Shown: positions 1 through 64,000 of the stretch, in pieces
Layout of the letters: the number at the start of each line of letters is the position of its first letter
Position numbering within the stretch: position 1 is the first letter of the stretch
Assembly: GCA_026134085.1 (NCBI GenBank)
Contig: JAOQIN010000002.1
Span: 73,390 to 137,389, forward strand
DNA from: Candidatus Methanoxibalbensis ujae
Lineage (GTDB): Archaea; Halobacteriota; Syntropharchaeia; Alkanophagales; Methanospirareceae
Direction of reading: 5' to 3'
DNA length: 64,000 bases
Position numbers and translations under genes: made by a program
The notes under the pieces: generated by a model
The model's input: the letters and a program-made list of their open reading frames with translations, nothing else
Databases searched by the model: none
Told to the model about the DNA's origin: nothing

Positions 1-82
1 CTGTGGAGAGGAATGCCTCCGTCCGATAAATCATGCATCCGTCATGTTATGTATGTATGTGCGGAGAGAGCAAATGCACAGA

Positions 83-92
83 TTTTATAAAA
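83..92 (+). promoter_or_regulatory. TATA-box-like element upstream of cdhC
   Basis: ttttataaaa lies about 35 nt upstream of the ATG at 127. The spacing fits an archaeal TATA box with a short leader. Sequence pattern only. Confidence 0.3.
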
Positions 93-126
93 TGACTCTC
101 ACAATATAAGCGGAGTGAACCGATCT

Positions 127-1710
127 ATGAGCAGCGGCGATTTTCCATTTGATATAAATCCAATGTATGAGGGGGAGCGGATACGCAGGGAACAGATGTT
201 CGTTGAGCTCGCAGGACCGCAGAAGCCTGGATTTGAGCTGGTGATATGTGAGGAAGACCCGGAGAATGTGAACGACGAGCATGTGACACTTATAGGTCCC
301 GATATAGATGAGATGGAGGAAGGTGGAGTATATGCATATGCGATGATATACAAAGTTTACGGGAAAGAGGTGGAGAAGGACCTTGAAGCTGTGCTTGAGC
401 GTCGCAACCATGAGTTTCAGTCATATATTCAGGGATACATGCATCTGAATCAGCGGTCTGAGATATGGATAAGAATAAGCAAGGACCTGATCAACAAAGG
501 ATTGCGATCATTGAAGCAGATTGCGAGTGCAACAATAATGCTGTATAAGTCGGAGTTGTCGTTTATTGAGAAAATGGAAGCTATCTACATCACCGATGAG
601 GAAGAGGTTCTCCGCCGGATGAAGGAAGCAGAAGCAATTTACAGAGCGAGGGACGAGAAGGCTCGTGGCTTGCATGATGAGGATGTTGAGGAGTTCTATC
701 AATGCACCCTCTGCCAGTCCTTCGCACCTACGAATGTCTGCGTTATCACGCCGGACAGGGTGGCTCTATGCGGTGCGATGACATGGTTTGATGCCCGTGC
801 ATCTGCGAGGATTGATCCTGAAGGTCCCAATGCTCCCATTCCGAAGGGTGAGTGCATAGACCCGATTGGCGGCGAATACACGGGAGTGAACGAGGCAGCC
901 GTTCGGCTATCAGGCGGAGCATACGATTCAATCAAGCTTCATTCGTTTTTTGAGAAGCCTCACACCTCCTGCGGTTGCTTTGAGGTCGCAGGCTTTTACA
1001 TTCCCGAAGTCGACGGCATCGGGTGGATTCACCGCGGTTCGCAGGTATCTGAGACCCCCATAGGTCTTCCTTTCTCAACGATTGCTGCATCAGTTGGCGG
1101 AGGTCGTCAGGTGGAGGGCTTTCTCGGCATAGGCATCCAATACTTTTACAGTGAGAAGTTCATCCAGGCGGATGGCGGTTGGAGAAGGGTTGTATGGATG
1201 GCTTCCGACCTGAAAGAGCGTGTAATTGATGCGATACCGGAGGAAATGCGCGATAAGATTGCAACTGAAAAAGATGCGAGAACGATAGAGGAGCTCAAGG
1301 AGTTCCTGCGGAAGGCTGACCATCCCGTCGTGAAAGGTGTTGTGAGACCTGTTGACGGCGTGAAGATAACAGAAGGGTGGGGTGGGGAAGAAGTGGCTGC
1401 TGAGGAAGCTGGCGAAATATTTGCTGCGGATGAGTCTCCAGCTCCTCAGCGCATAACAGCACCTCCCATAACAGCACCTCCTGCACCTCCAAGCGCACGA
1501 TCAGCCCCTCCATCCGCGGAAAATGTGCTGACGATACCCGCCTCACTCACAGTTGATCTGTCATCGCTGCTGTCTGTTCTGAATGCTCTCGCCGCAGCCA
1601 CTGGTGACATGACCGGGCAGAGCATAAAAATCACGCTGAAAAATGCTGAGATACGCATAGGCAAGATCGTGCTGCAGAAGCAGCAGGAGCGAGAAAACAG
1701 GCGTAAGTGA
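127..1710 (+). CDS. cdhC: acetyl-CoA decarbonylase/synthase complex subunit beta (CdhC)
   Basis: ORF 115..1710. The ATG at 127 gives [18 protein letters not shown], colinear with Methanosarcina CdhC as I recall it. Matches include [30 protein letters not shown] and the C-terminal [12 protein letters not shown] segment. A Pro/Ala-rich linker lies near the C-terminus. Confidence 0.95.
1453..1490. repeat. 15-nt tandem repeat (about 2.5 units) in the cdhC linker
   Basis: ataacagcacctccc / ataacagcacctcct / gcacctcc. Encodes [13 protein letters not shown], in frame. Confidence 0.85.
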
Positions 1711-1724
1711 CGCCCGGCGGAAAA

Positions 1725-2987
1725 ATGGAGAAGAAGGTGCGTTTGGAGGATGTTCTGAAAGCATTGAAGCGCTACGACGTGCTTGAGATGGAGGATTCGG
1801 TGATCATAGGCGATATTGAGATTGAGCTGACGTCACATCCCTCAGCGTTTTTGCATGCTCTTCAGCATGTGTTGAAACAGCATGCGAAGCCCATGGCAGA
1901 GCCTTCAGCGCTGATGAGAGGAGTGGAGGCTGAGGCGCTCATACCTGCGAAGTTTGAGGTTCGCGGTGAAAAGTGGCTGGGCGAGGTTGAGGAAGTCACA
2001 CTCGGCGCAACTCCGTCTGAAGGAGGCACGCGGGCAAAAACAGTGACAATAGGGGGCGAGAAATCACTTCCATTCTACTTTGATGCGCCCATGAAAAATC
2101 CACCAGTCATCGCGGTCGACTGCTTTGACATGCCGATTCCGCTTGCAAAAGCTGTGCGGGTGATGTATGAGGATGTGATGGAGGACACGGGAGAATGGGC
2201 CAAAAAGAATGTTGAAGTGTTCAAGGCGGACCTCGTGACAATACATCTGATAAGCACAGATCCCGCTATAAAGGACACTCCTCCCCGTGAGGCTGCTAAA
2301 ACTGTTGAGGAAGTGCTTCAGGCTGTCAAAGTGCCCATTGTCATAGGAGGCTCAGGAAACCCCGATAAGGACCCCGCTGTGCTTGAAGCTGCTGCAGAGG
2401 TTGCTGAGGGGGAGCGATGCCTCATCGCATCTGCAAACCTCAACATGGACTACGAGAGGATTGCGAAGGCGGCGATGTCACACGGACATGTTGTTCTCTC
2501 ATGGACTCAGCTCGACATAAATCAGCAGAAAACACTCAACAGATACCTTCTCAAACTCGGAGTTCCTCGTGAAAGCATTGTCATAGATCCCACAACTGCA
2601 GCACTCGGATACGGACTTGACTACGCATTTACCAATATAGAACGCATACGCATATCCGCACTTAAAGGAGACACAGACCTCGCATTTCCCATATCATGCG
2701 GAGTGACAAACGCATGGGGAGCCCGTGAGGCGTGGATGAAATCATCTCCCATAAAGGAAGACAGCGACTGGGGACCCTCAGCACTCCGCGGACCTCTTTA
2801 TGAGATAATAACAGGTCTGTCACTCGCACTCGCCGGCGGTGATATGTTCATGATGATGCATCCAAAAGCGGCAATGACAGTGAAAAAAGTGACAAGAATG
2901 CTCGCGGGGACAGAAACTGAAGAGGAAGGAGAGGAAGAAAGAAAAATCGAAAATTGGATTTCTTGGCAGCCAAGTGGCTCCTCCTGA
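1725..2987 (+). CDS. cdhD: acetyl-CoA decarbonylase/synthase complex subunit delta (CdhD)
   Basis: ORF 1707..2987; the likely ATG is at 1725 ([10 protein letters not shown]). Motifs [37 protein letters not shown] and SDWGP are colinear with CdhD. It follows cdhC with almost no gap. Confidence 0.93.
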
Positions 2988-3115
2988 GCATTTTCTTTCA
3001 CTTCTCAATTTCCTCACTTCTGCCGATGGGCTGGAATATCTCCCTGATTTTCTTGCTCCGATTGCTTTTTTATTCATCACACACCGCTTCCCATGAGGGC
3101 AGGCAATCCTTCTTC

Positions 3116-3910
3116 TCAGTGCGAGAGTGACAATGCTGCACTCACAAACTTCCTCACCTTTTCCTCATCCTTCCAACCTGATGCGTTTTCAACACCACTT
3201 GACACATCAACCGCGAACGGACGCACACGCATTATCGCAAGACGCACATTCTCGGGGTTCAATCCACCGGCGAGGATAACAGGTTTCCCCAGTGATGAGA
3301 CCGTTCTCGCGGATATTTCCCAGTCATGCACAACGCCAGTGCCACCATGCGGAGATTGCTCTGATGAGATATGAGATGATCGGTGAGATGAGTGGTGAGA
3401 TGATCGGTGAGATGATAGATGAGCCTGTGCAGTCGTGCGGGAAGCAGTGCTCGCGGCAGTGTCAAGAAGTATTGCATCAACGAATTTTTCGTAGGAATTT
3501 GCATTTTGGATGATGCGTGCGATAACTGCATCTCTGGAAGAAGCGTGCAGCTGCGCCGGGATCCCTATTTTTTTTATGAGTTTCAGCGATGTCTTCTCTC
3601 TCAACCTCTTTACAATCTCAACACGCTCGTTTCCATGCAGTTGGATACAGTCCGCACCTATGCGCTCATAATCACGCACACGCTGATCTATTTCAGCATC
3701 AGATAAGCCGTCAAACATGACAACAACAACCTTCGTTATGAGCGGGGGGATTGCATTGAATATCTTTTCAGCATCTTCAACTGATATGAAACGCCTGGTC
3801 CCCTCCACCTGAATCACACCAATCGCATCCGCACCTGCTTCCACAGCAATAAATGCGTCCTCAACACGACGAATGCCGCATACCTTCACACGGATACGGC
3901 TGCCACGCAT
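3116..3910 (-). CDS. trpF: phosphoribosylanthranilate isomerase (TrpF) with a Ser/His-rich insertion
   Basis: RVKVCGI..AGADAIGV..LHG..LLDT..GGTG..W..ILAGGLNPENV is the PRAI pattern. A stretch of about 35 aa (..HLSSHRSSHHSSHRSSHISSE..) is inserted between LLDT and GGTG. Confidence 0.85.
   Translation of the reverse strand: MRGSRIRVKVCGIRRVEDAFIAVEAGADAIGVIQVEGTRRFISVEDAEKIFNAIPPLITKVVVVMFDGLSDAEIDQRVRDYERIGADCIQLHGNERVEIVKRLREKTSLKLIKKIGIPAQLHASSRDAVIARIIQNANSYEKFVDAILLDTAASTASRTTAQAHLSSHRSSHHSSHRSSHISSEQSPHGGTGVVHDWEISARTVSSLGKPVILAGGLNPENVRLAIMRVRPFAVDVSSGVENASGWKDEEKVRKFVSAALSLSH
3361..3423. repeat. 12-nt tandem repeat (about 5 units) inside trpF
   Basis: gagatgatcggt / gagatgagtggt / gagatgatcggt / gagatgatagat on the + strand. 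Read on the - strand it encodes SSHR/SSHH/SSHR/SSHI. Confidence 0.9.
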
Positions 3911-4008
3911 CCCCTCTCAATTCATTCCGCATATTTAAATCACAAGTTTTCTTCGCCAAGAAAGCCCCTCAGGGGATGAATTATACTCTGAACGGTATAA
4001 AGAAAAGA

Positions 4009-5030
4009 ATGATGGAAGCGGAGATAACAAAGACAGTCAAGTGTAAGCTCATGACAAAGCGAAAGCTTGAGCTACTTAAGAATACGACAACTTTCAACAC
4101 TACTTGAAGACTGGAGAGGATAGGGGAGTTTATTCTGCAACGAAACAGCAAGGGAAGCGAACATATCTGAAGATTGACCCCCGCAAGGAATATCCTCTCA
4201 AGGAAAGACCTGATGGATATCCGCAAAACCAATAACAAACTCGCCGGGTATCGGGCTCGCATTCCCATTTGTGGAGTCGGAGGTGGAGTTAAGGTTGCAC
4301 TTAAACATCAACCCTTCAGCTTCATGGGAGATTTGCTGTTCTAAGCTGATTGGAACGAGAGATGGCGAAATCCATCTTCATGTCGCAGTCAGGTCTTCAT
4401 GTCGTATCAGGTCTTCATGTCGTAGTCAAGAGCCGAAGAAGGAATACTCGTCCATCACAGCGATAGACGAAATGGGCAGGTGTGTCTGTGGCACCGCACC
4501 AGAGTTCTACGGCAAAAGGGTGAGCTTAAAAATATTTCTCAGGAGGAAGCTCGGAAGAGAGAAAAAGCTGAGAGCAATAAAAAAGATCGGGCATAATGAA
4601 GAATTGTCAATGATGAAACAAGATAGCGAAATAAATTGTTGAAGAAGCGGAGAAGCGCAATAATTGCATCGGTAACCTAAATAGTGTTAGAAACAATAAC
4701 AGTGGAAGAAAGGTGAACAATAAATCAATACAATGCCATTCCATAAATAATATCAAGTATAAAGAGAGTAATCATAGAGAAGTTCATACAACACATCAAG
4801 AATTGTGGCTACCATTAAGATGTGAACGGAGCCGAGAACAAATGAGCCATTGCTCATGGCAGGTGCTTTCGTTACCCCGCCAGAAGCGCAATGCACACCC
4901 CCCAAAATGCTTCCGGTGGAAGTCCTTTAGTCGGGGAGCCCGCCTCATGCGCGGCTGTATTATCCACAGCTCGGTTGAGTGCTGCACTGAGGTTGCGTAA
5001 AGAGCTGAAGCGATGCAGTGTGTCCATCCA
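4009..5030 (+). pseudogene. tnpB: decayed IS200/IS605-family tnpB (OrfB) transposase/RNA-guided nuclease gene
   Basis: Fragments lie in at least 4 frames: MEAEITKTVKCKL.., YSATKQQGKRTYLKIDPRKEYPL, AGYRARIPICGVGGGVKVALK, GEIHLHVAV, EKKLRAIKKIGHNE, VEEAEKRNN. Their order matches archaeal TnpB. No intact ORF longer than 123 aa, and no tnpA. Confidence 0.65.
4389..4424. repeat. perfect 18-nt x2 tandem duplication inside the tnpB remnant
   Basis: tcaggtcttcatgtcgta occurs twice, head to tail. Confidence 0.95.
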
Positions 5031-5136
5031 GCGACGCCAGAAGACGCCAACAGAAGATGTTCACTGGCGCAACGAGGCGGGGGTTGCAGGCACAAGAACG
5101 GTGAACATTTTATCTCTCCTCCATCAATAAAATAAG

Positions 5137-6633
5137 ATGCTGAAGAAGTGGAAGAAGCACAATAATGATGAGAAAAAAGGAACTGCTCCCAAGAGAGGCT
5201 TCAAATTTTTCACGCTTCTTTCACTGATTTTACTATGTATTTCTCTCTCCATTTTCTTCGTTTTAATGCATAAGACAATAATTTATACACATTTCTTTTA
5301 TATTCCTATTATCTTAGCAGCGATATGGTATAAGAAAAGGGCGATTTATATCGCAATTCTTCTCGGTGTGATGCATATTTTCTTCTCTATTCTTGTTACA
5401 TCTCCAACTCTGGAAATATTTATGGAATCTATGGGCAGGGCGAGCATGCTCTTCATCGTTGCTTACGCCATCGGTCTGATGAGTCAGAGATGTAAGGATG
5501 CTCGTGAGGAGATGAAATCTGCGAAGGAACGTTACCACGCGATATTTGAGCATGCCCTCACAGCTCTTTGCGTCGTTGATTCTGATGGAAAAATTCTGCT
5601 TGCGAACAGGCAGTTTGAGGAGCTCGTCGGTCTTCAAGCGGAGAATCTCAGAGGAAGACACTGGACAGATTTCGTAGCGGAGGAGGATGCGGAAAGAGCG
5701 AGAGACTACTGCGAAAGCAGGTGGAAAGGAGGCGCACCCGCCTGCTCTCTTTTCAAATTCATAAACTCAAAAGGTGAAAGAAAATATGTGAATGCGTGTA
5801 TGGAGCCCATTCCAAACAGCAAAGAATGCATCATTTCACTGCTTGACATCACAGAATTGAAGAATAGGGAGGAGGAACTGCGTAAAACATGCAAGAAACT
5901 TGAGGAATTGGATAAGATGAAGAGAGATTTTTTAAATGTTGCGTATCACGAGATGCGTTCTCCGCTCGCACCAATCGTTGGATATGCCAGCATGCTTGAA
6001 ATGTGCGCACACACCGAGAAAGAGAGGAAATATGTTCGTTCTATTGAAAGATGTGCGAGGCAGTTGGAAAAAATGATAAACAGGATGCTTGAACTTGCGA
6101 GGATAGATGGGGAGGCGGTGAAATTGAGCATTGAAAGGGCATCTGTGAGGAAAATAGTTGAGCAAGCGGTTGCAACTCTCCTGACTGAGGCGAGAGAGAA
6201 GCGTCATAAAATTTCATTGAGCGTTCCTGATGTTGAAATAGAGTGCGATAAGCAGAAAATAATGGAAGTTTTCACCAATTTAATATCAAACGCAATAAAA
6301 TACACGGAAGAGGGAGGTAGAATAGAAGTGGTTGTTGAGGACAGGGGTGAAGATATAAAATGTTGTGTTTCAGATACAGGAATGGGAATTCCGAAGGAGC
6401 ATTTACCGAAGATATTTGAGCGTTTTTATGTCGTTGACACATCGCTGACGAGGAAATCGGGAAGTTTAGGGCTCGGACTTTCAATCGTGAAGGAGTATGT
6501 GCGGATGCACGGCGGGAAGGTGTGGGCTATAAGCGAGGTCGGGAAAGGCTCAAAATTCTTCTTCACACTTCCTAAGAGACAGGAAGAAGAAAAAGAGAAA
6601 GAGAAAGCGAAAGAGGAGAAGGGCGAAAAATGA
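5137..6633 (+). CDS. membrane-bound PAS-domain sensor histidine kinase
   Basis: Hydrophobic N-terminal helices, a PAS-like region, an H-box (AYHEMRSPL), and N/G boxes (SNAIKYT, DTGMGIP, GLGLSIV). Glu/Lys-rich C-terminal tail. Confidence 0.9.
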   Translation: MLKKWKKHNNDEKKGTAPKRGFKFFTLLSLILLCISLSIFFVLMHKTIIYTHFFYIPIILAAIWYKKRAIYIAILLGVMHIFFSILVTSPTLEIFMESMGRASMLFIVAYAIGLMSQRCKDAREEMKSAKERYHAIFEHALTALCVVDSDGKILLANRQFEELVGLQAENLRGRHWTDFVAEEDAERARDYCESRWKGGAPACSLFKFINSKGERKYVNACMEPIPNSKECIISLLDITELKNREEELRKTCKKLEELDKMKRDFLNVAYHEMRSPLAPIVGYASMLEMCAHTEKERKYVRSIERCARQLEKMINRMLELARIDGEAVKLSIERASVRKIVEQAVATLLTEAREKRHKISLSVPDVEIECDKQKIMEVFTNLISNAIKYTEEGGRIEVVVEDRGEDIKCCVSDTGMGIPKEHLPKIFERFYVVDTSLTRKSGSLGLGLSIVKEYVRMHGGKVWAISEVGKGSKFFFTLPKRQEEEKEKEKAKEEKGEK

Positions 6634-7112
6634 CCGGAGAGAATGAAATGAGCGGAGAGATTGAGAGGAAGATGGGGATGAAAGAGAAAAAAGAGAAGAA
6701 AGAGGAGAGACGGAATGGTAAAAGGAGGAAAATTCGTGTTTTGATTGTTGAGGATGCCGCTTACATGCGAGAGATGCTGGAAGAGATGCTGAATCAGCAG
6801 CGAGATAGATATGAAATTGTCGGTTTTGCCGCGAATGGACGGGAAGCTGTTGAGAAATATAAGGAGTTGAAGCCTGATATCGTGACGATGGATTTGGTTA
6901 TGGAGGTAATGGACGGAATTCAGGCGATAAAAGAGATAAAAGGGTATGATAAAAAGGCGAAAATTCTGGTGATTACGGCATTGGGAACGCCTGAATATGA
7001 GAGAGAATCGCTTGAAGCTGGTGCGGATGCGTGCCTCTGGAAGCCGTTCACTGTGAAAAATCTGTTTGAGGTGCTTGAACGACTGGTGTCTGAGGAGCAG
7101 GGCGGAGGATGA
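6630..7112 (+). CDS. CheY-like single-domain response regulator
   Basis: Receiver pattern VLIVEDAAYMRE .. DIVTMDLVMEVMDG .. ITALG .. WKPF. The start overlaps the kinase stop (ATGA). Has a roughly 35-aa Lys/Glu-rich N-terminal extension. Confidence 0.88.
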   Translation: MTGENEMSGEIERKMGMKEKKEKKEERRNGKRRKIRVLIVEDAAYMREMLEEMLNQQRDRYEIVGFAANGREAVEKYKELKPDIVTMDLVMEVMDGIQAIKEIKGYDKKAKILVITALGTPEYERESLEAGADACLWKPFTVKNLFEVLERLVSEEQGGG

Positions 7113-7156
7113 ACAGGTGAGGGTGAAGAGGGGAAAGGTCAGCCTGCCGCCTCTGT

Positions 7157-7954
7157 TTGGCTCAACATGCGCTACATCTGTGTCAAGCGGAGGAGGTGAA
7201 AGAGACGCAAATTACAGAAGAGCAAATTGCAGAAGAGCGACTGCGCAGGATTTGGAGAATTCTTGAGAGCGCATACGGACATAAGACATGCCACAGGAAA
7301 GACCCTGTTGAGACGCTCGTTCGCACAATTCTCTCACATAACACGAACGACAGGAACTGCGACGCTGCATTCAAAGATCTCGTTGAAAAGTTCAGAAGAT
7401 ATGAGGAGCTTCTCACAGCATCTGATGATGAGATAGCTCATGCAATAAGAAAAGCGGGATTGAGCCGTGTGAAGGCTAAAAGACTGAAAAATGCACTTTC
7501 CGCACTGTATTACGCATCAATTTGTTATCAGAAACATCAGCAGCATAAATGGCATAAACAGCATAAACAGCATAAGCATTCTGAAAAGCAGCCGGGGCGG
7601 AACACAGCGATAGACATGCGATTTCTGGATGAAATGAGTGTTGAGGAGGCGAGAGAATTTCTGATGAGCATTCCCGGCATCGGTCAGAAGACCGCATCCT
7701 GCATACTTTGCTTCTCTTTCGGAAAAGGAGCATTTCCAGTTGACACTCACATACAGCGCATATTCAGAAGAATGTTCAGCATAAATGAGGTGAATCGCAT
7801 TGCACATATTGTGGAAATGAGCATTCCTCCGGAAGAAATATGCGGATTTCACCTGAATCTCATAGAACACGGCAGAAAAATATGCAGAGCACGCAATCCC
7901 TTATGTGATAAATGCGCGTTGCGAGGAGAATGCGCGTTCGCTCATACCTCCTGA
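7157..7954 (+). CDS. nth: endonuclease III-like HhH-GPD DNA glycosylase (4Fe-4S)
   Basis: HhH motif LMSIPGIGQKTASCIL, then VDTH, then the C-terminal Cys cluster CRARNPLCDKCALRGEC. Start is uncertain: TTG at 7157, or in-frame GTG at 7196 preceded by ggagg. Contains a His/Gln/Lys-rich insertion. Confidence 0.85.
   Translation: MAQHALHLCQAEEVKETQITEEQIAEERLRRIWRILESAYGHKTCHRKDPVETLVRTILSHNTNDRNCDAAFKDLVEKFRRYEELLTASDDEIAHAIRKAGLSRVKAKRLKNALSALYYASICYQKHQQHKWHKQHKQHKHSEKQPGRNTAIDMRFLDEMSVEEAREFLMSIPGIGQKTASCILCFSFGKGAFPVDTHIQRIFRRMFSINEVNRIAHIVEMSIPPEEICGFHLNLIEHGRKICRARNPLCDKCALRGECAFAHTS
7543..7578. repeat. 9-nt tandem repeat (4 units) inside nth
   Basis: gcataaatg / gcataaaca / gcataaaca / gcataagca. 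Encodes the His/Lys/Gln-rich run (H)KWHKQHKQHKH, in frame. Confidence 0.9.
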
Positions 7955-7987
7955 TCCTCATCTTCCCTCCTTTCTCTGCTCCATCTT

Positions 7988-9544
7988 TCACCTGATTTCA
8001 TATCCGAGCATCTCAAGACATTTTTTCAGACCCTCCTGCATGTCTCTCTCTGTATGAATCTCGTGGAAGTAAATGCCGATATGGGTCATTGTCTGGGCGA
8101 TTTCAGGGCGAATTCCGGTTATTATGCATGTGCATCCGAGAAGACTGGCAGCTTTTACCGTCTTCAAAAGATTGTTTGCAACTTCAGTGTCCATTGATGA
8201 TACTCCTGTTATATCAATAATGACAAATTCAGCCTGCGTCTTCGCGATTCTTTTGAGTAAAGTTTCCGTAATTTTCTGTGCGCGATAGCTGTCAACAACT
8301 CCTATCACGGGAAGAGCAAGTATTTTATCCCATATCTGAACAACAGGCGTCATCAGCTCCTCCTGTGCCGCTCTCAATCTATCGACGAGTTCTCTCAGCC
8401 TGTTTTCCATCTGTTTCTTTTCAGTTATGTCATATGCCGCGAAAAGGGCACCCCTCACAGAGCCATTATCAACAAAAGGTAAAGTGTATCCGAGCAGATG
8501 TATGACTTTTCCGTCTTTCGCATGCATGTGGAACTCAACACCTCTCACAATCTCTCCTCTCAGCGCTTTTTCAACGGAGGCCTGTGCATGCTCACGTGCC
8601 TTTTCAGCATCCCGGAAAAACTTTGCATCCTCAAATTTTTTTCCTTTCAATTCCTCCGATGATATGCCAAATATTTTCTCCGCGTAATTATTTATGTATA
8701 ATATACTGCCGTCGGCATCAGTCAACATTATGATGATGTTCTGCAGGGAATCCAAAATTTGCTTGTAATATCTGTGTGTTCTCTTCAACTCCTCCGTCAT
8801 CTGTTCAAAATCTGTGATGTCCTCCGCTTCAATGATCGCACCGCTTATCTCACCGCCGATTTCAACTGGAGCCGCATGAATTTTGACGGTTCTTTCCTCA
8901 CTTCCCTCCTCTGGCGGGCGCGCTCTCAGGATCGCTGTCACATGCTCCCCTGAAAGCGCTTTTTTCACCAGATCCGCAACCTTATCCCGAACATCATCTG
9001 AATATGAATAACAGGGAATATCTTCCAACGAAAGACCCTTTAATTGCTCCTCTGACATGCGGATTTTTTGAGGCACTTCCTTATTTGTATATACTATTCT
9101 GCCCTCTTTATCTGTCAAAAGGATGCATTCATGGAGGTTTTCAAGTATTTCTTCCATCAAACATTGATAATAATGCTCTTTTTCAACAGATTTCCCCTCA
9201 ACAACGACGCCTTTGACATCACCGCTGCTTTCGCTGTGCAGTGGCGAGATGTTGAGGATCATTGGGAATGTCCTGCCTGAGGGTTTCATCGCGTTCACCT
9301 CTATCTGAACGCTATCACCGCGCAATGCGCGCTCAAACGCCTCTTTCACCTCAGAAGCGACATGCTTGAAATGCATGCATTCCCAGATAGGCGTGCCCAT
9401 CACTTCATCCTCCCGATATCCGAGCGATTTCAGAAGGGATATCCTGTTTATGAATCTGAGTTTTCCCTCTCTGTCCAATACAGCTGCAAATGTGCTCATT
9501 GAGTTAAGCAGACTCAAATACTCAGACGCAGTCAGCTCTTCCAT
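7988..9544 (-). CDS. multi-PAS sensor protein with C-terminal STAS domain (RsbR-like)
   Basis: Three PAS-like segments and a coiled-coil linker. C-terminal STAS pattern: PVVQIWDKILALPVIGVVDSYRAQKITETLL .. FVIIDITGVSSMDTEVANNLL .. IITGIRPEIAQTM. Confidence 0.8.
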   Translation of the reverse strand: MEELTASEYLSLLNSMSTFAAVLDREGKLRFINRISLLKSLGYREDEVMGTPIWECMHFKHVASEVKEAFERALRGDSVQIEVNAMKPSGRTFPMILNISPLHSESSGDVKGVVVEGKSVEKEHYYQCLMEEILENLHECILLTDKEGRIVYTNKEVPQKIRMSEEQLKGLSLEDIPCYSYSDDVRDKVADLVKKALSGEHVTAILRARPPEEGSEERTVKIHAAPVEIGGEISGAIIEAEDITDFEQMTEELKRTHRYYKQILDSLQNIIIMLTDADGSILYINNYAEKIFGISSEELKGKKFEDAKFFRDAEKAREHAQASVEKALRGEIVRGVEFHMHAKDGKVIHLLGYTLPFVDNGSVRGALFAAYDITEKKQMENRLRELVDRLRAAQEELMTPVVQIWDKILALPVIGVVDSYRAQKITETLLKRIAKTQAEFVIIDITGVSSMDTEVANNLLKTVKAASLLGCTCIITGIRPEIAQTMTHIGIYFHEIHTERDMQEGLKKCLEMLGYEIR

Positions 9545-9609
9545 GATTGGACATCGGATTCAAATATCTTAAACGATTCTCTGACTTCAATCCAGATTTT
9601 GAAAATGCG

Positions 9610-9637
9610 ATATTTTTGTTTGCATATTTTTGTTTGC
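9610..9637. repeat. perfect 14-nt x2 tandem duplication (intergenic)
   Basis: atatttttgtttgc occurs twice, between the 112-aa gene and the PAS/STAS gene. Confidence 0.95.
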
Positions 9638-9662
9638 AGTTTGTGCTGGAAGTTCTATGCGA

Positions 9663-10001
9663 TCACAAAATCTCGCTGAGAACGAATATGTCTATTTCGT
9701 CAGCAAGCTCTTTAAAGCGCTCTTTAAACTCATTGAGCTTTTCAATTTTTTCTTTTTCCAAATTTATCTTTTTTATCTTGTCATCCACTTCCGCCTGTTT
9801 GTGAAATATGTCATAGATGAGTGAGAACATGCTCGGGCGCTCGCTCCTGAACTTTCGCAGGTCTTCCTGAATGTCTTTACCTTCTCTGAAATGCTCGAGC
9901 ACCATATCAAAATACGCGAAAATCTCTACAGCATCTTTGTAAAACTCATCCACAGCATATCTGAATGCTCTCGGCTCTATCTCACGCTCGGCAGATGCCA
10001 T
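9663..10001 (-). CDS. small helical protein of unknown function (paralog of 26344..26643)
   Basis: A gap-free hand alignment to ORF 26344..26643 gives about 36 identities over about 95 positions (FY.DA..IF..FD, LR.F, F.LI.D.F, EKI.K..EFK.R, L.DEI). No family recognised. Confidence 0.7.
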   Translation of the reverse strand: MASAEREIEPRAFRYAVDEFYKDAVEIFAYFDMVLEHFREGKDIQEDLRKFRSERPSMFSLIYDIFHKQAEVDDKIKKINLEKEKIEKLNEFKERFKELADEIDIFVLSEIL

Positions 10002-10159
10002 GATGGTATATTCGGAACATTATTTTATAGGGTTTTCGCTTTTTGCCTCCCTGCCTCCCGGGACCTCTGTCGTGACTTGATCCATACGGGTTCTGTTTGG
10101 GCTGTCCCTGAAATGACTGCTGAACCCGCATGAATGAGTTCACGCTCTCAGCGGATTTC

Positions 10160-10222
10160 AGCGAGCATATAAGCGAGCATATAAAACAGATGCTGCGACA
10201 GCGAGAATAGACAGCGAGAATA
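10160..10222. repeat. two adjacent perfect tandem duplications (12-nt x2 and 13-nt x2)
   Basis: agcgagcatata x2 (10160-10183) and gacagcgagaata x2 (10197-10222), upstream of glyA. Confidence 0.95.
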
Positions 10223-10303
10223 AAGTGCGGCGACAAAGGCAGATATGATAATGTGATTGTATCAATGTGCATCAGCGAAGACAAAAGAGAGAGGGGATAG
10301 GAG

Positions 10304-11623
10304 ATGAGAGAACTGGAAGTGGAGATGAAGCGTGCGGTGGAGAGGGTGTTCTCAGCTGTTGAGAGACATCATGAGCTTTTTAAAAATGCACTGCCGATGA
10401 TAGCGAGCGAGAACATAACGAGTGTTGCTGTCAGGAACATGCTTATATCAGATTTCTCGCACAGATATGCTGAAGGAGATGTTGGAAGGAGATTTTATCA
10501 GGGATGTGCGTTCATTGATGAGGTTGAAGCGATTGCGATAGATCTTGCAAAGCGGCTTTTCAGCGCTGAACATGTGAATTTAAAGCCAACATCGGGCGTG
10601 AATGCGAACATAGCAGTAATACTTGCGCTGACAGATGTTGGAGACAGGATAATGGCGCTTTCAGTCCCTGATGGAGGGCATATAAGCCACTCAAAATTCT
10701 CAGCACCTCAGATAAGGGGACTTCATGTTGACAATCTGCCATTTGACTCAACGGAGATGAACATAGATGCTGCACGAATGCATGAGGATATAATTGAGAA
10801 GAAGCCGCGCATGATACTTCTCGGAGCTTCTCTTTTTCTTTTCCCCCATCCGGTGAGGGAAGCGGCAGAAGCGGCGAGGGAAGTTGGAGCGAGGGTTGTC
10901 TATGACGGCTCGCATGTCCTCGGACTTATTGCAGGTCGTCGTTTTCAGGATCCGCTGCGTGAAGGTGCTGATGTCATCGTGAGCAGCACGCACAAGACAT
11001 TTCCGGGTCCTCAGGGTGCGCTTATATTGTGTGGTGAGGATCTGAGAAGCAGAATAGACATGGCTGTTTTTCCGGGCACTGTGAGCAATCATCACCTGCA
11101 TCATGTCGCAGGCCTCGCAGTGGCTATCGCTGAGATGATGTGCTTCGGCGAGGCATACGCATCGCAGACAATAGCAAATGCAAAAGCGCTTGCAAGGCAC
11201 CTTCATGAAAACGGATTCAATGTCCTCTGCGCACACAAGGGGTTCACTGCCTCTCATCAGGTCGCAGTTGATGTCTCTGAATTGGGAGGGGGCTCCTATG
11301 TGGCAATGAAACTGGAAAAAGCAAACATAATAGTGAACAAGAACATGCTCCCCTCCGATAGAACGCCTGAAAATCCATCAGGCATAAGAATTGGCGTTCA
11401 GGAGCTCACACGCATAGGGATGAAAGAGCGTGAAATGGCTGAGATCGCAGCGATGATGCGAAGAGTAATTATTGATGAAGAAAACATAGATAAGGTGAAA
11501 AAAGATGTCTCCGCACTGAGAGAGGGATTCCAGCATGTCCATTTCTCATTTGACGCTGTTCAAAACGGCGTGAATGCATATGATTTCCCCGTGCATTTCA
11601 ACATTGATGCCTTTCAACATTGA
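10304..11623 (+). CDS. glyA: serine hydroxymethyltransferase (archaeal type)
   Basis: LPMIASENITS, YAEGDVGRRFYQGC, and SSTHKTFPGPQG (PLP lysine motif). Length is typical for SHMT. Confidence 0.93.
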   Translation: MRELEVEMKRAVERVFSAVERHHELFKNALPMIASENITSVAVRNMLISDFSHRYAEGDVGRRFYQGCAFIDEVEAIAIDLAKRLFSAEHVNLKPTSGVNANIAVILALTDVGDRIMALSVPDGGHISHSKFSAPQIRGLHVDNLPFDSTEMNIDAARMHEDIIEKKPRMILLGASLFLFPHPVREAAEAAREVGARVVYDGSHVLGLIAGRRFQDPLREGADVIVSSTHKTFPGPQGALILCGEDLRSRIDMAVFPGTVSNHHLHHVAGLAVAIAEMMCFGEAYASQTIANAKALARHLHENGFNVLCAHKGFTASHQVAVDVSELGGGSYVAMKLEKANIIVNKNMLPSDRTPENPSGIRIGVQELTRIGMKEREMAEIAAMMRRVIIDEENIDKVKKDVSALREGFQHVHFSFDAVQNGVNAYDFPVHFNIDAFQH

Positions 11624-11672
11624 TGCCCCCCTGATCCCACTTGATGTCATCTGCGACGACGCTGATGCTGCA

Positions 11673-11870
11673 TCACACACCCTTCTGCTCCTCAAGTGTC
11701 AGTGCGCCAAGCGGGCATATGTTCACACAGGAGGAGCAGGCATTGCAGTTCTCATGCCTTATATCAAGCCATGTACCCCATAAAATCAATGCATCCCTCA
11801 TGCATACTGTCACACATGCACCACATGCAGCACATTTGAAGCGGTCTATGTGCAATTTCAACTCGGCCAT
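11673..11870 (-). CDS. 2x[4Fe-4S] ferredoxin
   Basis: 65 aa with CAACGACVTVC and CNACSSCVNICP cluster motifs. Confidence 0.8.
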   Translation of the reverse strand: MAELKLHIDRFKCAACGACVTVCMRDALILWGTWLDIRHENCNACSSCVNICPLGALTLEEQKGV

Positions 11871-11980
11871 TTCACCTCCTTTTCGGATCTCAGTGTCACG
11901 AACTATCGCCCATGTCCCACTCCGCCAACGTCAGTTGGCGTAAGCTGTTTATATTCTTTGTTGGAGTTCAGAGGCATCAG

Positions 11981-12012
11981 GATGCTGAGGTGCTGAGATG
12001 CTGAGATGCTGA
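11981..12012. repeat. 8-nt tandem repeat (4 units, intergenic)
   Basis: gatgctga / ggtgctga / gatgctga / gatgctga. Confidence 0.9.
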
Positions 12013-12333
12013 GAGAGGGAGAGAGGAGGGTGGCAAAGCATTGCTCCCATCATGACGAGCTTTTGCAGGCTCATGGCATTGATTGAAGTTACCGGAGACC
12101 AAAACGGAAATGGAAATCTGGTGAGTGTGTGAATGAGAGAGTGAGAGAGAGATAGAGGGGAAAGCTACTCATGGAGCTCTGTGAGCTCAGCACAGTGAAG
12201 TGATGGCTTCACGGGGATTATGCAATCAAAAGCAATCTCCCCGGGAGAAGCTGACGCTTTCATTCCTCTTCTTTTCAGGACATGCGCAACTGAGCAACAT
12301 CTTTTATAGGATGCGACTGAGAATAGATGGAGG

Positions 12334-12702
12334 ATGGCAGAGGAGATTCCACCACAGTTGAGGAATCAGCTTGCGCAGCTGCAACAGTTGCGCATGCAGC
12401 TTGAGACGGTGAGCAGGCAGAAATTGCAGGTGGAGGCTGTGCTGAGAGACACGGAGAGCGCACTTGAGGAGCTTGAGCACATTGATGACAACGCTGTCAT
12501 ATACCGTGGCGTCGGTGAGATTCTCGTGAGGACCTCTCGTGATAAAGTGAAGGAGGAGTTGAAAGAGAAAAAGGAGACATTTGACCTCAGATTGAAAACG
12601 CTTGAGCGTCAGGAAGAACGAATGCAGAAGCGATTCCAGCAGATTCAGCAGCAGATAAGAGAGGCGCTGGGAGGTGAGCAGGTATCTCCTGCTGGTGGTT
12701 GA
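12334..12702 (+). CDS. pfdB: prefoldin subunit beta
   Basis: PPQLRNQLAQLQQLRMQLE .. coiled coil - beta hairpin (AVIYRGVGEILV) - coiled coil. Size is typical. Confidence 0.88.
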   Translation: MAEEIPPQLRNQLAQLQQLRMQLETVSRQKLQVEAVLRDTESALEELEHIDDNAVIYRGVGEILVRTSRDKVKEELKEKKETFDLRLKTLERQEERMQKRFQQIQQQIREALGGEQVSPAGG

Positions 12703-12756
12703 TTTCAGCGTGATTATTTCAGCGTGATGGCGCGATGTCGTGTGAATGTCGTGTGA
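12702..12756. repeat. two tandem duplications starting at the pfdB stop codon
   Basis: atttcagcgtgat(t/g) x2 (12702-12729) and atgtcgtgtga x2 (12735-12756). Confidence 0.9.
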
Positions 12757-12798
12757 TAAAGAGCGAGAAATGTTTGAAGAGGATGAGAGAGGCGGTGC

Positions 12799-14316
12799 AT
12801 GATGAGAGAGGAGATCCCGTTCAAAAAGATAAGGGAGGGAGTGTGGGAGGTATCTCCCGATTATAAGAACTACATGAGGGTGCCCGCGCGTGTCTATGCG
12901 ACGAAAGAGCTGCTCGATGCCATGAGAGGAGATCTCACGCTTCAGCAGGTTATAAATGTGGCTTCTCTTCCGGGCATTGTGAAGTATTCAATGGTGATGC
13001 CGGACGGTCATCAGGGCTATGGGTTTCCGATAGGCGGTGTAGCGGCGACAGATGTTGAGAGAGGTGTGATATCGCCTGGCGGTGTCGGCTACGACATAAA
13101 CTGCGGTGTCCGTCTTATTCGCACCGAACTCACGGAGGATGAGGTGAGACCCCATCTCAGGGAGATTCTTGACGGTCTTTTTGAGAACATCCCCGCGGGT
13201 CTTGGGCTTTCAGGCAGAATAAGACTCACACAGCATCAGCTTGAGGAGGTGCTGCAGCTCGGCTCTGAGTGGTGTGTTGAGCAGGGATACGGCTGGGAAG
13301 AAGACCTTGAGCGCACTGAGGACGGCGGCAGGATTGAATTTGCGAATCCTGAGAAGATAGACGAGAAATCCATGAAGAGGGGCGCACCGCAGCTCGCAAC
13401 ACTCGGAAGCGGAAACCATTTCCTTGAGGTTCAGGTCGTTGACGAGATATTTGATGAAGAAGCTGCGAAAGCCTTCGGAATAAATCAGGAGGGGCAGGTA
13501 GCCATTCTCGTCCACACAGGAGGCAGAGGTTTCTCTCACGGCGTTTGCTCCTACTATCTGCGTGTGTTTGAGAGGGAGATGCGCAATGACGCCACGCTTG
13601 CGAGGATACTGAAGCTTGAAAGGGAGCTTGCATGCGCCTATCTCTCATCAAAAGTGGGCACTGATTATTTTGAGGCCATGTGCAGCTGCGCCAACTACGC
13701 ATGGGCAAATCGTCAGCTCATCACATATTTCGTGAGAAATGTGTTTGAAAATGTTTTCAAAACGGATGCTGAGAAGCTTGGAATTCATCTGATATATGAT
13801 GTGGCGCACAACATTGCAAAAATTGAGGAGCATTATGTGAATGGGACCCGTAAAAAACTCTGCGTCCACAGGAAAGGAGCGACGAGAGCGTTTCCAGCTG
13901 GAGATGAGCGCCTTCCCGCTGTATACAGGAGCGTCGGTCAGCCTGTTCTGATACCGGGTTCAATGGGAACTCGCTCATTCGTTGCTGTGGGCACTGAGAT
14001 AGCCGCAAAAGAGACATTCGGCAGCTGCGCTCACGGCTCCGGCAGGCGTCTCAGCAGGACTGCTGCGATGCGGAGGTTCAGAGGGGAAGATGTGAAAAGG
14101 GATCTTGAGCGGCGAAACATAATGGTCAAAGCACGTGAGCGCACTCGCTCGGATGTGAGAAGGAAGAGAGGTGTGCCCTTCGACAGATTCGGTGAGCTCG
14201 CTGAGGAAGTTTCAGCCGCTTATAAGAACCCTGAAGAGGTTGTGGAGAGTTGTGAGGTCGCAGGCATTGCCAGAAAAGTGGCTGCATTCAGAGCAATAGG
14301 CATTATAAAAGGTTGA
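12799..14316 (+). CDS. rtcB: RNA-splicing ligase RtcB
   Basis: MPDGHQGYGFPIGGV, GYDINCGVR, GSGNHFLE, GSMGT, AHGSGR. Full length; no intein visible. Confidence 0.95.
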   Translation: MMREEIPFKKIREGVWEVSPDYKNYMRVPARVYATKELLDAMRGDLTLQQVINVASLPGIVKYSMVMPDGHQGYGFPIGGVAATDVERGVISPGGVGYDINCGVRLIRTELTEDEVRPHLREILDGLFENIPAGLGLSGRIRLTQHQLEEVLQLGSEWCVEQGYGWEEDLERTEDGGRIEFANPEKIDEKSMKRGAPQLATLGSGNHFLEVQVVDEIFDEEAAKAFGINQEGQVAILVHTGGRGFSHGVCSYYLRVFEREMRNDATLARILKLERELACAYLSSKVGTDYFEAMCSCANYAWANRQLITYFVRNVFENVFKTDAEKLGIHLIYDVAHNIAKIEEHYVNGTRKKLCVHRKGATRAFPAGDERLPAVYRSVGQPVLIPGSMGTRSFVAVGTEIAAKETFGSCAHGSGRRLSRTAAMRRFRGEDVKRDLERRNIMVKARERTRSDVRRKRGVPFDRFGELAEEVSAAYKNPEEVVESCEVAGIARKVAAFRAIGIIKG

Positions 14317-14597
14317 TCCCTCCCTCCATTGCACCTGCGCTCTCCAGGACACAGGCTACAACGGGACAAAAACATAAGCCGCAACATAACAACAAACACA
14401 ACACAGGAGGAGAGGGAAATGCGAGAAGGAGCGTTTTAAAAGTTGCTGCCATTCCCGCCTTCTGGCGGAGCAGGTGAGGTGCTATACATCATCGCATTAA
14501 TCATTGCTCGCTATGCGAGCCCGGGGTCGGGCAGACCCGAAGTGAAGCCCTCGACCGAGACTGGAAGGCTGAAAGAGCTGCGGGGTAAGCTCAGTTC

Positions 14598-15104
14598 TCA
14601 TCCATCAGGGAGGCTCTCAGGTGGGGAGAGCATCATCAGGAGGGGCAGTTCAGGTCTGTCCTTCAGAGTCTGATAAACGATGAATGTCTCCGTCCGCTCA
14701 ACGGCATCAAATGTGTGAATCTGCTTGATAAAATCGGTCATTTCCTCTTTTCTCCTGAAAAGAAGTTCAAGGAAGAAGTCATATCTGCCGAACAGCATCT
14801 GGATTTTGCGGACATTCATGTTTTTCTGCAGGAATTCAACGAGGTTTTTTCTGAGATTTTCCGAGGGTTTTGCGCTTATGAGCATGTAAGCCCTGAAGGA
14901 TAATCCCAGCTTCTCCTCATTCAACCGGACAGTGAAAGACTCAATTATGCCATCTCTCTGGAGCTGCTTCACCCGCTCAAACGCGCCCTGCCTGCTCATC
15001 CCGCATATCCTGCCGAGATCAGCAAATGATATCCTGCCGTTTTCAATCAGTGAGTGCAGTATGCATTTGTCCTTTTCCTTAAGCTTCATTTCGTCATTTG
15101 TCAA
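14598..15104 (-). CDS. Lrp/AsnC-family transcriptional regulator
   Basis: N-terminal HTH (DKCILHSLIENGRISFADLGRICGMSRQGAFERVKQLQRDGII) followed by a RAM-like domain. Confidence 0.85.
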   Translation of the reverse strand: MTNDEMKLKEKDKCILHSLIENGRISFADLGRICGMSRQGAFERVKQLQRDGIIESFTVRLNEEKLGLSFRAYMLISAKPSENLRKNLVEFLQKNMNVRKIQMLFGRYDFFLELLFRRKEEMTDFIKQIHTFDAVERTETFIVYQTLKDRPELPLLMMLSPPESLPDG

Positions 15105-15123
15105 AACAAAAATGGATCATATT

Positions 15124-15151
15124 TATAAGTTGACGGTTATAAGTTGACGGT
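15124..15151. repeat. perfect 14-nt x2 tandem duplication in the lrp/pckG divergent intergenic region
   Basis: tataagttgacggt occurs twice, head to tail. Confidence 0.95.
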
Positions 15152-15193
15152 TGTTCATATGGACATGGATCTGTGTGGGGAGGAGAAGTGAGG

Positions 15194-17098
15194 ATGAGCA
15201 TGAGAATGAGCGGTGAGTTTAAAGGGTCAGAGGCGTTGAGGAGGAGGATGAGTGAGGAGCAATATGAGAAACTTGAAGCCATACCCGACACTGATGTGCA
15301 TCGTTTCATTGCTGAATCCGCTGAGCTCTGCGAGCCGAATGACATATTCATATGTGATGATTCACCAGACGACATCGCATACATAAAGCACATGGCCATC
15401 GCGAGCGGTGAGGAGAGCGCAGCTTTGGAAACGCCAGGTCACACATTCCACTTTGATGGCTATTTTGATCAGGGGAGGGACCGTGCGACAACGAAGTTTC
15501 TCGTGCCAAAGGGCGATAATCTGAGTCCACATCTGAATCAGATAGACCGTGATGAGGGATTGAAAGAAATATTGGGGCTGCTGAGAGGTTCTATGAGAGG
15601 GCGCACGATGATTGTTCGCTTCCTCATACTGGGACCTCCAAATTCTGTTTTCACGATACCATGCATGGAGTGCACTGACTCGTGGTATGTTGCGCATTCT
15701 GTAAGTCTGCTCTATCGGAAGGGTTATGAGACATTTCTGAAAATGAAACCGGGGACGGAGTTCTTCAAGACTCTTCACTCGCAGGGCAGGGTGGATGAGC
15801 GAAAGGTCAGCGTTGACTACAAGAAGCGCCGCATATATATTGATTATGTCACAAACACTGTGTACAGTGTGAACAATCAATATGCGGGCAACTCAGTTGG
15901 TTTCAAGAAGCTTGCGCTGCGACTCACAATCCGCAAGGCACATCGTGAAGGGTGGCTTGCTGAACATTTCATGATAATCGGTGTTCACGGACCCGGAGGT
16001 CGCAAGACATACATAGCAGGTGCTTTCCCGAGCGCATGTGGCAAGACCTCAACTGCAATGCTTCAGGGCGAGAAAATACTGGCGGATGACATCGCATATC
16101 TGCGCAACATTGACGGTGTGTGCAGAGCTGTGAACGCTGAATCCGGAATTCTCGGCATAATAAAGGACATAAACCCGAAAGACGATCCCCTGATCTATGA
16201 AGTGCTCACGAGTCCCAACGAGATAATATTCTCAAATGTGCTCATAAAGGATGCGAGACCATGGTGGCTGGGGATGGGCTGTCCTCTGCCTGAAGAGGGC
16301 ATAAATCACTCAGGAAAATGGTTCAAGGGTAAGATAGGTCCTGATGGAAAGGAGGTTCCACCCGCTCACGAGAACGCAAGATACACCATATCGCTTCGTG
16401 CGCTGCCAAACTGCGACCCATCGCTTGACGATCCGGAAGGTGTTGAGCTCGGCGGCATAATGTTCGGAGGTCGTGATTACCGCGCTTATGTGCCTGTTCA
16501 GCAGGCATACAGCTGGAAGCATGGCATAATCACATACGGCGCCGCACTTGAAACAGAGACAACATTCGCAATCATTGAAGAGCGCAGGAAATATGAGATA
16601 AATGTGATGAGCATTCAGGACTTCCTGTCAATCCCATTGGGTCAATATGTGAAGAACTACATAGAATTCGGGAGGAAATTGAAAAAAGTCCCTCTCGTTT
16701 TCGGCGTCAATTACTTCCTTTGCGACCTTAAAACAGGAGAATTCCTCAATGACAAAAGGGACAAGCATGTGTGGGTGAAGTGGATGGAGCTCCGCATACA
16801 CGATGATGTCTCCGCAATAAAGACACCGACAGGACTCATACCCAGGTATGAGGACATCGCTCAGATTTTCAAGACATTGCTCGACAGAGAATATACAAAA
16901 GAGGATTACATGAAGCAGTTCACTGTTCGTGTCCCTGAGAACCTGCTGAAAATAGAGAGGGTGCGTGCATTCTGGGAAAGTGTTCCGGATGCCCCGGAAG
17001 AGGTTCTGGAAGAGCTGAATGAGCAGGAGAAAAGGCTCATCAATGCGAGAGAGGAGTTCGGCGATTACATATCTCCAGAGAGCTTCCCCGAAATTTGA
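15194..17098 (+). CDS. pckG: phosphoenolpyruvate carboxykinase (GTP)
   Basis: P-loop/kinase-1a motif GAFPSACGKTS, plus ADDIAY, FGGRD. About 630 aa. The ORF opens at GTG 15173; the first in-frame ATG is at 15194. Confidence 0.92.
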   Translation: MSMRMSGEFKGSEALRRRMSEEQYEKLEAIPDTDVHRFIAESAELCEPNDIFICDDSPDDIAYIKHMAIASGEESAALETPGHTFHFDGYFDQGRDRATTKFLVPKGDNLSPHLNQIDRDEGLKEILGLLRGSMRGRTMIVRFLILGPPNSVFTIPCMECTDSWYVAHSVSLLYRKGYETFLKMKPGTEFFKTLHSQGRVDERKVSVDYKKRRIYIDYVTNTVYSVNNQYAGNSVGFKKLALRLTIRKAHREGWLAEHFMIIGVHGPGGRKTYIAGAFPSACGKTSTAMLQGEKILADDIAYLRNIDGVCRAVNAESGILGIIKDINPKDDPLIYEVLTSPNEIIFSNVLIKDARPWWLGMGCPLPEEGINHSGKWFKGKIGPDGKEVPPAHENARYTISLRALPNCDPSLDDPEGVELGGIMFGGRDYRAYVPVQQAYSWKHGIITYGAALETETTFAIIEERRKYEINVMSIQDFLSIPLGQYVKNYIEFGRKLKKVPLVFGVNYFLCDLKTGEFLNDKRDKHVWVKWMELRIHDDVSAIKTPTGLIPRYEDIAQIFKTLLDREYTKEDYMKQFTVRVPENLLKIERVRAFWESVPDAPEEVLEELNEQEKRLINAREEFGDYISPESFPEI

Positions 17099-17141
17099 GC
17101 GTGGCAGCAATTTCTTATTTATCTGATTTCAATAACTCATC

Positions 17142-17930
17142 ATGGAATCGTGGATCCTGATAGGTGCTGCTGCCATTGTTGCGCTGATTTTTCTCCTTCT
17201 ATCCATAAGAGTGGTGAAGGAGTATGAGCGCGGCGTTGTGTTCAGATTGGGAAGGCTTGTCGGTGCAAAAGGACCCGGACTCTTTTTCATAATTCCACTC
17301 GTTGACAGCATGATAAAGGTTGACCTGCGAACTGCTGTGTTTGATGTGCCACCACAGGAGGTCATAACAAGGGATAATGTCACGACAAAAGTGAATGCAG
17401 TTGTTTATTATCGTGTTGTTGACCCCGAAAAAGCGGTTGTTGAAGTTGAAAATTACGCATACGCAACTTCTCAACTCGCTCTCACAACGATAAGAAGCAT
17501 AATAGGGCAGGCGGAGCTTGATGAGCTTCTTTCTGAGAGAGAAAAGCTCAACAGGAAACTGCAGAGCATAATTGATGAGGCTACTGACCCATGGGGAATC
17601 AAGGTATCCGCGGTTGAGATAAAGGATGTGATGCTCCCCGAGGGGATGCAGCGCGCAATGGCTGCTCAGGCGGAGGCTGAGAGAGAGCGCAGAAGAAGAA
17701 TAATCGCTGCTGAGGGAGAATTCCAGGCTGCAAAGAAAATAGCGGCGGCTGCTGAAGTGCTTGCGGAGCAGAAAGGAGGACTGTTCATAAGAATGCTCCA
17801 GACAATCACCGAGGCAACAGAGGAGAAGGCGTCAACAGTCATTATTCCGTTCCCTGTTGAGATGCTCGAACCTCTCGGTTTCGTATCAAGATCAAGCAGC
17901 CATGCCGAACGCAGCAATTCTGAAAAATGA
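17142..17930 (+). CDS. SPFH/band-7 (stomatin-like) membrane protein
   Basis: N-terminal TM helix, [14 protein letters not shown], the AVVYYRV and EIKDV patterns, and an Ala/Glu-rich coiled coil. Confidence 0.88.
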
Positions 17931-17970
17931 TTGAAAAATGAGAGGTGATCAGTGCGATAAGCGTGCAGCA

Positions 17971-18037
17971 TGCTCGGTGTTATTTTTTTCAATTTCTTTT
18001 TCTCTTTTCACTTTCTTTTTCTCTTTCTCTTATTGTT
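17971..18037. terminator. T/C-rich tract between convergent genes (candidate bidirectional terminator)
   Basis: ttatttttttcaatttctttttctcttttcactttctttttctctttctcttattgtttc. Oligo-T runs are the known archaeal termination signal. Confidence 0.3.
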
Positions 18038-19183
18038 TCATATTCTCTTATCTTCATTCATCTGAACGACTTCCTCAACATCCATCACGCTGTTCAGCAT
18101 GTCCCTGAGCAGTTCGCTCTCAAAGTTCGCGTATGCCTTCTTGGATTTAGGGGATGCGATTGCGATTTTCCGCTCCTCAAGAGGAGGATATGCGTTTCTG
18201 AATACACTTTCAATTTCATTTACCCATGATGGCATTTCCTCAGCGATGAAGAGAGTAGGTTCGGGATATGTGTGCCATGTGTATGCGTCGTATCTTGACA
18301 ATCTGTCAGTGAGCACGATGACGATGACCTCCGACATCACGGAAAATGAAGTTGTGAGGAACATCATTGTATCATCCATTGAGAATCCGCTGAACTGACA
18401 GATGAACTCATCCAATGTCTTTGGGGTCACACCGAGTTTGACTGCGAGGCTTTCCACCATCATCTTCTTTGCATCTTCTTTTATCTCATCTGCAAATTCT
18501 GACAGCCTTTTCTCAAATGATGAGGCGAGATCACGCAGGTATTCCTCCCTGAAATCAACAAGCGCATCCCTGACACGCTTCTTCTCCTCTTCCTCATGTC
18601 TCAGCGAGAGGAACTCACGCTTCGCCTTCTTCATGTAGAAGCATATGCCCTCCCCTATCATCCTCTCCTCAATTGATTTGAACACATCGGGAGAGAACAT
18701 ATCCGAAATCTCGGTCTTCAGCATCTCATACTGAGTCATACCTGCATGTTCATAGGGCATTTTCAGCATAAGCTCAAGCATTTTGAGCGATGCAATGTCT
18801 TTTTTCGAGACGCATTCCTCAAAGAACGCTGAAAGCTGCTTTGGCGGGCTCACGAATTCGGATGCCACTTCCTCAAACGCATCTTCAAATCCTTCGGGAC
18901 ACAGAAACTCATCGTAGAATCCTCTCCAAAGAAGTCCTCTCTTCCTCAGCTCCTTCACGATGGCTCTGCATTCACTGTCTGCCGCTGATTCGTCGTTCAT
19001 GCGGCGAATTGCGTTGTAGTTTCTCGCGAGCGATTCTATGGTTGAGTAACCCTCAAGCATGTGAACGAGTGCGACAATTGTCCTCACGCGCTCATCATTG
19101 GCAGCCATTCGCGAGAGCATCTTCCTGTATTCAGCAGGGGTCATCATCACATCACCCCCCTGCATCTTCATCTTAGCGCACAT
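18038..19183 (-). CDS. hypothetical protein, translationally coupled to SepCysS
   Basis: 381-aa ORF with protein-like composition. ATG 19183 overlaps the pscS stop (19173-19175); alternative ATGs lie at 19171 and 19165. No family recognised. Confidence 0.65.
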   Translation of the reverse strand: MCAKMKMQGGDVMMTPAEYRKMLSRMAANDERVRTIVALVHMLEGYSTIESLARNYNAIRRMNDESAADSECRAIVKELRKRGLLWRGFYDEFLCPEGFEDAFEEVASEFVSPPKQLSAFFEECVSKKDIASLKMLELMLKMPYEHAGMTQYEMLKTEISDMFSPDVFKSIEERMIGEGICFYMKKAKREFLSLRHEEEEKKRVRDALVDFREEYLRDLASSFEKRLSEFADEIKEDAKKMMVESLAVKLGVTPKTLDEFICQFSGFSMDDTMMFLTTSFSVMSEVIVIVLTDRLSRYDAYTWHTYPEPTLFIAEEMPSWVNEIESVFRNAYPPLEERKIAIASPKSKKAYANFESELLRDMLNSVMDVEEVVQMNEDKRI

Positions 19184-20540
19184 TCAAATTATATTTTGAT
19201 GCTATTTCCTTGAATGCGTCTGCCGTGTATTTAATCTGATCCCATGAGAGCCCGTATGTGTTCAGTTTCCATACTTTCGTTGAGCCTGCAAATTCGCCTA
19301 CGATTCCACGGCGCTTGAGCTCATCGCTGAGGAAGTATCCGCGACGCTTGTGTGTTCTAGCTATGCGATCAAAACTGCCGCGTGTGTCAACCTTTGAGAG
19401 TGTGTGCTTGCGCGGAAGCTCGCTCACCACATCGCAACCTTCAATTCGCATGAATTCATCAATGAAGTAATTGCTCTTCCTCACCTCCTCATCCCAGCGC
19501 CTCACGCGCTCTTTCACATGGGGGAAAGATGCGATCATCGTAACGATAGTTGCTCCCATGAGTGTGCATCCCAGAAGCTCGGGCTCCTTTGCCGAAAACT
19601 TTCTGCCTGTCAGGTCTCCCTTTATCTCACTTCCTCTGAAGACGACCGGTGCCCATTCCTCTGTTGTTGCCAGGATGCCTGAGGGAGCAGCTGATGCCAT
19701 TCCCTTGTGTCCGCTCCCGACAACGAAATCGGCACATATTTCTTTTCCGTTCACAGGCAGCAGTCCCACAGAATACGCACCGTTGTATAGGAAGGGAATT
19801 CCATATTCCTTCGCCACTTTTCCGATGCCTCTGACATCGTGCTCATTTCCAAATGAATAGTCAAAATGCTCAATCATGATCAGCTTGGGCAGTTTTCCAT
19901 TTTCCTCACGCACCTCCTCTATCTTTGCTGCCACCGCATCCGCCGTCACAACATGATGCTCTCCTGAGGGGACTTCCTTCACAACGCCTCCCGCAACCTC
20001 AACCGCGAGAAACTCTGTGTAATGCGCGATGTCTGACACAAGAACAACATCACCCCGCTCTATGAGAGCTGAAGTGACGGCTTGAAAAGCCCTCCTCGCA
20101 CCTGGAAATACCCTCACATCGTCCATGCCGACGAAATCCGCAAGCTCTGCATGAAATTCTTCAATCGGCGGTCTCCTTATCCTCTCAAGCTTGAAAGGAG
20201 AAAGGCAGTAATCACATACAGAATATCCATCGCCATATGCTATAAGCGCCTTCCTCGCATCAACAGTCAGCCTTCCTCCGGGCTGTATCGGATTTATGTT
20301 TATAAATTCCTCCTCCCTCGTCCTCAACTCTATTTTGTCGGAGATGAACTTCAGTTGAACTCCTTTTCCTTCATTCAATTCATCAATAACTTGCTTCAAA
20401 CGCTCCAAATGCTCGTTGAACGCACGCTCCTGCTCCTCATTCAATCCAGTGGGCAGCGCATTCCTGAATATCTCACGCATTTCCTCAAGCACGAACATCG
20501 CTTCAAATATCTTGCGAACACGCACATCCCCCATAAGCAA
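19173..20540 (-). CDS. pscS: O-phospho-L-seryl-tRNA:Cys-tRNA synthase (SepCysS) with N-terminal helical extension
   Basis: NINPIQPGGRLT, GDGYSVCDYC, and SGHKGMASAAPSG (PLP lysine motif). About 80 extra N-terminal residues relative to short SepCysS forms. Confidence 0.85.
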   Translation of the reverse strand: MLMGDVRVRKIFEAMFVLEEMREIFRNALPTGLNEEQERAFNEHLERLKQVIDELNEGKGVQLKFISDKIELRTREEEFININPIQPGGRLTVDARKALIAYGDGYSVCDYCLSPFKLERIRRPPIEEFHAELADFVGMDDVRVFPGARRAFQAVTSALIERGDVVLVSDIAHYTEFLAVEVAGGVVKEVPSGEHHVVTADAVAAKIEEVREENGKLPKLIMIEHFDYSFGNEHDVRGIGKVAKEYGIPFLYNGAYSVGLLPVNGKEICADFVVGSGHKGMASAAPSGILATTEEWAPVVFRGSEIKGDLTGRKFSAKEPELLGCTLMGATIVTMIASFPHVKERVRRWDEEVRKSNYFIDEFMRIEGCDVVSELPRKHTLSKVDTRGSFDRIARTHKRRGYFLSDELKRRGIVGEFAGSTKVWKLNTYGLSWDQIKYTADAFKEIASKYNLNVR

Positions 20541-20556
20541 TTTCTTTCGTTTTCCC

Positions 20557-20570
20557 GTTTATAAAAAAAA
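20557..20570 (-). promoter_or_regulatory. TATA-box-like element upstream of pscS
   Basis: The minus strand reads ttttttttataaac about 20 nt upstream of ATG 20540. This would imply a leaderless or very short leader transcript. Confidence 0.3.
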
Positions 20571-20855
20571 CGCAAATAATGTTCTCTTCAACTTTGTGAG
20601 GGATACTTACCTTCAACCAATCGTATCTCTTTCTCCTGAATTCATACTATCTTCTGAATGCATTTGTTGTAACGTTCATGCCTGACTTAACAGCTTATTC
20701 CGGAAGCATGATTTCTTATCGTCCTCCTCTGCAAAGCCAGAGCAGGTATGTGCAGTCTTTGTATCAGAATTTAATATTGTATTCATCTTCCTTTTTTCCT
20801 TCTCATCAGGATTATCCGGATTTAAAGGAAATGTTCAGTCTCTCTTCTTCTCCTG

Positions 20856-20879
20856 TTACATCATTCATTACATCATTCA
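20856..20879. repeat. perfect 12-nt x2 tandem duplication
   Basis: ttacatcattca occurs twice. Confidence 0.95.
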
Positions 20880-21737
20880 TCTGTATGGAATCCATCACAG
20901 TTTCAGCATCAAAGTATTCCTGGCTCCGCTTATGGAAACATATCCATTGAGATCACTGGTCAGCTATTTTTTGGAACTTATCAACACCAACCGAGATAAC
21001 TTAAATCAATTTCTTTTCTCGTCTCATCAACATAATGCTTGGTTCTCATTTGTTCTTACGATCCCCGCAACAGCAGATACATGCATTTCCTTGATAGCAA
21101 TGATTAGTGCTTTATGTAAAGCCTGCTCCTTGACCATGGAACACAGTTTTCCATGTCCATCACACCTTATGGAATTTCTCCTCATAATAATTTTCCACCC
21201 CATTCATTGAGAGAGGAGATTACAAATGGAGCACAGAGGAGATTTCAGAAGGACCAGAAGGAGCACATCCAGAATCACCAGAAGAAGTGAAGTGGAGGCT
21301 CAAACTACAAGATTCCATCCAGAATATTTGCATAGCCCCATTCTTTGCTGCATATCTCAAATTCACAGAAGAGCACAAAATTTTTGTCAGGTTGATTGCT
21401 CCAGAAGACAATGAGAAGATTTTGCTTCTGGAATACAGGACGAGATTCCTCATACAAGAAGAAGTTGAAGAGGAAGCTTTCAGGAATTGGATTCAAGAGG
21501 TGCAGTGGTCTCACAATCACAACAGATTTGAATCAATACACCAACATCATAAGTGCAACAAAAGCAGTGAAGAAGAGATGGGACATTGTTTTAATTGAGG
21601 AGAGAGCTGGACAGATTCCACAGAATGGTTTAGCACCAGTGATGAGATTTCAGAGCAAGCAATGAATGAATACATGCGAGAGTGTCCATTTGATTTGATG
21701 TATGGGCATCCTCCAGATTCTCCTTTCTCTTTATTTT

Positions 21738-21800
21738 CTTTCTCTGAAATCCTGCTGAACAAATGAGAAACTCAAATCCACTTTCCAGTTTCTTAGGCAC
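21738..21800 (-). repeat. inverted partial copy of the fbp 3' end / fbp-dys intergenic junction
   Basis: The reverse complement reads gtgcctaagaaactggaaagtggatttgag|gtttctcatttgttcagcaggatttcagagaaag. It matches 29341-29370 (about 25/30) and 29464-29497 (33/34). Confidence 0.85.
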
Positions 21801-22469
21801 ATCTGGCATCAAAGGATGAGGTATTTGAGTATTTTGGAGTTTTCATTGGAAAAGGGACATGGAGCACCACACTATTTTGGACAATGTGTAAATATGGCAT
21901 AAGGATGATAAGAGAAGCACTTGACATTGCAAAATAATTCATGTGCGAAGGTATTTGAATACCAACATATTAAAATATGTGTTAGATTGTTCATGCATCA
22001 TTGTATTGGATTACAGGCTGTCATATGATTTCAATATCAAAGACTTTGCAGAAGGAGATAAAACAATAACAAAGACAAGAAAGACAATGAAGAGAAGAGG
22101 AGGAAAGGGGAATATGTTGCGACAGTTCCAACTGTTGTGAGAGAGCCATATCCGGAGATGACAGTCCAGATTCAATTGAGTTTGTATTACTGGAACCCTT
22201 GCATGCTTTAAGAAAACATACTCCTTTTGTATAGTGAGCAGCATTCAGGAAATTCAAATTTGAATTCCTTCTCATATGTATAGACTCGCCCTGCACATTC
22301 CAAGTCCTTGATGTACCATGGTGACCCAATTCCCAATGCCCCAATTCTCAATGCTATCTGAAATAGCTCTTCATCCCGCATGAAGAATATTAATTGAGGT
22401 TACCCAATGCTTAAGAGATCCGCAAATAAAAAAAAATAAAAAGAGGCATTGGCGAGGGAGGTGAGATAT

Positions 22470-22814
22470 ATGAGAATAGATGAATACAATTTCGGAAGGA
22501 TTGTTGTTGATGGAAAGGAATACACAGAGGACTTGATCATATTAACGGACAAAATAAAGGCAAACTGGTGGAGAAAAGAGGGCCATCTGCTGCTCAAAGA
22601 GGATATTGAGGATGTTATTGAGGAGGAGAAGCCAGAAATACTGATTGTAGGCACTGGTAAATACGGATACATGAAAATCGCTGATGAAACGCGTGAATAC
22701 GCAGCTGAGAAAGGCGTTGAAATAATCGCAGAGAGGACAGATGAGGCCTGCAGAATTTTCAACGAGCTCTCCGGTATGAAAAGAGTTGTCGCAGCACTGC
22801 ACTTGACATGCTGA
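22470..22814 (+). CDS. Mth938-like domain protein (DUF498)
   Basis: MRIDEYNFGRIVVDGKEY .. ILIVGTG .. C-terminal AALHLTC, colinear with the Mth938/AAMDC fold family as I recall it. Confidence 0.75.
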   Translation: MRIDEYNFGRIVVDGKEYTEDLIILTDKIKANWWRKEGHLLLKEDIEDVIEEEKPEILIVGTGKYGYMKIADETREYAAEKGVEIIAERTDEACRIFNELSGMKRVVAALHLTC

Positions 22815-22852
22815 TACCTGCTGATAAATCAAATCAAGCATGGACGCAGCGC

Positions 22853-23131
22853 CTATTTATATATTATCCTGAAGCCCTTTTCTCCTCTGTATTCCTCCCA
22901 GTGAACATCAACATGCGATACCTTTGCCGCTGGCGGTCCGCGACGGCAGAACGCTATCATCTCCTCCACCGCACTCCTCTCCCCCTCAAACACAGCTTCA
23001 ACTCTCCCATCCGGAAGATTTCTCACCCACCCGCGCACGCCTCTTGCAACAGCCTCTTCCCGTGTTGCATATCTGAAAAACACGCCTTGCACTTTTCCGC
23101 TTATGAAGACATGCGCCCTGACTGTCTCCAT
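22853..23131 (-). CDS. acyP: acylphosphatase
   Basis: 92 aa with [20 protein letters not shown] and [12 protein letters not shown]. Confidence 0.9.
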
Positions 23132-23291
23132 ATCTTTTTTTCTTTTCTTCTTTTTTTATTTCTTTATATTATAACCATTATAACAGAAAATGATGTCTGG
23201 CCATAAGGCGTCATGGGCTGTATGACCCTGCCCATAAAGCTGACCGAATCCCAACCACCTCTTCTCTTTTTCGAAGGAGGGAGAAGGTCAC

Positions 23292-23906
23292 ATGATCGCG
23301 ATAATGAATTACGGCATGGGAAATCTCTTCAGCATATATAACAGCATGAAAAAGGTGAATGGAGAGCCTGAGCTTGTTTCAGTAGGTGAAATCAATATGC
23401 TCAGGCAGGCTGACGGCATAATTATTCCGGGCGTCGGCGCTTATGATGACGGAATGAGAAGATTGAAGCCCATCGCAGACGAGCTGCGTGAGATATTGTC
23501 AGGAGGCGTTCCACTTCTCGGCATATGCATAGGGATGCAGCTGCTTTTTGAGGAAAGCGAAGAGGGCAATGAGCGCGGATTGAGCTTGATCCCTGGCAGA
23601 GTCGTCAGACTGCCGGAGACTGTCAGAGTCCCTCACATGGGCTGGAACAACTTGCATTTCTCATATTCGGAGATACTTTCAGAGATACTTGAAGGAATCT
23701 CAGAGCATGACTACTTCTATTTCGTGCATTCTTATTACTGTGCACCTCGTGATGAGCGTCATATCGTCGCATTCTCTGAATACGGCGTAAGATTCGCCGC
23801 AGTCGTGAACATTGATAACATTTACGGTGTGCAGTTTCATCCTGAAAAATCCTCAAAAAAGGGACTTCACATACTCAAAAATTTCGTGCATATATGCAAG
23901 CGCTGA
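23292..23906 (+). CDS. hisH: imidazole glycerol phosphate synthase, glutamine amidotransferase subunit
   Basis: GVGAYD, LGICIGMQLL (catalytic Cys), VPHMGWN, FVHSYY, GVQFHPEKS. Confidence 0.92.
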   Translation: MIAIMNYGMGNLFSIYNSMKKVNGEPELVSVGEINMLRQADGIIIPGVGAYDDGMRRLKPIADELREILSGGVPLLGICIGMQLLFEESEEGNERGLSLIPGRVVRLPETVRVPHMGWNNLHFSYSEILSEILEGISEHDYFYFVHSYYCAPRDERHIVAFSEYGVRFAAVVNIDNIYGVQFHPEKSSKKGLHILKNFVHICKR

Positions 23907-24236
23907 CTTCTCCGCTGGTATTTTGTTGCCGCTTCTGACACTTCAGGGCGTTATCTGTTGAGTGTTGTTTTGTTTCTCATGGCCTCTCCTCCAACCCGGC
24001 ACTTTTCTCACCTCATCATTTACGCCCTCTCATTCACTTGACTCCCGGCATCCCGGCTTTCGCTTATTAAGACTCTCCATCCTCTCTCAACATGCAGACC
24101 CAAATCTGAGCAAAGCAGAAGTCTATGTTGGATGCTTGAGGACTCACGGGAGACCTGAGCGGCTCAGGAAGCAGCTGTCTAGTTGCCTGTGGCATCTGCA
24201 GGTTTTAACAACATAAAATAAAAATAATGATGCAAT

Positions 24237-24806
24237 ATGGCTGGAATAAATCTGAACAAGAAGGGTATAAGAGTGCTGGGAATTGCGGAGAGCTTTGTGA
24301 GAGAGAATCCGAAATCCATTCTTGCAGGCATTGTGATGCGTTCTGATATGATTATTGACGGCTTCGCTCTCACAAGAATAAGTGTGGGAGGTATGGATGC
24401 CACGGAAGGAGTCATAAGGATTTTTAATTCACTTGATCGTTCAGATATAAATGTGATAATGCTCAATGGCTGCGTGATAAGCTGGTTCAATATAATTGAT
24501 CTGAGCAGGGTATATGAGGATTTGGGTGTGCCTCTGGTGTGTGTGACATACGAAAGCTCAGGAGGGCTTGAGGAGCATATCTCACGGCATTTCAGCGGAT
24601 ATGACCGTGATGTGCGCCTGGATGCATACAGAAGGCTCGGAGAGAGAGTTCCTGTTCGCGTGTCGCGTCATGAGGTGCTTATACGATTTCTCGGCATGGA
24701 AAAAAGCGAGGCAGCCCGCCTTCTCCGCAAATTCACAATTCATGGTAAAACGCCAGAACCACTCAGGGTTGCAAGGCTCGTGGCAAGAGCTGTTCTCAGG
24801 AACTAA
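24237..24806 (+). CDS. DUF99/UPF0215 family protein (endonuclease V-like fold)
   Basis: IRVLGIAESF .. GIVMR .. DGFALTRISVGGMDAT .. the pattern typical of archaeal UPF0215 proteins. Confidence 0.7.
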   Translation: MAGINLNKKGIRVLGIAESFVRENPKSILAGIVMRSDMIIDGFALTRISVGGMDATEGVIRIFNSLDRSDINVIMLNGCVISWFNIIDLSRVYEDLGVPLVCVTYESSGGLEEHISRHFSGYDRDVRLDAYRRLGERVPVRVSRHEVLIRFLGMEKSEAARLLRKFTIHGKTPEPLRVARLVARAVLRN

Positions 24807-24827
24807 ACATAGGTGCAGTTCACTTGA

Positions 24828-25946
24828 TCACAGCAGTATCTGTATATCAAGCTTTTCAGAAAGTTCGCGGTAACGGTTTCTTATTGTGACCTCCGTCACA
24901 CCTGTTGCCTCTGATATTTCCTTCTGTGTGCGGTGCTTTCCGCTGAGTATCGCTGCAATATATATTGCGGCGGCTGCAACGCCTATGGGACCACGACCGT
25001 TCGTCAACTCCTTCTCCTGCGCCTTCTTTATGATTTCAATGGCCTTCGCACGGACATCTCCACCCAATCCCAATCTCGAGCAGAAACGAGGGACGAACTC
25101 AATAGGAGATGCAGGCGGAAGTTTTATGTCAAGCTCCCTCAAAATAAAGCGATACGCACGACTTATTTCTCTCTGAGAAACTCTTGAAACGGATTTTATT
25201 TCCTCAAGTGTGCGTGGAATGCCATACTGACGGCATGTTATATACAGAATGGCAGATGTTATACCCTCTATGCTCCGTCCTCTTATCAGATTCTTCTCCA
25301 TCACTTCTCTGTAAAGCTTTGCAGCAGCCTCTCTTATGTTCACCGGCAGCTTCAGCGCGGATGCCATACGATCAATCTCAGACAGCGCATATATGAAGCT
25401 GCGCTCCGTGGTGTTTGTGATGTGTGCGATGTGCCATCTTCCGAGCGGTTCCAGGCCCTTTGATGTGACGAGCGTGCTCAGACCCTTATCATGAATCCTA
25501 TATGTCATCGGCGCACCCACTCTCTCACGCTGAGATGCCTGCTCAAAATCAAAAGCACGCCACTCAGGTCCGAGATCAACAAGATTTTCCGCTATTACAA
25601 GACCACAATCCCCGCAGAACATCTCCGCCCTTTCATAATCCCACACGAGATTGCGTGAATGACACTCTGGACATTCTTTCACACGCTCCACTCCTCTCTC
25701 CTCTTCCCTCACAACATTCTCAGCTGCACGCCGATCTCTCTGCTCTTGCTGCTCTCTCTTTTCGTGCTTCTCAATCTTCTCAATGCTCATATTGTTCTCA
25801 TACTCCTTATCTCTCTCAATATCCCCCTCTTTCTCCCGCTTTATTTCTCCGCTCGCCTCCCTGTCATCTCTCCTATCATTATACACCAGCTGCTTATCCG
25901 CGTCTTCCGCTTCTTCATCCATAATATAATTTATAGATTTTTTCAA
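24828..25946 (-). CDS. tfb: transcription initiation factor TFB with roughly 90-aa charged N-terminal extension
   Basis: Zn ribbon [24 protein letters not shown], then GPEWRAF, two cyclin-fold repeats, and a C-terminal HTH ([19 protein letters not shown]). The Zn ribbon starts only around residue 92. Confidence 0.9.
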
Positions 25947-26046
25947 ATATTTAACTTTCTGTTTTTTTTCTGTTGCTGATGATTCTCACCGGCGGGATAC
26001 GGCACGGGATATGGAGGAGGTTGTTCATATGGTTTCAGATGGCGGA

Positions 26047-26229
26047 ATGAGAATTGAAGAATACTGGCTTGTGCCCGAATGACGCAGGAATGTATGGAGC
26101 AATGGAAGTAGGAAACTTGTGAGTGTATCTGCTCAAAATGCGTTGAAGTGATTGTTGAGCGGACAGGGAAGGCCTGCGAGATTTTCAACAGGACCTCAAG
26201 CGGTCGCAGCTCTGCACTTGACATGCTGA
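26047..26229 (+). pseudogene. decayed, internally deleted paralog of the Mth938-like gene
   Basis: It starts atgagaattgaagaatac (MRIEEY, compare MRIDEY at 22470) and has an early stop. The 3' part gttgaagtgattgttgagcggacaggg..attttcaac..gtcgcagctctgcacttgacatgctga parallels 22725-22814. Confidence 0.75.
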
Positions 26230-26343
26230 TGCAGTTCGTTGAGCGAAATTTATGTGAGATATTTTCAATTGAAATTATGGAAGAGGAAAAGGAGAAAGGG
26301 AGAGAGGAGGAAAAAGTGCCAGAGGGATTTCTAGCTAGAGGCG

Positions 26344-26643
26344 GTGAACAAGTTTTACGATGCCTATGATTTCATATTCAAGCGTTTTGACGAGATATAC
26401 ATGGATTACCTGCGTGGAGAAGATGTCAGAAAGCAATTAAGGAATTTTGAAAAGACAGCAGGAATCATATTTCTCCTGATCAGCGATCTCTTTTCAAGAG
26501 AGGAGAAAGTCAAGAAGTGGCTTGCTAAGGAGCATGTTGAGGAGGAGAAAATCCAAAAAATTATGGAATTTAAGAGGCGTTATTCAGGTTTAGAAGATGA
26601 AATAATAGCTTTCACATGGGAATCACTCGGATATTTCCATTAG
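26344..26643 (+). CDS. small helical protein (paralog of 9663..10001), first gene of the orphan operon
   Basis: GTG start with an upstream in-frame stop at 26332. The gap-free alignment to the 112-aa protein gives about 38 percent identity by hand count. Confidence 0.7.
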   Translation: MNKFYDAYDFIFKRFDEIYMDYLRGEDVRKQLRNFEKTAGIIFLLISDLFSREEKVKKWLAKEHVEEEKIQKIMEFKRRYSGLEDEIIAFTWESLGYFH

Positions 26644-26664
26644 ACGGATGTTTCAACAAGATAT

Positions 26665-26952
26665 ATGTTTGATATTAAGTATAAATTTCCTGTTATTGAA
26701 TTGCATCTTTTCTCTGGTTCAAGAGAAATATTACATTTGAGAGATCCAGTAACATCAGTATATCATCTGGCAAGAACGATTCAGGAAGAGGTAAAGAGAT
26801 GTCTCGGAGGAGTGAAAGGTTATGATATTGATCCGGATGAAATTAAGCATATAGAGGATGTTATGAGAGGAATAGAGTTGGATTTGGGGGAAATAAGAGA
26901 AATAATAGAAGAGATAAAGGGGAGGGAGGAGGAAGGGAGGAGAGTAAGATGA
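26665..26952 (+). CDS. hypothetical protein (orphan operon gene 2)
   Basis: 95-aa ORF starting 21 nt after gene 1. Its stop overlaps the gene 3 start (ATGA). No family recognised. Confidence 0.5.
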   Translation: MFDIKYKFPVIELHLFSGSREILHLRDPVTSVYHLARTIQEEVKRCLGGVKGYDIDPDEIKHIEDVMRGIELDLGEIREIIEEIKGREEEGRRVR

Positions 26953-27542
26953 GAGGAACGAGCGAGGCCTTTCCAGAAAGTTACAAGGAATGGATGAGAG
27001 AAGAAAAAGGGAGAGTAAAGGAGCCTTTCCCTGGAATTTTTAGAGAGAGGAAAAAAGATTTGGACATGCTCTCTAGGTATGTTTGGAAGGTCTATAGAGG
27101 AAGTTACTTGGAAGTAGGGAAAGAGGAGATGGAGTATTTGACAAGAACGCCACCAAGACCGACATCCATCTACAAAACTACTTTTGAACTGCGCCATCTT
27201 ATGAGGAAATTGGGAGAAGAATATACAGAGGAAACAGGCATTAGTGAGGAGAGAGCTTTTGAAGAACTGCGCAATCTTATGAGGAAATTGGAGAGGGGAG
27301 AAGTTTTAAATGCTGATGAAGTGGCGAGTTTGATGCGTATAGAGGAATTTGCCCGCAGCGAAGGGAGGGAAGAACTGCTGCGTGAGGTTGAAAGGGCATT
27401 CACAAAGCTTGGAGAATTAACAAAGAACCTTGCAGGGGAGCCTGAAAAGATGGAATTGAAGAGAGGGGAGATCAAGGAAATAGATGAAAACACACTTATT
27501 AGGCGAAGAAAGGATGGGAAGTCGGAACTTATACTTCTTTAA
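26949..27542 (+). CDS. hypothetical protein (orphan operon gene 3) with internal 28-nt direct repeat
   Basis: 197-aa ORF. gaactgcgc(c/a)atcttatgaggaaattgg occurs at 27186-27213 and at 27264-27291 (ELRHLMRKLG / ELRNLMRKLE). Confidence 0.6.
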   Translation: MRGTSEAFPESYKEWMREEKGRVKEPFPGIFRERKKDLDMLSRYVWKVYRGSYLEVGKEEMEYLTRTPPRPTSIYKTTFELRHLMRKLGEEYTEETGISEERAFEELRNLMRKLERGEVLNADEVASLMRIEEFARSEGREELLREVERAFTKLGELTKNLAGEPEKMELKRGEIKEIDENTLIRRRKDGKSELILL

Positions 27543-27547
27543 AGAAA

Positions 27548-27838
27548 ATGGTGGAAGAAATAGGCAAAGAATTAGGCAAAGAACTGGCAGGAGAAATAAT
27601 AAGGGGGGTAAGTGAAAGGAAAGAAGAAGATTTCTTCAAGGAATGCGATACTTGGTGGAAGGAACGAGGTATATTTAGACCTAAAATACTCTTTGTGCAT
27701 AAGTATGCCGATTATATAGATATATGGGAAGCGGAATGGGGTAGAAGTGTGAATATCAGGTATATTAAGAGAATACCTTTGGGAACGAATATTTTTCCGA
27801 CAAGCAATAATTTACACCGCTCAATGTCCGGGATGTGA
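27548..27838 (+). CDS. hypothetical protein (orphan operon gene 4)
   Basis: 96-aa ORF starting 5 nt after gene 3. Trp/Tyr-rich core (CDTWWKERGIF..YIDIWEAEWGRS). Confidence 0.5.
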   Translation: MVEEIGKELGKELAGEIIRGVSERKEEDFFKECDTWWKERGIFRPKILFVHKYADYIDIWEAEWGRSVNIRYIKRIPLGTNIFPTSNNLHRSMSGM

Positions 27839-28088
27839 TCGGAGAGACAAAGTGGTTCGCATTAGTGCAAGCTGAAGTTTAGCCGCACTCTAAGGAGCAT
27901 AACGGATTGGGAATTGGGAACTTCTGCGGGATTCTGAGTGCTTTGCATCCGAGAATCTGAATCACAGAATAAGAAGGGAAAGAGCTATTGAGGAAGCGGA
28001 AGGGTTCTGTGGAGAGATGGATTAATAAGCTTTACAGGAAACCTGTCTCCTGCACCTCTGCTCTCCCAGAGTAAGAGCTGGCAGGCGT

Positions 28089-28122
28089 GATGTCTGTGTG
28101 CCGGATGTCTGTGTGCCGGATG
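28089..28122. repeat. perfect 15-nt x2 (+4 nt) tandem duplication upstream of fbp
   Basis: gatgtctgtgtgccg occurs twice, followed by gatg. Confidence 0.95.
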
Positions 28123-28233
28123 ATCCGACCGCCCGTGGGAGGGATGTGGGGCCTGTCCAGCTTTGAATCCTTCCGTCCGTGAGGGAGATCTACTTTTTCA
28201 CTCATCTCAACATTCTTTTTCACCCATCTCAAC

Positions 28234-28241
28234 CTTTATAC
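28234..28241 (+). promoter_or_regulatory. TATA-box-like element upstream of fbp
   Basis: ctttatac lies about 26-33 nt upstream of ATG 28267. It is preceded by a duplicated cac(t/c)catctcaac motif. Confidence 0.35.
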
Positions 28242-28266
28242 AGTTGAAAAAAAATGGAAATCAGAA

Positions 28267-29382
28267 ATGGAGAAGATAACTGTCAGCCTGATAAAGGCGG
28301 ATGTTGGCGGATTTCCCGGGCATTCAACTGTGCGTGAGGAGCTGATGGAGATATCGGAGAAGCGGTTGAAGGCTGCGAAAGATGAGGGGCTGCTTGTTGA
28401 TTATTGCGTGATGAACGCAGGTGATGACCTGCAGCTGCTTATGTCGCATCGGAAAGGCGTGAACTCGGAGGAGATACACAGGCTCGCATGGGAGACATTT
28501 GAGGAGGCAACGAGGAAAGCAAAGGAGTTAAAGCTGCATGGCGCCGGTCAGGACCTCCTGAAAGAGGCTTTCAGCGGTAACATTCGTGGAATGGGTCCCG
28601 GCATCGCTGAGATTGAATTCACCGAGCGCGGCTCCGAGCCCATTATCGCCTTCATGATGGACAAAACAGAGCCGGGTGCGTTCAATCTTCCCATATTCAG
28701 GATGTTCGCAGATCCCTTCAACACAGCAGGGCTCGTCATAGACCCGACTATGCATAGCGGATTCAGATTTGAGATATGGGACATAAAGGAGCATCGCAGA
28801 ATATTCATGAACTCACCTGAGGAGATGTATGACATCCTCGCACTCGTAGGTGCGAAGAGCAGGTATGTGATAAAGCGCGTTTATCCGAAGGAAGGTGGTC
28901 CTCTTCCGCCAGATGAGCCTGTTGCCGTGATAAGCACGGAGAAATTATCGTTCATCGCAGGCAGATACATCGGTAAGGACGACCCTGTTGCGCTTGTGAG
29001 GGCACAATCAGGACTGCCAGCACTCGGCGAGGTTCTTGAGCCGTTTTCCCGCCCTTTCCTAGTGAGCGGCTGGATGAGAGGCTCGCATAACGGACCGATA
29101 ATGCCCGTGCCATTCCAGTATTCAAAGTGCACTCGTTTCGACGGACCTCCGAGAGTGCTCGCAGCTGGATTCCAGATGAGCAATGGAAGACTCGTTGGAC
29201 CCGCAGACCTCTTTGATGATGTCGCATTTGATGAGGCTCGCAGAATCGCAAATGAAATCGCAAACTACATGCGTGAGCACGGTCCTTTCGAGCCGCATCG
29301 CCTGCCTCTTGAGGAAATGGAATACACAACATTGCCTGATGTGCTTAAGAAACTGGAAAGCAGGTTTGAAAGCGTTGAATGA
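28267..29382 (+). CDS. fbp: fructose-1,6-bisphosphate aldolase/phosphatase (class V FBPase)
   Basis: MEKITVSLIKADVGGFPGHS .. MSHRKG .. GNIRGMGPG .. GWMRGSHNGPIMPV. Length is about 370 aa. Confidence 0.95.
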   Translation: MEKITVSLIKADVGGFPGHSTVREELMEISEKRLKAAKDEGLLVDYCVMNAGDDLQLLMSHRKGVNSEEIHRLAWETFEEATRKAKELKLHGAGQDLLKEAFSGNIRGMGPGIAEIEFTERGSEPIIAFMMDKTEPGAFNLPIFRMFADPFNTAGLVIDPTMHSGFRFEIWDIKEHRRIFMNSPEEMYDILALVGAKSRYVIKRVYPKEGGPLPPDEPVAVISTEKLSFIAGRYIGKDDPVALVRAQSGLPALGEVLEPFSRPFLVSGWMRGSHNGPIMPVPFQYSKCTRFDGPPRVLAAGFQMSNGRLVGPADLFDDVAFDEARRIANEIANYMREHGPFEPHRLPLEEMEYTTLPDVLKKLESRFESVE

Positions 29383-29497
29383 ACTCTTTTTTTTGTTTAT
29401 TTTTTATTTTTATTTTTTATTTTTTATTTTTTTATTTTACTTTTTAAGCATACGAAAGGACAGGTTTCTCATCTGTTCAGCAGGATTTCAGAGAAAG
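29341..29497 (+). repeat. parent copy of the inverted repeat (fbp 3' end plus intergenic motif)
   Basis: 29341-29370 and 29464-29497 match the reverse complement of 21738-21800. Here the two blocks are separated by about 93 nt (the end of fbp plus a T-rich tract) that is absent from the 21.7-kb copy. Confidence 0.85.
29386..29455 (+). terminator. long T-rich tract with tttttat-type periodicity downstream of fbp
   Basis: ttttttttgtttattttttatttttattttttattttttatttttttattttacttttt immediately follows the fbp stop. Oligo-T is the archaeal terminator signal. Confidence 0.5.
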
Positions 29498-29514
29498 AGG
29501 AGAAGGAGGAGAAA

Positions 29515-29586
29515 GAAAATAAAGAGAACAGGGAGAATAAAGAGAACAAAGAGAATAAGGAGAACAAAGAGAACAGAGAGGGGAAA
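29515..29586. repeat. purine-rich 18-nt tandem repeat (3-4 imperfect units) just upstream of dys
   Basis: gaaaataaagagaacagg / gagaataaagagaacaaa / gagaataaggagaacaaa / gagaacagagaggggaaa. Confidence 0.8.
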
Positions 29587-29593
29587 GAGAGAG

Positions 29594-30520
29594 ATGAGAA
29601 AAAGCCAGGTGCATGGCATTCAAGTGAAATGTGGGATGAGTGTTGATGATCTCGTGAAAGGCATGGGGGCATGTGCATTCGGTGCTCGTCGTATTGCCGA
29701 ATCAGTTGACATATATGAGGAGATGATACTTGAAAATGCGAGGATATTTCTCGGAGTAGCCGGTGCTCTCGTCCCCGCTGGAATGCGACCTGTCATTGCT
29801 GAAATGCTCAGGCTTCATTTTGCGGATGTCCTCGTGACGACGGGTGCAAACATAGTTCATGACATCATAGAAGCGCTTGGCGAGCATCATTATGTGCAGA
29901 TGCAGCACAGAGACGACGCATATCTGCGGAAAATGGGGACAAGCAGAATATATGATGTTGTTGTGAGCGATAAGGCATTTGAAAAGCTTGAGGAATTCAT
30001 GCATAACACATTCAGATCTCTCAAATCTGAAAAATACAGCATACGCGAGCTGTTATGGGAGATGGGAAGAAGAATAAATGATGAACATTCAATACTTCAT
30101 GTGGCATATGAAAATAAGATTCCTGTATTCTGTCCTTCTCTCGCTGATTCGATGATAGGGTTGCATGCCTTCATCTTCAAGCAGATTTCGCAGCTGAATG
30201 TTGATGCATTTGACGACATGCGAGATATAAACGAGATTTTCTGCAGTTCAGAGCGAGTGGGAGCTGTCATACTCGGCGGAGGCGTTCCTAAGAACTTCAT
30301 CCTTCAGACAGCACTCGTAGCTCCGAGAGGAGGTTTTGACTATGCGATCCAGATAACCACGAGAACGCCTGAGGACGGAAGTCTGAGTGGAGCAACGCTT
30401 GAAGAAGCGGTTTCATGGGGAAAACTGCGTGAGAATGCAAAATTCGTCACTGTGTATTGTGATGCGACAATAGCACTTCCAATAATCATCGCAGCACTAA
30501 GAGAGCGCCTGAGGCGTTAG
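29594..30520 (+). CDS. dys: deoxyhypusine synthase
   Basis: Starts MRKSQVHGIQV. Contains the GALVPAGMR, TTGANIVHD and ILGGGVPKNF patterns. About 308 aa. The upstream part of the track ORF (29183-29593) is rejected. Confidence 0.88.
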   Translation: MRKSQVHGIQVKCGMSVDDLVKGMGACAFGARRIAESVDIYEEMILENARIFLGVAGALVPAGMRPVIAEMLRLHFADVLVTTGANIVHDIIEALGEHHYVQMQHRDDAYLRKMGTSRIYDVVVSDKAFEKLEEFMHNTFRSLKSEKYSIRELLWEMGRRINDEHSILHVAYENKIPVFCPSLADSMIGLHAFIFKQISQLNVDAFDDMRDINEIFCSSERVGAVILGGGVPKNFILQTALVAPRGGFDYAIQITTRTPEDGSLSGATLEEAVSWGKLRENAKFVTVYCDATIALPIIIAALRERLRR

Positions 30521-30533
30521 CTGGATGTTCATT

Positions 30534-31802
30534 TCATTTATTGAATTTATTGAGGAAAGCATTCACAATTTTTATCGCACACAGGTCTCCGCATATGGAG
30601 CAGGCATCGCTCTCAGATGGTCTTCCCTCCTTTATTTTTCGCGCTCTCTCGCTGTCTATCGCGATATTGAACTGAGTCTCCCAGTCAAGCATTTTTCTTG
30701 CGAAAGCCATCGCGCGATCCTTCTCTCTTGCGCGAGACCTCTGCCCCCTTCTGACGGTGTCTGCGATGTGTGCCGCTATTTTCGTGACCGTTGTGCCCTC
30801 TCTTATATCCTCGATGGAAGGCAGTGCGAGATGCTCGGATGGGGAGACCATGCAGAGGAAATCAGCGCCCTGCATTGCGGCGATTGCACCACCTACGGCA
30901 GCGACCACATGATCATATCCGGGAGCGATGTCGGTGGGAAGAGGGCCCAGCAAATACAACGGTGCGAAGTCTGTCAGATTTTTTATTGTCTTAACACACG
31001 CCTCTATCTCATCGGCGGGAACATGCCCGGGACCCTCAACGATAGCCTGAACTCCGGCTTCTCTGCATTTTTTTACAAGCTCTCCGAGCGTGATGACCTC
31101 CATGTATTTCGCTCTGTCAGACGCATCAGAAATACAGCCGGGACGCAGCCCATCCCCAAGACTGAGCGTGACCTCATATTCCTTCGCGATTTCAATCAGA
31201 TATTCAAAATCCTCATACAGCGGATTCTCCCGCTCGTTGTGCAGCATCCACGCAACCAGAAACGCACCTCCCCTGCTCACAACATTCAATATGCGGTCGC
31301 TCATTTTCAGCCTCTCAACGGCGCTCAGCGTCACACCGGCATGCACTGTCATGAAATCAACACCATCTCTCGCATGCCTCTCAATCGCGTTGAACATGTC
31401 GTCCGGACTCATCTCAACGATAGCACCTCCACACGACAACGCAGCCTGATATATCGGAACAGTGCCGACAGGAACTCTCAACTCCCTCAGAACACGACGC
31501 CTCACCTCATCAAGATCGCCACCCGTTGAGAGATCCATGACAGTGTCAGCACCAAATCGCACCGCAACCTTCGCCTTCTCCACCTCCTCGTCAACATTCA
31601 CATAGTCCTTTGAGGTGCCCACATTCACATTGACCTTCGTGCTCATCATATCGCCTATCGCCTTCAACACAACCGAACGACGACGCGCATTCCGTGGTAT
31701 CACAACCCTGCCAGCGCTCAAAAGACGCTTCAACCGCTCAACACTCACTCCTTCCTTTGCTGAAATCTCTTCCAATTCCTTTTCCTCAAAATCTGTCAGC
31801 AT
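30534..31802 (-). CDS. thiC: phosphomethylpyrimidine synthase ThiC
   Basis: [42 protein letters not shown], and the C-terminal CSICGDLC motif. Confidence 0.93.
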
Positions 31803-31977
31803 CTCCCCTCCGCTTCTCCTTCAGAGATCTCCGCTTCTCACATCCGCTGCTCACAGAACCTCTTCCCTTTTCTTCATCTCATCCTATCATTTTATCATTA
31901 TAAAAACTTATATAATTGATAATTTGGGAAGGGAGGATCATGTATGCCATGATGTGTTTGCTGTGATTGTTTTGTGT

Positions 31978-32011
31978 CTTGAACATAATCAGCGCTTGAA
32001 CATAATCAGCG
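31978..32011. repeat. perfect 17-nt x2 tandem duplication upstream of the CDP-alcohol transferase gene
   Basis: cttgaacataatcagcg occurs twice, ending 10 nt before ATG 32021. Confidence 0.95.
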
Positions 32012-32020
32012 GGTGGAAAA

Positions 32021-32614
32021 ATGTTATACGCTGAAAAGAAGAAATTTGTGAAACTTGAGAAAATGATCGGGAAATTTTTCTCATACCTTCCTTTATCTCC
32101 AAATCTCTACACTTCTTTTTCCTTGGTTGCATCATCCCTCGCCTGCTTCTTCATACTATCACATAAATTCATGCTGGCAGGCGCATCTTTCCTGGTGGCA
32201 GGTCTCATGGACATCATAGATGGTGCGGTCGCAAGGGAGAAAAATGAAGTCAGCAGAAAAGGTGCATACTTCGACACCATCGCAGACAGATATGTTGAAA
32301 TCATGATTTACCTGGCACTTCTCCTCACAGAATATCCTCAAATCCTTCTGCCCGCTCAGTTCTGGACGGGATTTCTAATGGCAAACTCTCTCATGACAAC
32401 ATATGTTAAAGCAGCTGGAATGGAGAAGAAACTTATCAAAAGTGAGATAAAAGGAGGCATATTTGAAAGACCTGAGAGAATAATACTGATACTGCTCATA
32501 CTTTTTATGTCTGAATTCTCAAAATACGCCGCTGTGATACTCATAATTGCTGGAAGCATCCTCGCCCTCATATCCTCAGTTCAGAGAATACTCATAACTG
32601 TCAGAAATAAATGA
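32021..32614 (+). CDS. CDP-alcohol phosphatidyltransferase family protein (archaeal lipid head-group synthase)
   Basis: Signature DGAVAR-x8-G-x3-D-x3-D (DIIDGAVAREKNEVSRKGAYFDTIADR) and multiple TM helices. The start could instead be at M15 (32063). Confidence 0.85.
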   Translation: MLYAEKKKFVKLEKMIGKFFSYLPLSPNLYTSFSLVASSLACFFILSHKFMLAGASFLVAGLMDIIDGAVAREKNEVSRKGAYFDTIADRYVEIMIYLALLLTEYPQILLPAQFWTGFLMANSLMTTYVKAAGMEKKLIKSEIKGGIFERPERIILILLILFMSEFSKYAAVILIIAGSILALISSVQRILITVRNK

Positions 32615-32630
32615 CTTCATGACTCGCCCG

Positions 32631-33476
32631 TCATTGAGCTGCTGTGCTCTCAAGTTCCGATATGAAGTTATCACATCTGCGCTGCATTATCCTCGCTGCC
32701 TTTGTCACAATATGATCAATAGTCAGAGAACCATCACTCTCAGCGAAAAAAACAAAGGAATCATCAGCACATATCACATGAATCGCCTTATTTTCGCATG
32801 CATTTTCACACAATTTGCATAAAATACAGCTTAATTCATCAGAAATTTCGGCCTTTTCACGAACATTTATCAAATTTTTCGGACATTCTTCAGCACATCT
32901 GCCGCATCCTCTGCATATTTCCTCGTTTATTCTGATTATCGGTGTGTTTTTGTATCCGCACACTGTGACAGGCTGCCATTTCGCGTGTTCCCTGCCCGTG
33001 CCCATTCGTGCTTTTGCTATCAATGATACACGCTGTTTGACAGGCATTCTGATACTGCCGACATCTTTTGTGAGAGATGTCAGTCTGATAAGAGGTATCC
33101 TCTGGTGCACGACGCTCACGCGCTCATCAAGAGGTTTGAGGTCTTTTGAGTATATTGTGATGCTTCCCTCTGTATCAGGGCTTTCACATTCCAGTTGCAG
33201 CTTCACCTCGCACTTCTCACATCCTTTGCCACCGCACTCGCAGTCCTCGGGATGGACGAGCTCCTCTGTGCATCTCAGAGGTATCAGTGCAAGGCGAAGT
33301 GCGATCTGCTCATCGTAAAGAAGCGATGTGTTCTCATATATTTCAACCTCATCAACTGCGAGCTTGGGCACATCAGCGATCATTGTCCTGCGCAGCGCAT
33401 TCACAAACGCAGAGTCCACGCCCGATAAGACAAATTTCACTCTCCCCTCGTCATGTTCCAGAAATCTCAGCTCCAT
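32631..33476 (-). CDS. rpoD: DNA-directed RNA polymerase subunit D (Rpo3) with Fe-S cluster domain
   Basis: VKFVLSGVDSAFVNALRRTMIADVP, plus an inserted domain with CRGCGRCAEECP and CILCKLCENAC. Sits downstream of rps11 as in other archaea. Confidence 0.9.
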   Translation of the reverse strand: MELRFLEHDEGRVKFVLSGVDSAFVNALRRTMIADVPKLAVDEVEIYENTSLLYDEQIALRLALIPLRCTEELVHPEDCECGGKGCEKCEVKLQLECESPDTEGSITIYSKDLKPLDERVSVVHQRIPLIRLTSLTKDVGSIRMPVKQRVSLIAKARMGTGREHAKWQPVTVCGYKNTPIIRINEEICRGCGRCAEECPKNLINVREKAEISDELSCILCKLCENACENKAIHVICADDSFVFFAESDGSLTIDHIVTKAARIMQRRCDNFISELESTAAQ

Positions 33477-33510
33477 TTCTCATCCCTCTCGTTCAGTCTC
33501 TCTCCTCAGC

Positions 33511-33900
33511 TCATACTCTCCTCCCTCTCCTGCCACCGGGGCGTTTTGTGCCGTCGTGGGGGACGGGCGTGTTGTCCTCTATGCGTTCAATGCGCAGACC
33601 AGCCCTTGCGAACGCTCTGATGGCTGCCTGAGCCCCCGGACCTGTTGAGCGGGATTTGTGTCCGCCCCACGCCCTGACCTTTATGAGGATTGTGTTGATG
33701 CCCTGCTCCTTCAGCTTATCCGCTATCTGCATTGCGAGCTTCATCGCGATGTAGGGAGAGCTCTCGTCCCTGTCAGCCTTCGCAATCATGCCTCCAGAGC
33801 CCTTCGCAAGGGTCTCCGCACCTGTTATGTCTGTAACTGTGATTATTGTGTTGTTAAATGTTGAGAAGATATGAGCAATTGCCTTTCTCTCCTCAGCCAT
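33511..33900 (-). CDS. rps11: 30S ribosomal protein S11 (uS11)
   Basis: [21 protein letters not shown] .. C-terminal [15 protein letters not shown]. Confidence 0.95.
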
Positions 33901-33912
33901 CAGAACACCACC

Positions 33913-34470
33913 TCACTCCGCCTCAGATGCCGCTTTTTCAAGCACATCTTCAGAACTTTTTTCAAGCACATCCTCAGAACGGTAATATCCTATCTGATTT
34001 TCCTCCTCCCTGCTCACAATATAGGAGGGGACAGTCACTTTCCTGCCCTTCACAGCAATATGACCGTGGACAATGAGCTGTCTCGCATGTTTTATTGAAG
34101 ATGCAAGTCCTTTTCTGAAGACAACTGTCTGTAATCTTCTCTCAAGAATGTCCTTGACGCTCAGACTGAGCACATCATCAAGCTTTGCCTCCTCTATCGT
34201 TTTGTTGAGTATGCCACGCCTTATGAGACCTCTCAGTATCTCCTCTCCTCTCCTTCTTGTGTGCTCGGTCCCCTTTCCAGTGGCGATTTCCGCGAGTATT
34301 TTTCGCACTTCACGCCTGTATTTTTTGATGATTGTGAGCGCTTTCCACAGCTCTCGCTTGTTTTTCAACCCGTAATTTTTCACAATCTCCCTCTCCTCAG
34401 CCAGTCTTCTCAACTCCCAGGGCTTCTTCGGTTTCTCATACTTCTTCTTTATTCTTCTGGGATCCCCCAT
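33913..34470 (-). CDS. rps4: 30S ribosomal protein S4 (uS4) with duplicated C-terminal tail
   Basis: [19 protein letters not shown], and the S4 domain [32 protein letters not shown] taken at 34470 (the track ORF opens at 34500). Confidence 0.93.
33933..33980. repeat. 24-nt x2 tandem duplication at the 3' end of rps4
   Basis: ctttttcaagcacatcttcagaac / ttttttcaagcacatcctcagaac. Encodes [16 protein letters not shown]. Confidence 0.9.
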
Positions 34471-34524
34471 TATCTCATCACCTCGCTCAACCCGACACAC
34501 TCAGCCAGCCATTCGCATTCAGGT

Positions 34525-35040
34525 TCAGCCTTTGCCGCCTGATGCTCTCTGCTTTCTGCGTATCACACCGACGACAGGTCCTTTTCGTCCTGTTGATCTT
34601 GTCCGCTGACCTCTCACCTTCAATCCACGCTCATGTCTTATGCCGCGGTAGCACCTTATTTTCCGCATGAAGTTTATATCCTCACGAATCTTGAGCGGCA
34701 GGTCGGCGCCGAGTATATGAAGGTCATCACCCGTGAAAAGGTCCTTCCGACGATTGAGCATCCATTTTGGCAGTCTCTTTTCCAAGCTCTGCAGCGCCAT
34801 TTTCAGGCGCTCTATGGCATCATCTGACAGATTTCCCATGCGCTCGTCGGGGTCAATCCTCGCAAGAATTGTGGCAGCCCTCGCAATACGCCTGCCCACG
34901 CCCTTTATGCCGCAAAGCGCGTGTTCTACAGTTCTGTATCCATCCAAGTCCGTGTCCATCAGCCTGACAATATACCTGAACTCCTCCCTATCCTCAGCCA
35001 CTGTATCTCCCTCATTTTCATCCGCCATTTCACCACTCAC
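34525..35040 (-). CDS. rps13: 30S ribosomal protein S13 (uS13)
   Basis: FRYIVRLMDTDLDGYRTVEHALCGIKGVGRRIA and KIRCYRGIRHERGLKVRGQRTRSTGRKG. Short acidic N-terminal extension. Confidence 0.93.
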   Translation of the reverse strand: MSGEMADENEGDTVAEDREEFRYIVRLMDTDLDGYRTVEHALCGIKGVGRRIARAATILARIDPDERMGNLSDDAIERLKMALQSLEKRLPKWMLNRRKDLFTGDDLHILGADLPLKIREDINFMRKIRCYRGIRHERGLKVRGQRTRSTGRKGPVVGVIRRKQRASGGKG

Positions 35041-35176
35041 CTCTGCCGCTCCAGTTCTTCGCCCTTCACATCCACTTCTTCCACATATTCAACGTCTTCC
35101 ACATATCCAACGCATATCTCATATTCACATCGCATATTTCATCGCACATCCCATATTCATATTCACATACGCATAG

Positions 35177-35276
35177 CGCCGAGGAAGGGATTTGAACCCT
35201 TGCGCCCCTCACGGGACACAGGCTATCTGTGGCGCACACTCCAGGCCTGCGCCTTAGTCCACTCGGCCACCTCGGC
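35177..35276 (-). tRNA. tRNA-Ser (anticodon GGA) with 14-nt intron at the canonical 37/38 position
   Basis: The reverse complement folds by hand as follows. Acceptor GCCGAGG/CCTCGGC; D arm GCC-AGTGGACTAA-GGC; anticodon stem CAGGC/GCCTG enclosing CTGGAG + TGTGCGCCACAGAT + A. Long variable arm GTCCC-GTGA-GGGGC; T arm AAGGG-TTCAAAT-CCCTT; discriminator G; no encoded CCA. Confidence 0.85.
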
Positions 35277-35321
35277 ATTCTATCAAGCGCTCAGCTGCCG
35301 CAGGCATTTGCTGGCGCTGAT

Positions 35322-35346
35322 ATATGACCTCATATGACCTCATATG
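35322..35346. repeat. 10-nt tandem repeat (2.5 units) upstream of the tRNA
   Basis: (t)atatgacct / catatgacct / catatg. Confidence 0.85.
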
Positions 35347-35532
35347 TCCCCTCGGCAACATATCCTAATCTCCTTGGTATCCCTCCTATTTAAGTCTTAG
35401 CAGGCTTTCTCAGCATGCTTTCTCTCTCTGACTCTCTGATGTCTCTCTGCCGACAGCCAGCAGTGTGCATCATAATCCCAAAACGCCCTAAAATGATGAG
35501 GAATGACATCAACGCCCATCAGATTGAATTTT

Positions 35533-36210
35533 TCATCCATCATTTCGCTTTTTCTTCAAAACAACTTTCCCGTTTATCTGCTCAATTTCGCCGTGGAAAA
35601 CCATGTTCTCAATGATTTTATGCATGTCATCGCTGCTCATATGCAGGTCATACACGCGCTGCAGTGATTCTTTTATCTCCTCCACATCCAATCCAGACAC
35701 AGGCAGGTTTGTGATCAGATAGGAGATGTCCTCGTAGAAGCTCCACGGATATATCACCCACACCCATTCGTCAATGCGCTCACCATAAAAATCAGGCACG
35801 AAAGATGAGACAGATTTATGATGCATTGCTGCAGTTCTCACATCTTCAACGCCAGTTGAGCGCACATATTCCGCAGCAATCCGCAGACTCTCGCCTGTAT
35901 CTGTGATGTCATCAGCGACAATCACGCGCTTTCCCCTCAACACTTGCTTCGCCCTGTCGTCAAGCCCGTATTTCATCTCAGCTTCGCCAGTTATCGTCGC
36001 AGTAACGCCCCAATGCTCTATTTTCAGACATAAAAGATCTTTCAACCTGAAGAAATCGCATATAATTCGTGCGAGAAAGAGACCTCCGCGTGAAACGCCC
36101 ACAACGACCTCCGGTCTGAACGCAGCTTCTCTGATTGAAGTGCATACATGCTCGCATATATCATACGCGCGATCCCAACCGACAAAAACACACTTGAACT
36201 CCCGCCGCAT
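35533..36210 (-). CDS. purine phosphoribosyltransferase-like protein with extra C-terminal domain
   Basis: PRPP-binding loop VIVADDITDTGESL, and VGVSRGGLFLARI. About 45 additional C-terminal residues. Confidence 0.75.
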   Translation of the reverse strand: MRREFKCVFVGWDRAYDICEHVCTSIREAAFRPEVVVGVSRGGLFLARIICDFFRLKDLLCLKIEHWGVTATITGEAEMKYGLDDRAKQVLRGKRVIVADDITDTGESLRIAAEYVRSTGVEDVRTAAMHHKSVSSFVPDFYGERIDEWVWVIYPWSFYEDISYLITNLPVSGLDVEEIKESLQRVYDLHMSSDDMHKIIENMVFHGEIEQINGKVVLKKKRNDG

Positions 36211-37732
36211 ATTTTCATTTGATCCTCCTACTTTATCTCACTGCTCCCGCAACGCATCACACTTATACACGATCCTCCCCTCACCACAGCATCAGCACTC
36301 TCCTCATCACAGCATCAGCAGCATCTGTGTCCCCCTGTTTTTCTTCACACCTGACAACAGCGCACACATGCCCCGCTCCCCTTTCTGAAATGCTCTGCGG
36401 CCTGAAGAAGGTTGTTGACAAGTATCATGTCAGTTTATGGGTGATGGATGAAAGGTTTTTGCGTTAAAGCTCTGTGGAGCTGTGCGATATTGTTCCTGAG
36501 CTTCAAAATTGGATCCCAAAGCCTCATTCTATCATCCCCCTTCTTTTTTGTTTAAATTAACGGCTTTCACAACATCTCTCATATCAGAGCAAACAAAAAC
36601 TTTCTCCTTTTTTGCGGGATTCAGATATTCATTGTTTCTCCACAGATAAAGAGCGCATCCCAAAACCCTCCATAATGATAGAAGCTGCCAAGTAGAGCAT
36701 GCCGTGAAAGAAATCTCCAGGACTTCAAACCCGACTGCCTTTTAAAAGAAAAAGGCAAAGGCTCTCCCCCACAGATCTTCTCTCTCTATAATTTTTTGGT
36801 CTTCCTCACTTTTTTCTCTATTCCTCTCATTTTCAATATTTTATTCCTCTTATTCTGTTGCTTATCTCAAATGCTGGATCTGCATTTATCAATGTGGTCT
36901 CCCTATTTCTTTATCCTGAATCTATGGTTTGTAAGTCATTGAATCATGTTTGCAGGAAACACACTGATAGTGGTTTTTATCCACCAATATGCTTATCTCA
37001 GACCCCTTCACTTATATCCGTCGTATATTCCCTAGCATAATAGAGTCTGTATCAATCAAATAGACATCCAATTCTGTATCTCTCAGACAGGATCAATTCA
37101 GAGATACGCTTATATGCTCCTGCAAAGCTATGCTGTGAATCGTTGATTTCGCTCTTATGTGGTCCTCATGCACAGCCTGTAGCATGTAAAGAATGCCATT
37201 GAAGGCACACCTTAAGCCCTTAGTCACCCTGTCCCCGGCTTCTCCGGCGGAAAATTTCCCATAGTTCATTCTCTTTAAAATTTTATTATAGATTAATACT
37301 AATATGAGAAAAATAATATTTTTTATTTATGTGATTTCTGTTATATTGAAATGAAAACATAAATGGTGTGAACTTATTTAATCATTCATTTTTCTATCTC
37401 TGATGCCATTATTCCGTTTGGACATGGATGCCCCAGGCGCACGAATGCTGTGACCACGCGCTTATTCCTTCCTTCTCTTTTTGCCATCGCATTTCCGGCA
37501 GAACTTTGTTGAGTCTCTCTCAACATCACAGGTATTCCTTTTATTTCCGCTGAAACCTGAGGAATCGTATCTTCCGTTCCTTCTGCACAGTGTCTCTCAC
37601 TCCTCTTTCATACTTCACCTTTGTGCCATTTCCCTCTCAACTGCCTCGCTGTATCTGCTTTTCTTGTGGATATGGAGGTGGAGAATCGTGGGCGAAGCGG
37701 CGGCTTCTTGCGGCTTTAACTCACAATCTGCA
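36211..37732. other. 1.5-kb stretch without credible genes, including a very AT-rich core (about 37260-37400)
   Basis: Only short or low-complexity ORFs; ORF 37481..38014 is antisense to the next gene. AT-rich block: tttaaaattttattatagattaatactaatatgagaaaaataatattttttatttatg. Confidence 0.5.
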
Positions 37733-38161
37733 TCAGGAGCTCAGTCTTCTGTCTTTTGGGACGAAGTTTCTGATGAATTTTCCATCGCCTTTGCCGCAGC
37801 CCAGGATGTAAGAGCGCCACTTCAGTATCACATAACCTCTCACATCGCTCTCCAGATCCTCACCGCGCAGCCACTTCTTTGCCTCCTCATCGCTCAAATC
37901 AATTACGCCCTTGCGAGCCTTTGCACCTACGAGAAAACTGCCATCCATAGAAAGGCGAAAGCCGTCCTTTTCAATCTTGCCGAAGTAAATGCCCTTATGC
38001 CTGACAAGAGATGATGAGATCGCCGAGCATTCCCTGAACGCATACACCTTGCCGTCACCTGTGAGATCAAAGTCCAGATGCTCCTCATCAACACCAAACT
38101 GCTCCTTCAAATATCTGATGCACTCCTCAACCGCCGCCTTACCCCGATGCCTCATTTGCAA
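37733..38161 (-). CDS. PUA-domain RNA-binding protein (Nip7-like / UPF0113-like)
   Basis: 142 aa with a C-terminal GYVILKW..ILGCGKGDGKFIRNFVPKDRRL pattern typical of PUA domains. The family call is tentative. Confidence 0.5.
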   Translation of the reverse strand: MQMRHRGKAAVEECIRYLKEQFGVDEEHLDFDLTGDGKVYAFRECSAISSSLVRHKGIYFGKIEKDGFRLSMDGSFLVGAKARKGVIDLSDEEAKKWLRGEDLESDVRGYVILKWRSYILGCGKGDGKFIRNFVPKDRRLSS

Positions 38162-38326
38162 TCTGGTTTATGTTGCAAAATGTTGCAGATATCAACTCAG
38201 GAGTCCTCGGGCATGCATCTCCACCATGCAAGCCTCAAGCTGTGAGAGTGGGAGACAGTTCACACAGCTCCGTGCTGAGATTTGGAAGTCAATCATAACA
38301 TCAATCTCAATCACAACATCAATCAC

Positions 38327-40320
<1,994 letters not shown>

Positions 40321-40386
40321 TTATATGAGCGCAAATCAAATAAATCTCTCCTGCTTTCTATGAGACCACACGAGACCACACGGGAC

Positions 40387-40785
40387 TCAGACGCCCCATG
40401 TCAGCCTGCTCTCAAGAATGTAATTCAGGAGAAATGCGCAGAGTATGCCGAAGATGTTTGATACAAGATAATAAAAATGAGCATGTTCCGTCAGCACATA
40501 CAGGACGGTAAGGTTCAATGCGATTCCGCCCGCACGCCATGTATTGCTCTTCGTCATGCGTATTATGAACTGCCGCACGCCGATCGTCTGTTTCTCTCTG
40601 AATGTCCAGCGATCATTAAGCATGAATTGAATGAAAATTGCGATTTCAATGGCAATTACAGCTGAAATGATGTAAAAAATATGCATAATATCTGTGAGAA
40701 GCCAGATGAAAAATGTGTTTATGCACATTCCTATCCCCCCTACAATGCAAAACTTGAACATGCGTGTGAACTCCTTATATTTCAT
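40387..40785 (-). CDS. GtrA-family membrane protein
   Basis: FKFCIVGGIGMCINTFFIWLL .. NDRWTFR .. four predicted TM helices. ATG taken at 40785 (the track ORF opens at 40875). Confidence 0.75.
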   Translation of the reverse strand: MKYKEFTRMFKFCIVGGIGMCINTFFIWLLTDIMHIFYIISAVIAIEIAIFIQFMLNDRWTFREKQTIGVRQFIIRMTKSNTWRAGGIALNLTVLYVLTEHAHFYYLVSNIFGILCAFLLNYILESRLTWGV

Positions 40786-41109
40786 CCAACATCTCCCCCA
40801 CATCACACTGCTCCAAGATTGGCTGCACGCTCCTCGTCTGTTGATGGGAGAAGGGCCTGCAGAAATAAAAAACAAAAACAGAAATAAAAAAAATGAAAAT
40901 AATTCTCCTCCCGAGCAGTTGCGGCGGTGGAGGAGTTGGACAGTGCAGAGTCCTCACCTCATGTCCATGTCATGTCCATCTGATGTCAATCAGCAGGTGC
41001 CATGCTCCAATCCGAACGAAACTTTATGCTTTCCACGCAGCATGATGCTGGCACGATTCTCTTCATTTGCTTTGCTTTTTTGTATCCTTCGCCCTCCTTC
41101 TTCTCCCGT

Positions 41110-41135
41110 CATTGACATCATGCATTGACATCATG
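41110..41135. repeat. perfect 13-nt x2 tandem duplication (intergenic)
   Basis: cattgacatcatg occurs twice. Confidence 0.95.
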
Positions 41136-41186
41136 AAGTGAAGAAGAAATGCCTAATATATTTAAGTGGGGTATTAAGGGATAGAT

Positions 41187-42452
41187 ATGTCATCACATGT
41201 GCTTCTGAGATATGATGATCTGCCGAAGATATCACTGCCGGATGGCAGAGATCCGAATGAGATATGCGTAAGCGACACGACGATAAGGGAAGGTGCGCAG
41301 ATGCCCGGTGTGGTGATGTTGAAAAAACACAAGGTGCGCATTTACGATTATCTGCAGCGCATAGGCATTGAGAAAACGGAGACATTCCTCTATGATGAGA
41401 GCGACAGGGAAGCGGTGAAAGAGATGCTTGACATGTACAGCACGACAGAGGTCACAGGATGGGCGAGAGCGAACAGGGAGGACATAGATCTGATACTGAA
41501 ATTTGATGAAATCAGTGAGACGGGCATCCTGATGTCCGTTTCGGATTCACATATATTGCAGAAAATAGGATTTGAAAGCAGAGAAAAGGCAAAAGAAAGT
41601 TATATTGATGTACTGGAGTATGCGGTTTCTCACGGATTGAGACCGAGATGTCATCTTGAAGACATCACAAGAGCGGATATTGAAAATTTTGTGCTTCCTT
41701 TTGTGCGTGAGATCCTGGATATAGCGCCGAATGCCATCATAAGAATATGTGATACGCTTAATTTCGGCATTCCGTTCATGGATGATTTCCCTTACAGCAT
41801 ACCTCGCATTGTGGAATCGCTGAAGGAAATAGGAGTCAGGGATGTTGAGACGCACATTCATGATGATTTCGGATTTGGCACTGCAGCATCAATTGCAGCG
41901 CTCTGGCACGGTGCCAACTGGGTGAATGCCACATTTCTGGGCATGGGGGAGCGTGCTGGCGTTGCTGAACTTGAGAAAATTATCGTTTTCCTTGAGCTGC
42001 GTGTTAAAGGCTTCCACAAATACAATATTGAGTGCCTGACTGAGTTCGCGGAGTATGTTGAGAGGGAGATGGGATTTCGTGTGCCCCTCAACAAAGCAGT
42101 GGTCGGCAAGAACGTCTTTGCGCACGAAAGCGGCATACATGCGGCAGGTGTCCTGAAGAACCCATTTGTGTATGAGCCCTTCCCGCCAGAGGTCGTCGGT
42201 GCTGAGAGGAAACTCGTAATAGGTGCAACATCGGGAAGAGAGCTTATCAGACACAAGATAGAGGAGATACTGCGAGAGAACGGAGTTGAAATATCGCTGA
42301 GTAAGAACGATGCTCGCGTTGAAGCTGTTTTCAAGGAGATAAAAGCGCAGTATGAGCGCGGCAGAACATCCTGCATCACTGATGAGGAGATGCGTGAATT
42401 CATAAGAATTTATTTCTACGACATAAAAGACGGAGAGGGGGAGGAAGAATAA
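41187..42452 (+). CDS. LeuA/homocitrate-synthase-family (HMGL-like) protein with variant active-site motif
   Basis: TIM-barrel carboxyltransferase pattern. DTTIREGAQ replaces the usual DTT(L/I)RDG(E/N)Q; the HIHDDFG (HxH) and HESGIH motifs are retained. Confidence 0.75.
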   Translation: MSSHVLLRYDDLPKISLPDGRDPNEICVSDTTIREGAQMPGVVMLKKHKVRIYDYLQRIGIEKTETFLYDESDREAVKEMLDMYSTTEVTGWARANREDIDLILKFDEISETGILMSVSDSHILQKIGFESREKAKESYIDVLEYAVSHGLRPRCHLEDITRADIENFVLPFVREILDIAPNAIIRICDTLNFGIPFMDDFPYSIPRIVESLKEIGVRDVETHIHDDFGFGTAASIAALWHGANWVNATFLGMGERAGVAELEKIIVFLELRVKGFHKYNIECLTEFAEYVEREMGFRVPLNKAVVGKNVFAHESGIHAAGVLKNPFVYEPFPPEVVGAERKLVIGATSGRELIRHKIEEILRENGVEISLSKNDARVEAVFKEIKAQYERGRTSCITDEEMREFIRIYFYDIKDGEGEEE

Positions 42453-42729
42453 GAGGAAAGATGCCGCTTCATCTGAATTTTTACATTAATTTAATTTTAA
42501 TCATAATCCATTCCTGCTTCTGCTTTCACTTATTTGAGCAAGCAAACATCCGCATCATAGCCAGCTGACTGGAATGCGATGGTTTTCCGCGCGGGTTTCA
42601 CGCCCGGACATTGTCAGTCTTCGTTGTATGCTCTGGGAGTTTGTGGCAAAAAGCAGGAAGAAAAGGAATCATGAATGGGACATTAATTTATGCATACATA
42701 TTTTATTGCTTCAGCTAAAGAGGGACTAA

Positions 42730-43140
42730 ATGATGGTTCTGGCATTTTCGGCATATGAGGAGGCATTGCGTGATGGTAGATTGCTGGGATTGAGGTGTGC
42801 AGCGTGCAACAAGGTGACGATTCCACCGCAGGCGGTGTGTCAGTGGTGTGCATCCCGCGACATGAAAGTGGAGCAGCTGAGCGGTGAGGGAGTTTTGGAG
42901 ACATTCACGATCATTCGTGTGCCTCCGGAGGGGTTTGAGGAAGAAGCCCCGTATATAGTGTGCCTGGTCTCTCTGAAAGAAGGCTGCAGGATAATCGGAA
43001 GACTTGACCATGATGTTGAGCGGGCAGACCAATCTCTCATCGGAAAAAAAGTGCGCATGAAAGGTGCATACACATGGAAAGGCGACAAGTTCTCAGCCGG
43101 GTCGCATTCCTGCCCTCTTTTTGAGACCGTAGAGGGATGA
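42730..43140 (+). CDS. DUF35 Zn-ribbon/OB-fold protein
   Basis: CAACNKVTIPPQAVCQWC zinc ribbon followed by an OB-like segment (GEGVLETFTIIRV). 136 aa. Confidence 0.8.
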   Translation: MMVLAFSAYEEALRDGRLLGLRCAACNKVTIPPQAVCQWCASRDMKVEQLSGEGVLETFTIIRVPPEGFEEEAPYIVCLVSLKEGCRIIGRLDHDVERADQSLIGKKVRMKGAYTWKGDKFSAGSHSCPLFETVEG

Positions 43141-43165
43141 TGATGATAATGATGATGGATGATGG

Positions 43166-44065
43166 ATGATGACGGAAGGAGGGGATACAATGCGTGGAGC
43201 TGCGGGTGAGATAAGAAAAGTGTGTGTCGTCGGATTTGGTGTGATGGGCAGGGGAATCGTGCAGATATGTGCGCAATCGGGCTACGAAACTTCTGTTGTT
43301 GCCCGTCGTGAGGAATCGTTGCGAGAGGGCATAGCTGCTGTTGAGGATGTGTTGAGGAAGCTTGTGAAGAAGGGTCGCATTGATGAGGATGATGTGGGGG
43401 CTGCGTTGAGCCGCATTCATACAACAACAAGCATTGAAGAAGGTGCAAAGGATGCGGATATCGTGATAGAAGCAGTTTATGAGGACATCTCGGTGAAGAA
43501 AGAGGTGTTTGAGGAGCTTGATAATATATGTCCGCCGCACACTATACTCGGCAGCAACACATCCACAATATCAATTGCGATGCTTGGTGCTGTCACAAAA
43601 CGTCCTGATAAGGTCATAGGCGTGCATTTCATGAATCCGCCGCCCGTAATCCCTGCTGTTGAAATAGTGCGTTCGCTCAAAACATCCGAAGAGACAGTGC
43701 GCAGGACAATAGAGTTTGTCCGCTCGCTCGGCAAGGAAACAGTCACGGTTAAGGACTCTCCGGGGTTCGTTACGAGCAGGATGATGGTGCTCATGCTGAA
43801 CGAGGCAGTTAAGATCGCGGAGTCAAACATCGCATCTGTTGAGGACATAGATAAAGTGATAAAGCTCTCATTCGGCTGGCCTATGGGCCCCTTTCAACTG
43901 CTTGACCTCATAGGTGTTGATGTTGTTGCGAACGCACTTAACGCTATATATGAGGAGACGGGATGGGAGCGATTCAAGCCAGCGGTTACAATGGTGCAGA
44001 TGGCTCGCGTCGGATGGAAGGGCCGGAAAACCGGAAAAGGATTCTATGATTACAGAAGCGCATGA
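43166..44065 (+). CDS. hbd: 3-hydroxyacyl-CoA (3-hydroxybutyryl-CoA) dehydrogenase
   Basis: Rossmann motif VCVVGFGVMGRGI, plus HFMNPPPV, PGFVTSR and PMGPFQLLDLIGVD. An alternative start is ATG 43190, preceded by ggagg. Confidence 0.9.
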   Translation: MMTEGGDTMRGAAGEIRKVCVVGFGVMGRGIVQICAQSGYETSVVARREESLREGIAAVEDVLRKLVKKGRIDEDDVGAALSRIHTTTSIEEGAKDADIVIEAVYEDISVKKEVFEELDNICPPHTILGSNTSTISIAMLGAVTKRPDKVIGVHFMNPPPVIPAVEIVRSLKTSEETVRRTIEFVRSLGKETVTVKDSPGFVTSRMMVLMLNEAVKIAESNIASVEDIDKVIKLSFGWPMGPFQLLDLIGVDVVANALNAIYEETGWERFKPAVTMVQMARVGWKGRKTGKGFYDYRSA

Positions 44066-44094
44066 TAGCGGCGCAGAAGCGCATGATAGCGGCG
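44053..44094. repeat. perfect 21-nt x2 tandem duplication containing the hbd stop codon
   Basis: cagaagcgcatgatagcggcg occurs twice. The hbd TGA is at 44063-44065, inside unit 1. Confidence 0.95.
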
Positions 44095-44113
44095 TGACAG
44101 GCGTCATGTTGTT

Positions 44114-44875
44114 ATGAATGAGATGGTTCTCATATATGAGAAATCGGAGGGAATCGGAACAATCACGCTCAACCGCCCGGATGTGCTAAACGCACTCAAT
44201 GCTGAGATGATAGATGCGCTGAGTGATGCACTTAAAAACGCTGAAAGGGATGAGGATGTGCGATCAGTCGTCATAACGGGTGCGGGGGGTAATTTCTCAG
44301 CAGGCGCTGACATCTCGGAACTCATAGAGAAAACGCCTATCCATGCAGGAGAAACAGCGAGGCGCATTCAGGAAATCACAATGCAGATTGAGAGCATGAG
44401 AAAGCCGGTGCTTGCGAAAATAAGAGGATACTGCCTCGGAGGTGGATTTGAAATAGCGCTTGCATGCGATTTCAGATTCGCATCGGAAGACGCTTCATTC
44501 GGATTTCCGGAGATAAATCTCGCAATAATCCCGGGAGGAGGAGGAACACAACGCCTCACAAGACTCATAGGTAAGACTGAAGCGGCTGAAATACTGTTCA
44601 CAGGAGAGCGAATACGGGCGGATAAGGCACTCTCACTCCACATACTGAACGCGGTGACAAGCGCAGCAGAGCTTGATGATGCTGTAAATGCATTTCTCAA
44701 AAAGCTGCATGCAAAAAGCGCAGTCGCACTCTCTTTGCTCAAGCGCGCGATAAACAGCGGTATCAACATGCCTCTTGAACACGCACTCATGACAGAAGCT
44801 GACTGCTTCACCATCGCATTCGCAACTGAAGACGCTCAGAAAAATCTCAAAGCATTCTTAAAACGTCGTAAATGA
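44114..44875 (+). CDS. enoyl-CoA hydratase (crotonase family)
   Basis: ITLNRPDVLNAL, ITGAGGNFSAGADI, GYCLGGGFEIALACDFRFA, FPEINLAIIPGGGGTQRL. Confidence 0.92.
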   Translation: MNEMVLIYEKSEGIGTITLNRPDVLNALNAEMIDALSDALKNAERDEDVRSVVITGAGGNFSAGADISELIEKTPIHAGETARRIQEITMQIESMRKPVLAKIRGYCLGGGFEIALACDFRFASEDASFGFPEINLAIIPGGGGTQRLTRLIGKTEAAEILFTGERIRADKALSLHILNAVTSAAELDDAVNAFLKKLHAKSAVALSLLKRAINSGINMPLEHALMTEADCFTIAFATEDAQKNLKAFLKRRK

Positions 44876-44957
44876 GCTGACTACCACCTCACATCATCAC
44901 ACCATCACACCATCTCATCACACTCATTCTCAATGATTCCGCAAAGCGCTGCTTGAG

Positions 44958-46181
44958 GTGCGGGGGAGGATGGAGATAAGAAGCAAAGGAGACGGCGATC
45001 TGATTTATGTTGTATGCATTGTGCTTGTTGTCAAGATTGCGCTGCTCGCAGTATCTGTGTTGGGCAGCATGGTTTTAAACAACCGGATCAGTGACCTCAC
45101 CGTGCTGTGGAACAGATGGGATGCACCACATTACATAGATATCGCGAAATATGGTTATAACAACACAGGAGAGCATAGATATTTCATTGTTTTCCTGCCA
45201 TTTTATCCTTTTCTCATAAAACTTCTGTCTTTCATAATGGATTATGAATATGCTGCATTGCTCATATCCAATATATGCTCCGCAGCAGCGGCGATATATC
45301 TTTTCAGGATTGCAAGTCTTGATCTGTCTGAGCGATCAGCACTGAGAAGCGTCATATACTTCTCCACATTTCCGACAGCATACTTCATGATCGCAGGATA
45401 TACAGAGGGGCTCTTTCTGCTTCTCGCAATATCATGCATGTATTATGCAAGAACACACAGATGGTTTATGAGCGGATTCTCAGGAATGCTCGCCACTGCA
45501 ACACGCATAACAGGTCTCGCACTCATCCCCGCACTCATAGCCGAATTCATAGTTCAGAAGCACGAGCAGCTGGGACAGAAGAAATGTGGACATCAGCAAT
45601 CACACGCAAAGCAGCAATCACACGCAAAGCAGCAATCACATGCAAAGCAGCAATCACACGCAAAGAAAGCAGCGGAGAAAGAAACAGCAGGAGCAACAGC
45701 ATCTATCCTGATGACACCCGTGGGATTTCTCATTTATCTGATGCTCAATTATGTGGTGTTCGGTGATGCTCTTGCTTTCATGCACTTTCAGCGGGAACAC
45801 TGGTTCAAGCACCTCGCACCTCCGTGGACGGGTTTTGTGAACGCAGTTGGAGGCTTTTTCTGGCGCCCTCAATCTGAGATTGCTCTCGTATGCATTGCGG
45901 AAATTGTGTTCTGTGTGCTGGGAATCGCCTGCATAATATATTCATTCATCACATCACGCATTTCATACAGCATATATATGCTTTTCTCGTGGCTTGCATT
46001 CACTTCATCCCATTTCTGGCTCAGCATACCGAGATATACGCTGTCTCTTTTTCCCATTTTCATAATATTTGCATCAATAAGCGAGCGCAGTGATTTTCTG
46101 CATCATACAACAGTGATCATTTCCACAATATTTCTTTCATTCTTCACAGTGCTTTTCACGCAAGGTCTCTGGGCGTTTTGA
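44958..46181 (+). CDS. integral-membrane glycosyl/mannosyltransferase (PIG-V-like) with tandem-repeat insertion
   Basis: Multi-TM protein. WNRWDAPHYIDIAKYGY resembles the PIG-V/GT76 signature as I recall it. The loop insertion is QQSHAK x4. Confidence 0.6.
   Translation: MRGRMEIRSKGDGDLIYVVCIVLVVKIALLAVSVLGSMVLNNRISDLTVLWNRWDAPHYIDIAKYGYNNTGEHRYFIVFLPFYPFLIKLLSFIMDYEYAALLISNICSAAAAIYLFRIASLDLSERSALRSVIYFSTFPTAYFMIAGYTEGLFLLLAISCMYYARTHRWFMSGFSGMLATATRITGLALIPALIAEFIVQKHEQLGQKKCGHQQSHAKQQSHAKQQSHAKQQSHAKKAAEKETAGATASILMTPVGFLIYLMLNYVVFGDALAFMHFQREHWFKHLAPPWTGFVNAVGGFFWRPQSEIALVCIAEIVFCVLGIACIIYSFITSRISYSIYMLFSWLAFTSSHFWLSIPRYTLSLFPIFIIFASISERSDFLHHTTVIISTIFLSFFTVLFTQGLWAF
45594..45665. repeat. 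18-nt x4 tandem repeat inside the glycosyltransferase gene
   Basis: cagcaatcacacgcaaag x4 with a single mismatch in unit 3 (45641). Encodes QQSHAK x4, in frame. Confidence 0.95.
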
Positions 46182-46255
46182 GACCTTCCTGTTTTCAGTT
46201 TCCGGTTGCGTGGGATGAGCTGTGTGTTGAAGTGTGAAATTTGTGCGAAGCGGGG

Positions 46256-48787
46256 TCATACATGAACGACGACCTCCACATCACTTATTTTGAATTCAAC
46301 ACGCTCGCTGTCTGCTTTTGCTTCTGCTTTTGCTGCGTGCCTGTCGCTGCTGCGAAGCATCACGGGGGAAGCAGTTGCATTTTTGAGGTCTTCGGTGTCT
46401 ATGGGTTCCGGTGAGAATATTTCTATTTTGCGAAGCGGTTTGTTGAGAGGTATTCTGCGCTCTGCCTTCAATCTTCTGACTGTGCGCACGATTTCAGCGA
46501 TAATGTCTCCCTCGTGCACTTCTTCAGGTTTCACATGAACATGAATTTCGGGCCATCTCTCCTGATGGACGCTCGGCTTCGCTGTTTTAACCTTTCTGAC
46601 GACACGCTGATACATCTCCTCTGCGAAGAAAGGCATGAAAGGAGCCAGAAGTATTGACAGCGTTTTCATTGTTGTGAAAAGAGCGAACCTCGCTGATTCC
46701 CTTCCGGAATCTCCTGACACTGAATCACCGTATAGCCTTGCTTTCGCGATCTCTATGTAGTCATCTGCGAGAATATCCCATGCGAACGCCTTTATGCGTT
46801 TCAGTGCCTCATCAAACTTGAATTTCTCCATAGCATCCGTGACTTCATCAACGAGCTCCTTCAATTTCGCGAGAAGCCATTTGTCAATCACATTCATCGC
46901 AGCGCAGTTTTCATCAGGAGGCGTGTAATCGGCGAGGTGTATCATTGAGAACCTGAGTATGCTCCACATTTTCTGCAGGAATTTTGAAGCTGCAACTATG
47001 TCTTTCCAGCGGAACTGGACATCGGAGCCTACAGCACCGCCTGTTGCAGCCCACTGTCTGAACGCATCTGCGCCGTGCTTGCTCACGACCTCATCAGGCG
47101 ATATAATGTTGTTACGTGATTTGCTCATCTTGAATCCGTCTTCGCCAAGGACCATACCGTTTATCAGTATCATGCGCCACGGTATTTCTCCCGTGAGTGC
47201 GAGCGTTCTGAGTATTGTGTAGAAGGCCCATGTCCTTATGATGTCGTGTCCCTGAGGTCGCAGCTCAACCGGCTTGTAATTGTTATTATTGTTATTATCA
47301 TTATCATTAAAGTTCCATCCGGCGACCCAAAGTGCGCTCAGTGACGAGTCCATCCATGTGTCGAGCACATCCTCCTCTCCGATGAAATCTCTGCTCCCGC
47401 ATTTCTCGCATGGGCTCTTTGGCTTCTCCTCAGATGCGTCAACTGGCAGCTCATCCTCAGATGGGAGCTTCACAGCGCCGCATTGCTTGCAATACCACAC
47501 GGGAATGGGCACAGCAAATATCCGCTGGCGTGAGATGCACCAGTCCCATTCCATGGAGTCCACCCAGTTCTCAAGGCGAAGTCTGAAGTGCTCGGGATGC
47601 CATCTTATCCTGCGAGCTGCTTCTTTGACCTCCTTCTTGGGAACGCGGATGAACCACTGCTTCGCCGAAATTATTTCAATGGGCGTCTTGCACCGCCAGC
47701 ACACTCCCACACTCTGCTTTATACGCTCCCTCCTCAGAAGAAGTCCTCTTCCCTCAAGATCCTCCACTATGCGATTTCTGCATTCTTCCACACTCATACC
47801 CTCGTATTTTCCTGCAGTGCCCGTCATTCTGCCTCTACCATCTATGGATACACGCAGCGGCAGTCTGTGCTCCTTCCACCAGCGCACATCCTGACGGTCG
47901 CCGAATGTGCATATCATGACAACGCCAGTTCCGAATGAGGGGTCGACATTCTCATCCTCAAACACGCGCACATGATGCCCGAATATGGGCACCTCAAGCA
48001 TTTCTCCTCTCAGATGGGAGTATCGCTCGTCGGAGGGATTGACTGCAACCGCAACACAACTCGCAAGAAGCTCAGGGCGCGTGGTGGCGATCACAACATC
48101 ATCGGATTCAGATGAAGAAGTCGCTGAGTCAGCTTGCACACGCTTGAACAATATGTAGTTGAGATATGATTCACGCTCCTCATACTCAACCTCGGCAAAT
48201 GCGATCGCAGTTTCGCAGCGGGGACACCAGTTCACCGGATGCTCCGCACGATATATCCAGCCATCCCTGAACATGCGAATGAATGAGCGCTGTGTGAATT
48301 TTTTGTATGAGTCGTCCATTGTCACGAACTCACGACTCCAATCAATTGAAAATCCCAATCTCCGCATCATCTCCCTCATCTGCTTTATGTTGCGCATCGT
48401 CAGCTCCTCGCACATCCTCCTGAACTCCTGCTTGCTCACCTCCCTCTTTGAGATGCGGTGCGTCTCCTCAACCTTAACTTCAGTCGGCAGACCGTGGCAG
48501 TCCCAGCCCTGCGGAAACATCACTTCATATCCCCTCATCCGCTTGTATCTCGCGATGAAGTCAATGTAACACCAGTTGAGCGCATTTCCTATGTGAAAAT
48601 CTCCTGTCGGATAAGGCGGTGGCGTGTCTATGATATAGGGTTCCTTCTCGCCAGATGCTACAGAAGCATCCTCATAATAATACAGCGAATCATCCCAATA
48701 CGACAGCCACCTCCTCTCAACTTCCTCAGGATTGTATCGCTTACTCATCTTCGCCAACTCCGCGTTCATCATGATCCCCCTCCTCAT
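46256..48787 (-). CDS. valS: valyl-tRNA synthetase
   Basis: [18 protein letters not shown] .. [17 protein letters not shown] (N-terminus like archaeal ValRS), and KMSKS motif FKMSKSRNN. 843 aa. Contains an Asn/Asp run. Confidence 0.88.
47281..47310. repeat. short tandem repeats (9-nt x2 plus 6-nt x2) inside valS
   Basis: tgttattat x2 then cattat/cattaa. On the - strand this encodes [10 protein letters not shown]. Confidence 0.85.
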
Positions 48788-49091
48788 CTTCTCTTATCCT
48801 CTTTTACATCTTTCCGTTCCAACACCACTCACTCCATTCTTTTATCGTTTTCACCCCGCAGCTTCATCCTCCGTTCTGACATCATCAGGCTTCATCCTCT
48901 GTTCTGAGATCATCGGGACATTATCAGAACATCATCGGGACATCATCAGAACACCATCAGAACCTCATCAGAACACTGCCGCTGCCACACGATAACGCCC
49001 GAGCTGCCTCATCATGCCCTTGAGAAGTTGAGTAAATAAAGAATTTAAGTAAATAAAAAAGCAAAAAAGTTGAAAGATTTGACAGTTCAAA

Positions 49092-49388
49092 TCAGACAAC
49101 TGCTACCCAGCGTCCCTTTGTCCTCTTCTCCACCAGTTTGTGATGTGCGAGCAGTTGAAGTATGTCACTGACCATTGCCACATCGTCAATTCCTGCGTAG
49201 CGAGCTATCATGCGCTTTGAGCGACCTCTCGGATCCTCCTCCCTCGCTCTTCGTGCTGCCTCAAGCACTTTAACCACATCGTTCACCACAGACTCAAGGT
49301 GAGACGGTATTGTTGGCTCTTCACCCAGCATTCTGCGCACATCAGACAAAGATTCACCTTCTATGCATATTTTCGCCATTCCCATCAC
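49092..49388 (-). CDS. hypothetical small protein, possible winged-helix
   Basis: 98-aa ORF downstream of the aminotransferase gene on the same strand. The C-terminal IARYAGIDDVAMVSDILQLLAHHKLVEKRTKGRW is HTH-like. No family recognised. Confidence 0.45.
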   Translation of the reverse strand: MMGMAKICIEGESLSDVRRMLGEEPTIPSHLESVVNDVVKVLEAARRAREEDPRGRSKRMIARYAGIDDVAMVSDILQLLAHHKLVEKRTKGRWVAVV

Positions 49389-49654
49389 CTCCTATGCATG
49401 ATTTTACCACCCACACATATATAAATATATCATTTAGATGTCACATCTGCTTCTCCAATCATCATGTTGAAAGATGTGGCAGCAGGTTCATGCACCTATC
49501 AACACAATCTCTTCGCATCTGTCATCCAACCCATTCATACATAATTCATCTTTGGGTTCAGTCCATGCAGGGAGATATGAACAGGGGCTCAGAGGCTCAC
49601 CATGCACAGACCCCGCACAGCAGAGCAGTAGCAGTGAAATGCAGCCAGTTGCGT

Positions 49655-50782
49655 TCAGCTGCGCGGTGACGATGCGGCGAGTCTCTCAAATGCAATTTTC
49701 AGGCGATCCATGCTTTCTGCGAATGATATGCGCACATGATTTCTGCCGGCGTCGCCGAATGCTGAGCCAGGCGTAACAATGACTTTTTTGCTGAGTGCAT
49801 GATCAACAAATGCGTTCTCGTCATCAACGCGTGGAAATACATAAAATGCGCCTCTCGGGATGGAAAAGTCAAGCCCCATGGAGCGAAGCGCATGCATCAC
49901 AAACATCCGCCTGCGGTTGAACTCATCTCTCATCCGTGATACCGAATCCTGCGGTCCTGTAAGCGCTGCAAGCGCGGCATACTGAGCGACGGAGGATGCA
50001 CATGCCTGTATATATTGATGTATCTTCATCATATTTTCCACATACTCCTCAGAACCGACAGCAACATATCCCAATCTGAAGCCCGTCATCGCATATGCCT
50101 TTGAAACCGCATTGACGGTGACGACATTATCCGAAAATCTTGCGGGACTCACATGTTTATATCCATCATAAACAAAATATTCATATACTTCATCGGATAT
50201 CAGCACGATATTGTGGTCATCTGCGATTTCTGCAAGTGCCTTAATGTCGTTTTCGCTCAGAACGGCACCTGTTGGATTGGCAGGCGAGTTCACGATGATC
50301 GCTTTCGTCCGCTTTGTTATTTTCTCCTGCACATCATCAACAGACATCGCCATGTCATATTCGCCGCGAGGGCGCACACTCACCGGCTTCGCATCAGCAA
50401 GACGGACGAGCGCACTGAAAGAGACGAATCCCGGATCCGGAACAAGCACCTCATCACCACTCTCCGCAATCGCGTGTATTGCTATGTGAAGCCCCTCACT
50501 CGCTCCTGCAGTGACGATTATGTTCTCATCGGGGACCTCAATGCCGTTATCACGCCTCAATTTCTCGCTTATCGCATTCCTCAATTCGTGAATGCCTTTG
50601 TTAAATGTATATTTCGTGTGTCCTGCTCGCATCGCTCGCTCTGCCGCCCTTATAATGTGCTGGGGAGTCTCAAAATCAGGCTCTCCCAATCCCAAATTTA
50701 TCACATCTTCGCCTGAAAGCCCCTCAAACGCCCTCCTTATGCCGGAAATCCCTATGCTGCTCACGCGCTTTGCAAATTTCAT
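49655..50782 (-). CDS. class I/II pyridoxal-phosphate aminotransferase (aspartate aminotransferase-like)
   Basis: GEPDF, NSPANPTGA, and VNAVSKAYAMTGFRLGY (PLP lysine). 375 aa. Confidence 0.88.
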   Translation of the reverse strand: MKFAKRVSSIGISGIRRAFEGLSGEDVINLGLGEPDFETPQHIIRAAERAMRAGHTKYTFNKGIHELRNAISEKLRRDNGIEVPDENIIVTAGASEGLHIAIHAIAESGDEVLVPDPGFVSFSALVRLADAKPVSVRPRGEYDMAMSVDDVQEKITKRTKAIIVNSPANPTGAVLSENDIKALAEIADDHNIVLISDEVYEYFVYDGYKHVSPARFSDNVVTVNAVSKAYAMTGFRLGYVAVGSEEYVENMMKIHQYIQACASSVAQYAALAALTGPQDSVSRMRDEFNRRRMFVMHALRSMGLDFSIPRGAFYVFPRVDDENAFVDHALSKKVIVTPGSAFGDAGRNHVRISFAESMDRLKIAFERLAASSPRS

Positions 50783-51043
50783 CTCATATAATCATTTCAA
50801 TCAACTTTTGATCTCCTTCTCAAACTGGTTGGTGAGGGCAGCCTCACTCCTCCTCTCAAGGCGAGCATGTGGATATGGTATAAGAAAAATCAAAATAAAA
50901 TCAGAACAAAATGTATGGAGGGTGATGTGAAATTCCATGCGGAAGAAAACGATGGAGGGCGAAGATGCGCAAGCATAAATTGAAAAAGCGGCGGAAGAAG
51001 ATGAGATACAAAAACAAGTAGTTCCCCGCTCAGAATTCTTCGC

Positions 51044-52030
51044 TCAGAAAGGAACAAACAGCGATGCAATGCAGAATGGTGCGCTGAGTGCATACATCGC
51101 GAGAACTGCTCGCACCTCGGTCATTCTGAAGTGATACGGGAGCACCCACTTGAGTGTGAGCGCGTTGGGAACATAAAGTGTCCCGTCTTCCAAGACATAG
51201 CCGAACTTCGTCAGACGCCACCTGCTGTCATCAGGCTTTATCTTATGCATAACCCTCCAGAAAACATACATGAGGAAATTCACAGTGTGCGGTATGAGCA
51301 TTATGAATCCCGACAGGAAAAAGCCGTTCGCAACTATCACAGCACCTGTCACCGCACCGAGCGAGAGAGAACCTACGTTTCCGAGGAAAATCCTCGCAGG
51401 ATACCTGTTGAACCACCAGAACGCGATTGTGGCGCCGAGAACACATCCCAAAAAAAGACATTCCTGCCCCCTCATAACTGTCTTGACAAACAGTGTTGCA
51501 AGTAACATCACAGATAAACCCGATGCAAGACCATTGAAACCAGAATGCATGTTCACAAGATTTGAGACAACCATCACATAGACGGCTGAAACAGGATATA
51601 TGAGCATTCCCAAATCCAAAACGCCCAAAAAAGGCAGCACCACTGATGAGTTTGATGATGAATCCAGCACAGAAAGCACAGGAAATGTCAAGAAAACCGG
51701 TAGGAATATCTTTGTTGTTCTCCCAATGTCATAAAAATCGTCTATTAAGCCAAAAAATCCGAAGAAAATCATGACGAGGAGGTGTGCGATATCATATTTA
51801 TTGATCCTGCAATCAAACAACAAATCACACAGCAAAGCAGTTACGATTAAAGCAATTGCTGAAGTTGTTATTATTGCTGTTCCTCCACACGTCGGCACAT
51901 CTCTCCTGTCTATTTTGTATCTGTCAGGTGCTGTGATACCTCTCTCCTTCAATTTTTTTATTGTTATGGGTATGAGCAGCATCGCCGTTGCAAATGAGAT
52001 CGGAACGGATATCCACGACATGCCATGCAT
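51044..52030 (-). CDS. glycosyltransferase family 4 (MraY/WecA/AglH-type polyprenyl-phosphate HexNAc-1-P transferase)
   Basis: About 10 TM helices, with the GLIDDFYDIG and NLVNMHSGFNGL motifs. Confidence 0.8.
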   Translation of the reverse strand: MHGMSWISVPISFATAMLLIPITIKKLKERGITAPDRYKIDRRDVPTCGGTAIITTSAIALIVTALLCDLLFDCRINKYDIAHLLVMIFFGFFGLIDDFYDIGRTTKIFLPVFLTFPVLSVLDSSSNSSVVLPFLGVLDLGMLIYPVSAVYVMVVSNLVNMHSGFNGLASGLSVMLLATLFVKTVMRGQECLFLGCVLGATIAFWWFNRYPARIFLGNVGSLSLGAVTGAVIVANGFFLSGFIMLIPHTVNFLMYVFWRVMHKIKPDDSRWRLTKFGYVLEDGTLYVPNALTLKWVLPYHFRMTEVRAVLAMYALSAPFCIASLFVPF

Positions 52031-52524
52031 CAGTTTTCATGCAAATTCAAAAATATATGCGGTGTTTGTAACTGTATCTGCACTGCGGTCTGCAATCTGC
52101 CGTTGAGCGGGCATCAGCCACTGCGCCCATCTGAAGAAACGGCACCACGCATAATGCGGCACTTTTAACAGTCTTTCTTGCAGGCTCTCATTCATCCACG
52201 ACAATCTCCTCTCTCCATTCATCATTTCATCAGCATGCCCGGCTCTCAGTCGCTCATTTGAAATTTGCTTCAATCAATAACTTCATCCCAACAACAGGGA
52301 GATTTCAGTTTAAGATAAGATTTAAGATAATAATGATAAAAAATATATAATAATATGAAGGCTATAATCCTCAGAGAATCTATACACCCCAGACGCCTTA
52401 ATCGATGTCCAATGGAACATCATAACAAATGAGTTGCTTTGCTCAGGAACAGGATCCCAACAACAAAAATCAATCTGTTAATAATTGATGAAAAAAATAA
52501 TAAAGGTTAGGAATGCTTGGGCAT

Positions 52525-54339
52525 TCAGGCATACATGAATATGGCAAGATAGAAGAATATGAGGAGCAGTGTGATGAGCACACCCGTTCCGATGGCGATT
52601 TTCATTGATCCATTCTCCCGCAATCTGTTAAGGTTGTCCTCATACTTTTTGAAATGTTCCGATTGTCTCAGGAGCACGATCATTATATATGCGAGCATTC
52701 CTGCCGCTGCGCTTGAATTTTGTAAGAAGGAAGCGAATGCATCAGCGATTTTCATCATCATACTCTCTGTTGCTCTCGCAAAAGACATAAGTGGACCCTC
52801 GCAGAAGTGTATAAATGCGTTCCCTGCTCTCCTGTAAATGAGGTCTATGTCGTAGGTGATTCTTTCGTGAGGCTTGAAGAAGCCGAAGGCGAAGAACATG
52901 AATGCCGTCATCAAAAGCAGTTCGGCGGTTCCGAGCGTGTGACCTGCGGAATAAGCATCATAGTGGAATGCCTCTTCAGGAAAAGGCAGGATGCGATAAA
53001 GCATCTGCGGATACACGCCGATTGCAACGCAGAGAGCAGCGGTCGCCACCATCGGAATGAGCATCGTTATGGGCGCTTCCTTCGCTTGAATTTCCTCACG
53101 AGCAGCGGAGAAGAATGTGAAGTATGTGAGTTTCAGGAAAGAGAGGAAGGTGCCTACGGAAGCGAGCATGAGAGCGAGAGCGATGAGATGCAGATGAGAT
53201 TCCTCCGCCGCATGAATAATCATGCCCTTGCTCACATATCCGTTGAAGCCAATCACACCTGAAATTGAGAACGCTGCGACGATGCAGGTGAGCGCAGTGA
53301 CAGGCATCTTCCGGGCAAGACCTCCAAGCTCCGTGAGGTTCATGCGACCCGTCTCGTAAATCACGGCGCCCATGCACATGAAAAGCAGCGCTTTGTACAG
53401 AATGTGGTTGAAAACATGAGCGATTCCTCCATTAATTCCTATCATTGTCCCTATTCCCACACCAGCGACCATGTATCCGACCTGCGAGACGATGTGATAT
53501 GAAAGTAATTTACGGACATCATTTTGAAGAAGGGCGAAAGCGACGCCATAAATCGCCATCACAGCACCCATATATGCAACGGCTCCTCCAGCTTCAGCGG
53601 CAGGGAATGTTCTTGCGAGTGCATAGACTCCTGTTTTCGTCGTGTAAACACTCAAAAATACAGAGCCCGCAATTGTCGCCTTCGGGTAAGAGTCGGGAAG
53701 CCATGTGTGAAGCGGGATGAATGCTGTGTTCACGCCTATTCCGAGAAGAATCAGGAAGTATGCGATTCCAAGCTCATCAACAGGACCGACAGTGAGCGAG
53801 CCTGTCGTGAGGAAATGAATAATTATGCCCGCGAGCAGTGCGCAACCTCCGAAAAGGTGAAAAATAATATAGCGGAATCCTGCATCTCTCGCCCGCTTTG
53901 AGCCTTCATACCATATTAAACCGAGCGATGAAACCGCCATTATCTCCCAGAAAATGTAAAGGGTGATGAGATCACCGGCAAAAACCGCACCTAAGGAGCT
54001 TCCGATGTAGAGTAAAGCGCAGATATGATGACCCGTTTCCCTCACAGCATCCAAAGAATAGATTATTGCGAAGAAGCCAATCAGTGTGAATATGTATCCC
54101 ATTATAAGACTGAGAGCATCCGCATGCAGCAGCGTAAGCTTAATCTCTGGAAGAATCGGAAGCATCCAGCTCGTCTGTGGCTTTAAGGTGAATGCGAGAG
54201 CGAGTCCGAGAACGCCGATAGCCACAAGGTATGCCTTTCTCGCCCTGCCTCTGAACAGAGGTAGAAGTGAAGCACCAAAAATATACACGAATGCGGGCGG
54301 TATGCTCGTCAAAAATTCCAGAAATCCAGTTTCATTCAT
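52525..54339 (-). CDS. NuoL/M/N-MnhD-family proton-conducting membrane subunit
   Basis: 604 aa and highly hydrophobic. Family-typical segments: WEIMAVSS, HTWLPDSYPKATIAGSVFLS, LLSYHIVSQVGYM. Confidence 0.8.
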   Translation of the reverse strand: MNETGFLEFLTSIPPAFVYIFGASLLPLFRGRARKAYLVAIGVLGLALAFTLKPQTSWMLPILPEIKLTLLHADALSLIMGYIFTLIGFFAIIYSLDAVRETGHHICALLYIGSSLGAVFAGDLITLYIFWEIMAVSSLGLIWYEGSKRARDAGFRYIIFHLFGGCALLAGIIIHFLTTGSLTVGPVDELGIAYFLILLGIGVNTAFIPLHTWLPDSYPKATIAGSVFLSVYTTKTGVYALARTFPAAEAGGAVAYMGAVMAIYGVAFALLQNDVRKLLSYHIVSQVGYMVAGVGIGTMIGINGGIAHVFNHILYKALLFMCMGAVIYETGRMNLTELGGLARKMPVTALTCIVAAFSISGVIGFNGYVSKGMIIHAAEESHLHLIALALMLASVGTFLSFLKLTYFTFFSAAREEIQAKEAPITMLIPMVATAALCVAIGVYPQMLYRILPFPEEAFHYDAYSAGHTLGTAELLLMTAFMFFAFGFFKPHERITYDIDLIYRRAGNAFIHFCEGPLMSFARATESMMMKIADAFASFLQNSSAAAGMLAYIMIVLLRQSEHFKKYEDNLNRLRENGSMKIAIGTGVLITLLLIFFYLAIFMYA

Positions 54340-54544
54340 CCTGCCTCCCCTCCCTCTGCGCTAATGACAATATCCGCATTGCAAATGCAAAAAACAGCAC
54401 TCCTACCGCACCTATTATCGCATGAAATCCCAAAAAGGGCTCTTCATGTCTTGAAATTATCAGTGAAAGTGCTAATGCCACACATATTCCGCCTATACTG
54501 CTAAAAATTACAAACTTTCTCACTCCATTTAACATTTTCTCCAC
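54332..54544 (-). CDS. small two-TM membrane protein overlapping the MnhD-like gene start
   Basis: 70-aa ORF with two hydrophobic helices. The 8-nt overlap with the downstream gene suggests co-translation. Confidence 0.45.
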   Translation of the reverse strand: MEKMLNGVRKFVIFSSIGGICVALALSLIISRHEEPFLGFHAIIGAVGVLFFAFAMRILSLAQREGRQDE

Positions 54545-54687
54545 CTCTCGGCGAGATAAGTGTTTATATAAAATGCTTCATACATTCTTAAATAATCTCC
54601 CAATGAATCTATACTTCTGTATATGCAGGTGCATCAGTAGGAGTGTTGCCGTGCAGAAAATGTCCGTGCAATGCGAAACCTATCCGT

Positions 54688-55095
54688 TCACATTTTCAAA
54701 CTTTCAATGAATGCCTTTCCTCTCTCAGAAATTCGGTAATAAGTGGCATTCCCCCGCTCAATCTTCTCAACAAGTCCCAGTTTCAGCAGGGAGTTGGCCT
54801 CGTCAAAACGGCTTCCCATGCCCCGCAGTCCTCCAAGAATGTTTGTGGGGTCAATTCCCGTGTTCCTTGAGATTTCCGCGGGATAGGACGCATTCGGATA
54901 GATTTTGTAGAGATACATCAGAATTTCTGTTCGCACCCTGCTCCTTCGTAAAGCACGCAGAATCTCTCCAAAACTCACTCCCTCTTCCGCTTCCTCCTCA
55001 CGCTCTCTCTCGGGATTGCTCTCCTCCCCAGCTTCAGTCTCTTCAGATTCCTCTCTCTCATACACGCGCATCCCTCCCTCGCTCACCTTTGCCAC
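54688..55095 (-). CDS. winged-helix transcriptional regulator with acidic N-terminal tail
   Basis: RVRTEILMYLYKIYPNASYPAEISRNTGIDPTNILGGLRG .. LGLVEKIERGNATYYRISERG has the wHTH pattern. Confidence 0.65.
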   Translation of the reverse strand: MAKVSEGGMRVYEREESEETEAGEESNPEREREEEAEEGVSFGEILRALRRSRVRTEILMYLYKIYPNASYPAEISRNTGIDPTNILGGLRGMGSRFDEANSLLKLGLVEKIERGNATYYRISERGKAFIESLKM

Positions 55096-55102
55096 CGCGG
55101 TG

Positions 55103-55124
55103 AAGTCAGTTATAAGTCAGTTAT
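55103..55124. repeat. perfect 11-nt x2 tandem duplication just upstream of the regulator gene
   Basis: aagtcagttat occurs twice. Confidence 0.95.
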
Positions 55125-55285
55125 GAATATCTCTATCAATTGATGAATTGATGAAGCTGACGCTTGCTCACTCGGACAGTAGCAGCAAAAACGCACCGCA
55201 TCATCCGATTTCATTCCGATTTTGGGATTTTATGCTCAGTGCGGTTGGCTGTCCTGCATGCCCGGTTCGCTGAAATCATCAACGC

Positions 55286-56293
55286 TCATATTTTCCGTAT
55301 TTTGTAGGACAGCCTGCCGACACCGAGTGCGTGAGCCTCTCTCAACTGCACTTTCGGATCTCCTTCAAAAGCGGATACGCCTATGAGGTCTATTGTCGCG
55401 TTGTCAAGCGCAACAGGATCCGAAGATGCGAGAACTCCCACATCATCGCAGATGAAGCGAGGAGACATCTCCGCACAGTCGCAGAATGGCGTCACATGAA
55501 TCGCAAAGTTTATGAAATATGCCCTGACATTCTTCAAAACCTCACTTGCGACATACGCAATCCTCTTCTGAATGAGTTCTGATGCGTTTTCTGCCGTTTT
55601 AAGCGCGCCAACATCGCAAGCTGCAATGCAAGCACAGCATCCAATGCAATTTTCAGAATCAAAATGTATCTTTCCGTCTTCGATCTTAATCACATTAAAA
55701 CCGCAGGCATTCTCACAATTGCCACATAGATTGCAGATATCCTCATTTAAAACGGGTTTCGTGACTTCATGCTGCCACCTCTTCGTTCTCTTTGTGACAC
55801 AACCCATCGCAACATTCTTAAGTGCACCGCCATACGATGACGCACCGTGTCCTGTGGCATGAGATATCACAACCATCGCATCACACTCATAAATGACCTT
55901 CGCAATCTCAACATTTTCACTCACAGGAACGCCCTCATCGCTCAAGCCATCAGCAATGATGACGGGACATCCCATGTAAGACGGTGAAAATCCATGATAA
56001 ACAGCACACATAATGTGATCAATTGCGTTAAACCGCTCACCTTTGTATAATGTTGTTGTATCTGTGAGGAAGAATTTTGCATTTTTGTGCAGATTACTCA
56101 GTGAGTCAATTATTGCTTTTATGTGAAATGGTTTTATGAATGTCTCATTGTTCATTTCGCCGAAGTGGAGTTTCACCGCGATGTTCCCGCTGAGAGAATC
56201 GTCGCCCGACAAATGCTCAACAAGAGCCCCCAATCGCTTCACAATCGGCGTGTTGTTTTCTCTCGCATCTACAAAATAAACAGTGCTGCTCAT
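55286..56293 (-). CDS. DUF362 domain protein with 2x[4Fe-4S] ferredoxin insert
   Basis: STVYFVDAR .. IAVKLHFGE .. ISHATGHG, and CNLCGNCENAC / CIGCCACIAAC. Start is uncertain: 56293, 56335 or 56362. Confidence 0.75.
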   Translation of the reverse strand: MSSTVYFVDARENNTPIVKRLGALVEHLSGDDSLSGNIAVKLHFGEMNNETFIKPFHIKAIIDSLSNLHKNAKFFLTDTTTLYKGERFNAIDHIMCAVYHGFSPSYMGCPVIIADGLSDEGVPVSENVEIAKVIYECDAMVVISHATGHGASSYGGALKNVAMGCVTKRTKRWQHEVTKPVLNEDICNLCGNCENACGFNVIKIEDGKIHFDSENCIGCCACIAACDVGALKTAENASELIQKRIAYVASEVLKNVRAYFINFAIHVTPFCDCAEMSPRFICDDVGVLASSDPVALDNATIDLIGVSAFEGDPKVQLREAHALGVGRLSYKIRKI

Positions 56294-56410
56294 GCTCTCT
56301 CCCTCATCCAGAATTGATGATTTATCTTTCCTCATCTCACGATCACACCACATCACACTCACACCACATCACACGATCGCATATCACGATCACACCACAC
56401 GACACAAGCC

Positions 56411-57211
56411 TCAGTCCCTCCCGATCACCTTTCTTATTGCGAAGAAAACATCCTGCGGTCTTTTTATGTCGTATGGGACATTCACTGTGACAACCATTGC
56501 CCTATCCGAGTGATCGCCTTTTATGCCCTCACGCGCTGTCAGCGTCCGCACCCTTGCATTTTCAAAAGAGCAGAATCCGTGATCCGATATGAGAATCAGG
56601 CGATCATCACCATGCTCATCATGCTCATCCTGCTCATAATCGCTGAGAAAACCCGTTTCAAAAACTATCTCACCTATTTTCTCATCCACACGCATATACC
56701 ACTCAATAACGCACGGCTCGCCCCAGTGGAAGTGCTGCACCCTGTCAAGCAGTGTGAACACTGTTATCAGAAGATCAGGCTTCCCGGAAATAAGCTCTTT
56801 TGTCTTCGCTGTCACTCTCTCAAGCTCCTCCTCCCATTCACGCTCATCAGTCGGCAGGCCGAAACCGACGGGCTTGAAATCCGTGCCAAACGAAAATGGA
56901 GGAACGACAAAAGGCACATTCACCGCATACACTTTCTTCCCCTCCTCATGCAGTATATCCCATATGAACCTCACATCTATGTCCTCCCGTCTCACTATTT
57001 CGCCGTCACGCACATAGCTGTAGTGCTTATGTTCATCAGGAAGCAGGCCGCAGAACATACCACACCATATCGACGCCGAGATGGGCTTCTCCTCAAGCAT
57101 TATCTCCCTCGCATTGCCCATATTCACGAGCTTCGCAATGTTCTTCAGCCTCTCCAGATTCTCCATCACAACATCCCATGACATCGCATCAACGCCTATG
57201 ACGAGAAACAT
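56411..57211 (-). CDS. alkaline-phosphatase-superfamily (type I phosphodiesterase-like) protein
   Basis: MFLVIGVDAMSWDV at the N-terminus and LILISDHG near the C-terminus. Confidence 0.65.
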   Translation of the reverse strand: MFLVIGVDAMSWDVVMENLERLKNIAKLVNMGNAREIMLEEKPISASIWCGMFCGLLPDEHKHYSYVRDGEIVRREDIDVRFIWDILHEEGKKVYAVNVPFVVPPFSFGTDFKPVGFGLPTDEREWEEELERVTAKTKELISGKPDLLITVFTLLDRVQHFHWGEPCVIEWYMRVDEKIGEIVFETGFLSDYEQDEHDEHGDDRLILISDHGFCSFENARVRTLTAREGIKGDHSDRAMVVTVNVPYDIKRPQDVFFAIRKVIGRD

Positions 57212-57964
57212 ATCCCATCCCTCATAATTGCACGATGCAAATCATAACCTCTCACGGCAAGCCGGCTCCAGTGAGGGAACAGCCAAGCTCTGTCATACGG
57301 AATGCAAAAAGTTATGAAGTGGAAAAATAAAAACAGGGCTCTTCCCCTTCAAAGGAGGGGAGGAGGTTTTGAGGGAGGGAGTTTGGGGTAACAGGAGAAG
57401 GAGATACGGAAGCGGATGCGTCTTTCTTCCGGAAATGATCGCTTCTGAGGAAAAAGAGGTGGAGAGAAGGGATCAAAACTGCGGTTCCTTAAATGTCTTG
57501 GCTTAAGGAATCATGAAAATGTCTGGAGTGCGGCAGACAATGGGGTGCGGAATGGGGTGCGGCAGACAAAGACCTCATTTGAGCATCATCAGCTTCAGGG
57601 AGATTTTCCTCATTTTGAAGGAAGGCAAAATCGGCACTGAATCCGGATTATGATTCGGTGCTTTTGCCCATGAAGTGAAACAGCTTCTATGTGAAGATCA
57701 CGAAGTATTTGGTATAGAATTGGATGAGGTATCAGAATATAATAGGAATAAGGGAGGGAAAGGCGAGGAGAGGAGCATCACGATGGGGAGATCAGAAGTG
57801 ATGGTTGAGATAAAGGTGAAGCTGATCGGCGGGGAAGTGATAGTCAGCACAGGGAATATAAAAGCTTGAGTGTTAAGGTAATGAGGAGGCGTAATGGCTG
57901 GTTGAGATTACTGCTGAACGAGAAATCCCGTTTGATCTTCCTCCGATAATCCACGAACATGAAC

Positions 57965-58039
57965 CAAAATAAATAAAGATAATAAAATATTAAATAAAAT
58001 AAAATAAAAAAAATAAAAAACAATTATTACAATTTTCAC
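57965..58039 (-). terminator. long T-rich tract (minus strand) downstream of ftr
   Basis: The + strand reads caaaataaataaagataataaaatattaaataaaataaaataaaaaaaataaaaaacaattattacaattttc, immediately 3' of the ftr stop. Confidence 0.45.
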
Positions 58040-58945
58040 CTACAATCCGAGTATATCGTGTAATTTCAGATGATATTTTCCGAGATTTCCGCCGTAGTTT
58101 CCTGCTGTTATTTTTTTAACGCCATCAATGCGGACAGCCGCCTCAATGCCACATCGCATCGCTTCCTTCACAGCATCCTCGCTCAATCCGTTTATTACAA
58201 TTTCAAGCACCGCGTTCACGCCCTCCGGAATCTCAGATTCAACAACGCCTTTCAGCGTCGGACAGAATTTATGGTTAGTTGTTGCGTGCATGAATTTGTA
58301 TTTCAGAGAGCCCGGTTTAGAGCCTGATGAGACGATTCCGCCCGGAAATGGAGTGATGACGCCATCAACTTTCGCAATTGCAGAGACAGCATTCTCGGCA
58401 GCGAGAAGAGCAGATGCCATATTCTCAGCAAGAATGAAGAAGTTTCCGCCTGCTACGCCCTCTTTCGCACCGAAGTTCTGCTCTACGATGAATTCACCGC
58501 CCATTACGGGTATTACTGAAACCTTTCTTCCGTATCTCTCCTCTTCCCTCTCAAAGCCATCGCCGAAGAATTTCAGTTTGAAACCCACGTTGAAAGTTTT
58601 CTCGCTCTCCTCTTCGCTCAACGCATTGAAAGCTGCTGCAGTCGGAGCGGTTAGAACGCACTGACCCAGGCGAGCGAGCAGTTGATTGTCCAATGCCTTG
58701 TATCCCGGGGCGCAGAACAAAACATACGCACCGGGCCTGCCATCGGGAGTCTCCTCCGGCGAAGCAGTTCTTTCAATACCCGCCTCAACAGGACACATAA
58801 TCACGGAGGTGCCGAAACCGGTCGCCTCTCTCGCCGCCTCAAGCGCCCATCTCTCGTTTATCGCCGTTATCAGCACACGAGCAACCTTTATCGGAAAAGC
58901 CTCCGCAAATGTATTTTCTATATGCACACCATTTAACTCCGCCAT
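58040..58945 (-). CDS. ftr: formylmethanofuran--tetrahydromethanopterin N-formyltransferase
   Basis: MAELNGVHIENTFAEAFPIKVARVLITA .. colinear with Ftr. About 300 aa. Confidence 0.93.
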   Translation of the reverse strand: MAELNGVHIENTFAEAFPIKVARVLITAINERWALEAAREATGFGTSVIMCPVEAGIERTASPEETPDGRPGAYVLFCAPGYKALDNQLLARLGQCVLTAPTAAAFNALSEEESEKTFNVGFKLKFFGDGFEREEERYGRKVSVIPVMGGEFIVEQNFGAKEGVAGGNFFILAENMASALLAAENAVSAIAKVDGVITPFPGGIVSSGSKPGSLKYKFMHATTNHKFCPTLKGVVESEIPEGVNAVLEIVINGLSEDAVKEAMRCGIEAAVRIDGVKKITAGNYGGNLGKYHLKLHDILGL

Positions 58946-59096
58946 TCAACCACCTCAAAGGAAAAAGATGTATCAAATAAAAAATGTTTTGCATTTCTCT
59001 CGCGGTTGACATGCGGTTGACATATAGGAAATGTTGAAACGGAGATGATGAGCAAAGCCCTTCATCCGGCATCTGAGAGCACAGCCTTCGCGAGCG

Positions 59097-59171
59097 CTGG
59101 TTCTCGGCTCTGATGGCTGGTTCTCGGCTCTGATGATTTGATGGATGCGGCTCTGATGATTTGATGGATGA
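59097..59171. repeat. two overlapping tandem duplications (20-nt x2 and 23-nt x2)
   Basis: ctggttctcggctctgatg(g/a) x2 (59097-59136) and ggctctgatgatttgatggatg(c/a) x2 (59126-59171). Confidence 0.9.
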
Positions 59172-59186
59172 TTTGATACAGATAAT

Positions 59187-59248
59187 TTGAATAAACAAAA
59201 AACAATAAACAAAAAACAAAAACAAAAAAACAACAAAAAAAACAAAAA
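59187..59248 (-). terminator. long T-rich tract (minus strand) downstream of the AGOG-like gene
   Basis: The + strand reads aataaacaaaaaacaataaacaaaaaacaaaaacaaaaaaacaacaaaaaaaacaaaaatc. Confidence 0.45.
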
Positions 59249-59995
59249 TCACAGATCAGCGATAATAAGGACCATATCCGCATTTTCACATGCGGACTTA
59301 AGCCTGAGTTTCTCCCTGTCGCAGAGAACTGGCCAGCCGAGAACGGGCCAGAGAACGGAATCAATGTGAAGCGGCGGAATGCAGACTTCTTCCGAGATTC
59401 TCCTCCAGAATTTTATCGGATTCTCATCTGTGAATTTTTTTGTATAACGCTCGATTCTGGAATCTCTGGGAATATCTATTTCCATTGGATATGGAACAAA
59501 TTTATGAGAAACAATTCTCATTGCGTATCCGAACATTTTAACGGCGAAAACTATTGTTTTTGCATCTTTTCTTGCTGTGAGAGCGCGTGCAAGGTCGTTC
59601 CTGAACTTCACCATGTTCTCATAATATGCGTCAAATTCTTCTGTTCTGATGAAAGAGACAAGCTTTTCCAATCGCCTGAGCTTCGCGGGAATGAGCCTTC
59701 GGTTCGTTCTTGAAGCGGGCAAAAAGTGAGTATAAGCATCCAAAATATCCTCAGGAGGGTTCCGTGAGAAATATCGCGAAAATTCACACCACCACCGCTC
59801 TCCGCTGCCTGAAAGCTGATAGCTGACAACAGCGTTGGCGATCACAAGTTTTATGAAGAGATCATCATCGGCAATATTTTTGTGAAGTCTCTCAAGGGCG
59901 GAAAACTGAATGTCAACTCTCTCTTCAATGCCCCTCGCACATTCTATGCCAAGCTCCCCGAGAATTGTTTTGAGCACATGAATTCTGTCTTCCAT
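59249..59995 (-). CDS. archaeal 8-oxoguanine DNA glycosylase/lyase (AGOG-like)
   Basis: MEDRIHVLKTILGELG .. LVIANAVVSYQLSGSGERWW .. PLHIDSVLW, colinear with the AGOG family as I recall it. ATG taken at 59995; the upstream Cys/Trp-rich 37 codons look non-coding. Confidence 0.7.
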   Translation of the reverse strand: MEDRIHVLKTILGELGIECARGIEERVDIQFSALERLHKNIADDDLFIKLVIANAVVSYQLSGSGERWWCEFSRYFSRNPPEDILDAYTHFLPASRTNRRLIPAKLRRLEKLVSFIRTEEFDAYYENMVKFRNDLARALTARKDAKTIVFAVKMFGYAMRIVSHKFVPYPMEIDIPRDSRIERYTKKFTDENPIKFWRRISEEVCIPPLHIDSVLWPVLGWPVLCDREKLRLKSACENADMVLIIADL

Positions 59996-60214
59996 ACGCC
60001 AACCTCCCCTCGCCACATCCTCCAGCCATCCTCCAGCGCCTGCCACGCGCTGCCACAGACACACGCTGCCACAACAATGCCACAGGCAGCACATCATGAA
60101 TTTCATGAATTGATTGCGATCTGATTGCGATCCGATTTCCTATTTGGAGCAAGAGGCGCAGGAAAAAAAAGAACGATCCTCTCCGGCGGGCTTCCTCAAC
60201 TTTTTCAACTTTTT

Positions 60215-60970
60215 TCAACTTTTTTCAATGATTTTATCAAGCACATAAATTTCGCTGCCGTCTTTTGAATATATTCTCCTCACCTGTATGCGCTTCTTGT
60301 TCGGATCATCTGTATCTTTCACCTCAATCAGATTAAAAGAGGGAAGGATGCGATATTTCAGACGATTTGTGCAGGCAGTTCCGGCATTCAGGACGATCAT
60401 GTTGTTCAGCACCCACACCCATGACACATGCTTGTGCCCGCACAACACCAGATTGACATTACAGTCGTTCAAAAGTTTGAGGACATCTCCGGCATCGGTG
60501 AGTATGTTTCTTTCCCTTCCCGTGTAAGGAACGGGGAGCAGATGATGATGCAGTGCGAATATTTTGAGGTCGTCGCCGGCATTTTGAAGGCTTTTCCTTA
60601 TCCAATCGTATTTATCCCTGCCTATGTGACCCTCGTCAAGGTCTGGCTGCGTTGAATCAACTGCGACAACTGTAACTCCCTTATGATTGAGCACACTTGA
60701 GCGCGCGCCGAATATGTCCTCAAAGTACAGATAGCCGACATTGCGCGCATCATGATTGCCCGGAACAACAACACGTCGCTCGCATTCAAACCGCTCAATG
60801 AACGCCTTCGCGTCCTCAAACTCATATAAATATCCGCTGTCCGTGAGGTCACCTGTCAAAACGAGTATTTCAGGTTTCAACGAATTCACACGCTCTATCA
60901 CACGCTCCATCAGCTCACGAATGAAATGCCGCTCAGCAACATGTATGTCCGAAATGTGCACAATCCTCAT
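60215..60970 (-). CDS. calcineurin-like metallophosphoesterase
   Basis: MRIVHISDIHV, TGDLTD, PGNHD, ALHHHL, CGHKH. Confidence 0.85.
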   Translation of the reverse strand: MRIVHISDIHVAERHFIRELMERVIERVNSLKPEILVLTGDLTDSGYLYEFEDAKAFIERFECERRVVVPGNHDARNVGYLYFEDIFGARSSVLNHKGVTVVAVDSTQPDLDEGHIGRDKYDWIRKSLQNAGDDLKIFALHHHLLPVPYTGRERNILTDAGDVLKLLNDCNVNLVLCGHKHVSWVWVLNNMIVLNAGTACTNRLKYRILPSFNLIEVKDTDDPNKKRIQVRRIYSKDGSEIYVLDKIIEKS

Positions 60971-61141
60971 CGCAGTGCACCCCTTCACTCACGCCTTGCA
61001 CAGGTGTCGTCTTAATCCTGACTCTGCCCCGATGTCGGGAAGTCCCATCGTCCTTCTTTCATTCGCTGCGTTCCTCAGGGAATGGTCTCATGCTTCTTTT
61101 ACCATCTGATTACCTGATATAACCATTCTCCGCATGATGAG

Positions 61142-61173
61142 GAGCAGATAAAAAGAAGAGCGGATAAAAAGAA
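61142..61173. repeat. 16-nt x2 tandem duplication (1 mismatch) downstream of hdrA
   Basis: gagcagataaaaagaa / gagcggataaaaagaa. Confidence 0.85.
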
Positions 61174-61183
61174 GGAGAAGGGG

Positions 61184-63280
61184 TTATGAGGTATATATCT
61201 CTATCTGTGAGTATATATGTTTATCTCTGAAGTGTCTCACAGATGCTGCGCCTGATGGACACATTCCCACGCAGCAACCGCATCCTTTGCATATGGCTTC
61301 GTTGACGCGTGTGATTTTTCTGTGCTCATCATATTCTATTGCGCCGAATGGGCATACTCTCTCGCAGCAGCGGCATCCGACGCACATATCCTCGCTGACT
61401 TCTGAAGTTGCGGGCTCTATTTCAGCGACACCTTTCACGAGATATGCGAGCGCAGCCGAAGCAGCCGCACGACCTTGCGCAACTGTGTCTGTTATGTCTT
61501 TCGGTCCCTGACAGCATCCAGCGACGAATATGCCATCTATCGCTGTGTCAACGGGTCTGAGCTTTGGATGCGCCTCAAGCAGGAATCCATCAGCTGATTT
61601 TGAGAGTTTGAGCATTCCTATCACATCTTCAGCCGCGTCACTGGGTCTCAGGCCAACTCCGAGGACAACGAGATCTGCCTCTATCTCAAATGTCTCAGCA
61701 AGCATCGTGTCCTCAAACCTGACAACAACCCTCTCACTTCCCGGCTTCTGATATATCTCCCCCGGTATGCCTCGCCGATATACCACGCCCTCTTTCATCA
61801 CTTCATCCCAGAACTCCTCAAATCCCTTTCCAAAAGCACGGACATCCTGATAGAGCACCGTGACATTCGCATCCGGGATCTGCTCCTTCACGAAATGTGC
61901 CTGTTTGCATAAATACATGCAGCAGACACGACTGCAATAGGGATATCCTGTCTGCTTGTTGCGTGAACCTACACAGCTTATGAAAACTATATCCTTGGGC
62001 TCTTTACCATTTATAACTATTTTTCCACCTGTTGGGCCTGATGCGCTGCTCAATCTCTCAAACTCAAGACCCGTGATTATGTTGGGATATTCACCATAAT
62101 GATACTCGGGCAGCAGACGGGGATCTATGATGTCATATCCCGTTGCAACGATTATCGTGCCCACTTTGAACGATATTTCCTGCTCCTTCTGCGAGAAATC
62201 AATCGCATCTTCAGGACATGCGCTCATGCACGGCGTCTTCGCCTTTCCTTCAAGGACATCCTCAAGAGATGCTTCACATTTTCCTTTGAGAAGTGCGCAG
62301 TTCTCCTCATCCACAACATAAACAGGCGGAACAGCGAAATGGAATGGCAGATATATCGCCTTGCGATTGCTCAGTTTTTCGTCATATTCGTTCGGAACTT
62401 CAACAGGGCATACTTTCTCGCATTCACCACAACCTGTGCATTTTCGCTCATCAACATAACGCGGCTTCTTCTTCGCTTTGACCTCATAGTTTCCGATGAA
62501 TCCTCCTATGTCCACGAGTTCGGTGTTCGTTAGCAATACGACATTCGGATGTGCTCCCACCTCTATCATACGAGGCGCCAGAAATGTGGAAACGCTCTTC
62601 ATTATCGGAAATGTCTTGCTGAGCTGCGCTGCATGACCTCCTATGGACGGCTTCTTCTCAACAAGATAAACCTTGAATCCCGCATCCGCGATGTCAAGAG
62701 CAGATTGAATGCCTGCTACACCCCCTCCTATGACAAGCGCAGCCGGCTCAACACTCACAGATTTCTCCTCAAGCGCCTCATTGAGCGACACCCTCGCAAC
62801 AGCAGCCTTGACTATCTCCTTTGCCTTCTCAGTCGCTTCTTCCCTGTAATCAACATGCGGCCACGAGCAGTGCTCTCTTATGTTGGCTTGCTCGAAGAAA
62901 TATGGGTTCAGGTTGTTGTCAGCGCAGACCTTGCGGAAAGTCAGCTCGTGCATCCTCGGAGAACATGCTGCAACAATCACACGATTTATGCGACCTGCCT
63001 TAAGGTCTTCCGCAATGAGCGCCTGTCCCGGATCAGAGCACATGTAAATGTAGTTTCTCGCAAGAACCACATTAGGAAGCGTTTTCGCATAATCCCTGAC
63101 AGCTTCCACATCCACAGATAGCGCAATGTTTATACCGCAATGACACACATACACGCCTATACGGGGCTCATCAGCCTCTGTGGGTTCCTCCTCTGATTCT
63201 TCAGATTCTCCTCTCGCTTCTTCCTCAGATGCTTTCGATGCTTTCACACCCTCTTCCTCTTCCTTCATCTCTTCCCCCAC
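61184..63280 (-). CDS. hdrA: heterodisulfide reductase subunit A (HdrA) with acidic N-terminal extension
   Basis: VYVCHCG, FAD motif VIGGGVAGI, CTGCGECEKVCP, ISCVGSRN..YCSRVCCMY, and the C-terminal CVGCRCCERVCP / CKGCGCCVGMCP. Confidence 0.92.
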   Translation of the reverse strand: MGEEMKEEEEGVKASKASEEEARGESEESEEEPTEADEPRIGVYVCHCGINIALSVDVEAVRDYAKTLPNVVLARNYIYMCSDPGQALIAEDLKAGRINRVIVAACSPRMHELTFRKVCADNNLNPYFFEQANIREHCSWPHVDYREEATEKAKEIVKAAVARVSLNEALEEKSVSVEPAALVIGGGVAGIQSALDIADAGFKVYLVEKKPSIGGHAAQLSKTFPIMKSVSTFLAPRMIEVGAHPNVVLLTNTELVDIGGFIGNYEVKAKKKPRYVDERKCTGCGECEKVCPVEVPNEYDEKLSNRKAIYLPFHFAVPPVYVVDEENCALLKGKCEASLEDVLEGKAKTPCMSACPEDAIDFSQKEQEISFKVGTIIVATGYDIIDPRLLPEYHYGEYPNIITGLEFERLSSASGPTGGKIVINGKEPKDIVFISCVGSRNKQTGYPYCSRVCCMYLCKQAHFVKEQIPDANVTVLYQDVRAFGKGFEEFWDEVMKEGVVYRRGIPGEIYQKPGSERVVVRFEDTMLAETFEIEADLVVLGVGLRPSDAAEDVIGMLKLSKSADGFLLEAHPKLRPVDTAIDGIFVAGCCQGPKDITDTVAQGRAAASAALAYLVKGVAEIEPATSEVSEDMCVGCRCCERVCPFGAIEYDEHRKITRVNEAICKGCGCCVGMCPSGAASVRHFRDKHIYSQIEIYTS
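61636..61776. repeat. 141-nt block identical to 63623-63763 (hdrA paralog identity island)
   Basis: Base-by-base comparison shows identity: cgtcactgggtctcaggcc ... ggtatgcctcgcc. A second island, 61913-61982 versus 63900-63969, has 1 mismatch. Confidence 0.95.
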
Positions 63281-63299
63281 TCACCTCCATCATTTTTCA

Positions 63300-64000
63300 T
63301 CATTTTTTGCTGCTTCCACCTGCAGCTGCGATCTCCTTGACGGCTGTGCTGAGGGATTTCGACTCCACGAGCGGTGCCTCATCAATCTCAACAACACGCG
63401 GTTTGACCTTCACCTTCTTCCTTGCAAGATATACGAGCGCTGCTGATGCTGCTGCCTTCCCCTGCTGAACGCTGTCAGGAATGTCCTTTGGACCCTGCGC
63501 GCATCCCGCGATGAAAACTCCGGGAATCTCAGTTTCAATAGGCATCGTCTTCGGATGCTTCTCTGCGAAGAACTCATCTGAAGATGTCTTGAGGTTGAGA
63601 ACTTCCAATATCTGTCTTGTCCCGTCACTGGGTCTCAGGCCAACTCCGAGGACAACGAGATCTGCCTCTATCTCAAATGTCTCAGCAAGCATCGTGTCCT
63701 CAAACCTGACAACAACCCTCTCACTTCCCGGCTTCTGATATATCTCCCCCGGTATGCCTCGCCTGTATGAGATGCCCTCCGACTGAACCCTGTCATAGAA
63801 TTCCTCGTATCCCTTTCCAAAAGCACGGACATCCTGATAGAGAATTGTTATGTTTACACCATGCGTTTTCTCATGAAGCAGATGAGCATGCTTCGCAAGA
63901 TACATGCAGCAGACACGACTGCAATAGGGATATCCCGTCTGCTTGTTGCGTGAACCTACACAGCTTATAAACACAGCATCCTTGGGCTCTTTACCATTTA
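63300..64000 (-). CDS. HdrA-like flavoprotein paralog (5'-truncated by the window edge; lacks the C-terminal ferredoxin domain)
   Basis: The reading frame continues to the window end (..NGKEPKDAVFISCVGSRNKQTGYPYCSRVCCMY..). It ends in an Ala/Lys tail instead of the 2x CxxCxxCxxxCP of the neighbouring hdrA. Confidence 0.85.
   Translation of the reverse strand, partial: NGKEPKDAVFISCVGSRNKQTGYPYCSRVCCMYLAKHAHLLHEKTHGVNITILYQDVRAFGKGYEEFYDRVQSEGISYRRGIPGEIYQKPGSERVVVRFEDTMLAETFEIEADLVVLGVGLRPSDGTRQILEVLNLKTSSDEFFAEKHPKTMPIETEIPGVFIAGCAQGPKDIPDSVQQGKAAASAALVYLARKKVKVKPRVVEIDEAPLVESKSLSTAVKEIAAAGGSSKK
63623..63763. repeat. 141-nt block identical to 61636-61776
   Basis: See the partner entry. The flanks drop to about 55-60 percent amino-acid identity by eye. 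Confidence 0.95.

Follow-up and report, generated by a model that had tools for sequence, protein, structure and literature searches.

Dense short tandem duplications in housekeeping DNA of Candidatus Methanoxibalbensis ujae point to a lineage-specific duplication bias

Introduction

In Methanoperedens, Borg repeats, defined as perfect arrays of at least three units and at least 50 nt, occur on giant linear extrachromosomal elements, and the chromosome of the host has almost none (PMC9879509, Schoelmerich et al. 2023). Microhomology-mediated tandem duplication (MTD) has been reported as the main duplication route across life, with about 25 to 30% of variable duplications being armless (preprint 10.64898/2026.02.28.708716). 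Of the spontaneous mutations in Sulfolobus acidocaldarius pyrE, about 10 to 15% are tandem duplications and deletions (PMC7785828).

Bacterial VNTR/contingency loci and simple-sequence repeats are multicopy arrays found mainly in surface, virulence, or phase-variable genes. Fill-in of DNA ends also yields duplications: bacterial Ku/LigD carries out templated fill-in of 5' overhangs, giving fill-in duplications by end joining, and paired nicks lead to tandem duplications in plants, with target-site duplications as a further example of fill-in. In the literature searched, we found no prior report of a comparable genome-wide standing load of tandem duplications.

Results

We analyzed a 64-kb stretch of DNA (the window), about 3.5% of a genome of roughly 1.8 Mb, together with overlapping strain contigs; generality for the whole genome is an extrapolation from it. 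The window consists of ordinary housekeeping DNA from the chromosome of Candidatus Methanoxibalbensis ujae (ANME-1c), a thermophilic methane oxidizer, and its gene content (cdhC/D, gyrB, the genes of ribosomal proteins S13/S4/S11, rpoD, ValRS, RtcB, and TFB) bears out a preliminary description of the DNA as clearly chromosomal. A Methanoperedens relative as the host was rejected, the organism being an ANME-1c archaeon.

Short tandem duplications of 8 to 28 bases are tens of times commoner in the window than in ordinary prokaryotic DNA (Table 1). Perfect duplications number 40 at a unit length of 9 nt or more, 27 at 11 nt or more, and 14 at 14 nt or more, compared with 0.43, 0.07, and 0 in shuffles (30 windows, local dinucleotide shuffling). 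The real-DNA control consisted of 80 metagenomic gyrB neighborhoods from other prokaryotes, 967 kb in all. With a low-complexity filter and units of at least 11 nt, these have about 0.005 perfect duplications per kb against 0.39 per kb in the window, and the top single neighborhood reaches 0.10 per kb. When imperfect copies were allowed (TRF, score of at least 40, period of at least 8, nonredundant), the window reaches 1.0 per kb, as opposed to 0.18 per kb, and is the top of all loci examined. The density had been described as far above that of ordinary chromosomes, and both controls agree. The excess spans unit lengths of 8 to about 28 nt, and units of up to 7 nt are at background; 8 nt as the lower size limit is weakly established, because background masks a slight excess, if there is one, among shorter units.

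All 25 sites listed in the preliminary description proved to be tandem duplications of the unit length given there, with coordinates exact or a few bases off. TRF and an exact scan recover 24 of them; the other (38327-38362, 18 nt, 16/18 identical) falls under the TRF score cutoff and is seen directly in the sequence. In about a quarter of the 25, the copies are imperfect or number more than two (3363-3423, 7541-7575, 11981-12014, 29494-29580, 33934-33980, 45594-45665, and 61142-61174).

Table 1. Tandem duplications in the window; L002 and L089 to L092 are contigs of other assemblies
Location	Position	Strand	Repeat and variation
cdhC 3' part, in frame	1452-1481		15 nt ×2.0 perfect; diverged partial third copy up to 1490
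PRA isomerase gene, in frame	3363-3423		12/24-nt array, 2.5-4 units, 83-87%
Long spacer/possible small ORF	4375-4428		18 nt ×2.9; perfect core 4389-4424
HhH-GPD glycosylase gene, in frame	7541-7575		9 nt ×3.9; perfect core 7552-7575
Intergenic	9610-9638		14 nt ×2.1 perfect
Upstream of SHMT	10160-10222		Perfect pair: 12 nt ×2.1 (10160-10184), 13 nt ×2.0 (10197-10222)
Across SHMT stop codon	11592-11627		16 nt ×2.2; perfect core 11596-11627
Intergenic	11981-12026		8-nt arrays: GATGCTGA ×4.2; GAGAGAGG ×2
Prefoldin-RtcB spacer	12702-12756		14 nt ×1.9 + 11 nt ×2.0, each perfect
About 35 nt upstream of PEPCK	15123-15152		14 nt ×2.1 perfect; unit contains TTATAA
	17986-18026		19 nt ×2.2 (95%); TTTCTC unit varies among strains, +6 nt in window at 18018
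Intergenic	20856-20880		12 nt ×2.1 perfect
TFB N-terminal extension	25735-25784		18 nt ×2.1 (80%) + 9 nt ×2.0 perfect
Upstream of FBPase	28089-28122		15 nt ×2.3 perfect
FBPase-deoxyhypusine synthase spacer	29387-29594		T-rich tract (length polymorphic), then purine-rich 9/18/27-nt array
ThiC last codons, in frame	30536-30553		9 nt ×2 perfect
ThiC/CDP-alcohol transferase divergent spacer	31830-32011		13 nt ×2 (92%); 17 nt ×2.0 perfect (31978-32011)
Ribosomal protein S4 gene 3' end, in frame	33934-33980		24 nt ×2 (95%)
Upstream of S13, beside intron-containing tRNA	35077-35175		18 nt ×2 (94%) + 19-20-nt ×3 array
Intergenic	35322-35346		10 nt ×2.5 perfect
Intergenic	36275-36320		23 nt ×2 (91%)
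gyrB 3' end	38289-38362		Nest: 18 nt ×2.2; 12 nt ×2.2 perfect (38307-38332); 18 nt ×2, 16/18 (38327-38362, over stop codon)
gyrB variable surface loop, in frame	39782-39841	-	Adjoining pair: 18 nt ×2.06 perfect (12 residues) + 15 nt ×2, 93% (10 residues)
gyrB start to GtrA stop	40362-40386		10 nt ×2.5
	40860-40991		19-nt imperfect duplication in window, lacking in L002; CATGT/11-nt array varies in other strains
	41110-41135		13 nt ×2.0 perfect, without microhomology; single copy in L090, L091, L092
	42515-42540		ACTTATTTGAGCA; one copy in window, 13 nt ×2 in 99.8%-identical L002
Gene junction	43136-43172		GAT/GATGATG array; 7-nt unit polymorphic
3-Hydroxyacyl-CoA dehydrogenase gene 3' end	44053-44094		21 nt ×2.0 perfect; stop codon duplicated too
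	44885-44914		8-nt array ×3.9; +16 nt in other strains
Membrane glycosyltransferase-like gene, in frame	45594-45693	+	18 nt ×4.0 (96%), 3 units in other strains; then 16 nt ×2
ValRS C-terminal part (AKAE AK...)	46311-46334	-	12 nt ×2 perfect; 6-nt unit varies over 13 strain variants
ValRS Asn/Asp-rich loop	47279-47309	-	9 nt ×2.2 + ATCATT units; at least 7 length alleles, proteins at least 99% identical
Upstream of ValRS	48861-49061		28 nt ×1.9, 22 nt ×3.0, 17 nt ×2.3; private +11-nt duplication at 48871 in another strain
	55103-55155		Perfect pair: 11 nt ×2.0 + 8 nt ×2.25; +12 nt at 55135 in another strain
DUF362 gene start	56333-56406		26-nt array with perfect 16 nt ×2.0 (56343-56374); single copy in L090
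Phosphodiesterase-family gene, in frame	56607-56637		9 nt ×3.4; +9 nt in L090
	57524-57569		Nested 17-nt + 12-nt duplications; perfect 12 nt ×2 at 57539-57562
Intergenic	59002-59023		11 nt ×2.0 perfect
	59096-59177		Three overlapping perfect duplications (20 nt ×2, 23 nt ×2, 12 nt ×1.9); successive rounds at one spot
Around AGOG start	60016-60137		11 nt ×2 (60016), 9 nt ×2 (60094), 11 nt ×2.5 (60111)
Gene 3' end	60196-60228		9/10-nt ×3.4
HdrA-like gene 3' end	61142-61230		16 nt ×2.1 (94%) + 20 nt ×2 (85%)
HdrA-like N-terminus, in frame, and gene junction	63228-63307		9 nt ×2; 10 nt ×2 at junction

About two units are present at 51 of the 64 TRF loci of the window (80%), with periods of 8 to 28, and most loci are two-unit and total 16 to 60 nt. 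Twenty-four of the 64 are still perfect, while many others have decayed to 74 to 95% identity. The units all differ, each being a unique local sequence, and share no motif. No junction motif was found at the duplication boundaries of the window, nor a hairpin excess at the duplications (P = 0.62).

The preliminary description had left the choice between slippage and a dedicated mechanism, of which slippage is the weaker. Classical replication slippage or MTD, merely more frequent in this lineage, would duplicate an interval when the nascent strand re-anneals at a short upstream direct repeat or an Okazaki flap is misligated. However, flanking microhomology (k) in the 37 perfect duplications is zero in 22 (59%), 1 in 7, and 2 in 3, which matches the chance expectation of 56, 28, and 10%. 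The youngest, strain-specific two-copy duplications have k values of 1, 0, 0, 2, and 0. Slippage requires that the displaced end pair at least to some extent, and an association with hairpins is lacking too. At least four extra matching bases are found at 5 of the 37, so slippage or microhomology does contribute, and existing arrays shift their unit number (6-nt units by one; 18 nt ×3 versus ×4) in the manner typical of slippage products. MTD also resembles what we see in doubling short single-copy segments de novo, in being reversible, in seeding later arrays, and in occurring in all domains of life, but its defining arms are not above chance here. The lack of microhomology argues against classical slippage, which we consider doubtful as the main source together with MTD, and does not in itself name the enzyme.

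A resemblance to Borg repeats had also been pointed out, and as a likeness it holds. In both cases, perfect copies of unique local sequence stand head to tail, genic units are multiples of three giving amino acid repeats, unit number varies within populations, contigs end at repeats, genic repeats are A-rich (here 41.6% versus 28.4% A on the sense strand), and the organisms are methane-oxidizing archaea. When the Borg definition was applied across the window, however, no region qualified; the window repeats therefore resemble Borg repeats but are not the same thing. The loci are almost all two-unit, intergenic repeats are barely enriched in A (31.9% versus 28.6%), partial repeats in the flanks are mostly absent, and the DNA is the chromosome of an ANME-1c archaeon, not of Methanoperedens. 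That a dedicated Borg process acts on the host chromosome is thus quite improbable.

The unit is divisible by 3 in 10 of the 11 perfect genic duplications, against 8/4/9 over the three phases for the intergenic ones, which upholds the earlier proposal that selection keeps genic repeats in frame. Repeats occupy 10.8% of intergenic and 1.7% of genic bases. They do sit at gene boundaries, as had been claimed, but selection would account for most of their concentration around promoters and stop codons: divergent, convergent, and tandem spacers have similar repeat densities, and duplications straddling a stop codon leave the protein unaltered. Long spacers are poorer in repeats (4 in 4.2 kb versus 37 in 8.6 kb of short spacers), a deficit that purely uniform input fails to predict unless constrained genes hide there.

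This greater density in short gene-adjoining spacers is one of the points in favor of selected functional elements, be they duplicated promoter or terminator motifs, regulatory RNAs, or adaptive hypervariable loops (contingency loci). Some units contain promoter-like sequence, such as the TTATAA at 15123, and the ValRS N/D loop is hypervariable across strains. However, the units have no motif in common, 5'-5', 3'-3', and tandem spacers are equally occupied, the hosts are housekeeping rather than surface or phase-variable genes, and conservation is lacking even among strains, which makes this explanation very unlikely. VNTR/contingency loci and simple-sequence repeats share strain copy-number polymorphism and in-frame genic units with the window, whose loci, in contrast, mostly consist of two copies of a unique sequence and are spread over housekeeping genes and all spacers.

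Most of the duplications recur identically in at least five independent assemblies from different projects and assemblers (L002, L089, L090, L091, and L092). Short-read MAG contigs do end beside repeats (L089 stops 7 nt past 20856-20880), and repeats are known to cause assembly errors, but the genic frame rule, the graded decay of copies, and SNPs inside copies (e.g., 41123 in L002) are beyond an assembler, and the chance that the duplications are assembly or sequencing artifacts is negligible.

Comparison with a 99.8%-identical strain covered 30.8 kb and yielded 63 SNPs along with five indels of at least 6 nt, each of the five being a tandem unit gained or lost (direction unpolarized), a ratio of about one duplication-type indel to 13 SNPs. 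Set against strains that have diverged by about 2%, the window differs at 6 of the 12 perfect duplications compared, and the other strains have private duplications (direction again unpolarized); 13 ValRS variants of at least 99% identity differ in length at two repeat sites only. Duplications are still being gained and lost among strains, in keeping with the earlier view of an active, lineage-specific process. A birth rate calculated from the differences among strains leads one to expect about 1 perfect duplication per kb, which agrees with the observed density in order of magnitude.

The input might not be raised at all if duplications born at the usual rate persisted through drift under weak selection or weak deletion bias in a slow-growing, small-population, syntrophic thermophile. 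The coding density of the window, only about 80%, is low for a reduced thermophile genome of 1.8 Mb (PMC9894754) and consistent with weak streamlining, and the many decayed copies also fit. However, because there is about one duplication-type indel per 13 SNPs at 99.8% identity and every strain has private duplications, the current birth rate must be high, and long survival alone is not enough; 24 of the 64 loci are still perfect, and turnover of half of the perfect duplications within about 2% divergence means fast rather than slow loss. We regard persistence by drift as improbable.

Counted for units of 11 nt or more, perfect duplications reach 0.32 to 0.39 per kb in M. ujae, 0.14 per kb in Methanospirare jalkutatii, 0 to 0.065 per kb in other ANME-1, and 0 per kb, about baseline, in thermophilic Alkanophaga, so density declines in this order across the small set of relatives compared (five loci of 15 to 22 kb). 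The two GyrB loop inserts (12 + 10 residues) have no counterpart in any aligned homolog, and the N/D-rich ValRS loop is absent from other genera; both are read as derived insertions.

Discussion

How the duplications begin can be proposed only tentatively. Two close nicks on opposite strands might separate at 70°C or above into a staggered break, and fill-in of the overhangs followed by blunt-end joining would duplicate exactly the overhang. Such repair-associated fill-in and joining is our favored candidate for the initiating step; homology-independent polymerase template-switching ranks below it and seems rather unlikely. Staggered-break fill-in resembles the duplications seen here in being exact, tandem, and armless, with a length equal to the stagger and no motif required. 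It differs in that M. ujae has so far not been linked with any nuclease, Ku, or LigD-type gene, that the copies have no mobile element between them, and that the range of 8 to 28 nt is broad, where a transposase or restriction enzyme leaves a fixed stagger. S. acidocaldarius is another thermophilic archaeon with tandem duplications, but there they come from laboratory mutation spectra, whereas the M. ujae window carries a standing load.

Enzymology apart, a lineage-specific, continuing, microhomology-independent duplication bias whose products are sorted by selection is very probably the best reading of the signature. The process takes a local stretch of about 8 to 28 bp at random and adds a second copy next to it, anywhere, without motif, hairpin, or flanking microhomology. 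Out-of-frame genic duplications are removed by selection, in-frame ones persist in loops and termini (GyrB, ValRS, S4, and ThiC), and spacers and stop-codon-straddling sites tolerate any unit length. Arrays that have reached three or more units change length in the usual manner, and copies decay via point mutation or collapse, giving a steady state of about 0.4 to 0.6 perfect and about 1 recognizable duplication per kb. The unusual feature of the window is a mutational signature rather than a set of functional elements.

Density of tandem duplications

Twenty-five sites of head-to-tail duplication had been listed from reading the sequence, and with Tandem Repeats Finder (TRF), an exact scan, and inspection of the sequence we recovered all 25, including the pair at 38327-38362 (16 of 18 positions identical), which TRF missed but which is plain in the sequence. 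TRF returned 148 rows with a score of at least 30, and the exact scan found 59 perfect tandem duplications with units of at least 7 nt. Compared with 30 local dinucleotide shuffles of the window, there were 40 perfect duplications against 0.43 at units of at least 9 nt, 27 against 0.07 at units of at least 11 nt, and 14 against 0 at units of at least 14 nt. As a baseline, we used 80 metagenomic gyrB neighborhoods (967 kb) from the GyrB-alignment scan, with at most 60% identity and no close relatives. Perfect duplications with units of at least 11 nt amount to 0.39 per kb in the window versus about 0.005 per kb in the baseline, whose best single locus reaches 0.10. With imperfect copies allowed (score of at least 40, period of at least 8), the window has 1.0 non-redundant TRF loci per kb versus 0.18 and has a higher density than any other locus examined. 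The density is thus far above that of shuffled sequence and of ordinary prokaryotic DNA, as the preliminary description had supposed. The excess starts at units of 8 nt and is spread over 8 to 23 nt (up to 28 nt when copies may be imperfect), with none above 30 nt; units no longer than 7 nt match the baseline. Repeats are present in every part of the window.

Assembly and reading frame

The second assembly, GCA_025966575.1 (loci L002 and L089), comes from nearly the same strain and carries the same duplications over 30.8 kb at 99.8% identity. Most duplications are also shared with three further assemblies (L090, L091, and L092) from other projects and assemblers, which differ by about 2% SNPs. 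Genes were predicted with a simple codon-score caller, and the predictions at 28 to 50 kb were checked and corrected with the recorded L002 gene calls as reference. That genic units stay in frame holds for 10 of the 11 perfect genic duplications, in which the unit length is a multiple of three, and the sole out-of-frame case has an uncertain start codon 19 nt away; intergenic perfect units are distributed 8/4/9 over the three residues modulo 3. Five to seven duplications (e.g., 11592, 44053, and 38327) straddle a stop codon, where the protein is unchanged at any unit length. An assembler could produce neither the frame rule nor the straddling of stop codons, and the duplications are therefore not artifacts.

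The contigs of the short-read metagenome-assembled genome (MAG) GCA_025966575.1 end beside clusters of tandem repeats (see the table); for example, 7 nt separate the 12-nt duplication at 20856-20880 from the end of L089. These contig ends suggest that ANME-1c assemblies are fragmented by such repeats.

Gain and loss between strains

The proposal that duplication is an active process was confirmed by comparing strains. The window and the 99.8%-identical strain differ by 63 SNPs and five indels of at least 6 nt, and all five indels are gains or losses of a tandem unit. Relative to the strains that are about 2% diverged, 6 of the 12 perfect duplications in the shared 37.7- to 57.8-kb segment differ. 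The duplications at 41110 (13 nt), 56343 (16 nt), and 47279 (9 nt) are single-copy in other strains, and the same polymorphism between one and two copies is seen for segments at 42528 (13 nt; L002) and 48871 (11 nt; L092). The 18-nt array at 45594 has four units in the window and three elsewhere, and private duplications of other strains add 16 nt at 44911, 11 nt at 48871, 12 nt at 55135, and 9 nt at 56613. Among 13 variants of valyl-tRNA synthetase (ValRS) that are at least 99% identical, length differences are confined to two repeat sites, and the Asn/Asp-rich loop has at least seven length alleles. With 0.2% divergence and two de novo events over 30.8 kb, and with about 1/28 per site as the mean time before a 28-nt pair receives its first substitution, our own arithmetic gives a steady state of about one perfect duplication per kb, which is of the same order as observed.

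Some larger indels relative to L090 are not tandem duplications, and the spacer at 57.3 to 57.8 kb is poorly alignable between strains. Another region of about 1.3 kb (36400-37730) is without a convincing open reading frame (ORF) or Rfam match, has few tandem repeats, and is hypervariable between strains; a cluster of SNPs lies in it even against the 99.8% strain, and strains with about 2% divergence align to it poorly and with many indels.

Anatomy of the duplications

The 64 non-redundant TRF loci consist of about two units in 51 cases, about three in 8, and about four in 5; 24 are perfect, 22 have 90 to 99% identity, and the remainder are older. Each unit is a different sequence of local origin. 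For 37 perfect duplications we determined k, the number of matching bases beyond exactly two units, which is the footprint of a microhomology arm. It was 0 in 22, 1 in 7, 2 in 3 (at most 2 in 32 of 37), and at least 4 in 5, while the expected shares without an arm are 56%, 28%, 10%, and about 2%, respectively. In five strain-specific exact two-copy duplications, k was 1, 0, 0, 2, and 0. The baseline holds 12 duplications of at least 10 nt, too few for a contrast of microhomology.

Classical slippage, mis-ligation of Okazaki flaps, and joining of the microhomology-mediated end-joining (MMEJ) type each need pairing of a few bases and leave an arm, and they fit poorly because such arms are not seen in the window. 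An elevated rate of classical slippage or of microhomology-mediated tandem duplication (MTD) is nevertheless to be weighed. The polymorphism between one and two copies of single-copy segments resembles that of MTD, which has been reported as the dominant duplication route across life (preprint 10.64898/2026.02.28.708716). However, the bounding arms or partial extra copy of MTD are missing here, and since the distribution of k equals the random expectation, we consider this explanation unlikely.

No junction motif, cut site, or base preference was found at the duplication borders, and the hairpin potential of the reconstructed single-copy sites did not differ from that of matched controls (P = 0.62). 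A preference for promoters or terminators was rejected, as densities of 2.3 to 3.3 per kb hold for divergent, convergent, and tandem spacers alike. Among spacer bases 10.8% lie in repeats, compared with 1.7% among genic bases. On the sense strand, repeats within genes contain 41.6% A (background, 28.4%), an enrichment expected if hydrophilic insertions are favored by selection; intergenic repeats are barely enriched (31.9% versus 28.6%). Duplications are nested or adjacent at 59096/59125/59155, 57524-57569, 60094/60111, and 38289-38362 and in the GyrB loop, which points to more than one round of duplication at sites that are tolerant or fragile.

Insertions in proteins

In GyrB, adjoining duplications encode a 10-residue and a 12-residue repeat in a loop whose length varies, and none of 10 aligned homologs carries them. 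In ValRS, the N/D loop and an AKAE-AK repeat are missing in the nearest genera. The repeats of both proteins are thus derived insertions in tolerant surface regions.

GyrB of "Candidatus Methanospirare jalkutatii" (P0001) has a Ser/Ala-rich repeat insertion, SAASSASVASSASSAS, at alignment columns 597-620 and a Gly/Asn-rich N-terminal extension, both at sites other than those of the M. ujae insertions, which suggests that repeat-driven GyrB insertions arose independently in this sister genus. The ORF of transcription factor B (TFB) has an N-terminal extension of about 85 to 90 residues before the zinc ribbon (the Pfam match begins at residue 92) with three tandem repeats (at 25735, 25767, and 25897); either duplications gave rise to the extension or translation truly starts farther downstream.

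Host and lineage distribution

The reading of the window as chromosomal housekeeping DNA agrees with its Pfam gene content. Matches include the CO dehydrogenase/acetyl-CoA synthase subunits CdhC and CdhD, PAS histidine kinases, SHMT, RtcB, GTP-PEPCK, a SepCysS-like enzyme, TFB, class V FBPase, deoxyhypusine synthase, ThiC, ribosomal proteins S13, S4, and S11, RpoD, GyrB, ValRS, an Fpo/Mrp-type antiporter subunit, formylmethanofuran:H4MPT formyltransferase, and an HdrA-like protein. The window is housekeeping chromosome of a methane-metabolizing archaeon. Its GyrB is 72 to 76% identical to that of M. jalkutatii and 66 to 70% to those of other ANME-1, and the named members of the 90% protein cluster holding its ValRS are "Candidatus Methanoxibalbensis ujae." This ANME-1c archaeon has a genome of about 1.8 Mb, with growth at 70°C or above predicted or demonstrated (PMC9894754, PMC9539880), and has been kept in enrichment culture at 70°C (PMC9539880). 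Tandem repeats are mentioned in neither paper, and literature searches found no earlier description of such a repeat load in ANME-1. A study of structural variation in ANME-1 dropped variants of 50 bp or less (PMC13385816), so that micro-duplications like these would have been invisible to it.

Perfect duplications with units of at least 11 nt number 0.32 to 0.39 per kb in M. ujae (the window and L002), 0.14 in M. jalkutatii (L083), 0, 0.046, and 0.065 in three other ANME-1, and 0 in thermophilic "Candidatus Alkanophaga" (L088), a ranking that is indicative only with samples of 15 to 22 kb each. On these small samples, the trait is strongest in ANME-1c, and the zero in Alkanophaga indicates that thermophily alone is insufficient for it.

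Coding density over the whole window is only about 80% by our own gene calls, which is low for a reduced thermophile genome of 1.8 Mb. RNA genes and CRISPR were sought with Rfam, with ARAGORN, and by searching the long spacers for repeats; one tRNA gene was the only result, and an array of 19- to 20-nt repeats abuts it.

Positions in the window of features discussed in the text
Feature	Position	Strand	Remarks
Indel versus 99.8% strain	18018		+6 nt
Indel versus 99.8% strain	29396		+6 nt
Indel versus 99.8% strain	40860		+19 nt
Indel carried by L002	42528		+13 nt
Indel carried by L002	47310		+6 nt; inside ValRS
Non-tandem indels versus L090	52356, 57497, 57376		87, 55, and 24 nt
SNP cluster versus 99.8% strain	37006-37032		
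Insertion in strains about 2% diverged	37718		108 nt
Contig ends of L089	12053, 20887		
Contig ends of JAPDIC010000041.1	~27725, 57850		Holds L002
Three base-excision/nicking enzymes and calcineurin-like phosphoesterase	7196-7954, 24237-24806, 59249-60046, 60215-60970		
TFB ORF	24828-25946	-	
tRNA gene	35177-35276	-	100 nt; apparently intron-containing; Rfam 49.5 bits; missed by ARAGORN
19- to 20-nt repeat array	35108-35175		
Unannotated spacers, 0.8-1.5 kb	4108-5136, 20535-22448, 36211-37732		
T-rich or A-rich spacer tracts, 50-60 nt	29387-29446, 57966-58020, 59193-59248		Length of tract at 29387 is not the same in near-identical strains

Comparison with known repeat systems

VNTR or contingency loci are multicopy arrays of variable number, concentrated in surface or phase-variable genes. 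This class was rejected, as about two copies are present at 51 of the 64 loci, and the hosts are gyrB, the ValRS gene, the S4 gene, the ThiC gene, cdhC, and all spacer types. In transposon footprints, a single transposase makes all duplications equally long, and genes of mobile elements lie close by; here, unit lengths are spread over 8 to 28 nt, and no transposase or integrase domain was found among the window proteins scanned, which excludes target-site duplications as well. A CRISPR array has identical repeats with unique spacers of similar length between them, whereas the copies in the window abut directly and each locus has a different unit.

The preliminary description also noted a likeness to the repeats of Borgs, extrachromosomal elements of Methanoperedens, and this likeness is borne out as resemblance but not as membership. 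Borg repeats are perfect arrays of at least three units and at least 50 nt on these elements and are nearly absent from the host chromosomes (PMC9879509). An exact scan with the Borg thresholds found no such region in the 64 kb, the nearest being 45594-45665, with four 18-nt units at 96%. Perfect copies of local origin are common to both, as are genic units kept in frame beside intergenic units unconstrained by three, and unit numbers that vary within populations. The A content gives a mixed picture, with genic repeats A-rich as in Borgs but a bias that in Borgs is stronger in intergenic repeats. In contrast, Borg repeats have flanking partial repeats (seed sequences) where k in the window is at chance level, and Borgs are elements of Methanoperedens, whereas the window is housekeeping DNA of an ANME-1c archaeon.

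Possible mechanism

Short tandem duplications that are arm-free and motif-free continue to enter this lineage at a high rate. Purifying selection shapes where they remain, copies decay and collapse, and arrays once present undergo ordinary changes in unit number. The simplest route to such duplications, which we put forward tentatively as possible, would be fill-in and joining of staggered breaks. If both overhangs of a staggered double-strand break were filled in and the blunt ends joined, an exact arm-free duplication would result, with a length equal to the stagger. Opposed nicks with up to about 25 to 30 bp between them would separate at temperatures of 70°C or above; this would agree with the upper size limit. 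The duplications in the window resemble those from end-joining with fill-in in being exact, arm-free, and motif-free. Homology-independent template switching by a polymerase is an alternative that we find doubtful. Base-excision enzymes that could supply nicks for staggered breaks are encoded in the window (an HhH-GPD glycosylase, endonuclease dU [Endo_dU], and an AGOG 8-oxoG glycosylase/lyase), but such enzymes are common in archaea and would be context rather than evidence. The HhH-GPD glycosylase gene has an in-frame 9-nt repeat of its own.

In M. jalkutatii (L083, 7369-14779) the gene order is GDPD-MutL-GtrA-GyrB-GyrA, while in the window (38356-41186) GtrA-GyrB is kept and both MutL and GyrA are nonadjacent. 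No M. ujae-like MutL ortholog was present among the best 120 matches listed, most of them unnamed, and a 79%-identical match (L093) belongs to a Methanospirare relative. MutS/L is normally not active on loops of 8 to 28 nt, and a difference in mismatch repair is only a lead, on which we do not rely.

On the evidence of this 64-kb window, a small fraction of the genome, the best description of the finding is a lineage-specific duplication signature of an ANME-1c chromosome, made up of a known type of event and not a new kind of element. A bolder reading, which at present seems unlikely to us, is that ANME-1c, chiefly M. ujae, has an unusual host-encoded activity, either homology-independent end-joining or fill-in or a template-switching polymerase, that would write arm-free duplications of 8 to 28 bp chromosome-wide, about one per dozen substitutions. 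These would be a chromosomal counterpart, possibly a precursor, of Borg repeats and a major source of new loops in essential proteins and of the spacer DNA of these genomes.

Significance

The observation as a whole is real and stronger than could have been known from the first reading. Its main interest is mechanistic, with an evolutionary side as well. Tandem repeats are built from short tandem duplications, whose origin by microhomology has been argued in recent work to be near-universal. The M. ujae chromosome would be a natural counterexample, since its duplications are arm-free and tens of times more common than usual, which points to a second formation route. As the host grows in enrichment at 70°C, new duplications could be counted directly by deep sequencing. 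The repeats probably break short-read contigs of ANME-1c MAGs, and because of them strains that are otherwise identical differ in protein length, a difference that clustering and pangenome tools will misinterpret. Borg repeats now stand beside a chromosomal phenomenon of another methane-oxidizing lineage, in which essential proteins such as GyrB, ValRS, and S4, together with the spacers, gain and vary sequence in real time.

Follow-up and report, generated by a model that had tools for sequence, protein, structure and literature searches.

The window analysed here, a 64-kb stretch of archaeal DNA, carries the end of fbp and part of the fbp-dys spacer twice, the second time inverted and 7.7 kb away from the first. 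This raises the question of whether the pair records a repeat in the act of growing, serves as a switch for the DNA between its arms, or is what remains of a past event. The verdict reached here is that the copy, x′, is an ordinary structural relic within a rearrangement hotspot. The main value of the analysis is therefore corrective: a striking inverted repeat is a datable relic, neither a snapshot of repeat growth nor a switch.

An inverted copy of the fbp-dys junction

Three inverted pairs found by a repeat finder in the 64-kb window link its 21.7-kb and 29.4-kb regions: I1 (21718-21771 versus 29464-29517; 54 nt, 83%), I2 (21772-21808 versus 29333-29369; 37 nt, 86%, 32/37 identical), and I8 (21725-21744 versus 29509-29528; 20 nt, 100%). 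Overall, 21718-21808 on the minus strand matches 29333-29369 plus 29464-29538. The 34-nt motif GTTTCTCATCTGTTCAGCAGGATTTCAGAGAAAG, designated m, has exactly two sites in the window, 29464-29497 (+) and 21738-21771 (-), the latter at 33/34, the same figure as in the initial annotation. A chance match to the motif arose in 0 of 100 shuffles, and blastn of the 21.7-kb against the 29.4-kb region gave significant inverted matches for the two blocks (E=6e-11 and 5e-7). Independent assemblies (L096, L097, L098, L088, and L113) reproduce the arrangement at 98.7-100% identity, and thus it is not an assembly artefact. That part of the fbp end and of the spacer behind it recurs in inverted orientation is confirmed.

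The eroded copy x′ (21718-21808, -), found by repeat finder and blastn and present as the same insert in 11 other contigs, consists of f′ (21772-21808), motif m′ (21738-21771), and a purine remnant a′ (21718-21737), all on the minus strand, with per-block identity to the source x of 86%-97%. The fbp block had been placed at 29341-29370 with about 25/30 identities; the match itself stands, with its limits moved to 29333-29369 and 32/37. The blocks are, as described, contiguous at 21.7 kb and separated at 29.4 kb, the gap measuring 94 nt (previously about 93 nt). Outside x′, the 21.7-kb region has no further DNA-level homology to fbp or dys.

A CRISPR-like origin, a MITE/IS fragment, or a dispersed repeat were all rejected, there being two loci only and no array. 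A scan of 241 million metagenome records for the motif returned five contigs, all from the x or x′ loci, and no matches were found in 80 related genomes, nor any family in Rfam.

The source segment and the dys leader

The source segment x (29333-29538, +; about 205 nt), delimited by repeat finder, TRF, and strain contigs, joins fbp (FBP aldolase/phosphatase; FBPase_3, PF01950; 28267-29382, +) to the leader of dys (deoxyhypusine synthase, PF01916; 29594-30520, +), both assigned by Pfam. On the plus strand it comprises the 3′ end of fbp with its stop codon (29333-29382), a T tract (29387-29446; TRF periods 7/13/20), an 18-nt conserved core AAGCATACGAAAGGACAG (29446-29463), motif m (29464-29497), and the first purine block, a (29498-29538). 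The fbp ORF is complete, and x is intact and functional in its context. The 94 nt that are absent from the window's x′, yet present in x and in full-length x′ elsewhere, lie at 29370-29463 (+); they hold the closing 13 nt of fbp (stop codon included) along with the T tract and the 18-nt core.

Beyond the duplicated segment, the remaining 9/18-nt purine-rich array runs from 29539 to 29593 (+). TRF places the purine array as a whole at 29494-29580, with periods 9/18/27, in agreement with the 18-nt array first described. The distance from the motif to the ATG of dys is 96, 93, 86, or 72 nt according to strain, in steps that are not multiples of 3, and therefore the array belongs to a non-coding leader. 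A coding N-terminal extension of dys was rejected, since indels between strains disrupt the reading frame; that ORF 29183-30520 stays open is accidental, and an upstream start codon is present only in some strains (the gene call in L083 is 345 aa).

Loss of the T tract from the copy

The same x′ occurs at the same two junctions in 12 contigs, namely the window and 11 independent ones from JGI, ENA, and NCBI assemblies. These junctions, CCTTTGAT/GCCAGAT... and ...GGAGAAT/CTGGAGGATG (a slash marks the join), are identical in all 12, which points to a single event. Eight of the x′ contigs (L094, L095, and L115-L120) keep the fbp stop codon (TAA) and a T tract, with 42-59 nt between fbp tail and motif in these full-length copies, whereas the window, L091, L093, and L096 have in common one deletion of the 94-nt class with identical end-points; the deleted form is thus nested inside the full-length form. 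The window's x′ is additionally short of about 20 nt of purine block.

The pair had been offered as a before-and-after view of repeat growth, in which the T tract either grew in place after the duplication or was lost from the copy. The eight full-length contigs contradict the first alternative, since x′ of independent strains already carries a T tract at identical junctions, in the spirit of the refuting condition set for the growth interpretation; the alignments show that the tract was deleted from the copy, which is therefore not a "before" state. On growth of the remaining array units x′ is uninformative, because it ends within the purine array (...GGAGAAT/). The species-level relatives (80 loci) do not help to polarise the spacer, since the genes beside fbp differ in them.

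Probable insertion into a mobile-element-like gene, now a pseudogene

In the window, x′ lies within element E (21144-22196, +), which sequence and protein comparison show to be the remains of a gene for a protein of about 410 aa, now a pseudogene with multiple frameshifts and many stop codons; x′ splits it between ...FDLMYGHPPDS and RYLSILEFSL...GHGAPH. The left neighbour is a SepCysS-like gene (PF05889/PF00266 by Pfam; 19173-20540, -). The host gene evolves fast, with 81%-88% identity between strains versus 95%-97% in the flanks.

Its product weakly resembles a rolling-circle Rep. PF23343 (REP_ORF2-G2P) scores 20.6-21.1 bits (E about 4e-4) for proteins P0144 and P0139 and a composite, short of the gathering cut-off of 27.8, and strings that look like Rep motifs, GLT(L/I)TTD, GAPHLHILL, and RRYLNT.IVKYVLKYVKK, can be picked out by eye in that order as candidates for the HUH and Tyr motifs. 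Rep relatives were absent from NCBIfam and a viral-contig scan, a PDB profile search returned only CFTR noise, and the AlphaFold2 model, of low confidence (pLDDT 62.9), had no Foldseek match at E<1. An ISL3-type transposase guessed in the gap from ORF 22208-22381 (-) was dropped for want of Pfam support.

The insertion point is uninterrupted in the DNA of L081 and L114 and in proteins P0135, P0139, and P0144, where the empty site reads ...CPFDL(K/R)YG.PPE.KELKYL...GHGAPHLHILL... These alleles read straight through, which argues that x′ is a single templated inverted insertion. The target CCAGAATC/AAAGGA has become CCAGATTC-x′-ATCAAAGGA; compared with the empty-site alleles, the junctions suggest microhomology of 1-4 nt together with a duplication of 3 nt (TTC/ATC).

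The element is shown to be multi-copy. The metagenome-assembled genome (MAG) GCA_053938205.1 has two copies, E1 and E2, although MAGs can mix strains and the two may not share one genome. E1, with x′, adjoins SepCysS (L115), and E2, without x′, adjoins DUF498...fbp-x-dys (L081). Identity between the window and L081 rises from about 78%-81% to 95.8% at about 21985.

It is likely, then, that x′ goes back to one old templated (copy-paste) insertion and survives as its fossil, inherited vertically and decaying as non-functional DNA. About 205 nt comprising the fbp tail, the fbp terminator, the dys promoter, and the start of the dys leader (29333-29538) would have been copied, inverted, into the ORF of the mobile-element-like gene in copy E1 beside SepCysS, leaving the source intact. 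The insert would then have been passed on vertically while eroding, presumably without function. One sub-lineage lost the 94 nt, and with them the final codons of fbp, its stop codon, the T tract, and the core; 2 nt then went missing in L096 and the window, and in the window the purine block shrank by about another 20 nt. The element of the window and L096 appears to be a hybrid, with an x′-bearing left part and an E2-like right part, which would put x′ 7.7 kb from x and inverted. The proximity of x and x′ is probably secondary, arising from recombination between two element copies.

The footprint suggests template switching or synthesis-dependent end joining as the molecular mechanism. In templated insertions and template-switch mutations (synthesis-dependent microhomology-mediated end joining, MMBIR/FoSTeS), sequence is likewise copied inverted from the same genome, with the source intact, apparently only 1-4 nt of microhomology, and no transposon ends, and x′ too has an empty-site allele (PMC11724301, PMC7954356, PMC2943611). 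Those studies concern yeast, flies, and primates and mostly inserts of 5-50 nt from nearby (PMC11724301, PMC7954356, PMC2943611), whereas x′ is about 205 nt long, occurs in an uncultured archaeon, and has a mechanism read from its footprint alone. The template was perhaps distant from the target at the time of insertion, whereas replication-based template switching more usually copies from close by. As a natural example of templated inverted insertion in an uncultured archaeon (ANME-1, methane-oxidising) the locus is a clean one: source, empty site, full-length insert, and three successive erosion stages are all recoverable from public assemblies.

Inversion and breakpoint alternatives

The pair had also been seen as a potential substrate for inversion; in that case x and x′ would mediate homologous inversion of the intervening DNA, and both orientations would exist in the population. 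Contig L084 does carry the fbp-x-Y junction expected from an x-by-x′ crossover: as far as the end of fbp it matches the compact-type contig L108 at 95.7% identity, and it then passes through x into Y, its Y side being 90.7% identical to x′-Y of L094 and 93% identical to the Y alleles of L094/L095. Full-length x′ would offer about 205 nt at about 90% identity, and inversions are common among ANME-1 strains: a published strain comparison reports structural variants in the thousands, 376 of them inversions (Zhou et al. 2026, PMC13385816). However, the junction is seen in one contig only, its switch point lies within an 85-110-nt low-complexity T tract where an assembly chimera is likely, and the left side of L084 has SepCysS directly beside a Methanospirare-type DUF498, which is not the product of a 7.7-kb inversion. 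Given this compact SepCysS-DUF498(Z)-orphan arrangement, the idea that L084 is just the 7.7-kb segment of the window turned round was rejected. Furthermore, the longest exact stretch shared by the window's arms is no more than 25 nt, Pfam finds no recombinase in or beside the segment, and no reciprocal Gc′-x-dys junction is present among the contigs recovered. Inversion is therefore plausible given the L084 junction, but weakly evidenced and, on balance, unlikely. Inverted repeats bracket a gene-containing segment in invertons and shufflons also; unlike those systems, x and x′ lack a recombinase, are decaying and unequal, have one candidate recombinant junction only, and bracket housekeeping genes in mixed orientations.

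The a-Y junction is identical in L084 and in every x′ copy, and thus an fbp-Y-first model has to be weighed, in which the fbp-x-Y junction was once native and x′ is the remnant of a later rearrangement that took away most of fbp. In an equivalent form, staggered breaks would have produced an inversion with a duplicate of x at its ends. In the staggered-break model, known from Drosophila inversions, inverted duplications arise at inversion breakpoints, and the flanked segment is predicted to be inverted relative to the ancestor, with no empty-site allele of the same order. As in such inversions, short inverted duplicates of unique sequence flank the segment here, and a duplicate of the DUF498 3′ end (26085-26230) at another boundary shows that rearrangements at this locus leave duplicated stubs. 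Contrary to the prediction, L081, which lacks x′, has the same gene order and orientation between both sites. The model also requires two separate illegitimate joins versus one event for insertion, the empty-site frame is uninterrupted in at least three independent sequences, and the Y allele of L084 nests within the x′-bearing allele class, not outside it. A breakpoint origin is accordingly improbable, and templated insertion is preferred.

A strain-level rearrangement hotspot

Between x′ and fbp, Pfam identifies DUF498, acylphosphatase, GATase, Endo_dU, and TFIIB, upholding the gene identities first assigned around the bracket, and finds no matches for the orphan ORFs of the segment. That two copies flank about 7.7 kb is true of the window but not as a general picture: in full-length-x′ strains (L115 and L117), the x′-bearing element is followed by YcaO and DNA ligase, not DUF498...fbp, and the bracket is therefore peculiar to the arrangement of the window and L096. 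What follows DUF498 varies among strains: frhB, the orphan operon, or fbp. The direct partial copy of the DUF498 3′ end, d (26085-26230, +; repeat-finder pairs D3 and D12, strain contigs), is what is left of a second DUF498 gene, one of Methanospirare type, which in compact strains stands at the head of the orphan-fbp-dys block.

With these features, the neighbourhood SepCysS-DUF498-fbp-dys stands out as a hotspot of rearrangement at strain level, for which the multi-copy Rep-like element is the seed. ANME-1 insertions, deletions, inversions, and duplications cluster in hotspots, with frhB among the affected genes, according to the same strain comparison (PMC13385816). Those hotspots belong to the same clade as the window, frhB is also among the variable neighbours of DUF498 here, and, given thousands of structural variants, such relics are to be expected (PMC13385816). 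The present hotspot fits this recently reported hotspot-driven diversification of ANME-1; the fbp-dys locus, its inverted micro-duplication, and the Rep-like element are not described in the part of that report consulted (PMC13385816).

Conservation of motif m

Motif m has zero substitutions in the x′ copies versus about 5.3 expected, over 34 nt only, whereas the 77 nt flanking it in x′ have at least 12 events (P about 0.005-0.009). Within genomes x reads CATCTG and x′ reads CATTTG; recent gene conversion therefore does not explain the conservation, which a purely neutral relic does not predict. In the native copy, TTTCTCATCT inside the motif (29465-29474, +) is the perfect complement of AGATGAGAAA (29592-29601), a stretch that includes the dys ATG; in 5000 shuffles, complementarity of this length (10 nt) never arose.

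A cis element in the dys leader or operator might account for this, with the x′ copy kept by selection as an upstream or antisense promoter or leader reading through the element towards SepCysS, to which x′ is oriented, or as a decoy site. The first 10 nt of the motif would pair with the dys start codon over the variable purine-rich linker as a translational anti-start clamp, and x′ would be a second site for the same regulator or RNA, or a recombination-switch arm rewiring what lies downstream of fbp. Against this, the window's sub-lineage has lost both the T tract and the core, which are likely to hold the TATA region, and its purine block kept eroding, x′ sits within a pseudogene 1.2 kb from SepCysS, which seems to have its own AT-rich upstream box, no significant fold is predicted (z about -1), and the numbers are small (34 nt). 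Both the regulatory role and selective retention of the copy are consequently held to be very doubtful. A structured RNA was likewise rejected, with no Rfam match and folds of m, alone or with flanks, at z about -1 to +0.5. Two small leads nevertheless come from the locus: the anti-start complementarity of the dys leader and the unexplained conservation of its motif in a dead copy.

The inverted copy of the fbp–dys junction

The segment at 21718-21808(-), termed x', is probably a further example of a known event, templated inverted insertion, and now an eroding relic in a dead mobile-element gene within a rearrangement hotspot. Its reverse complement corresponds to the junction between fbp (FBPase; 28267-29382) and dys (deoxyhypusine synthase; 29594-30520), the source segment x being 29333-29538(+). 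The match falls into two inverted blocks, 21772-21808 against 29333-29369 (32/37) and 21718-21771 against 29464-29517 (54 nt ungapped, 83%), the latter containing a 34-nt motif, m, at 33/34. Given one internal deletion, 21725-21744 also matches 29509-29528 perfectly over 20 nt. Motif m occurs only twice in the 64-kb window, and shuffled sequence gave zero matches to it; thus the inverted copy reported in the initial annotation is real and beyond chance, with the gene names given for the region borne out by Pfam. Between the two blocks, the native site has 94 nt (29370-29463) including the last fbp codons with the stop codon, a T tract located by TRF at 29387-29446, and the 18-nt core AAGCATACGAAAGGACAG. 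A purine array of 9/18-nt units (29494-29580), whose first block is designated a, lies downstream of the core and motif.

An ORF at 29183-30520 is open from within fbp via the T tract, motif, and purine array into dys, and the gene call in one contig (L083) fuses the array to dys (345 aa). As a conserved coding sequence, this ORF is ruled out by strain indels.

The FBPase of the window belongs with ANME-1 (Methanophagales), in which the best species-representative genome is just 82% identical at the protein level. Of 80 relatives compared at species level, just one has dys no more than 10 kb from fbp, motif m is absent from all, and most carry only short oligo-T after fbp. The fbp–dys junction, long T tract, and motif m are thus lineage-specific on the genomes compared, and polarisation is therefore possible only from strain-level contigs, of which approximately 35 (same or sister strains) were gathered by matching exact proteins and by a single pattern scan of metagenome DNA.

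Probable insertion into a Rep-like pseudogene

In the window, the 1.9-kb gap between SepCysS and DUF498 holds no long ORF; its counterpart in strain-level contig L081 holds an intact 172-aa ORF and lacks x'. Database homologues of this ORF form two classes. The first (P0135, P0139, and P0144) is uninterrupted at the insertion point (...CPFDL(K/R)YG.PPE.KELKYL...GHGAPHLHILL...RRYLNT.IVKYVLKYVKK...), and the second (P0136 and P0138) ends in the reverse-complemented purine block (...PPDSPCSFCFLSPLSLKSC, then a stop). In a tblastn search, the ~410-aa composite aligned to window 21144-22196(+) over three frames with several stops, x' falling between ...FDLMYGHPPDS and RYLSILEFSL...GHGAPH. Uninterrupted homologues and a frameshifted window copy together indicate that contiguity is ancestral and that x' is an insertion into what is at present a pseudogene.

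Read as DNA, the empty target, ...CCAGAATC followed by AAAGGA..., becomes ...CCAGATTC, x', and ATCAAAGGA.... Microhomology is at most 4 nt, there is a 3-nt duplication, and comparison with the empty target found no terminal repeats at the x' junctions; this footprint is unlike that of transposition. We infer from it that x' would have arisen by a templated insertion or template switch.

The interrupted gene is likely a decayed mobile-element Rep, although this identity remains putative. Three fragments independently match Pfam REP_ORF2-G2P (PF23343), a family of rolling-circle replication initiators, at E ~4e-4, a sub-threshold score of 21 bits against a gathering threshold of 27.8. By eye, the HUH-Rep-like motifs GLTLTTD, HLHILL, and YVLKYVKK occur in the expected order. 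Neither NCBIfam, a PDB profile search, nor a viral-contig scan supported a Rep identity, nor did Foldseek with a low-confidence AlphaFold2 model (pLDDT 63) support a Rep fold; annotation of the protein family was found in none of the libraries searched. Besides the window, the element is present in L081 (3760-4559) and L114 (68-799), the latter holding the most intact copy, after which come two small genes, one for an HTH protein and one for a membrane protein. A stretch of ~60 nt at window 4005-4068 (reverse complement) recurs directly left of the element in L081 (3039-3087) and L117 (111-175), in opposite orientation; it could represent either an edge of the element or the end of a small paralogue.

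Erosion of the copy

The inserted segment is present in 12 contigs including the window, with identical junctions throughout: CCTTTGAT abutting GCCAGAT... at one end and ...GGAGAAT abutting CTGGAGGATG at the other. It is full-length in eight of these (L094, L095, and L115-L120), comprising the fbp tail to the TAA stop codon, a 42-59 nt T-rich spacer with the core, m, and a. A single deletion, the same at both ends, is common to the window, L091, L093, and L096; the window and L096 have lost a further 2 nt, and the window alone has shed another ~20 nt from the purine block. The T tract was thus copied originally and then lost, which refutes, for the T tract, the reading of growth after the duplication. 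Since x' ends within the purine array, it carries no information on growth of the remaining units. The native T tract and array are hypervariable, the distance from fbp tail to motif being 63-94 nt (110 in L084) and that from motif to ATG 72-96 nt, and even a contig 99.7% identical to the window has a different T tract. This native-site variability was seen at 29387-29446 and in L081-L086, L108, and L113.

Motif conservation and the dys leader

Across the x' copies, m has accumulated no substitutions, against at least 12 events in the 77 flanking nt (Poisson P=0.005, Fisher P=0.009). Three genomes or MAGs carry CATCTG in x versus CATTTG in x', and hence recent conversion is not the cause of this conservation. 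No significant fold was found for m. Its first 10 nt, TTTCTCATCT (29465-29474), are perfectly complementary to AGATGAGAAA at 29592-29601, within which the dys start codon lies, a complementarity reached in 0/5000 shuffles. The linker between these sites is purine-rich and variable in length, and the C/T polymorphism is compatible with pairing (G-C or G-U). This suggests an 'anti-start' pairing in the leader, a candidate translational clamp on deoxyhypusine synthase, but such pairing leaves the conservation of m in the dead copy unexplained.

Possible recombination between the arms and between element copies

Homologous exchange between x and x' would invert the intervening DNA, and the initial annotation had proposed the pair as a potential substrate for this. 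A junction of the expected crossover type exists in L084, in which SepCysS, a Methanospirare-type DUF498, the orphans, fbp, T tract, core, m, and a are followed directly by Y, the sequence that succeeds x' in the element. L084 is 95.7% identical as far as the T tract to L108, a compact-type contig (SepCysS-DUF498-orphans-fbp-x-dys), and from there on 90.7% identical to x'-Y of L094; its Y allele clusters with the full-length-x' class (93%). However, this junction is known from one 4-kb contig, whose switch point falls in an 85-110-nt low-complexity tract and whose background differs from the arrangement in the window. No reciprocal junction was present among the contigs recovered, Pfam revealed no recombinase nearby, and exact identity between the two arms extends over no more than 25 nt in the window itself. 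Ongoing or programmed inversion is thus unlikely, with occasional homologous exchange possible, above all in strains with full-length x'.

MAG GCA_053938205.1, which as a MAG can mix strains, contains at least two element copies. E1 (L115, and independently L116 and L117) adjoins SepCysS, contains full-length x', and has YcaO and DNA ligase after it; E2 (L081) lacks x' and lies beside DUF498-acyP-hisH-Endo_dU-tfb-orphans-fbp-x-dys. Identity between the window element and L081 is 78-81% to ~21980 and 95.8% from 21987 on, a jump which suggests that the window element is a hybrid, its left part E1-type with x' and its right part E2-type. If this holds, we infer that the 7.7-kb bracket is a secondary effect of recombination between element copies.

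A rearrangement hotspot

A 2026 strain study counted 7119 structural variants in ANME-1, which concentrate in hotspots; 376 of them are inversions (median 21.7 kb), and frhB is one of the genes they touch (PMC13385816). The present locus behaves as such a hotspot: what comes after DUF498 depends on the strain, being either frhB, orphan genes with frhB behind them, or orphan genes with fbp–dys behind them. A second, truncated DUF498 at 26085-26230 marks another old boundary. It duplicates part of the DUF498 3' end in direct orientation (22680-22815; last 28 nt 96% identical) and is 79% identical to the Methanospirare-type DUF498, against 74% for the window's full gene compared with that same type. 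In compact strains (L108), the Methanospirare-type DUF498 is intact with orphans-fbp-dys directly after it, and hence block 20540-26085 has the look of an insertion into such an arrangement.

The FBPase protein is 100% identical between the window (28267-29382), L081-L090, and L108 despite a DNA difference of ~4-5%, and adjoining genes are just 74-78% identical or different altogether, which implies strong purifying selection on fbp and, probably, that lineages have exchanged the orphan-fbp block. The 'orphan operon' (window 26148-27838; L081 8740-9446; L084 720-1486) forms a variable cassette, and L081 lacks ~1 kb of the window's version (26278-27275). What is shared is limited to the C-terminal domain of a 197-aa protein (...LERGEVLNADEVASL...) and the next small protein, and the cassette contains a 28-nt internal direct repeat (27186-27213 and 27264-27291). 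Further along, at 35177-35276(-), Rfam identifies a 100-nt tRNA (49.5 bits) that ARAGORN does not call, probably an intron-containing archaeal tRNA.

Follow-up and report, generated by a model that had tools for sequence, protein, structure and literature searches.

A three-gene cassette of restricted distribution, probably degraded, in Candidatus Methanoxibalbensis ujae

Among described systems, the closest to the locus reported here are the type II toxin-antitoxin systems (RelBE, VapBC, HicAB), the hsdS loci of type I restriction-modification systems together with polymorphic toxin/immunity loci, and the ORFan gene clusters of archaea. The locus carries a cassette of genes that we designate A, B and C, and it shares features with each of these groups whilst departing from all of them. 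As in type II toxin-antitoxin systems, B and C are two small, co-oriented and translationally coupled genes, their presence varies between strains, their locations are scattered and the downstream gene (C) is often inactivated by mutation. However, the cassette has no sequence or fold similarity to the families of those systems, no DNA-binding domain was detected in it, it includes a third and larger gene (A), and conservation is stronger in the module of the upstream B than in the downstream C. The constant 5' and 3' ends of the cassette, enclosing alternative middle segments, recall hsdS and polymorphic toxin/immunity loci, and as in hsdS-like loci different alleles are found at the same site and short internal repeats lie at the module junctions; but no homology to those loci, nearby recombinase or invertase, or silent cassettes were seen, and exchange is deduced from comparing strains rather than observed within a genome. 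With archaeal ORFan clusters the cassette has in common the lack of a family, restriction to few taxa, low GC3 and weak constraint, whereas its conservation as a unit across several divergent lineages and its defined modular architecture set it apart. The wider interest lies in the ANME-1 archaea themselves, which have a central part in the oxidation of methane in the sea but have not been cultured, and whose accessory genome is mostly unannotated.

The window analysed here is a 64-kb stretch of the metagenome-assembled genome (MAG) of Candidatus Methanoxibalbensis ujae (ANME-1c), and all positions below refer to it. Within it, the initial annotation had singled out four tightly packed ORFs in an AT-richer island as a candidate novel system, and every sequence feature that it described is present. 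The ORFs lie on the plus strand at 26344-26643 (99 aa, GTG start), 26665-26952 (95 aa), 26949-27542 (197 aa) and 27548-27838 (96 aa), with spacings of 21, -4 and 5 nt, and the block sits between the genes for TFB and FBP aldolase/phosphatase; the genes that directly adjoin it (Endo_dU, TFB, FBP aldolase/phosphatase) are of housekeeping type. The compositional island is also real, with a GC content of 0.396 for the cassette against a window mean of 0.469, placing it in the lowest 1.4% of 1.5-kb windows, and GC3 is low as well. The foreign origin read from this composition fares less well, as the low GC is partly due to an E/K/R/D content of 33-42%. The plus strand is 65% purine and the predicted proteins are of low complexity and highly charged, which, taken with the negative outcome of every family search, would fit a reading of the ORFs as chance frames in purine-rich non-coding DNA. 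That reading has next to no chance of being correct, and is effectively refuted by the conservation data: homologues at 29-49% identity have the same gene order, domain structure and lengths, A and the C-terminal module of B have dN/dS values under 0.5, the N-domain of A yields a confident AF2 model and profile searching recovers a coherent family.

The count of four genes did not survive comparison with relatives, in which ORF1 and ORF2 appear as the two domains of a single gene of about 220 aa, so that the unit comprises three genes. Gene A is a single ORF (about 220-244 aa, 77-91% identity) in all seven cluster representatives; P0007 and P0003 span ORF1 and ORF2 without a break, and homologues of 220-242 aa that extend over the two halves occur at L008, L030 and L033, with E values of 2e-28 to 8e-48. 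The family is recognised as a single ORF of about 220 aa with a helical N-domain (EVPEGF...DYLRG(K/E)D) and a beta/alpha C-domain, a form that the window no longer retains. There, gene A occupies 26277-26952 and reconstructs to 223 codons, and alignment at the DNA level identifies two of its lesions. A tandem duplication of CTAG at 26331-26338 (TTTCTAGCTAGAGG, compared with TTTCTAGAGG elsewhere), common only to the window, L002 and L003, shifts the frame after codon 19, and a TAG nonsense codon at 26641-26643, in the inter-domain linker, replaces a conserved Trp: the position is TGG in L001 and L002, and Trp in six of the seven cluster representatives (Leu in the seventh). Removal of one CTAG copy restores a 223-codon frame from the ATG at 26277 in which the TAG is the sole defect; in each of the seven representatives this frame is unbroken, at 220-226 aa. 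ORF1 (26344-26643) is the helical N-terminal domain without its conserved first ~22 residues, and ORF2 (26665-26952) the C-terminal domain, with three strands and two helices; AF2 models the former well (pLDDT 81-95) and the latter poorly. The 5' part of a 73-aa ORF at 26148-26369 is also a fragment of gene A. Since the frame is cut by both a frameshift and a nonsense codon, we take the A of the window to be a pseudogene copy.

It may be argued instead that the locus is a working four-gene operon, in which the cell tolerates or even profits from the split of A, and B and C are accompanied by two domain proteins, ORF1 and ORF2, each functional by itself; A might indeed still function in two pieces. 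The TAG falls exactly at the inter-domain linker with an in-frame ATG seven codons downstream, the two halves carry no further damage, and the TAG allele occurs in two independent assemblies (the window and L003). The same genome also encodes a 112-aa paralogue that consists of the N-domain alone (9663-10001, minus strand; 35% identity, E 2e-12), 5' of a PAS-PAS-STAS protein (7988-9544), as the initial annotation had noticed in placing a relative of ORF1 beside a STAS sensor. However, the frameshift removes a conserved N-terminal motif (invariant P15, F18 and V22; alignment A7), the native ATG of A yields only a 30-aa peptide, and neither the ORF2 ATG nor the ORF1 GTG is preceded by a Shine-Dalgarno-like sequence, whereas B has GGAGG. 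A remains a single ORF in four distant lineages as well as in the cluster representatives, and the sister strain at L013 carries a different nonsense codon in A, eight codons upstream of the window's TAG, which looks like a random knock-out and not a designed split. On balance we think it quite unlikely that four genes are at work here. Reading of the TAG as pyrrolysine was considered and rejected, given TGG in the sister strains, Trp (with one Leu) in the representatives and the other nonsense codon nearby in L013.

Gene B (ORF3) is intact in the window and is preceded by GGAGG. In alignments and profiles it is a mosaic of a conserved C-module of about 95 aa and a swappable N-half that co-varies with A. 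The variable N-terminal module, N1 (26949-27248), always accompanies A: the two occur together in 14 of 14 long-form loci (13 fetched loci and the window), and A is missing from all short forms. The C-module (27249-27542; ORF3 residues 101-197 by profile and alignment) comprises three helices and three strands, bears the signature KLERGEVLNADE...ELKKGEIKEIDENTLIRRRKDGK.ELILL and the wider pattern KL..GE.L..DE...(I/V)EID...ELK.GEIKE.DE...(I/V)R+RKDG..E.I.L, includes a basic C-terminal hairpin (IRRRKDG), and is an open frame in the window and in each of the 25 retrieved loci whose sequence includes it; a profile search with this module recovers a coherent domain family. The internal direct repeat of 28 nt that had been reported is present at 27186-27213 and 27264-27291 (27 of 28 positions identical; ELRHLMRKL and ELRNLMRKL). 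The two copies, which together span 27186-27291, bracket the linker between the two modules, and the module junctions of other B variants coincide with it. At L038 both A and the B N-half are replaced, with a C-module still close to that of L008 (116 bits), and in P0108 the N-terminus of A is joined directly to the B C-module.

Gene C (ORF4, 27548-27838) follows B by 5 nt. In this family C is a small, beta-rich protein (63-82 aa) encoded directly after B, and its homologues of 79-82 aa end in ...PLGTE*; in the window the native stop has been lost to a 6-nt deletion at ~27786, which lengthens the ORF to 96 aa. Of 15 complete copies, 6 have a broken C. Compared by hhalign, C of ANME-1 and its putative counterparts in other lineages gave an E of 0.014 and a probability of 3%. 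In this genome, normal protein would probably come from B only, and perhaps from C.

The initial annotation had suggested testing whether the gene order is kept in other genomes; beyond the window, the order A-B-C is conserved in ANME-1c, in an Archaeoglobaceae MAG and in several metagenome contigs, with 29-49% identity for A and B. Order and spacing of the trio are kept in the ANME-1c loci and at L008, L030, L033/L034, L035-37 and L031, and lengths across the family are ~220 aa for A, ~155-218 aa for B and ~63-82 aa for C. A profile search of genome contigs returned only the Archaeoglobaceae MAG. Recurrence of the unit in other genomes marks it as a genuine uncharacterised gene cassette. B and C, separated by 5-9 nt or overlapping in the window, the ANME-1c loci, L008, L030, L031, L033, L035 and L038, appear to form its invariant core. 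Its 5' end (a promoter-like box and the first ~12 codons) and its 3' end (the B C-module and C) are constant, and the middle varies, being either the rest of A with the B N-half or a short coiled-coil segment. Constraint differs between parts, with dN/dS values of 0.46 for A, 0.29 for the B C-module, 1.18 for the B N-half and ~0.6 for C, compared with 0-0.18 for neighbouring genes. The initial annotation would have given up its proposal of an undescribed system had the ORFs lacked conservation and purifying selection or fallen into known housekeeping families; we find conservation, dN/dS below 0.5 for A and the B C-module, and no housekeeping assignment. What stands of that proposal is a real, co-oriented, tightly packed and uncharacterised cassette, and what does not is its composition, which is of three genes and here partly a pseudogene copy.

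The chromosomal neighbours of the cassette differ from lineage to lineage and include TFB, Endo_dU, FBPase, DUF498, SepSecS-like, FrhB, ProRS, PGDH and similar genes, and distinct alleles occupy one chromosomal site in strains with 99-100% identical housekeeping flanks. Gene A was hit three times independently in the lineage of the window, and in L035 it carries a frameshift; at the TFB|FBPase site no allele that is complete across the cassette is free of a broken gene. We favour, with a probability of about 0.6, the reading that A-B-C is a conserved three-gene cassette of limited taxonomic range and that this region holds the degraded copy of one strain. The cassette appears confined to a few heat-loving methane-cycling archaea, in which it is repeatedly inactivated and apparently reshuffled between strains. 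If it is indeed dispensable, fast-evolving, relocated between chromosomal sites and repeatedly knocked out, then its behaviour is of an accessory or conflict type rather than a housekeeping one; by analogy, the strain-variable content, differing sites and frequent inactivation resemble those of accessory or selfish modules. Relaxed selection after relocation could also account for the decay at the TFB|FBPase site, with no conflict role.

If one considers how the parts co-vary, A, B and C may act as one complex in which B serves as a two-part adaptor, its conserved C-module pairing with C and its exchangeable N-half pairing with A; the co-variation behind this model comes from only two or three independent replacement events. 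An extension of this idea, tentative and on the unlikely side, is that A-B-C forms a conflict module with three components, akin to addiction or defence systems and not described before, in thermophilic methane-cycling archaea. In it the B C-module would control C, the exchangeable segment of A and the B N-half would set specificity, and strains would diversify the system or switch it off through swaps of that segment and knock-outs of A or C. Another reading, which we consider unlikely, holds that B and C are a novel type II toxin-antitoxin-like addiction pair, with C as the toxin, B as the antitoxin through its C-module and A as an accessory or regulatory partner. In every lineage B and C are small genes that overlap or lie only 5-9 nt apart, the downstream C is selectively and recurrently inactivated whilst the B C-module stays open, and content varies between strains and chromosomal location between lineages. 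However, in type II toxin-antitoxin systems the antitoxin is usually less conserved than the toxin, and here the pattern is the opposite, with the putative antitoxin module under stronger constraint than the putative toxin (0.29 against ~0.6). The pairing also offers no reason for the frequent breakage of A, no surrounding mobile element was found, there is no likeness to toxin or antitoxin families in Pfam, NCBIfam or PADLOC, and B has no recognisable DNA-binding fold. Searches for toxin superfamilies (RelE/ParE, MazF, PIN, HicA, HEPN, Doc and others) in A, B and C gave no match in the same three collections, and DNA-binding domains (RHH, HTH, AbrB, Phd/YefM) were found in B neither by Pfam nor by Foldseek with its AF2 model; the latter, of helices and a three-stranded sheet, is of low confidence (pLDDT 52), so the test for a DNA-binding fold is a weak one.

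The wider searches agree with the initial view that the ORFs belong to no recognised family, in that the window proteins and their distant homologues returned only sub-threshold noise from Pfam, PHROGs, PADLOC and NCBIfam. Profile matches in the PDB to the A and B alignments were de novo designed helical bundles only, a composition artefact, and overlaps of a 25-residue hairpin with Hfq and RNAP were dismissed. The structure prediction and Foldseek comparison that had been recommended was run for A and B and gave no fold match; with AF2 models that are weak except for the A N-domain, nothing in the PDB or BFVD reached E <0.01. A literature search on Methanoxibalbensis, or on Mth938 in archaea, found no title or abstract on the A, B or C proteins. 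The novelty of the cassette lies in the lack of a known family or fold match for A, B and C, the mechanism itself being only proposed. A, B and C represent three new protein families, found in company in at least six divergent lineages, with modular structure and strain-level swapping and knock-outs. If they form a conflict or addiction module they would represent a new type of archaeal system and a marker of strain-level dynamics in hydrothermal sediments; if not, the locus is still a clean example of MAG pseudogene fragments passing for a multi-gene operon.

The tie to toxin-antitoxin, defence or provirus modules that had been suggested for the locus was not supported, the PADLOC, PHROGs, IMG/VR and INPHARED searches being negative and the flanks housekeeping. 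The defence HMMs of PADLOC-DB v2, run against nine proteins, gave best E values of 0.011-0.022 over short stretches, none significant, and the neighbours at the loci examined were housekeeping-type genes with no defence genes among them. We regard as very unlikely a related reading in which the cassette is what is left of a viral, plasmid or other integrated element now eroding in the host chromosome. Its low GC and GC3, its differing location between lineages and its widespread decay would be consistent with such an origin, as would an HLHILL-motif ORF present in a frameshifted copy ~4.6-5.1 kb upstream of the cassette and the setting at L008, where the cassette lies among unannotated small ORFs beside a 52-aa protein (ribbon-helix-helix-like by eye, with no Pfam match). 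Against this, PHROGs was negative, scans of IMG/VR with the A and B profiles found no relatives, and tblastn of A, B and C against the 50,697 phage and archaeal-virus records of INPHARED gave no match. The 64-kb window contains no tRNA gene, no integrase or other mobile-element gene adjoins the cassette, its borders lack att-like direct repeats (its flanks share just one inverted repeat, a T/A run of 15 nt), and most loci have housekeeping flanks.

Downstream of the cassette, the non-coding stretch of about 430 nt with tandem repeats that had been described measures 428 nt (27839-28266) and precedes the FBP aldolase/phosphatase gene; a 15-nt unit is repeated twice at 28089-28118 and a 22-nt unit twice at 28193-28236. 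A search of this spacer for a structured RNA or riboswitch gave no Rfam match and a fold z-score of -1.46, and it is probably not part of the cassette. Upstream, the Mth938-like pseudogene also proved to be there, as a plus-strand remnant of a DUF498/Mth938 (PF04430) paralogue at 26047-26229, recovered by three-frame translation and matching to the intact DUF498 of other ANME-1c loci. No intact ORF of ~114 aa persists in it, and the surviving segments (MRIEEY, GMYGAMEV, VEVIVERTGKACEIFN and AVAALHLTC*) lie in different frames, with a large internal deletion and a frameshift. Intact copies, all of which match the family, occur elsewhere in the window (22449-22814) and in L004, L017 and others. 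In other ANME-1c loci an intact DUF498/Mth938 gene normally stands immediately 5' of the cassette, a position that the remnant keeps in the window. A, B and C are not themselves DUF498 proteins, however, and the adjacency is missing in the non-ANME lineages for which upstream sequence was at hand (L008, L033, L035, L038); we know of no established function for DUF498 in archaea. Between the remnant and gene A, an alignment of 22 loci reveals a conserved element, GAGCGAAA[GATT]TTTATGTGAG (26241-26258, plus strand), for which we infer a promoter role and within which the window lineage carries a 4-nt deletion. Its TATA-like box lies ~27-30 nt 5' of the gene A ATG, a spacing that suggests a leaderless mRNA for gene A.

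The four small same-strand ORFs of this ANME-1c (Methanophagales) genome (ORF1-ORF4; 26344-27838, +; locus tags OCU22_01140-01155) lie as the initial annotation described them, with spacings of 21, -4 and 5 nt, and its statement that they belong to no recognised family stands, with no match to any of them in Pfam, PHROGs, PADLOC or NCBIfam. The proposed four-gene operon, though, has three genes, as ORF1 and ORF2 are a single broken gene (A) followed by ORF3 (B) and ORF4 (C). We have shown this to be a real, conserved and taxonomically narrow three-gene cassette with a B-C core, and the copy in the window is partly degraded. The suggestion of a novel system survives in weakened form: the cassette is genuine, but it is functionally opaque and present here as a decaying copy.

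The break in A is evident from its relatives. Within the 90% cluster of ORF1, members of 154, 202 and 262 aa run uninterrupted into ORF2. In the cluster's seven more divergent representatives, which are 77-91% identical, A is without exception a single ORF of 220-244 aa with the conserved N-terminus M.EEKEEGREEEEVPEGFLEAVNKF. Both halves are likewise spanned by 220-242-aa homologues from an Archaeoglobaceae MAG (L008) and from the metagenome contigs L030 and L033, at 29-40% identity and with E-values of 2e-28 to 8e-48. Alignment of the window with three further assemblies of the same locus (L001-L003) located a CTAG tandem duplication at 26331-26338 (TTTCTAGCTAGAGG vs TTTCTAGAGG) and a TAG at 26641-26643, which is TGG in L001 and L002 and encodes Trp in six of the seven cluster representatives and Leu in the other. 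Deleting one CTAG copy gives a 223-codon frame from the ATG at 26277, in which the TAG is the sole remaining defect. Given that the duplication is common to three independent assemblies and the TAG to two, and that L013, a fourth strain, carries its own distinct nonsense codon eight codons 5' of the TAG in the window, these lesions are real lineage markers and not assembly noise. The sequence around the duplication (26328-26341) is as expected from fill-in and rejoining of a 4-nt 5' overhang at TCTAGA, and replication slippage is an equally possible origin.

AF2 confidently modelled the N-domain of A (approximately ORF1) as a helical bundle (pLDDT 81-95); the C-domain (approximately ORF2) was poorly modelled, with three strands and two helices. 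As initially proposed, the ORF1 family also occurs beside a STAS sensor: a stand-alone 112-aa paralogue of the helical N-domain, 35% identical to ORF1, lies at 9663-10001 (-), 118 nt upstream of a multi-PAS and STAS sensor protein (7988-9544, -), a hint that members of this domain family might work together with proteins of signalling or partner switching.

ORF3 is a mosaic of two modules. Residues ~1-100 (N1) are also found with wholly different C-termini (P0047, P0085/87; P0043/44), and residues ~101-197 (the C-module) are found at 90-96% identity behind unrelated, fast-varying coiled-coil N-termini in short-form proteins of 167-173 aa, such as OCU16_00785 of Ca. Methanospirare jalkutatii. 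The previously noted 28-nt direct repeats, identical at 27 of 28 bases (ELRHLMRKL / ELRNLMRKL), flank the inter-module linker, and module junctions fall there. An exhaustive profile search of 1.84 billion representatives with the C-module returned only 26 proteins at E <= 1e-3, and these form a coherent ~95-aa domain family (...KL..GE.L..DE...(I/V)EID...ELK.GEIKE.DE...(I/V)R+RKDG..E.I.L). Some members stand alone, and in P0108 the A N-terminus is fused directly onto the module. Homologues of C are 79-82 aa long; the 96 aa in the window result from a 6-nt deletion that took out the stop codon.

We classified 27 loci, comprising the window and 26 fetched loci, and amongst these A and N1 co-occur without exception. 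In ANME-1c the cassette usually lies directly downstream of an intact DUF498 gene, either in a long form, DUF498-A-B(N1+C-module)-C (L014, L017 and L028, the last having an alternative C-terminus on B and no C seen), or in a short form, DUF498-B'(N2+C-module)-C, in which a short coiled-coil segment (N2) replaces N1 (L004-6, L018, L022-26); L015, L016, L021 and L024 have the short-form layout with N2 not detectable. Both forms keep the opening ~12 codons, the DUF498 3' end and a TATA-like box (GAAAGATTTTTATGTG, ~27-30 nt ahead of the ATG), so that a constant 5' end and a constant 3' end enclose a variable middle. In the window lineage the cassette sits between TFB and FBP aldolase/phosphatase (FBPase) and its DUF498 copy is dead, in agreement with the upstream Mth938-like pseudogene reported earlier (26047-26229, frameshifted and internally deleted). 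L007 and L020 have housekeeping flanks 99-100% identical to those of this lineage yet hold in this position a short form that lacks A, which implies within-species allele replacement.

The A-B-C order recurs beyond ANME-1, in L008 (228/183/79 aa), L030 (220/215/71 aa) and L033 (242/218/68 aa). L031/L032 have a C-terminal fragment of A and then products of 179/63 aa, and L035-37 a frameshifted A followed by a 186-aa product and an intact but uncalled C. In L038 an unrelated 231-aa gene takes A's place and the N-half of B is unrelated, with the C-module and C close to those of L008. Cassette neighbours differ in each lineage and are mostly housekeeping genes. The closed Ca. Methanospirare jalkutatii genome (CP110382.1) appears to carry the entire 16.5-kb region fetched around the cassette twice, in opposite orientation (59977-76528, L005; 1082159-1098710, L006). 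The two copies agree exactly in their called gene coordinates and in the lengths of the products, so either the genome has a large inverted duplication here or the second copy is an artefact of assembly.

Selection acts unevenly across the cassette. Nei-Gojobori dN/dS values from intact copies only were 0.46 for A, 0.29 for the B C-module, 1.18 for N1 and 0.58-0.68 for C, compared with 0.18, 0.08 and about 0 for the neighbouring DUF498, TFB and FBPase, which places A and the C-module under purifying selection and C under weak constraint, with neutral or diversifying evolution of N1. The C-module is an open frame in the window and in every fetched locus covering it; six of the 15 complete copies have a broken C (L001, L020, L007, L021, L025 and L026). 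None of the alleles seen at the TFB-FBPase site that span the full cassette has all its genes intact: the damage is in A for L002, L003, L013 and the window, in C for L001 and L020, and in both the 5' end of B and C for L007.

The cassette is AT-richer than its surroundings, as first remarked (GC 0.396 vs a mean of 0.469; lowest 1.4% of 1.5-kb windows), owing partly to 33-42% E/K/R/D residues and partly to reduced GC3 (0.29-0.44 vs 0.44-0.57 in neighbouring genes). The non-coding DNA downstream does contain tandem repeats: the 428-nt spacer, which matches nothing in Rfam and whose folding energy is unremarkable, carries a perfect 15-nt duplication (28089-28118, GATGTCTGTGTGCCG x2) and a 22-nt one (28193-28236, CTTTTTCACYCATCTCAACMTT x2) just 5' of the FBP aldolase/phosphatase start, and these may be promoter-region duplications.

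The initial suggestion of a toxin-antitoxin, defence or mobile-element module was not borne out. A type II toxin-antitoxin pair is the closest behavioural analogue, but A, B and C match no toxin or antitoxin family, no DNA-binding domain was found and the conservation pattern is reversed, so that every sequence feature open to testing argues against membership. For a defence system, PADLOC was negative and no defence island surrounds the cassette; for a provirus or mobile element, PHROGs, IMG/VR and INPHARED were negative, the adjacent genes are housekeeping, and we found no tRNA gene in the window and no att-like repeats. As structure searches with the cassette proteins also gave no match, we regard A, B and C as unassigned families.

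B may be a bipartite adaptor, in which the C-module would work with C and the N-half with A. This proposal draws on the joint gain, loss or replacement of A and the B N-half (ANME-1c short forms, L038), on A-to-B fusions, with short forms keeping A's start and P0108 joining the A N-terminus to the module, and on the invariant B-C linkage. We infer that the cassette can be dispensed with, has been mobile on an evolutionary timescale, diversifies in its middle segment and is repeatedly knocked out, which would fit an accessory or conflict-type module better than core metabolism. Orphan clusters are common, but with its constant-variable-constant modularity, within-species allele swapping and repeated loss of function this one is a defined object that can be tested.

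Several further features were observed. At 21226-21665, inside a stretch of low GC (20.5-22.4 kb), ORF fragments that overlap and are frameshifted (…NEKILLLEYRTRF… / …SYKKKLKRKLSGIGFKRCSGLTITTDLNQY…), with no PHROG match, correspond to an intact 172-aa ORF of L007 (2965-3483). That ORF is followed by a 94-aa ORF and has at its end an HLHILL motif resembling those of HUH replication proteins; the fragments may represent a decayed mobile-element gene beside the intact DUF498. The TFB gene (24828-25946, -) has a ~90-aa highly charged N-terminal extension ahead of its zinc ribbon, and its called length varies by strain (L002 352, L007 362, L003 364, window 372 aa). A GC dip (0.39) at 29400-29620 coincides with a run encoding RKRRRRRKKIKRTGRIKRTKRIRRTKRTERGKRE in a long ORF ahead of the deoxyhypusine synthase domain; this part of the ORF probably represents a repetitive spacer between genes. 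In L008 the gene after the cassette encodes a 52-aa protein (9847-10005) that is ribbon-helix-helix-like by eye, with no Pfam match, and the cassette is preceded by a tight unannotated gene array including an 805-aa Ig-like/CarboxypepD_reg protein, surroundings that could belong to a mobile element or a virus.
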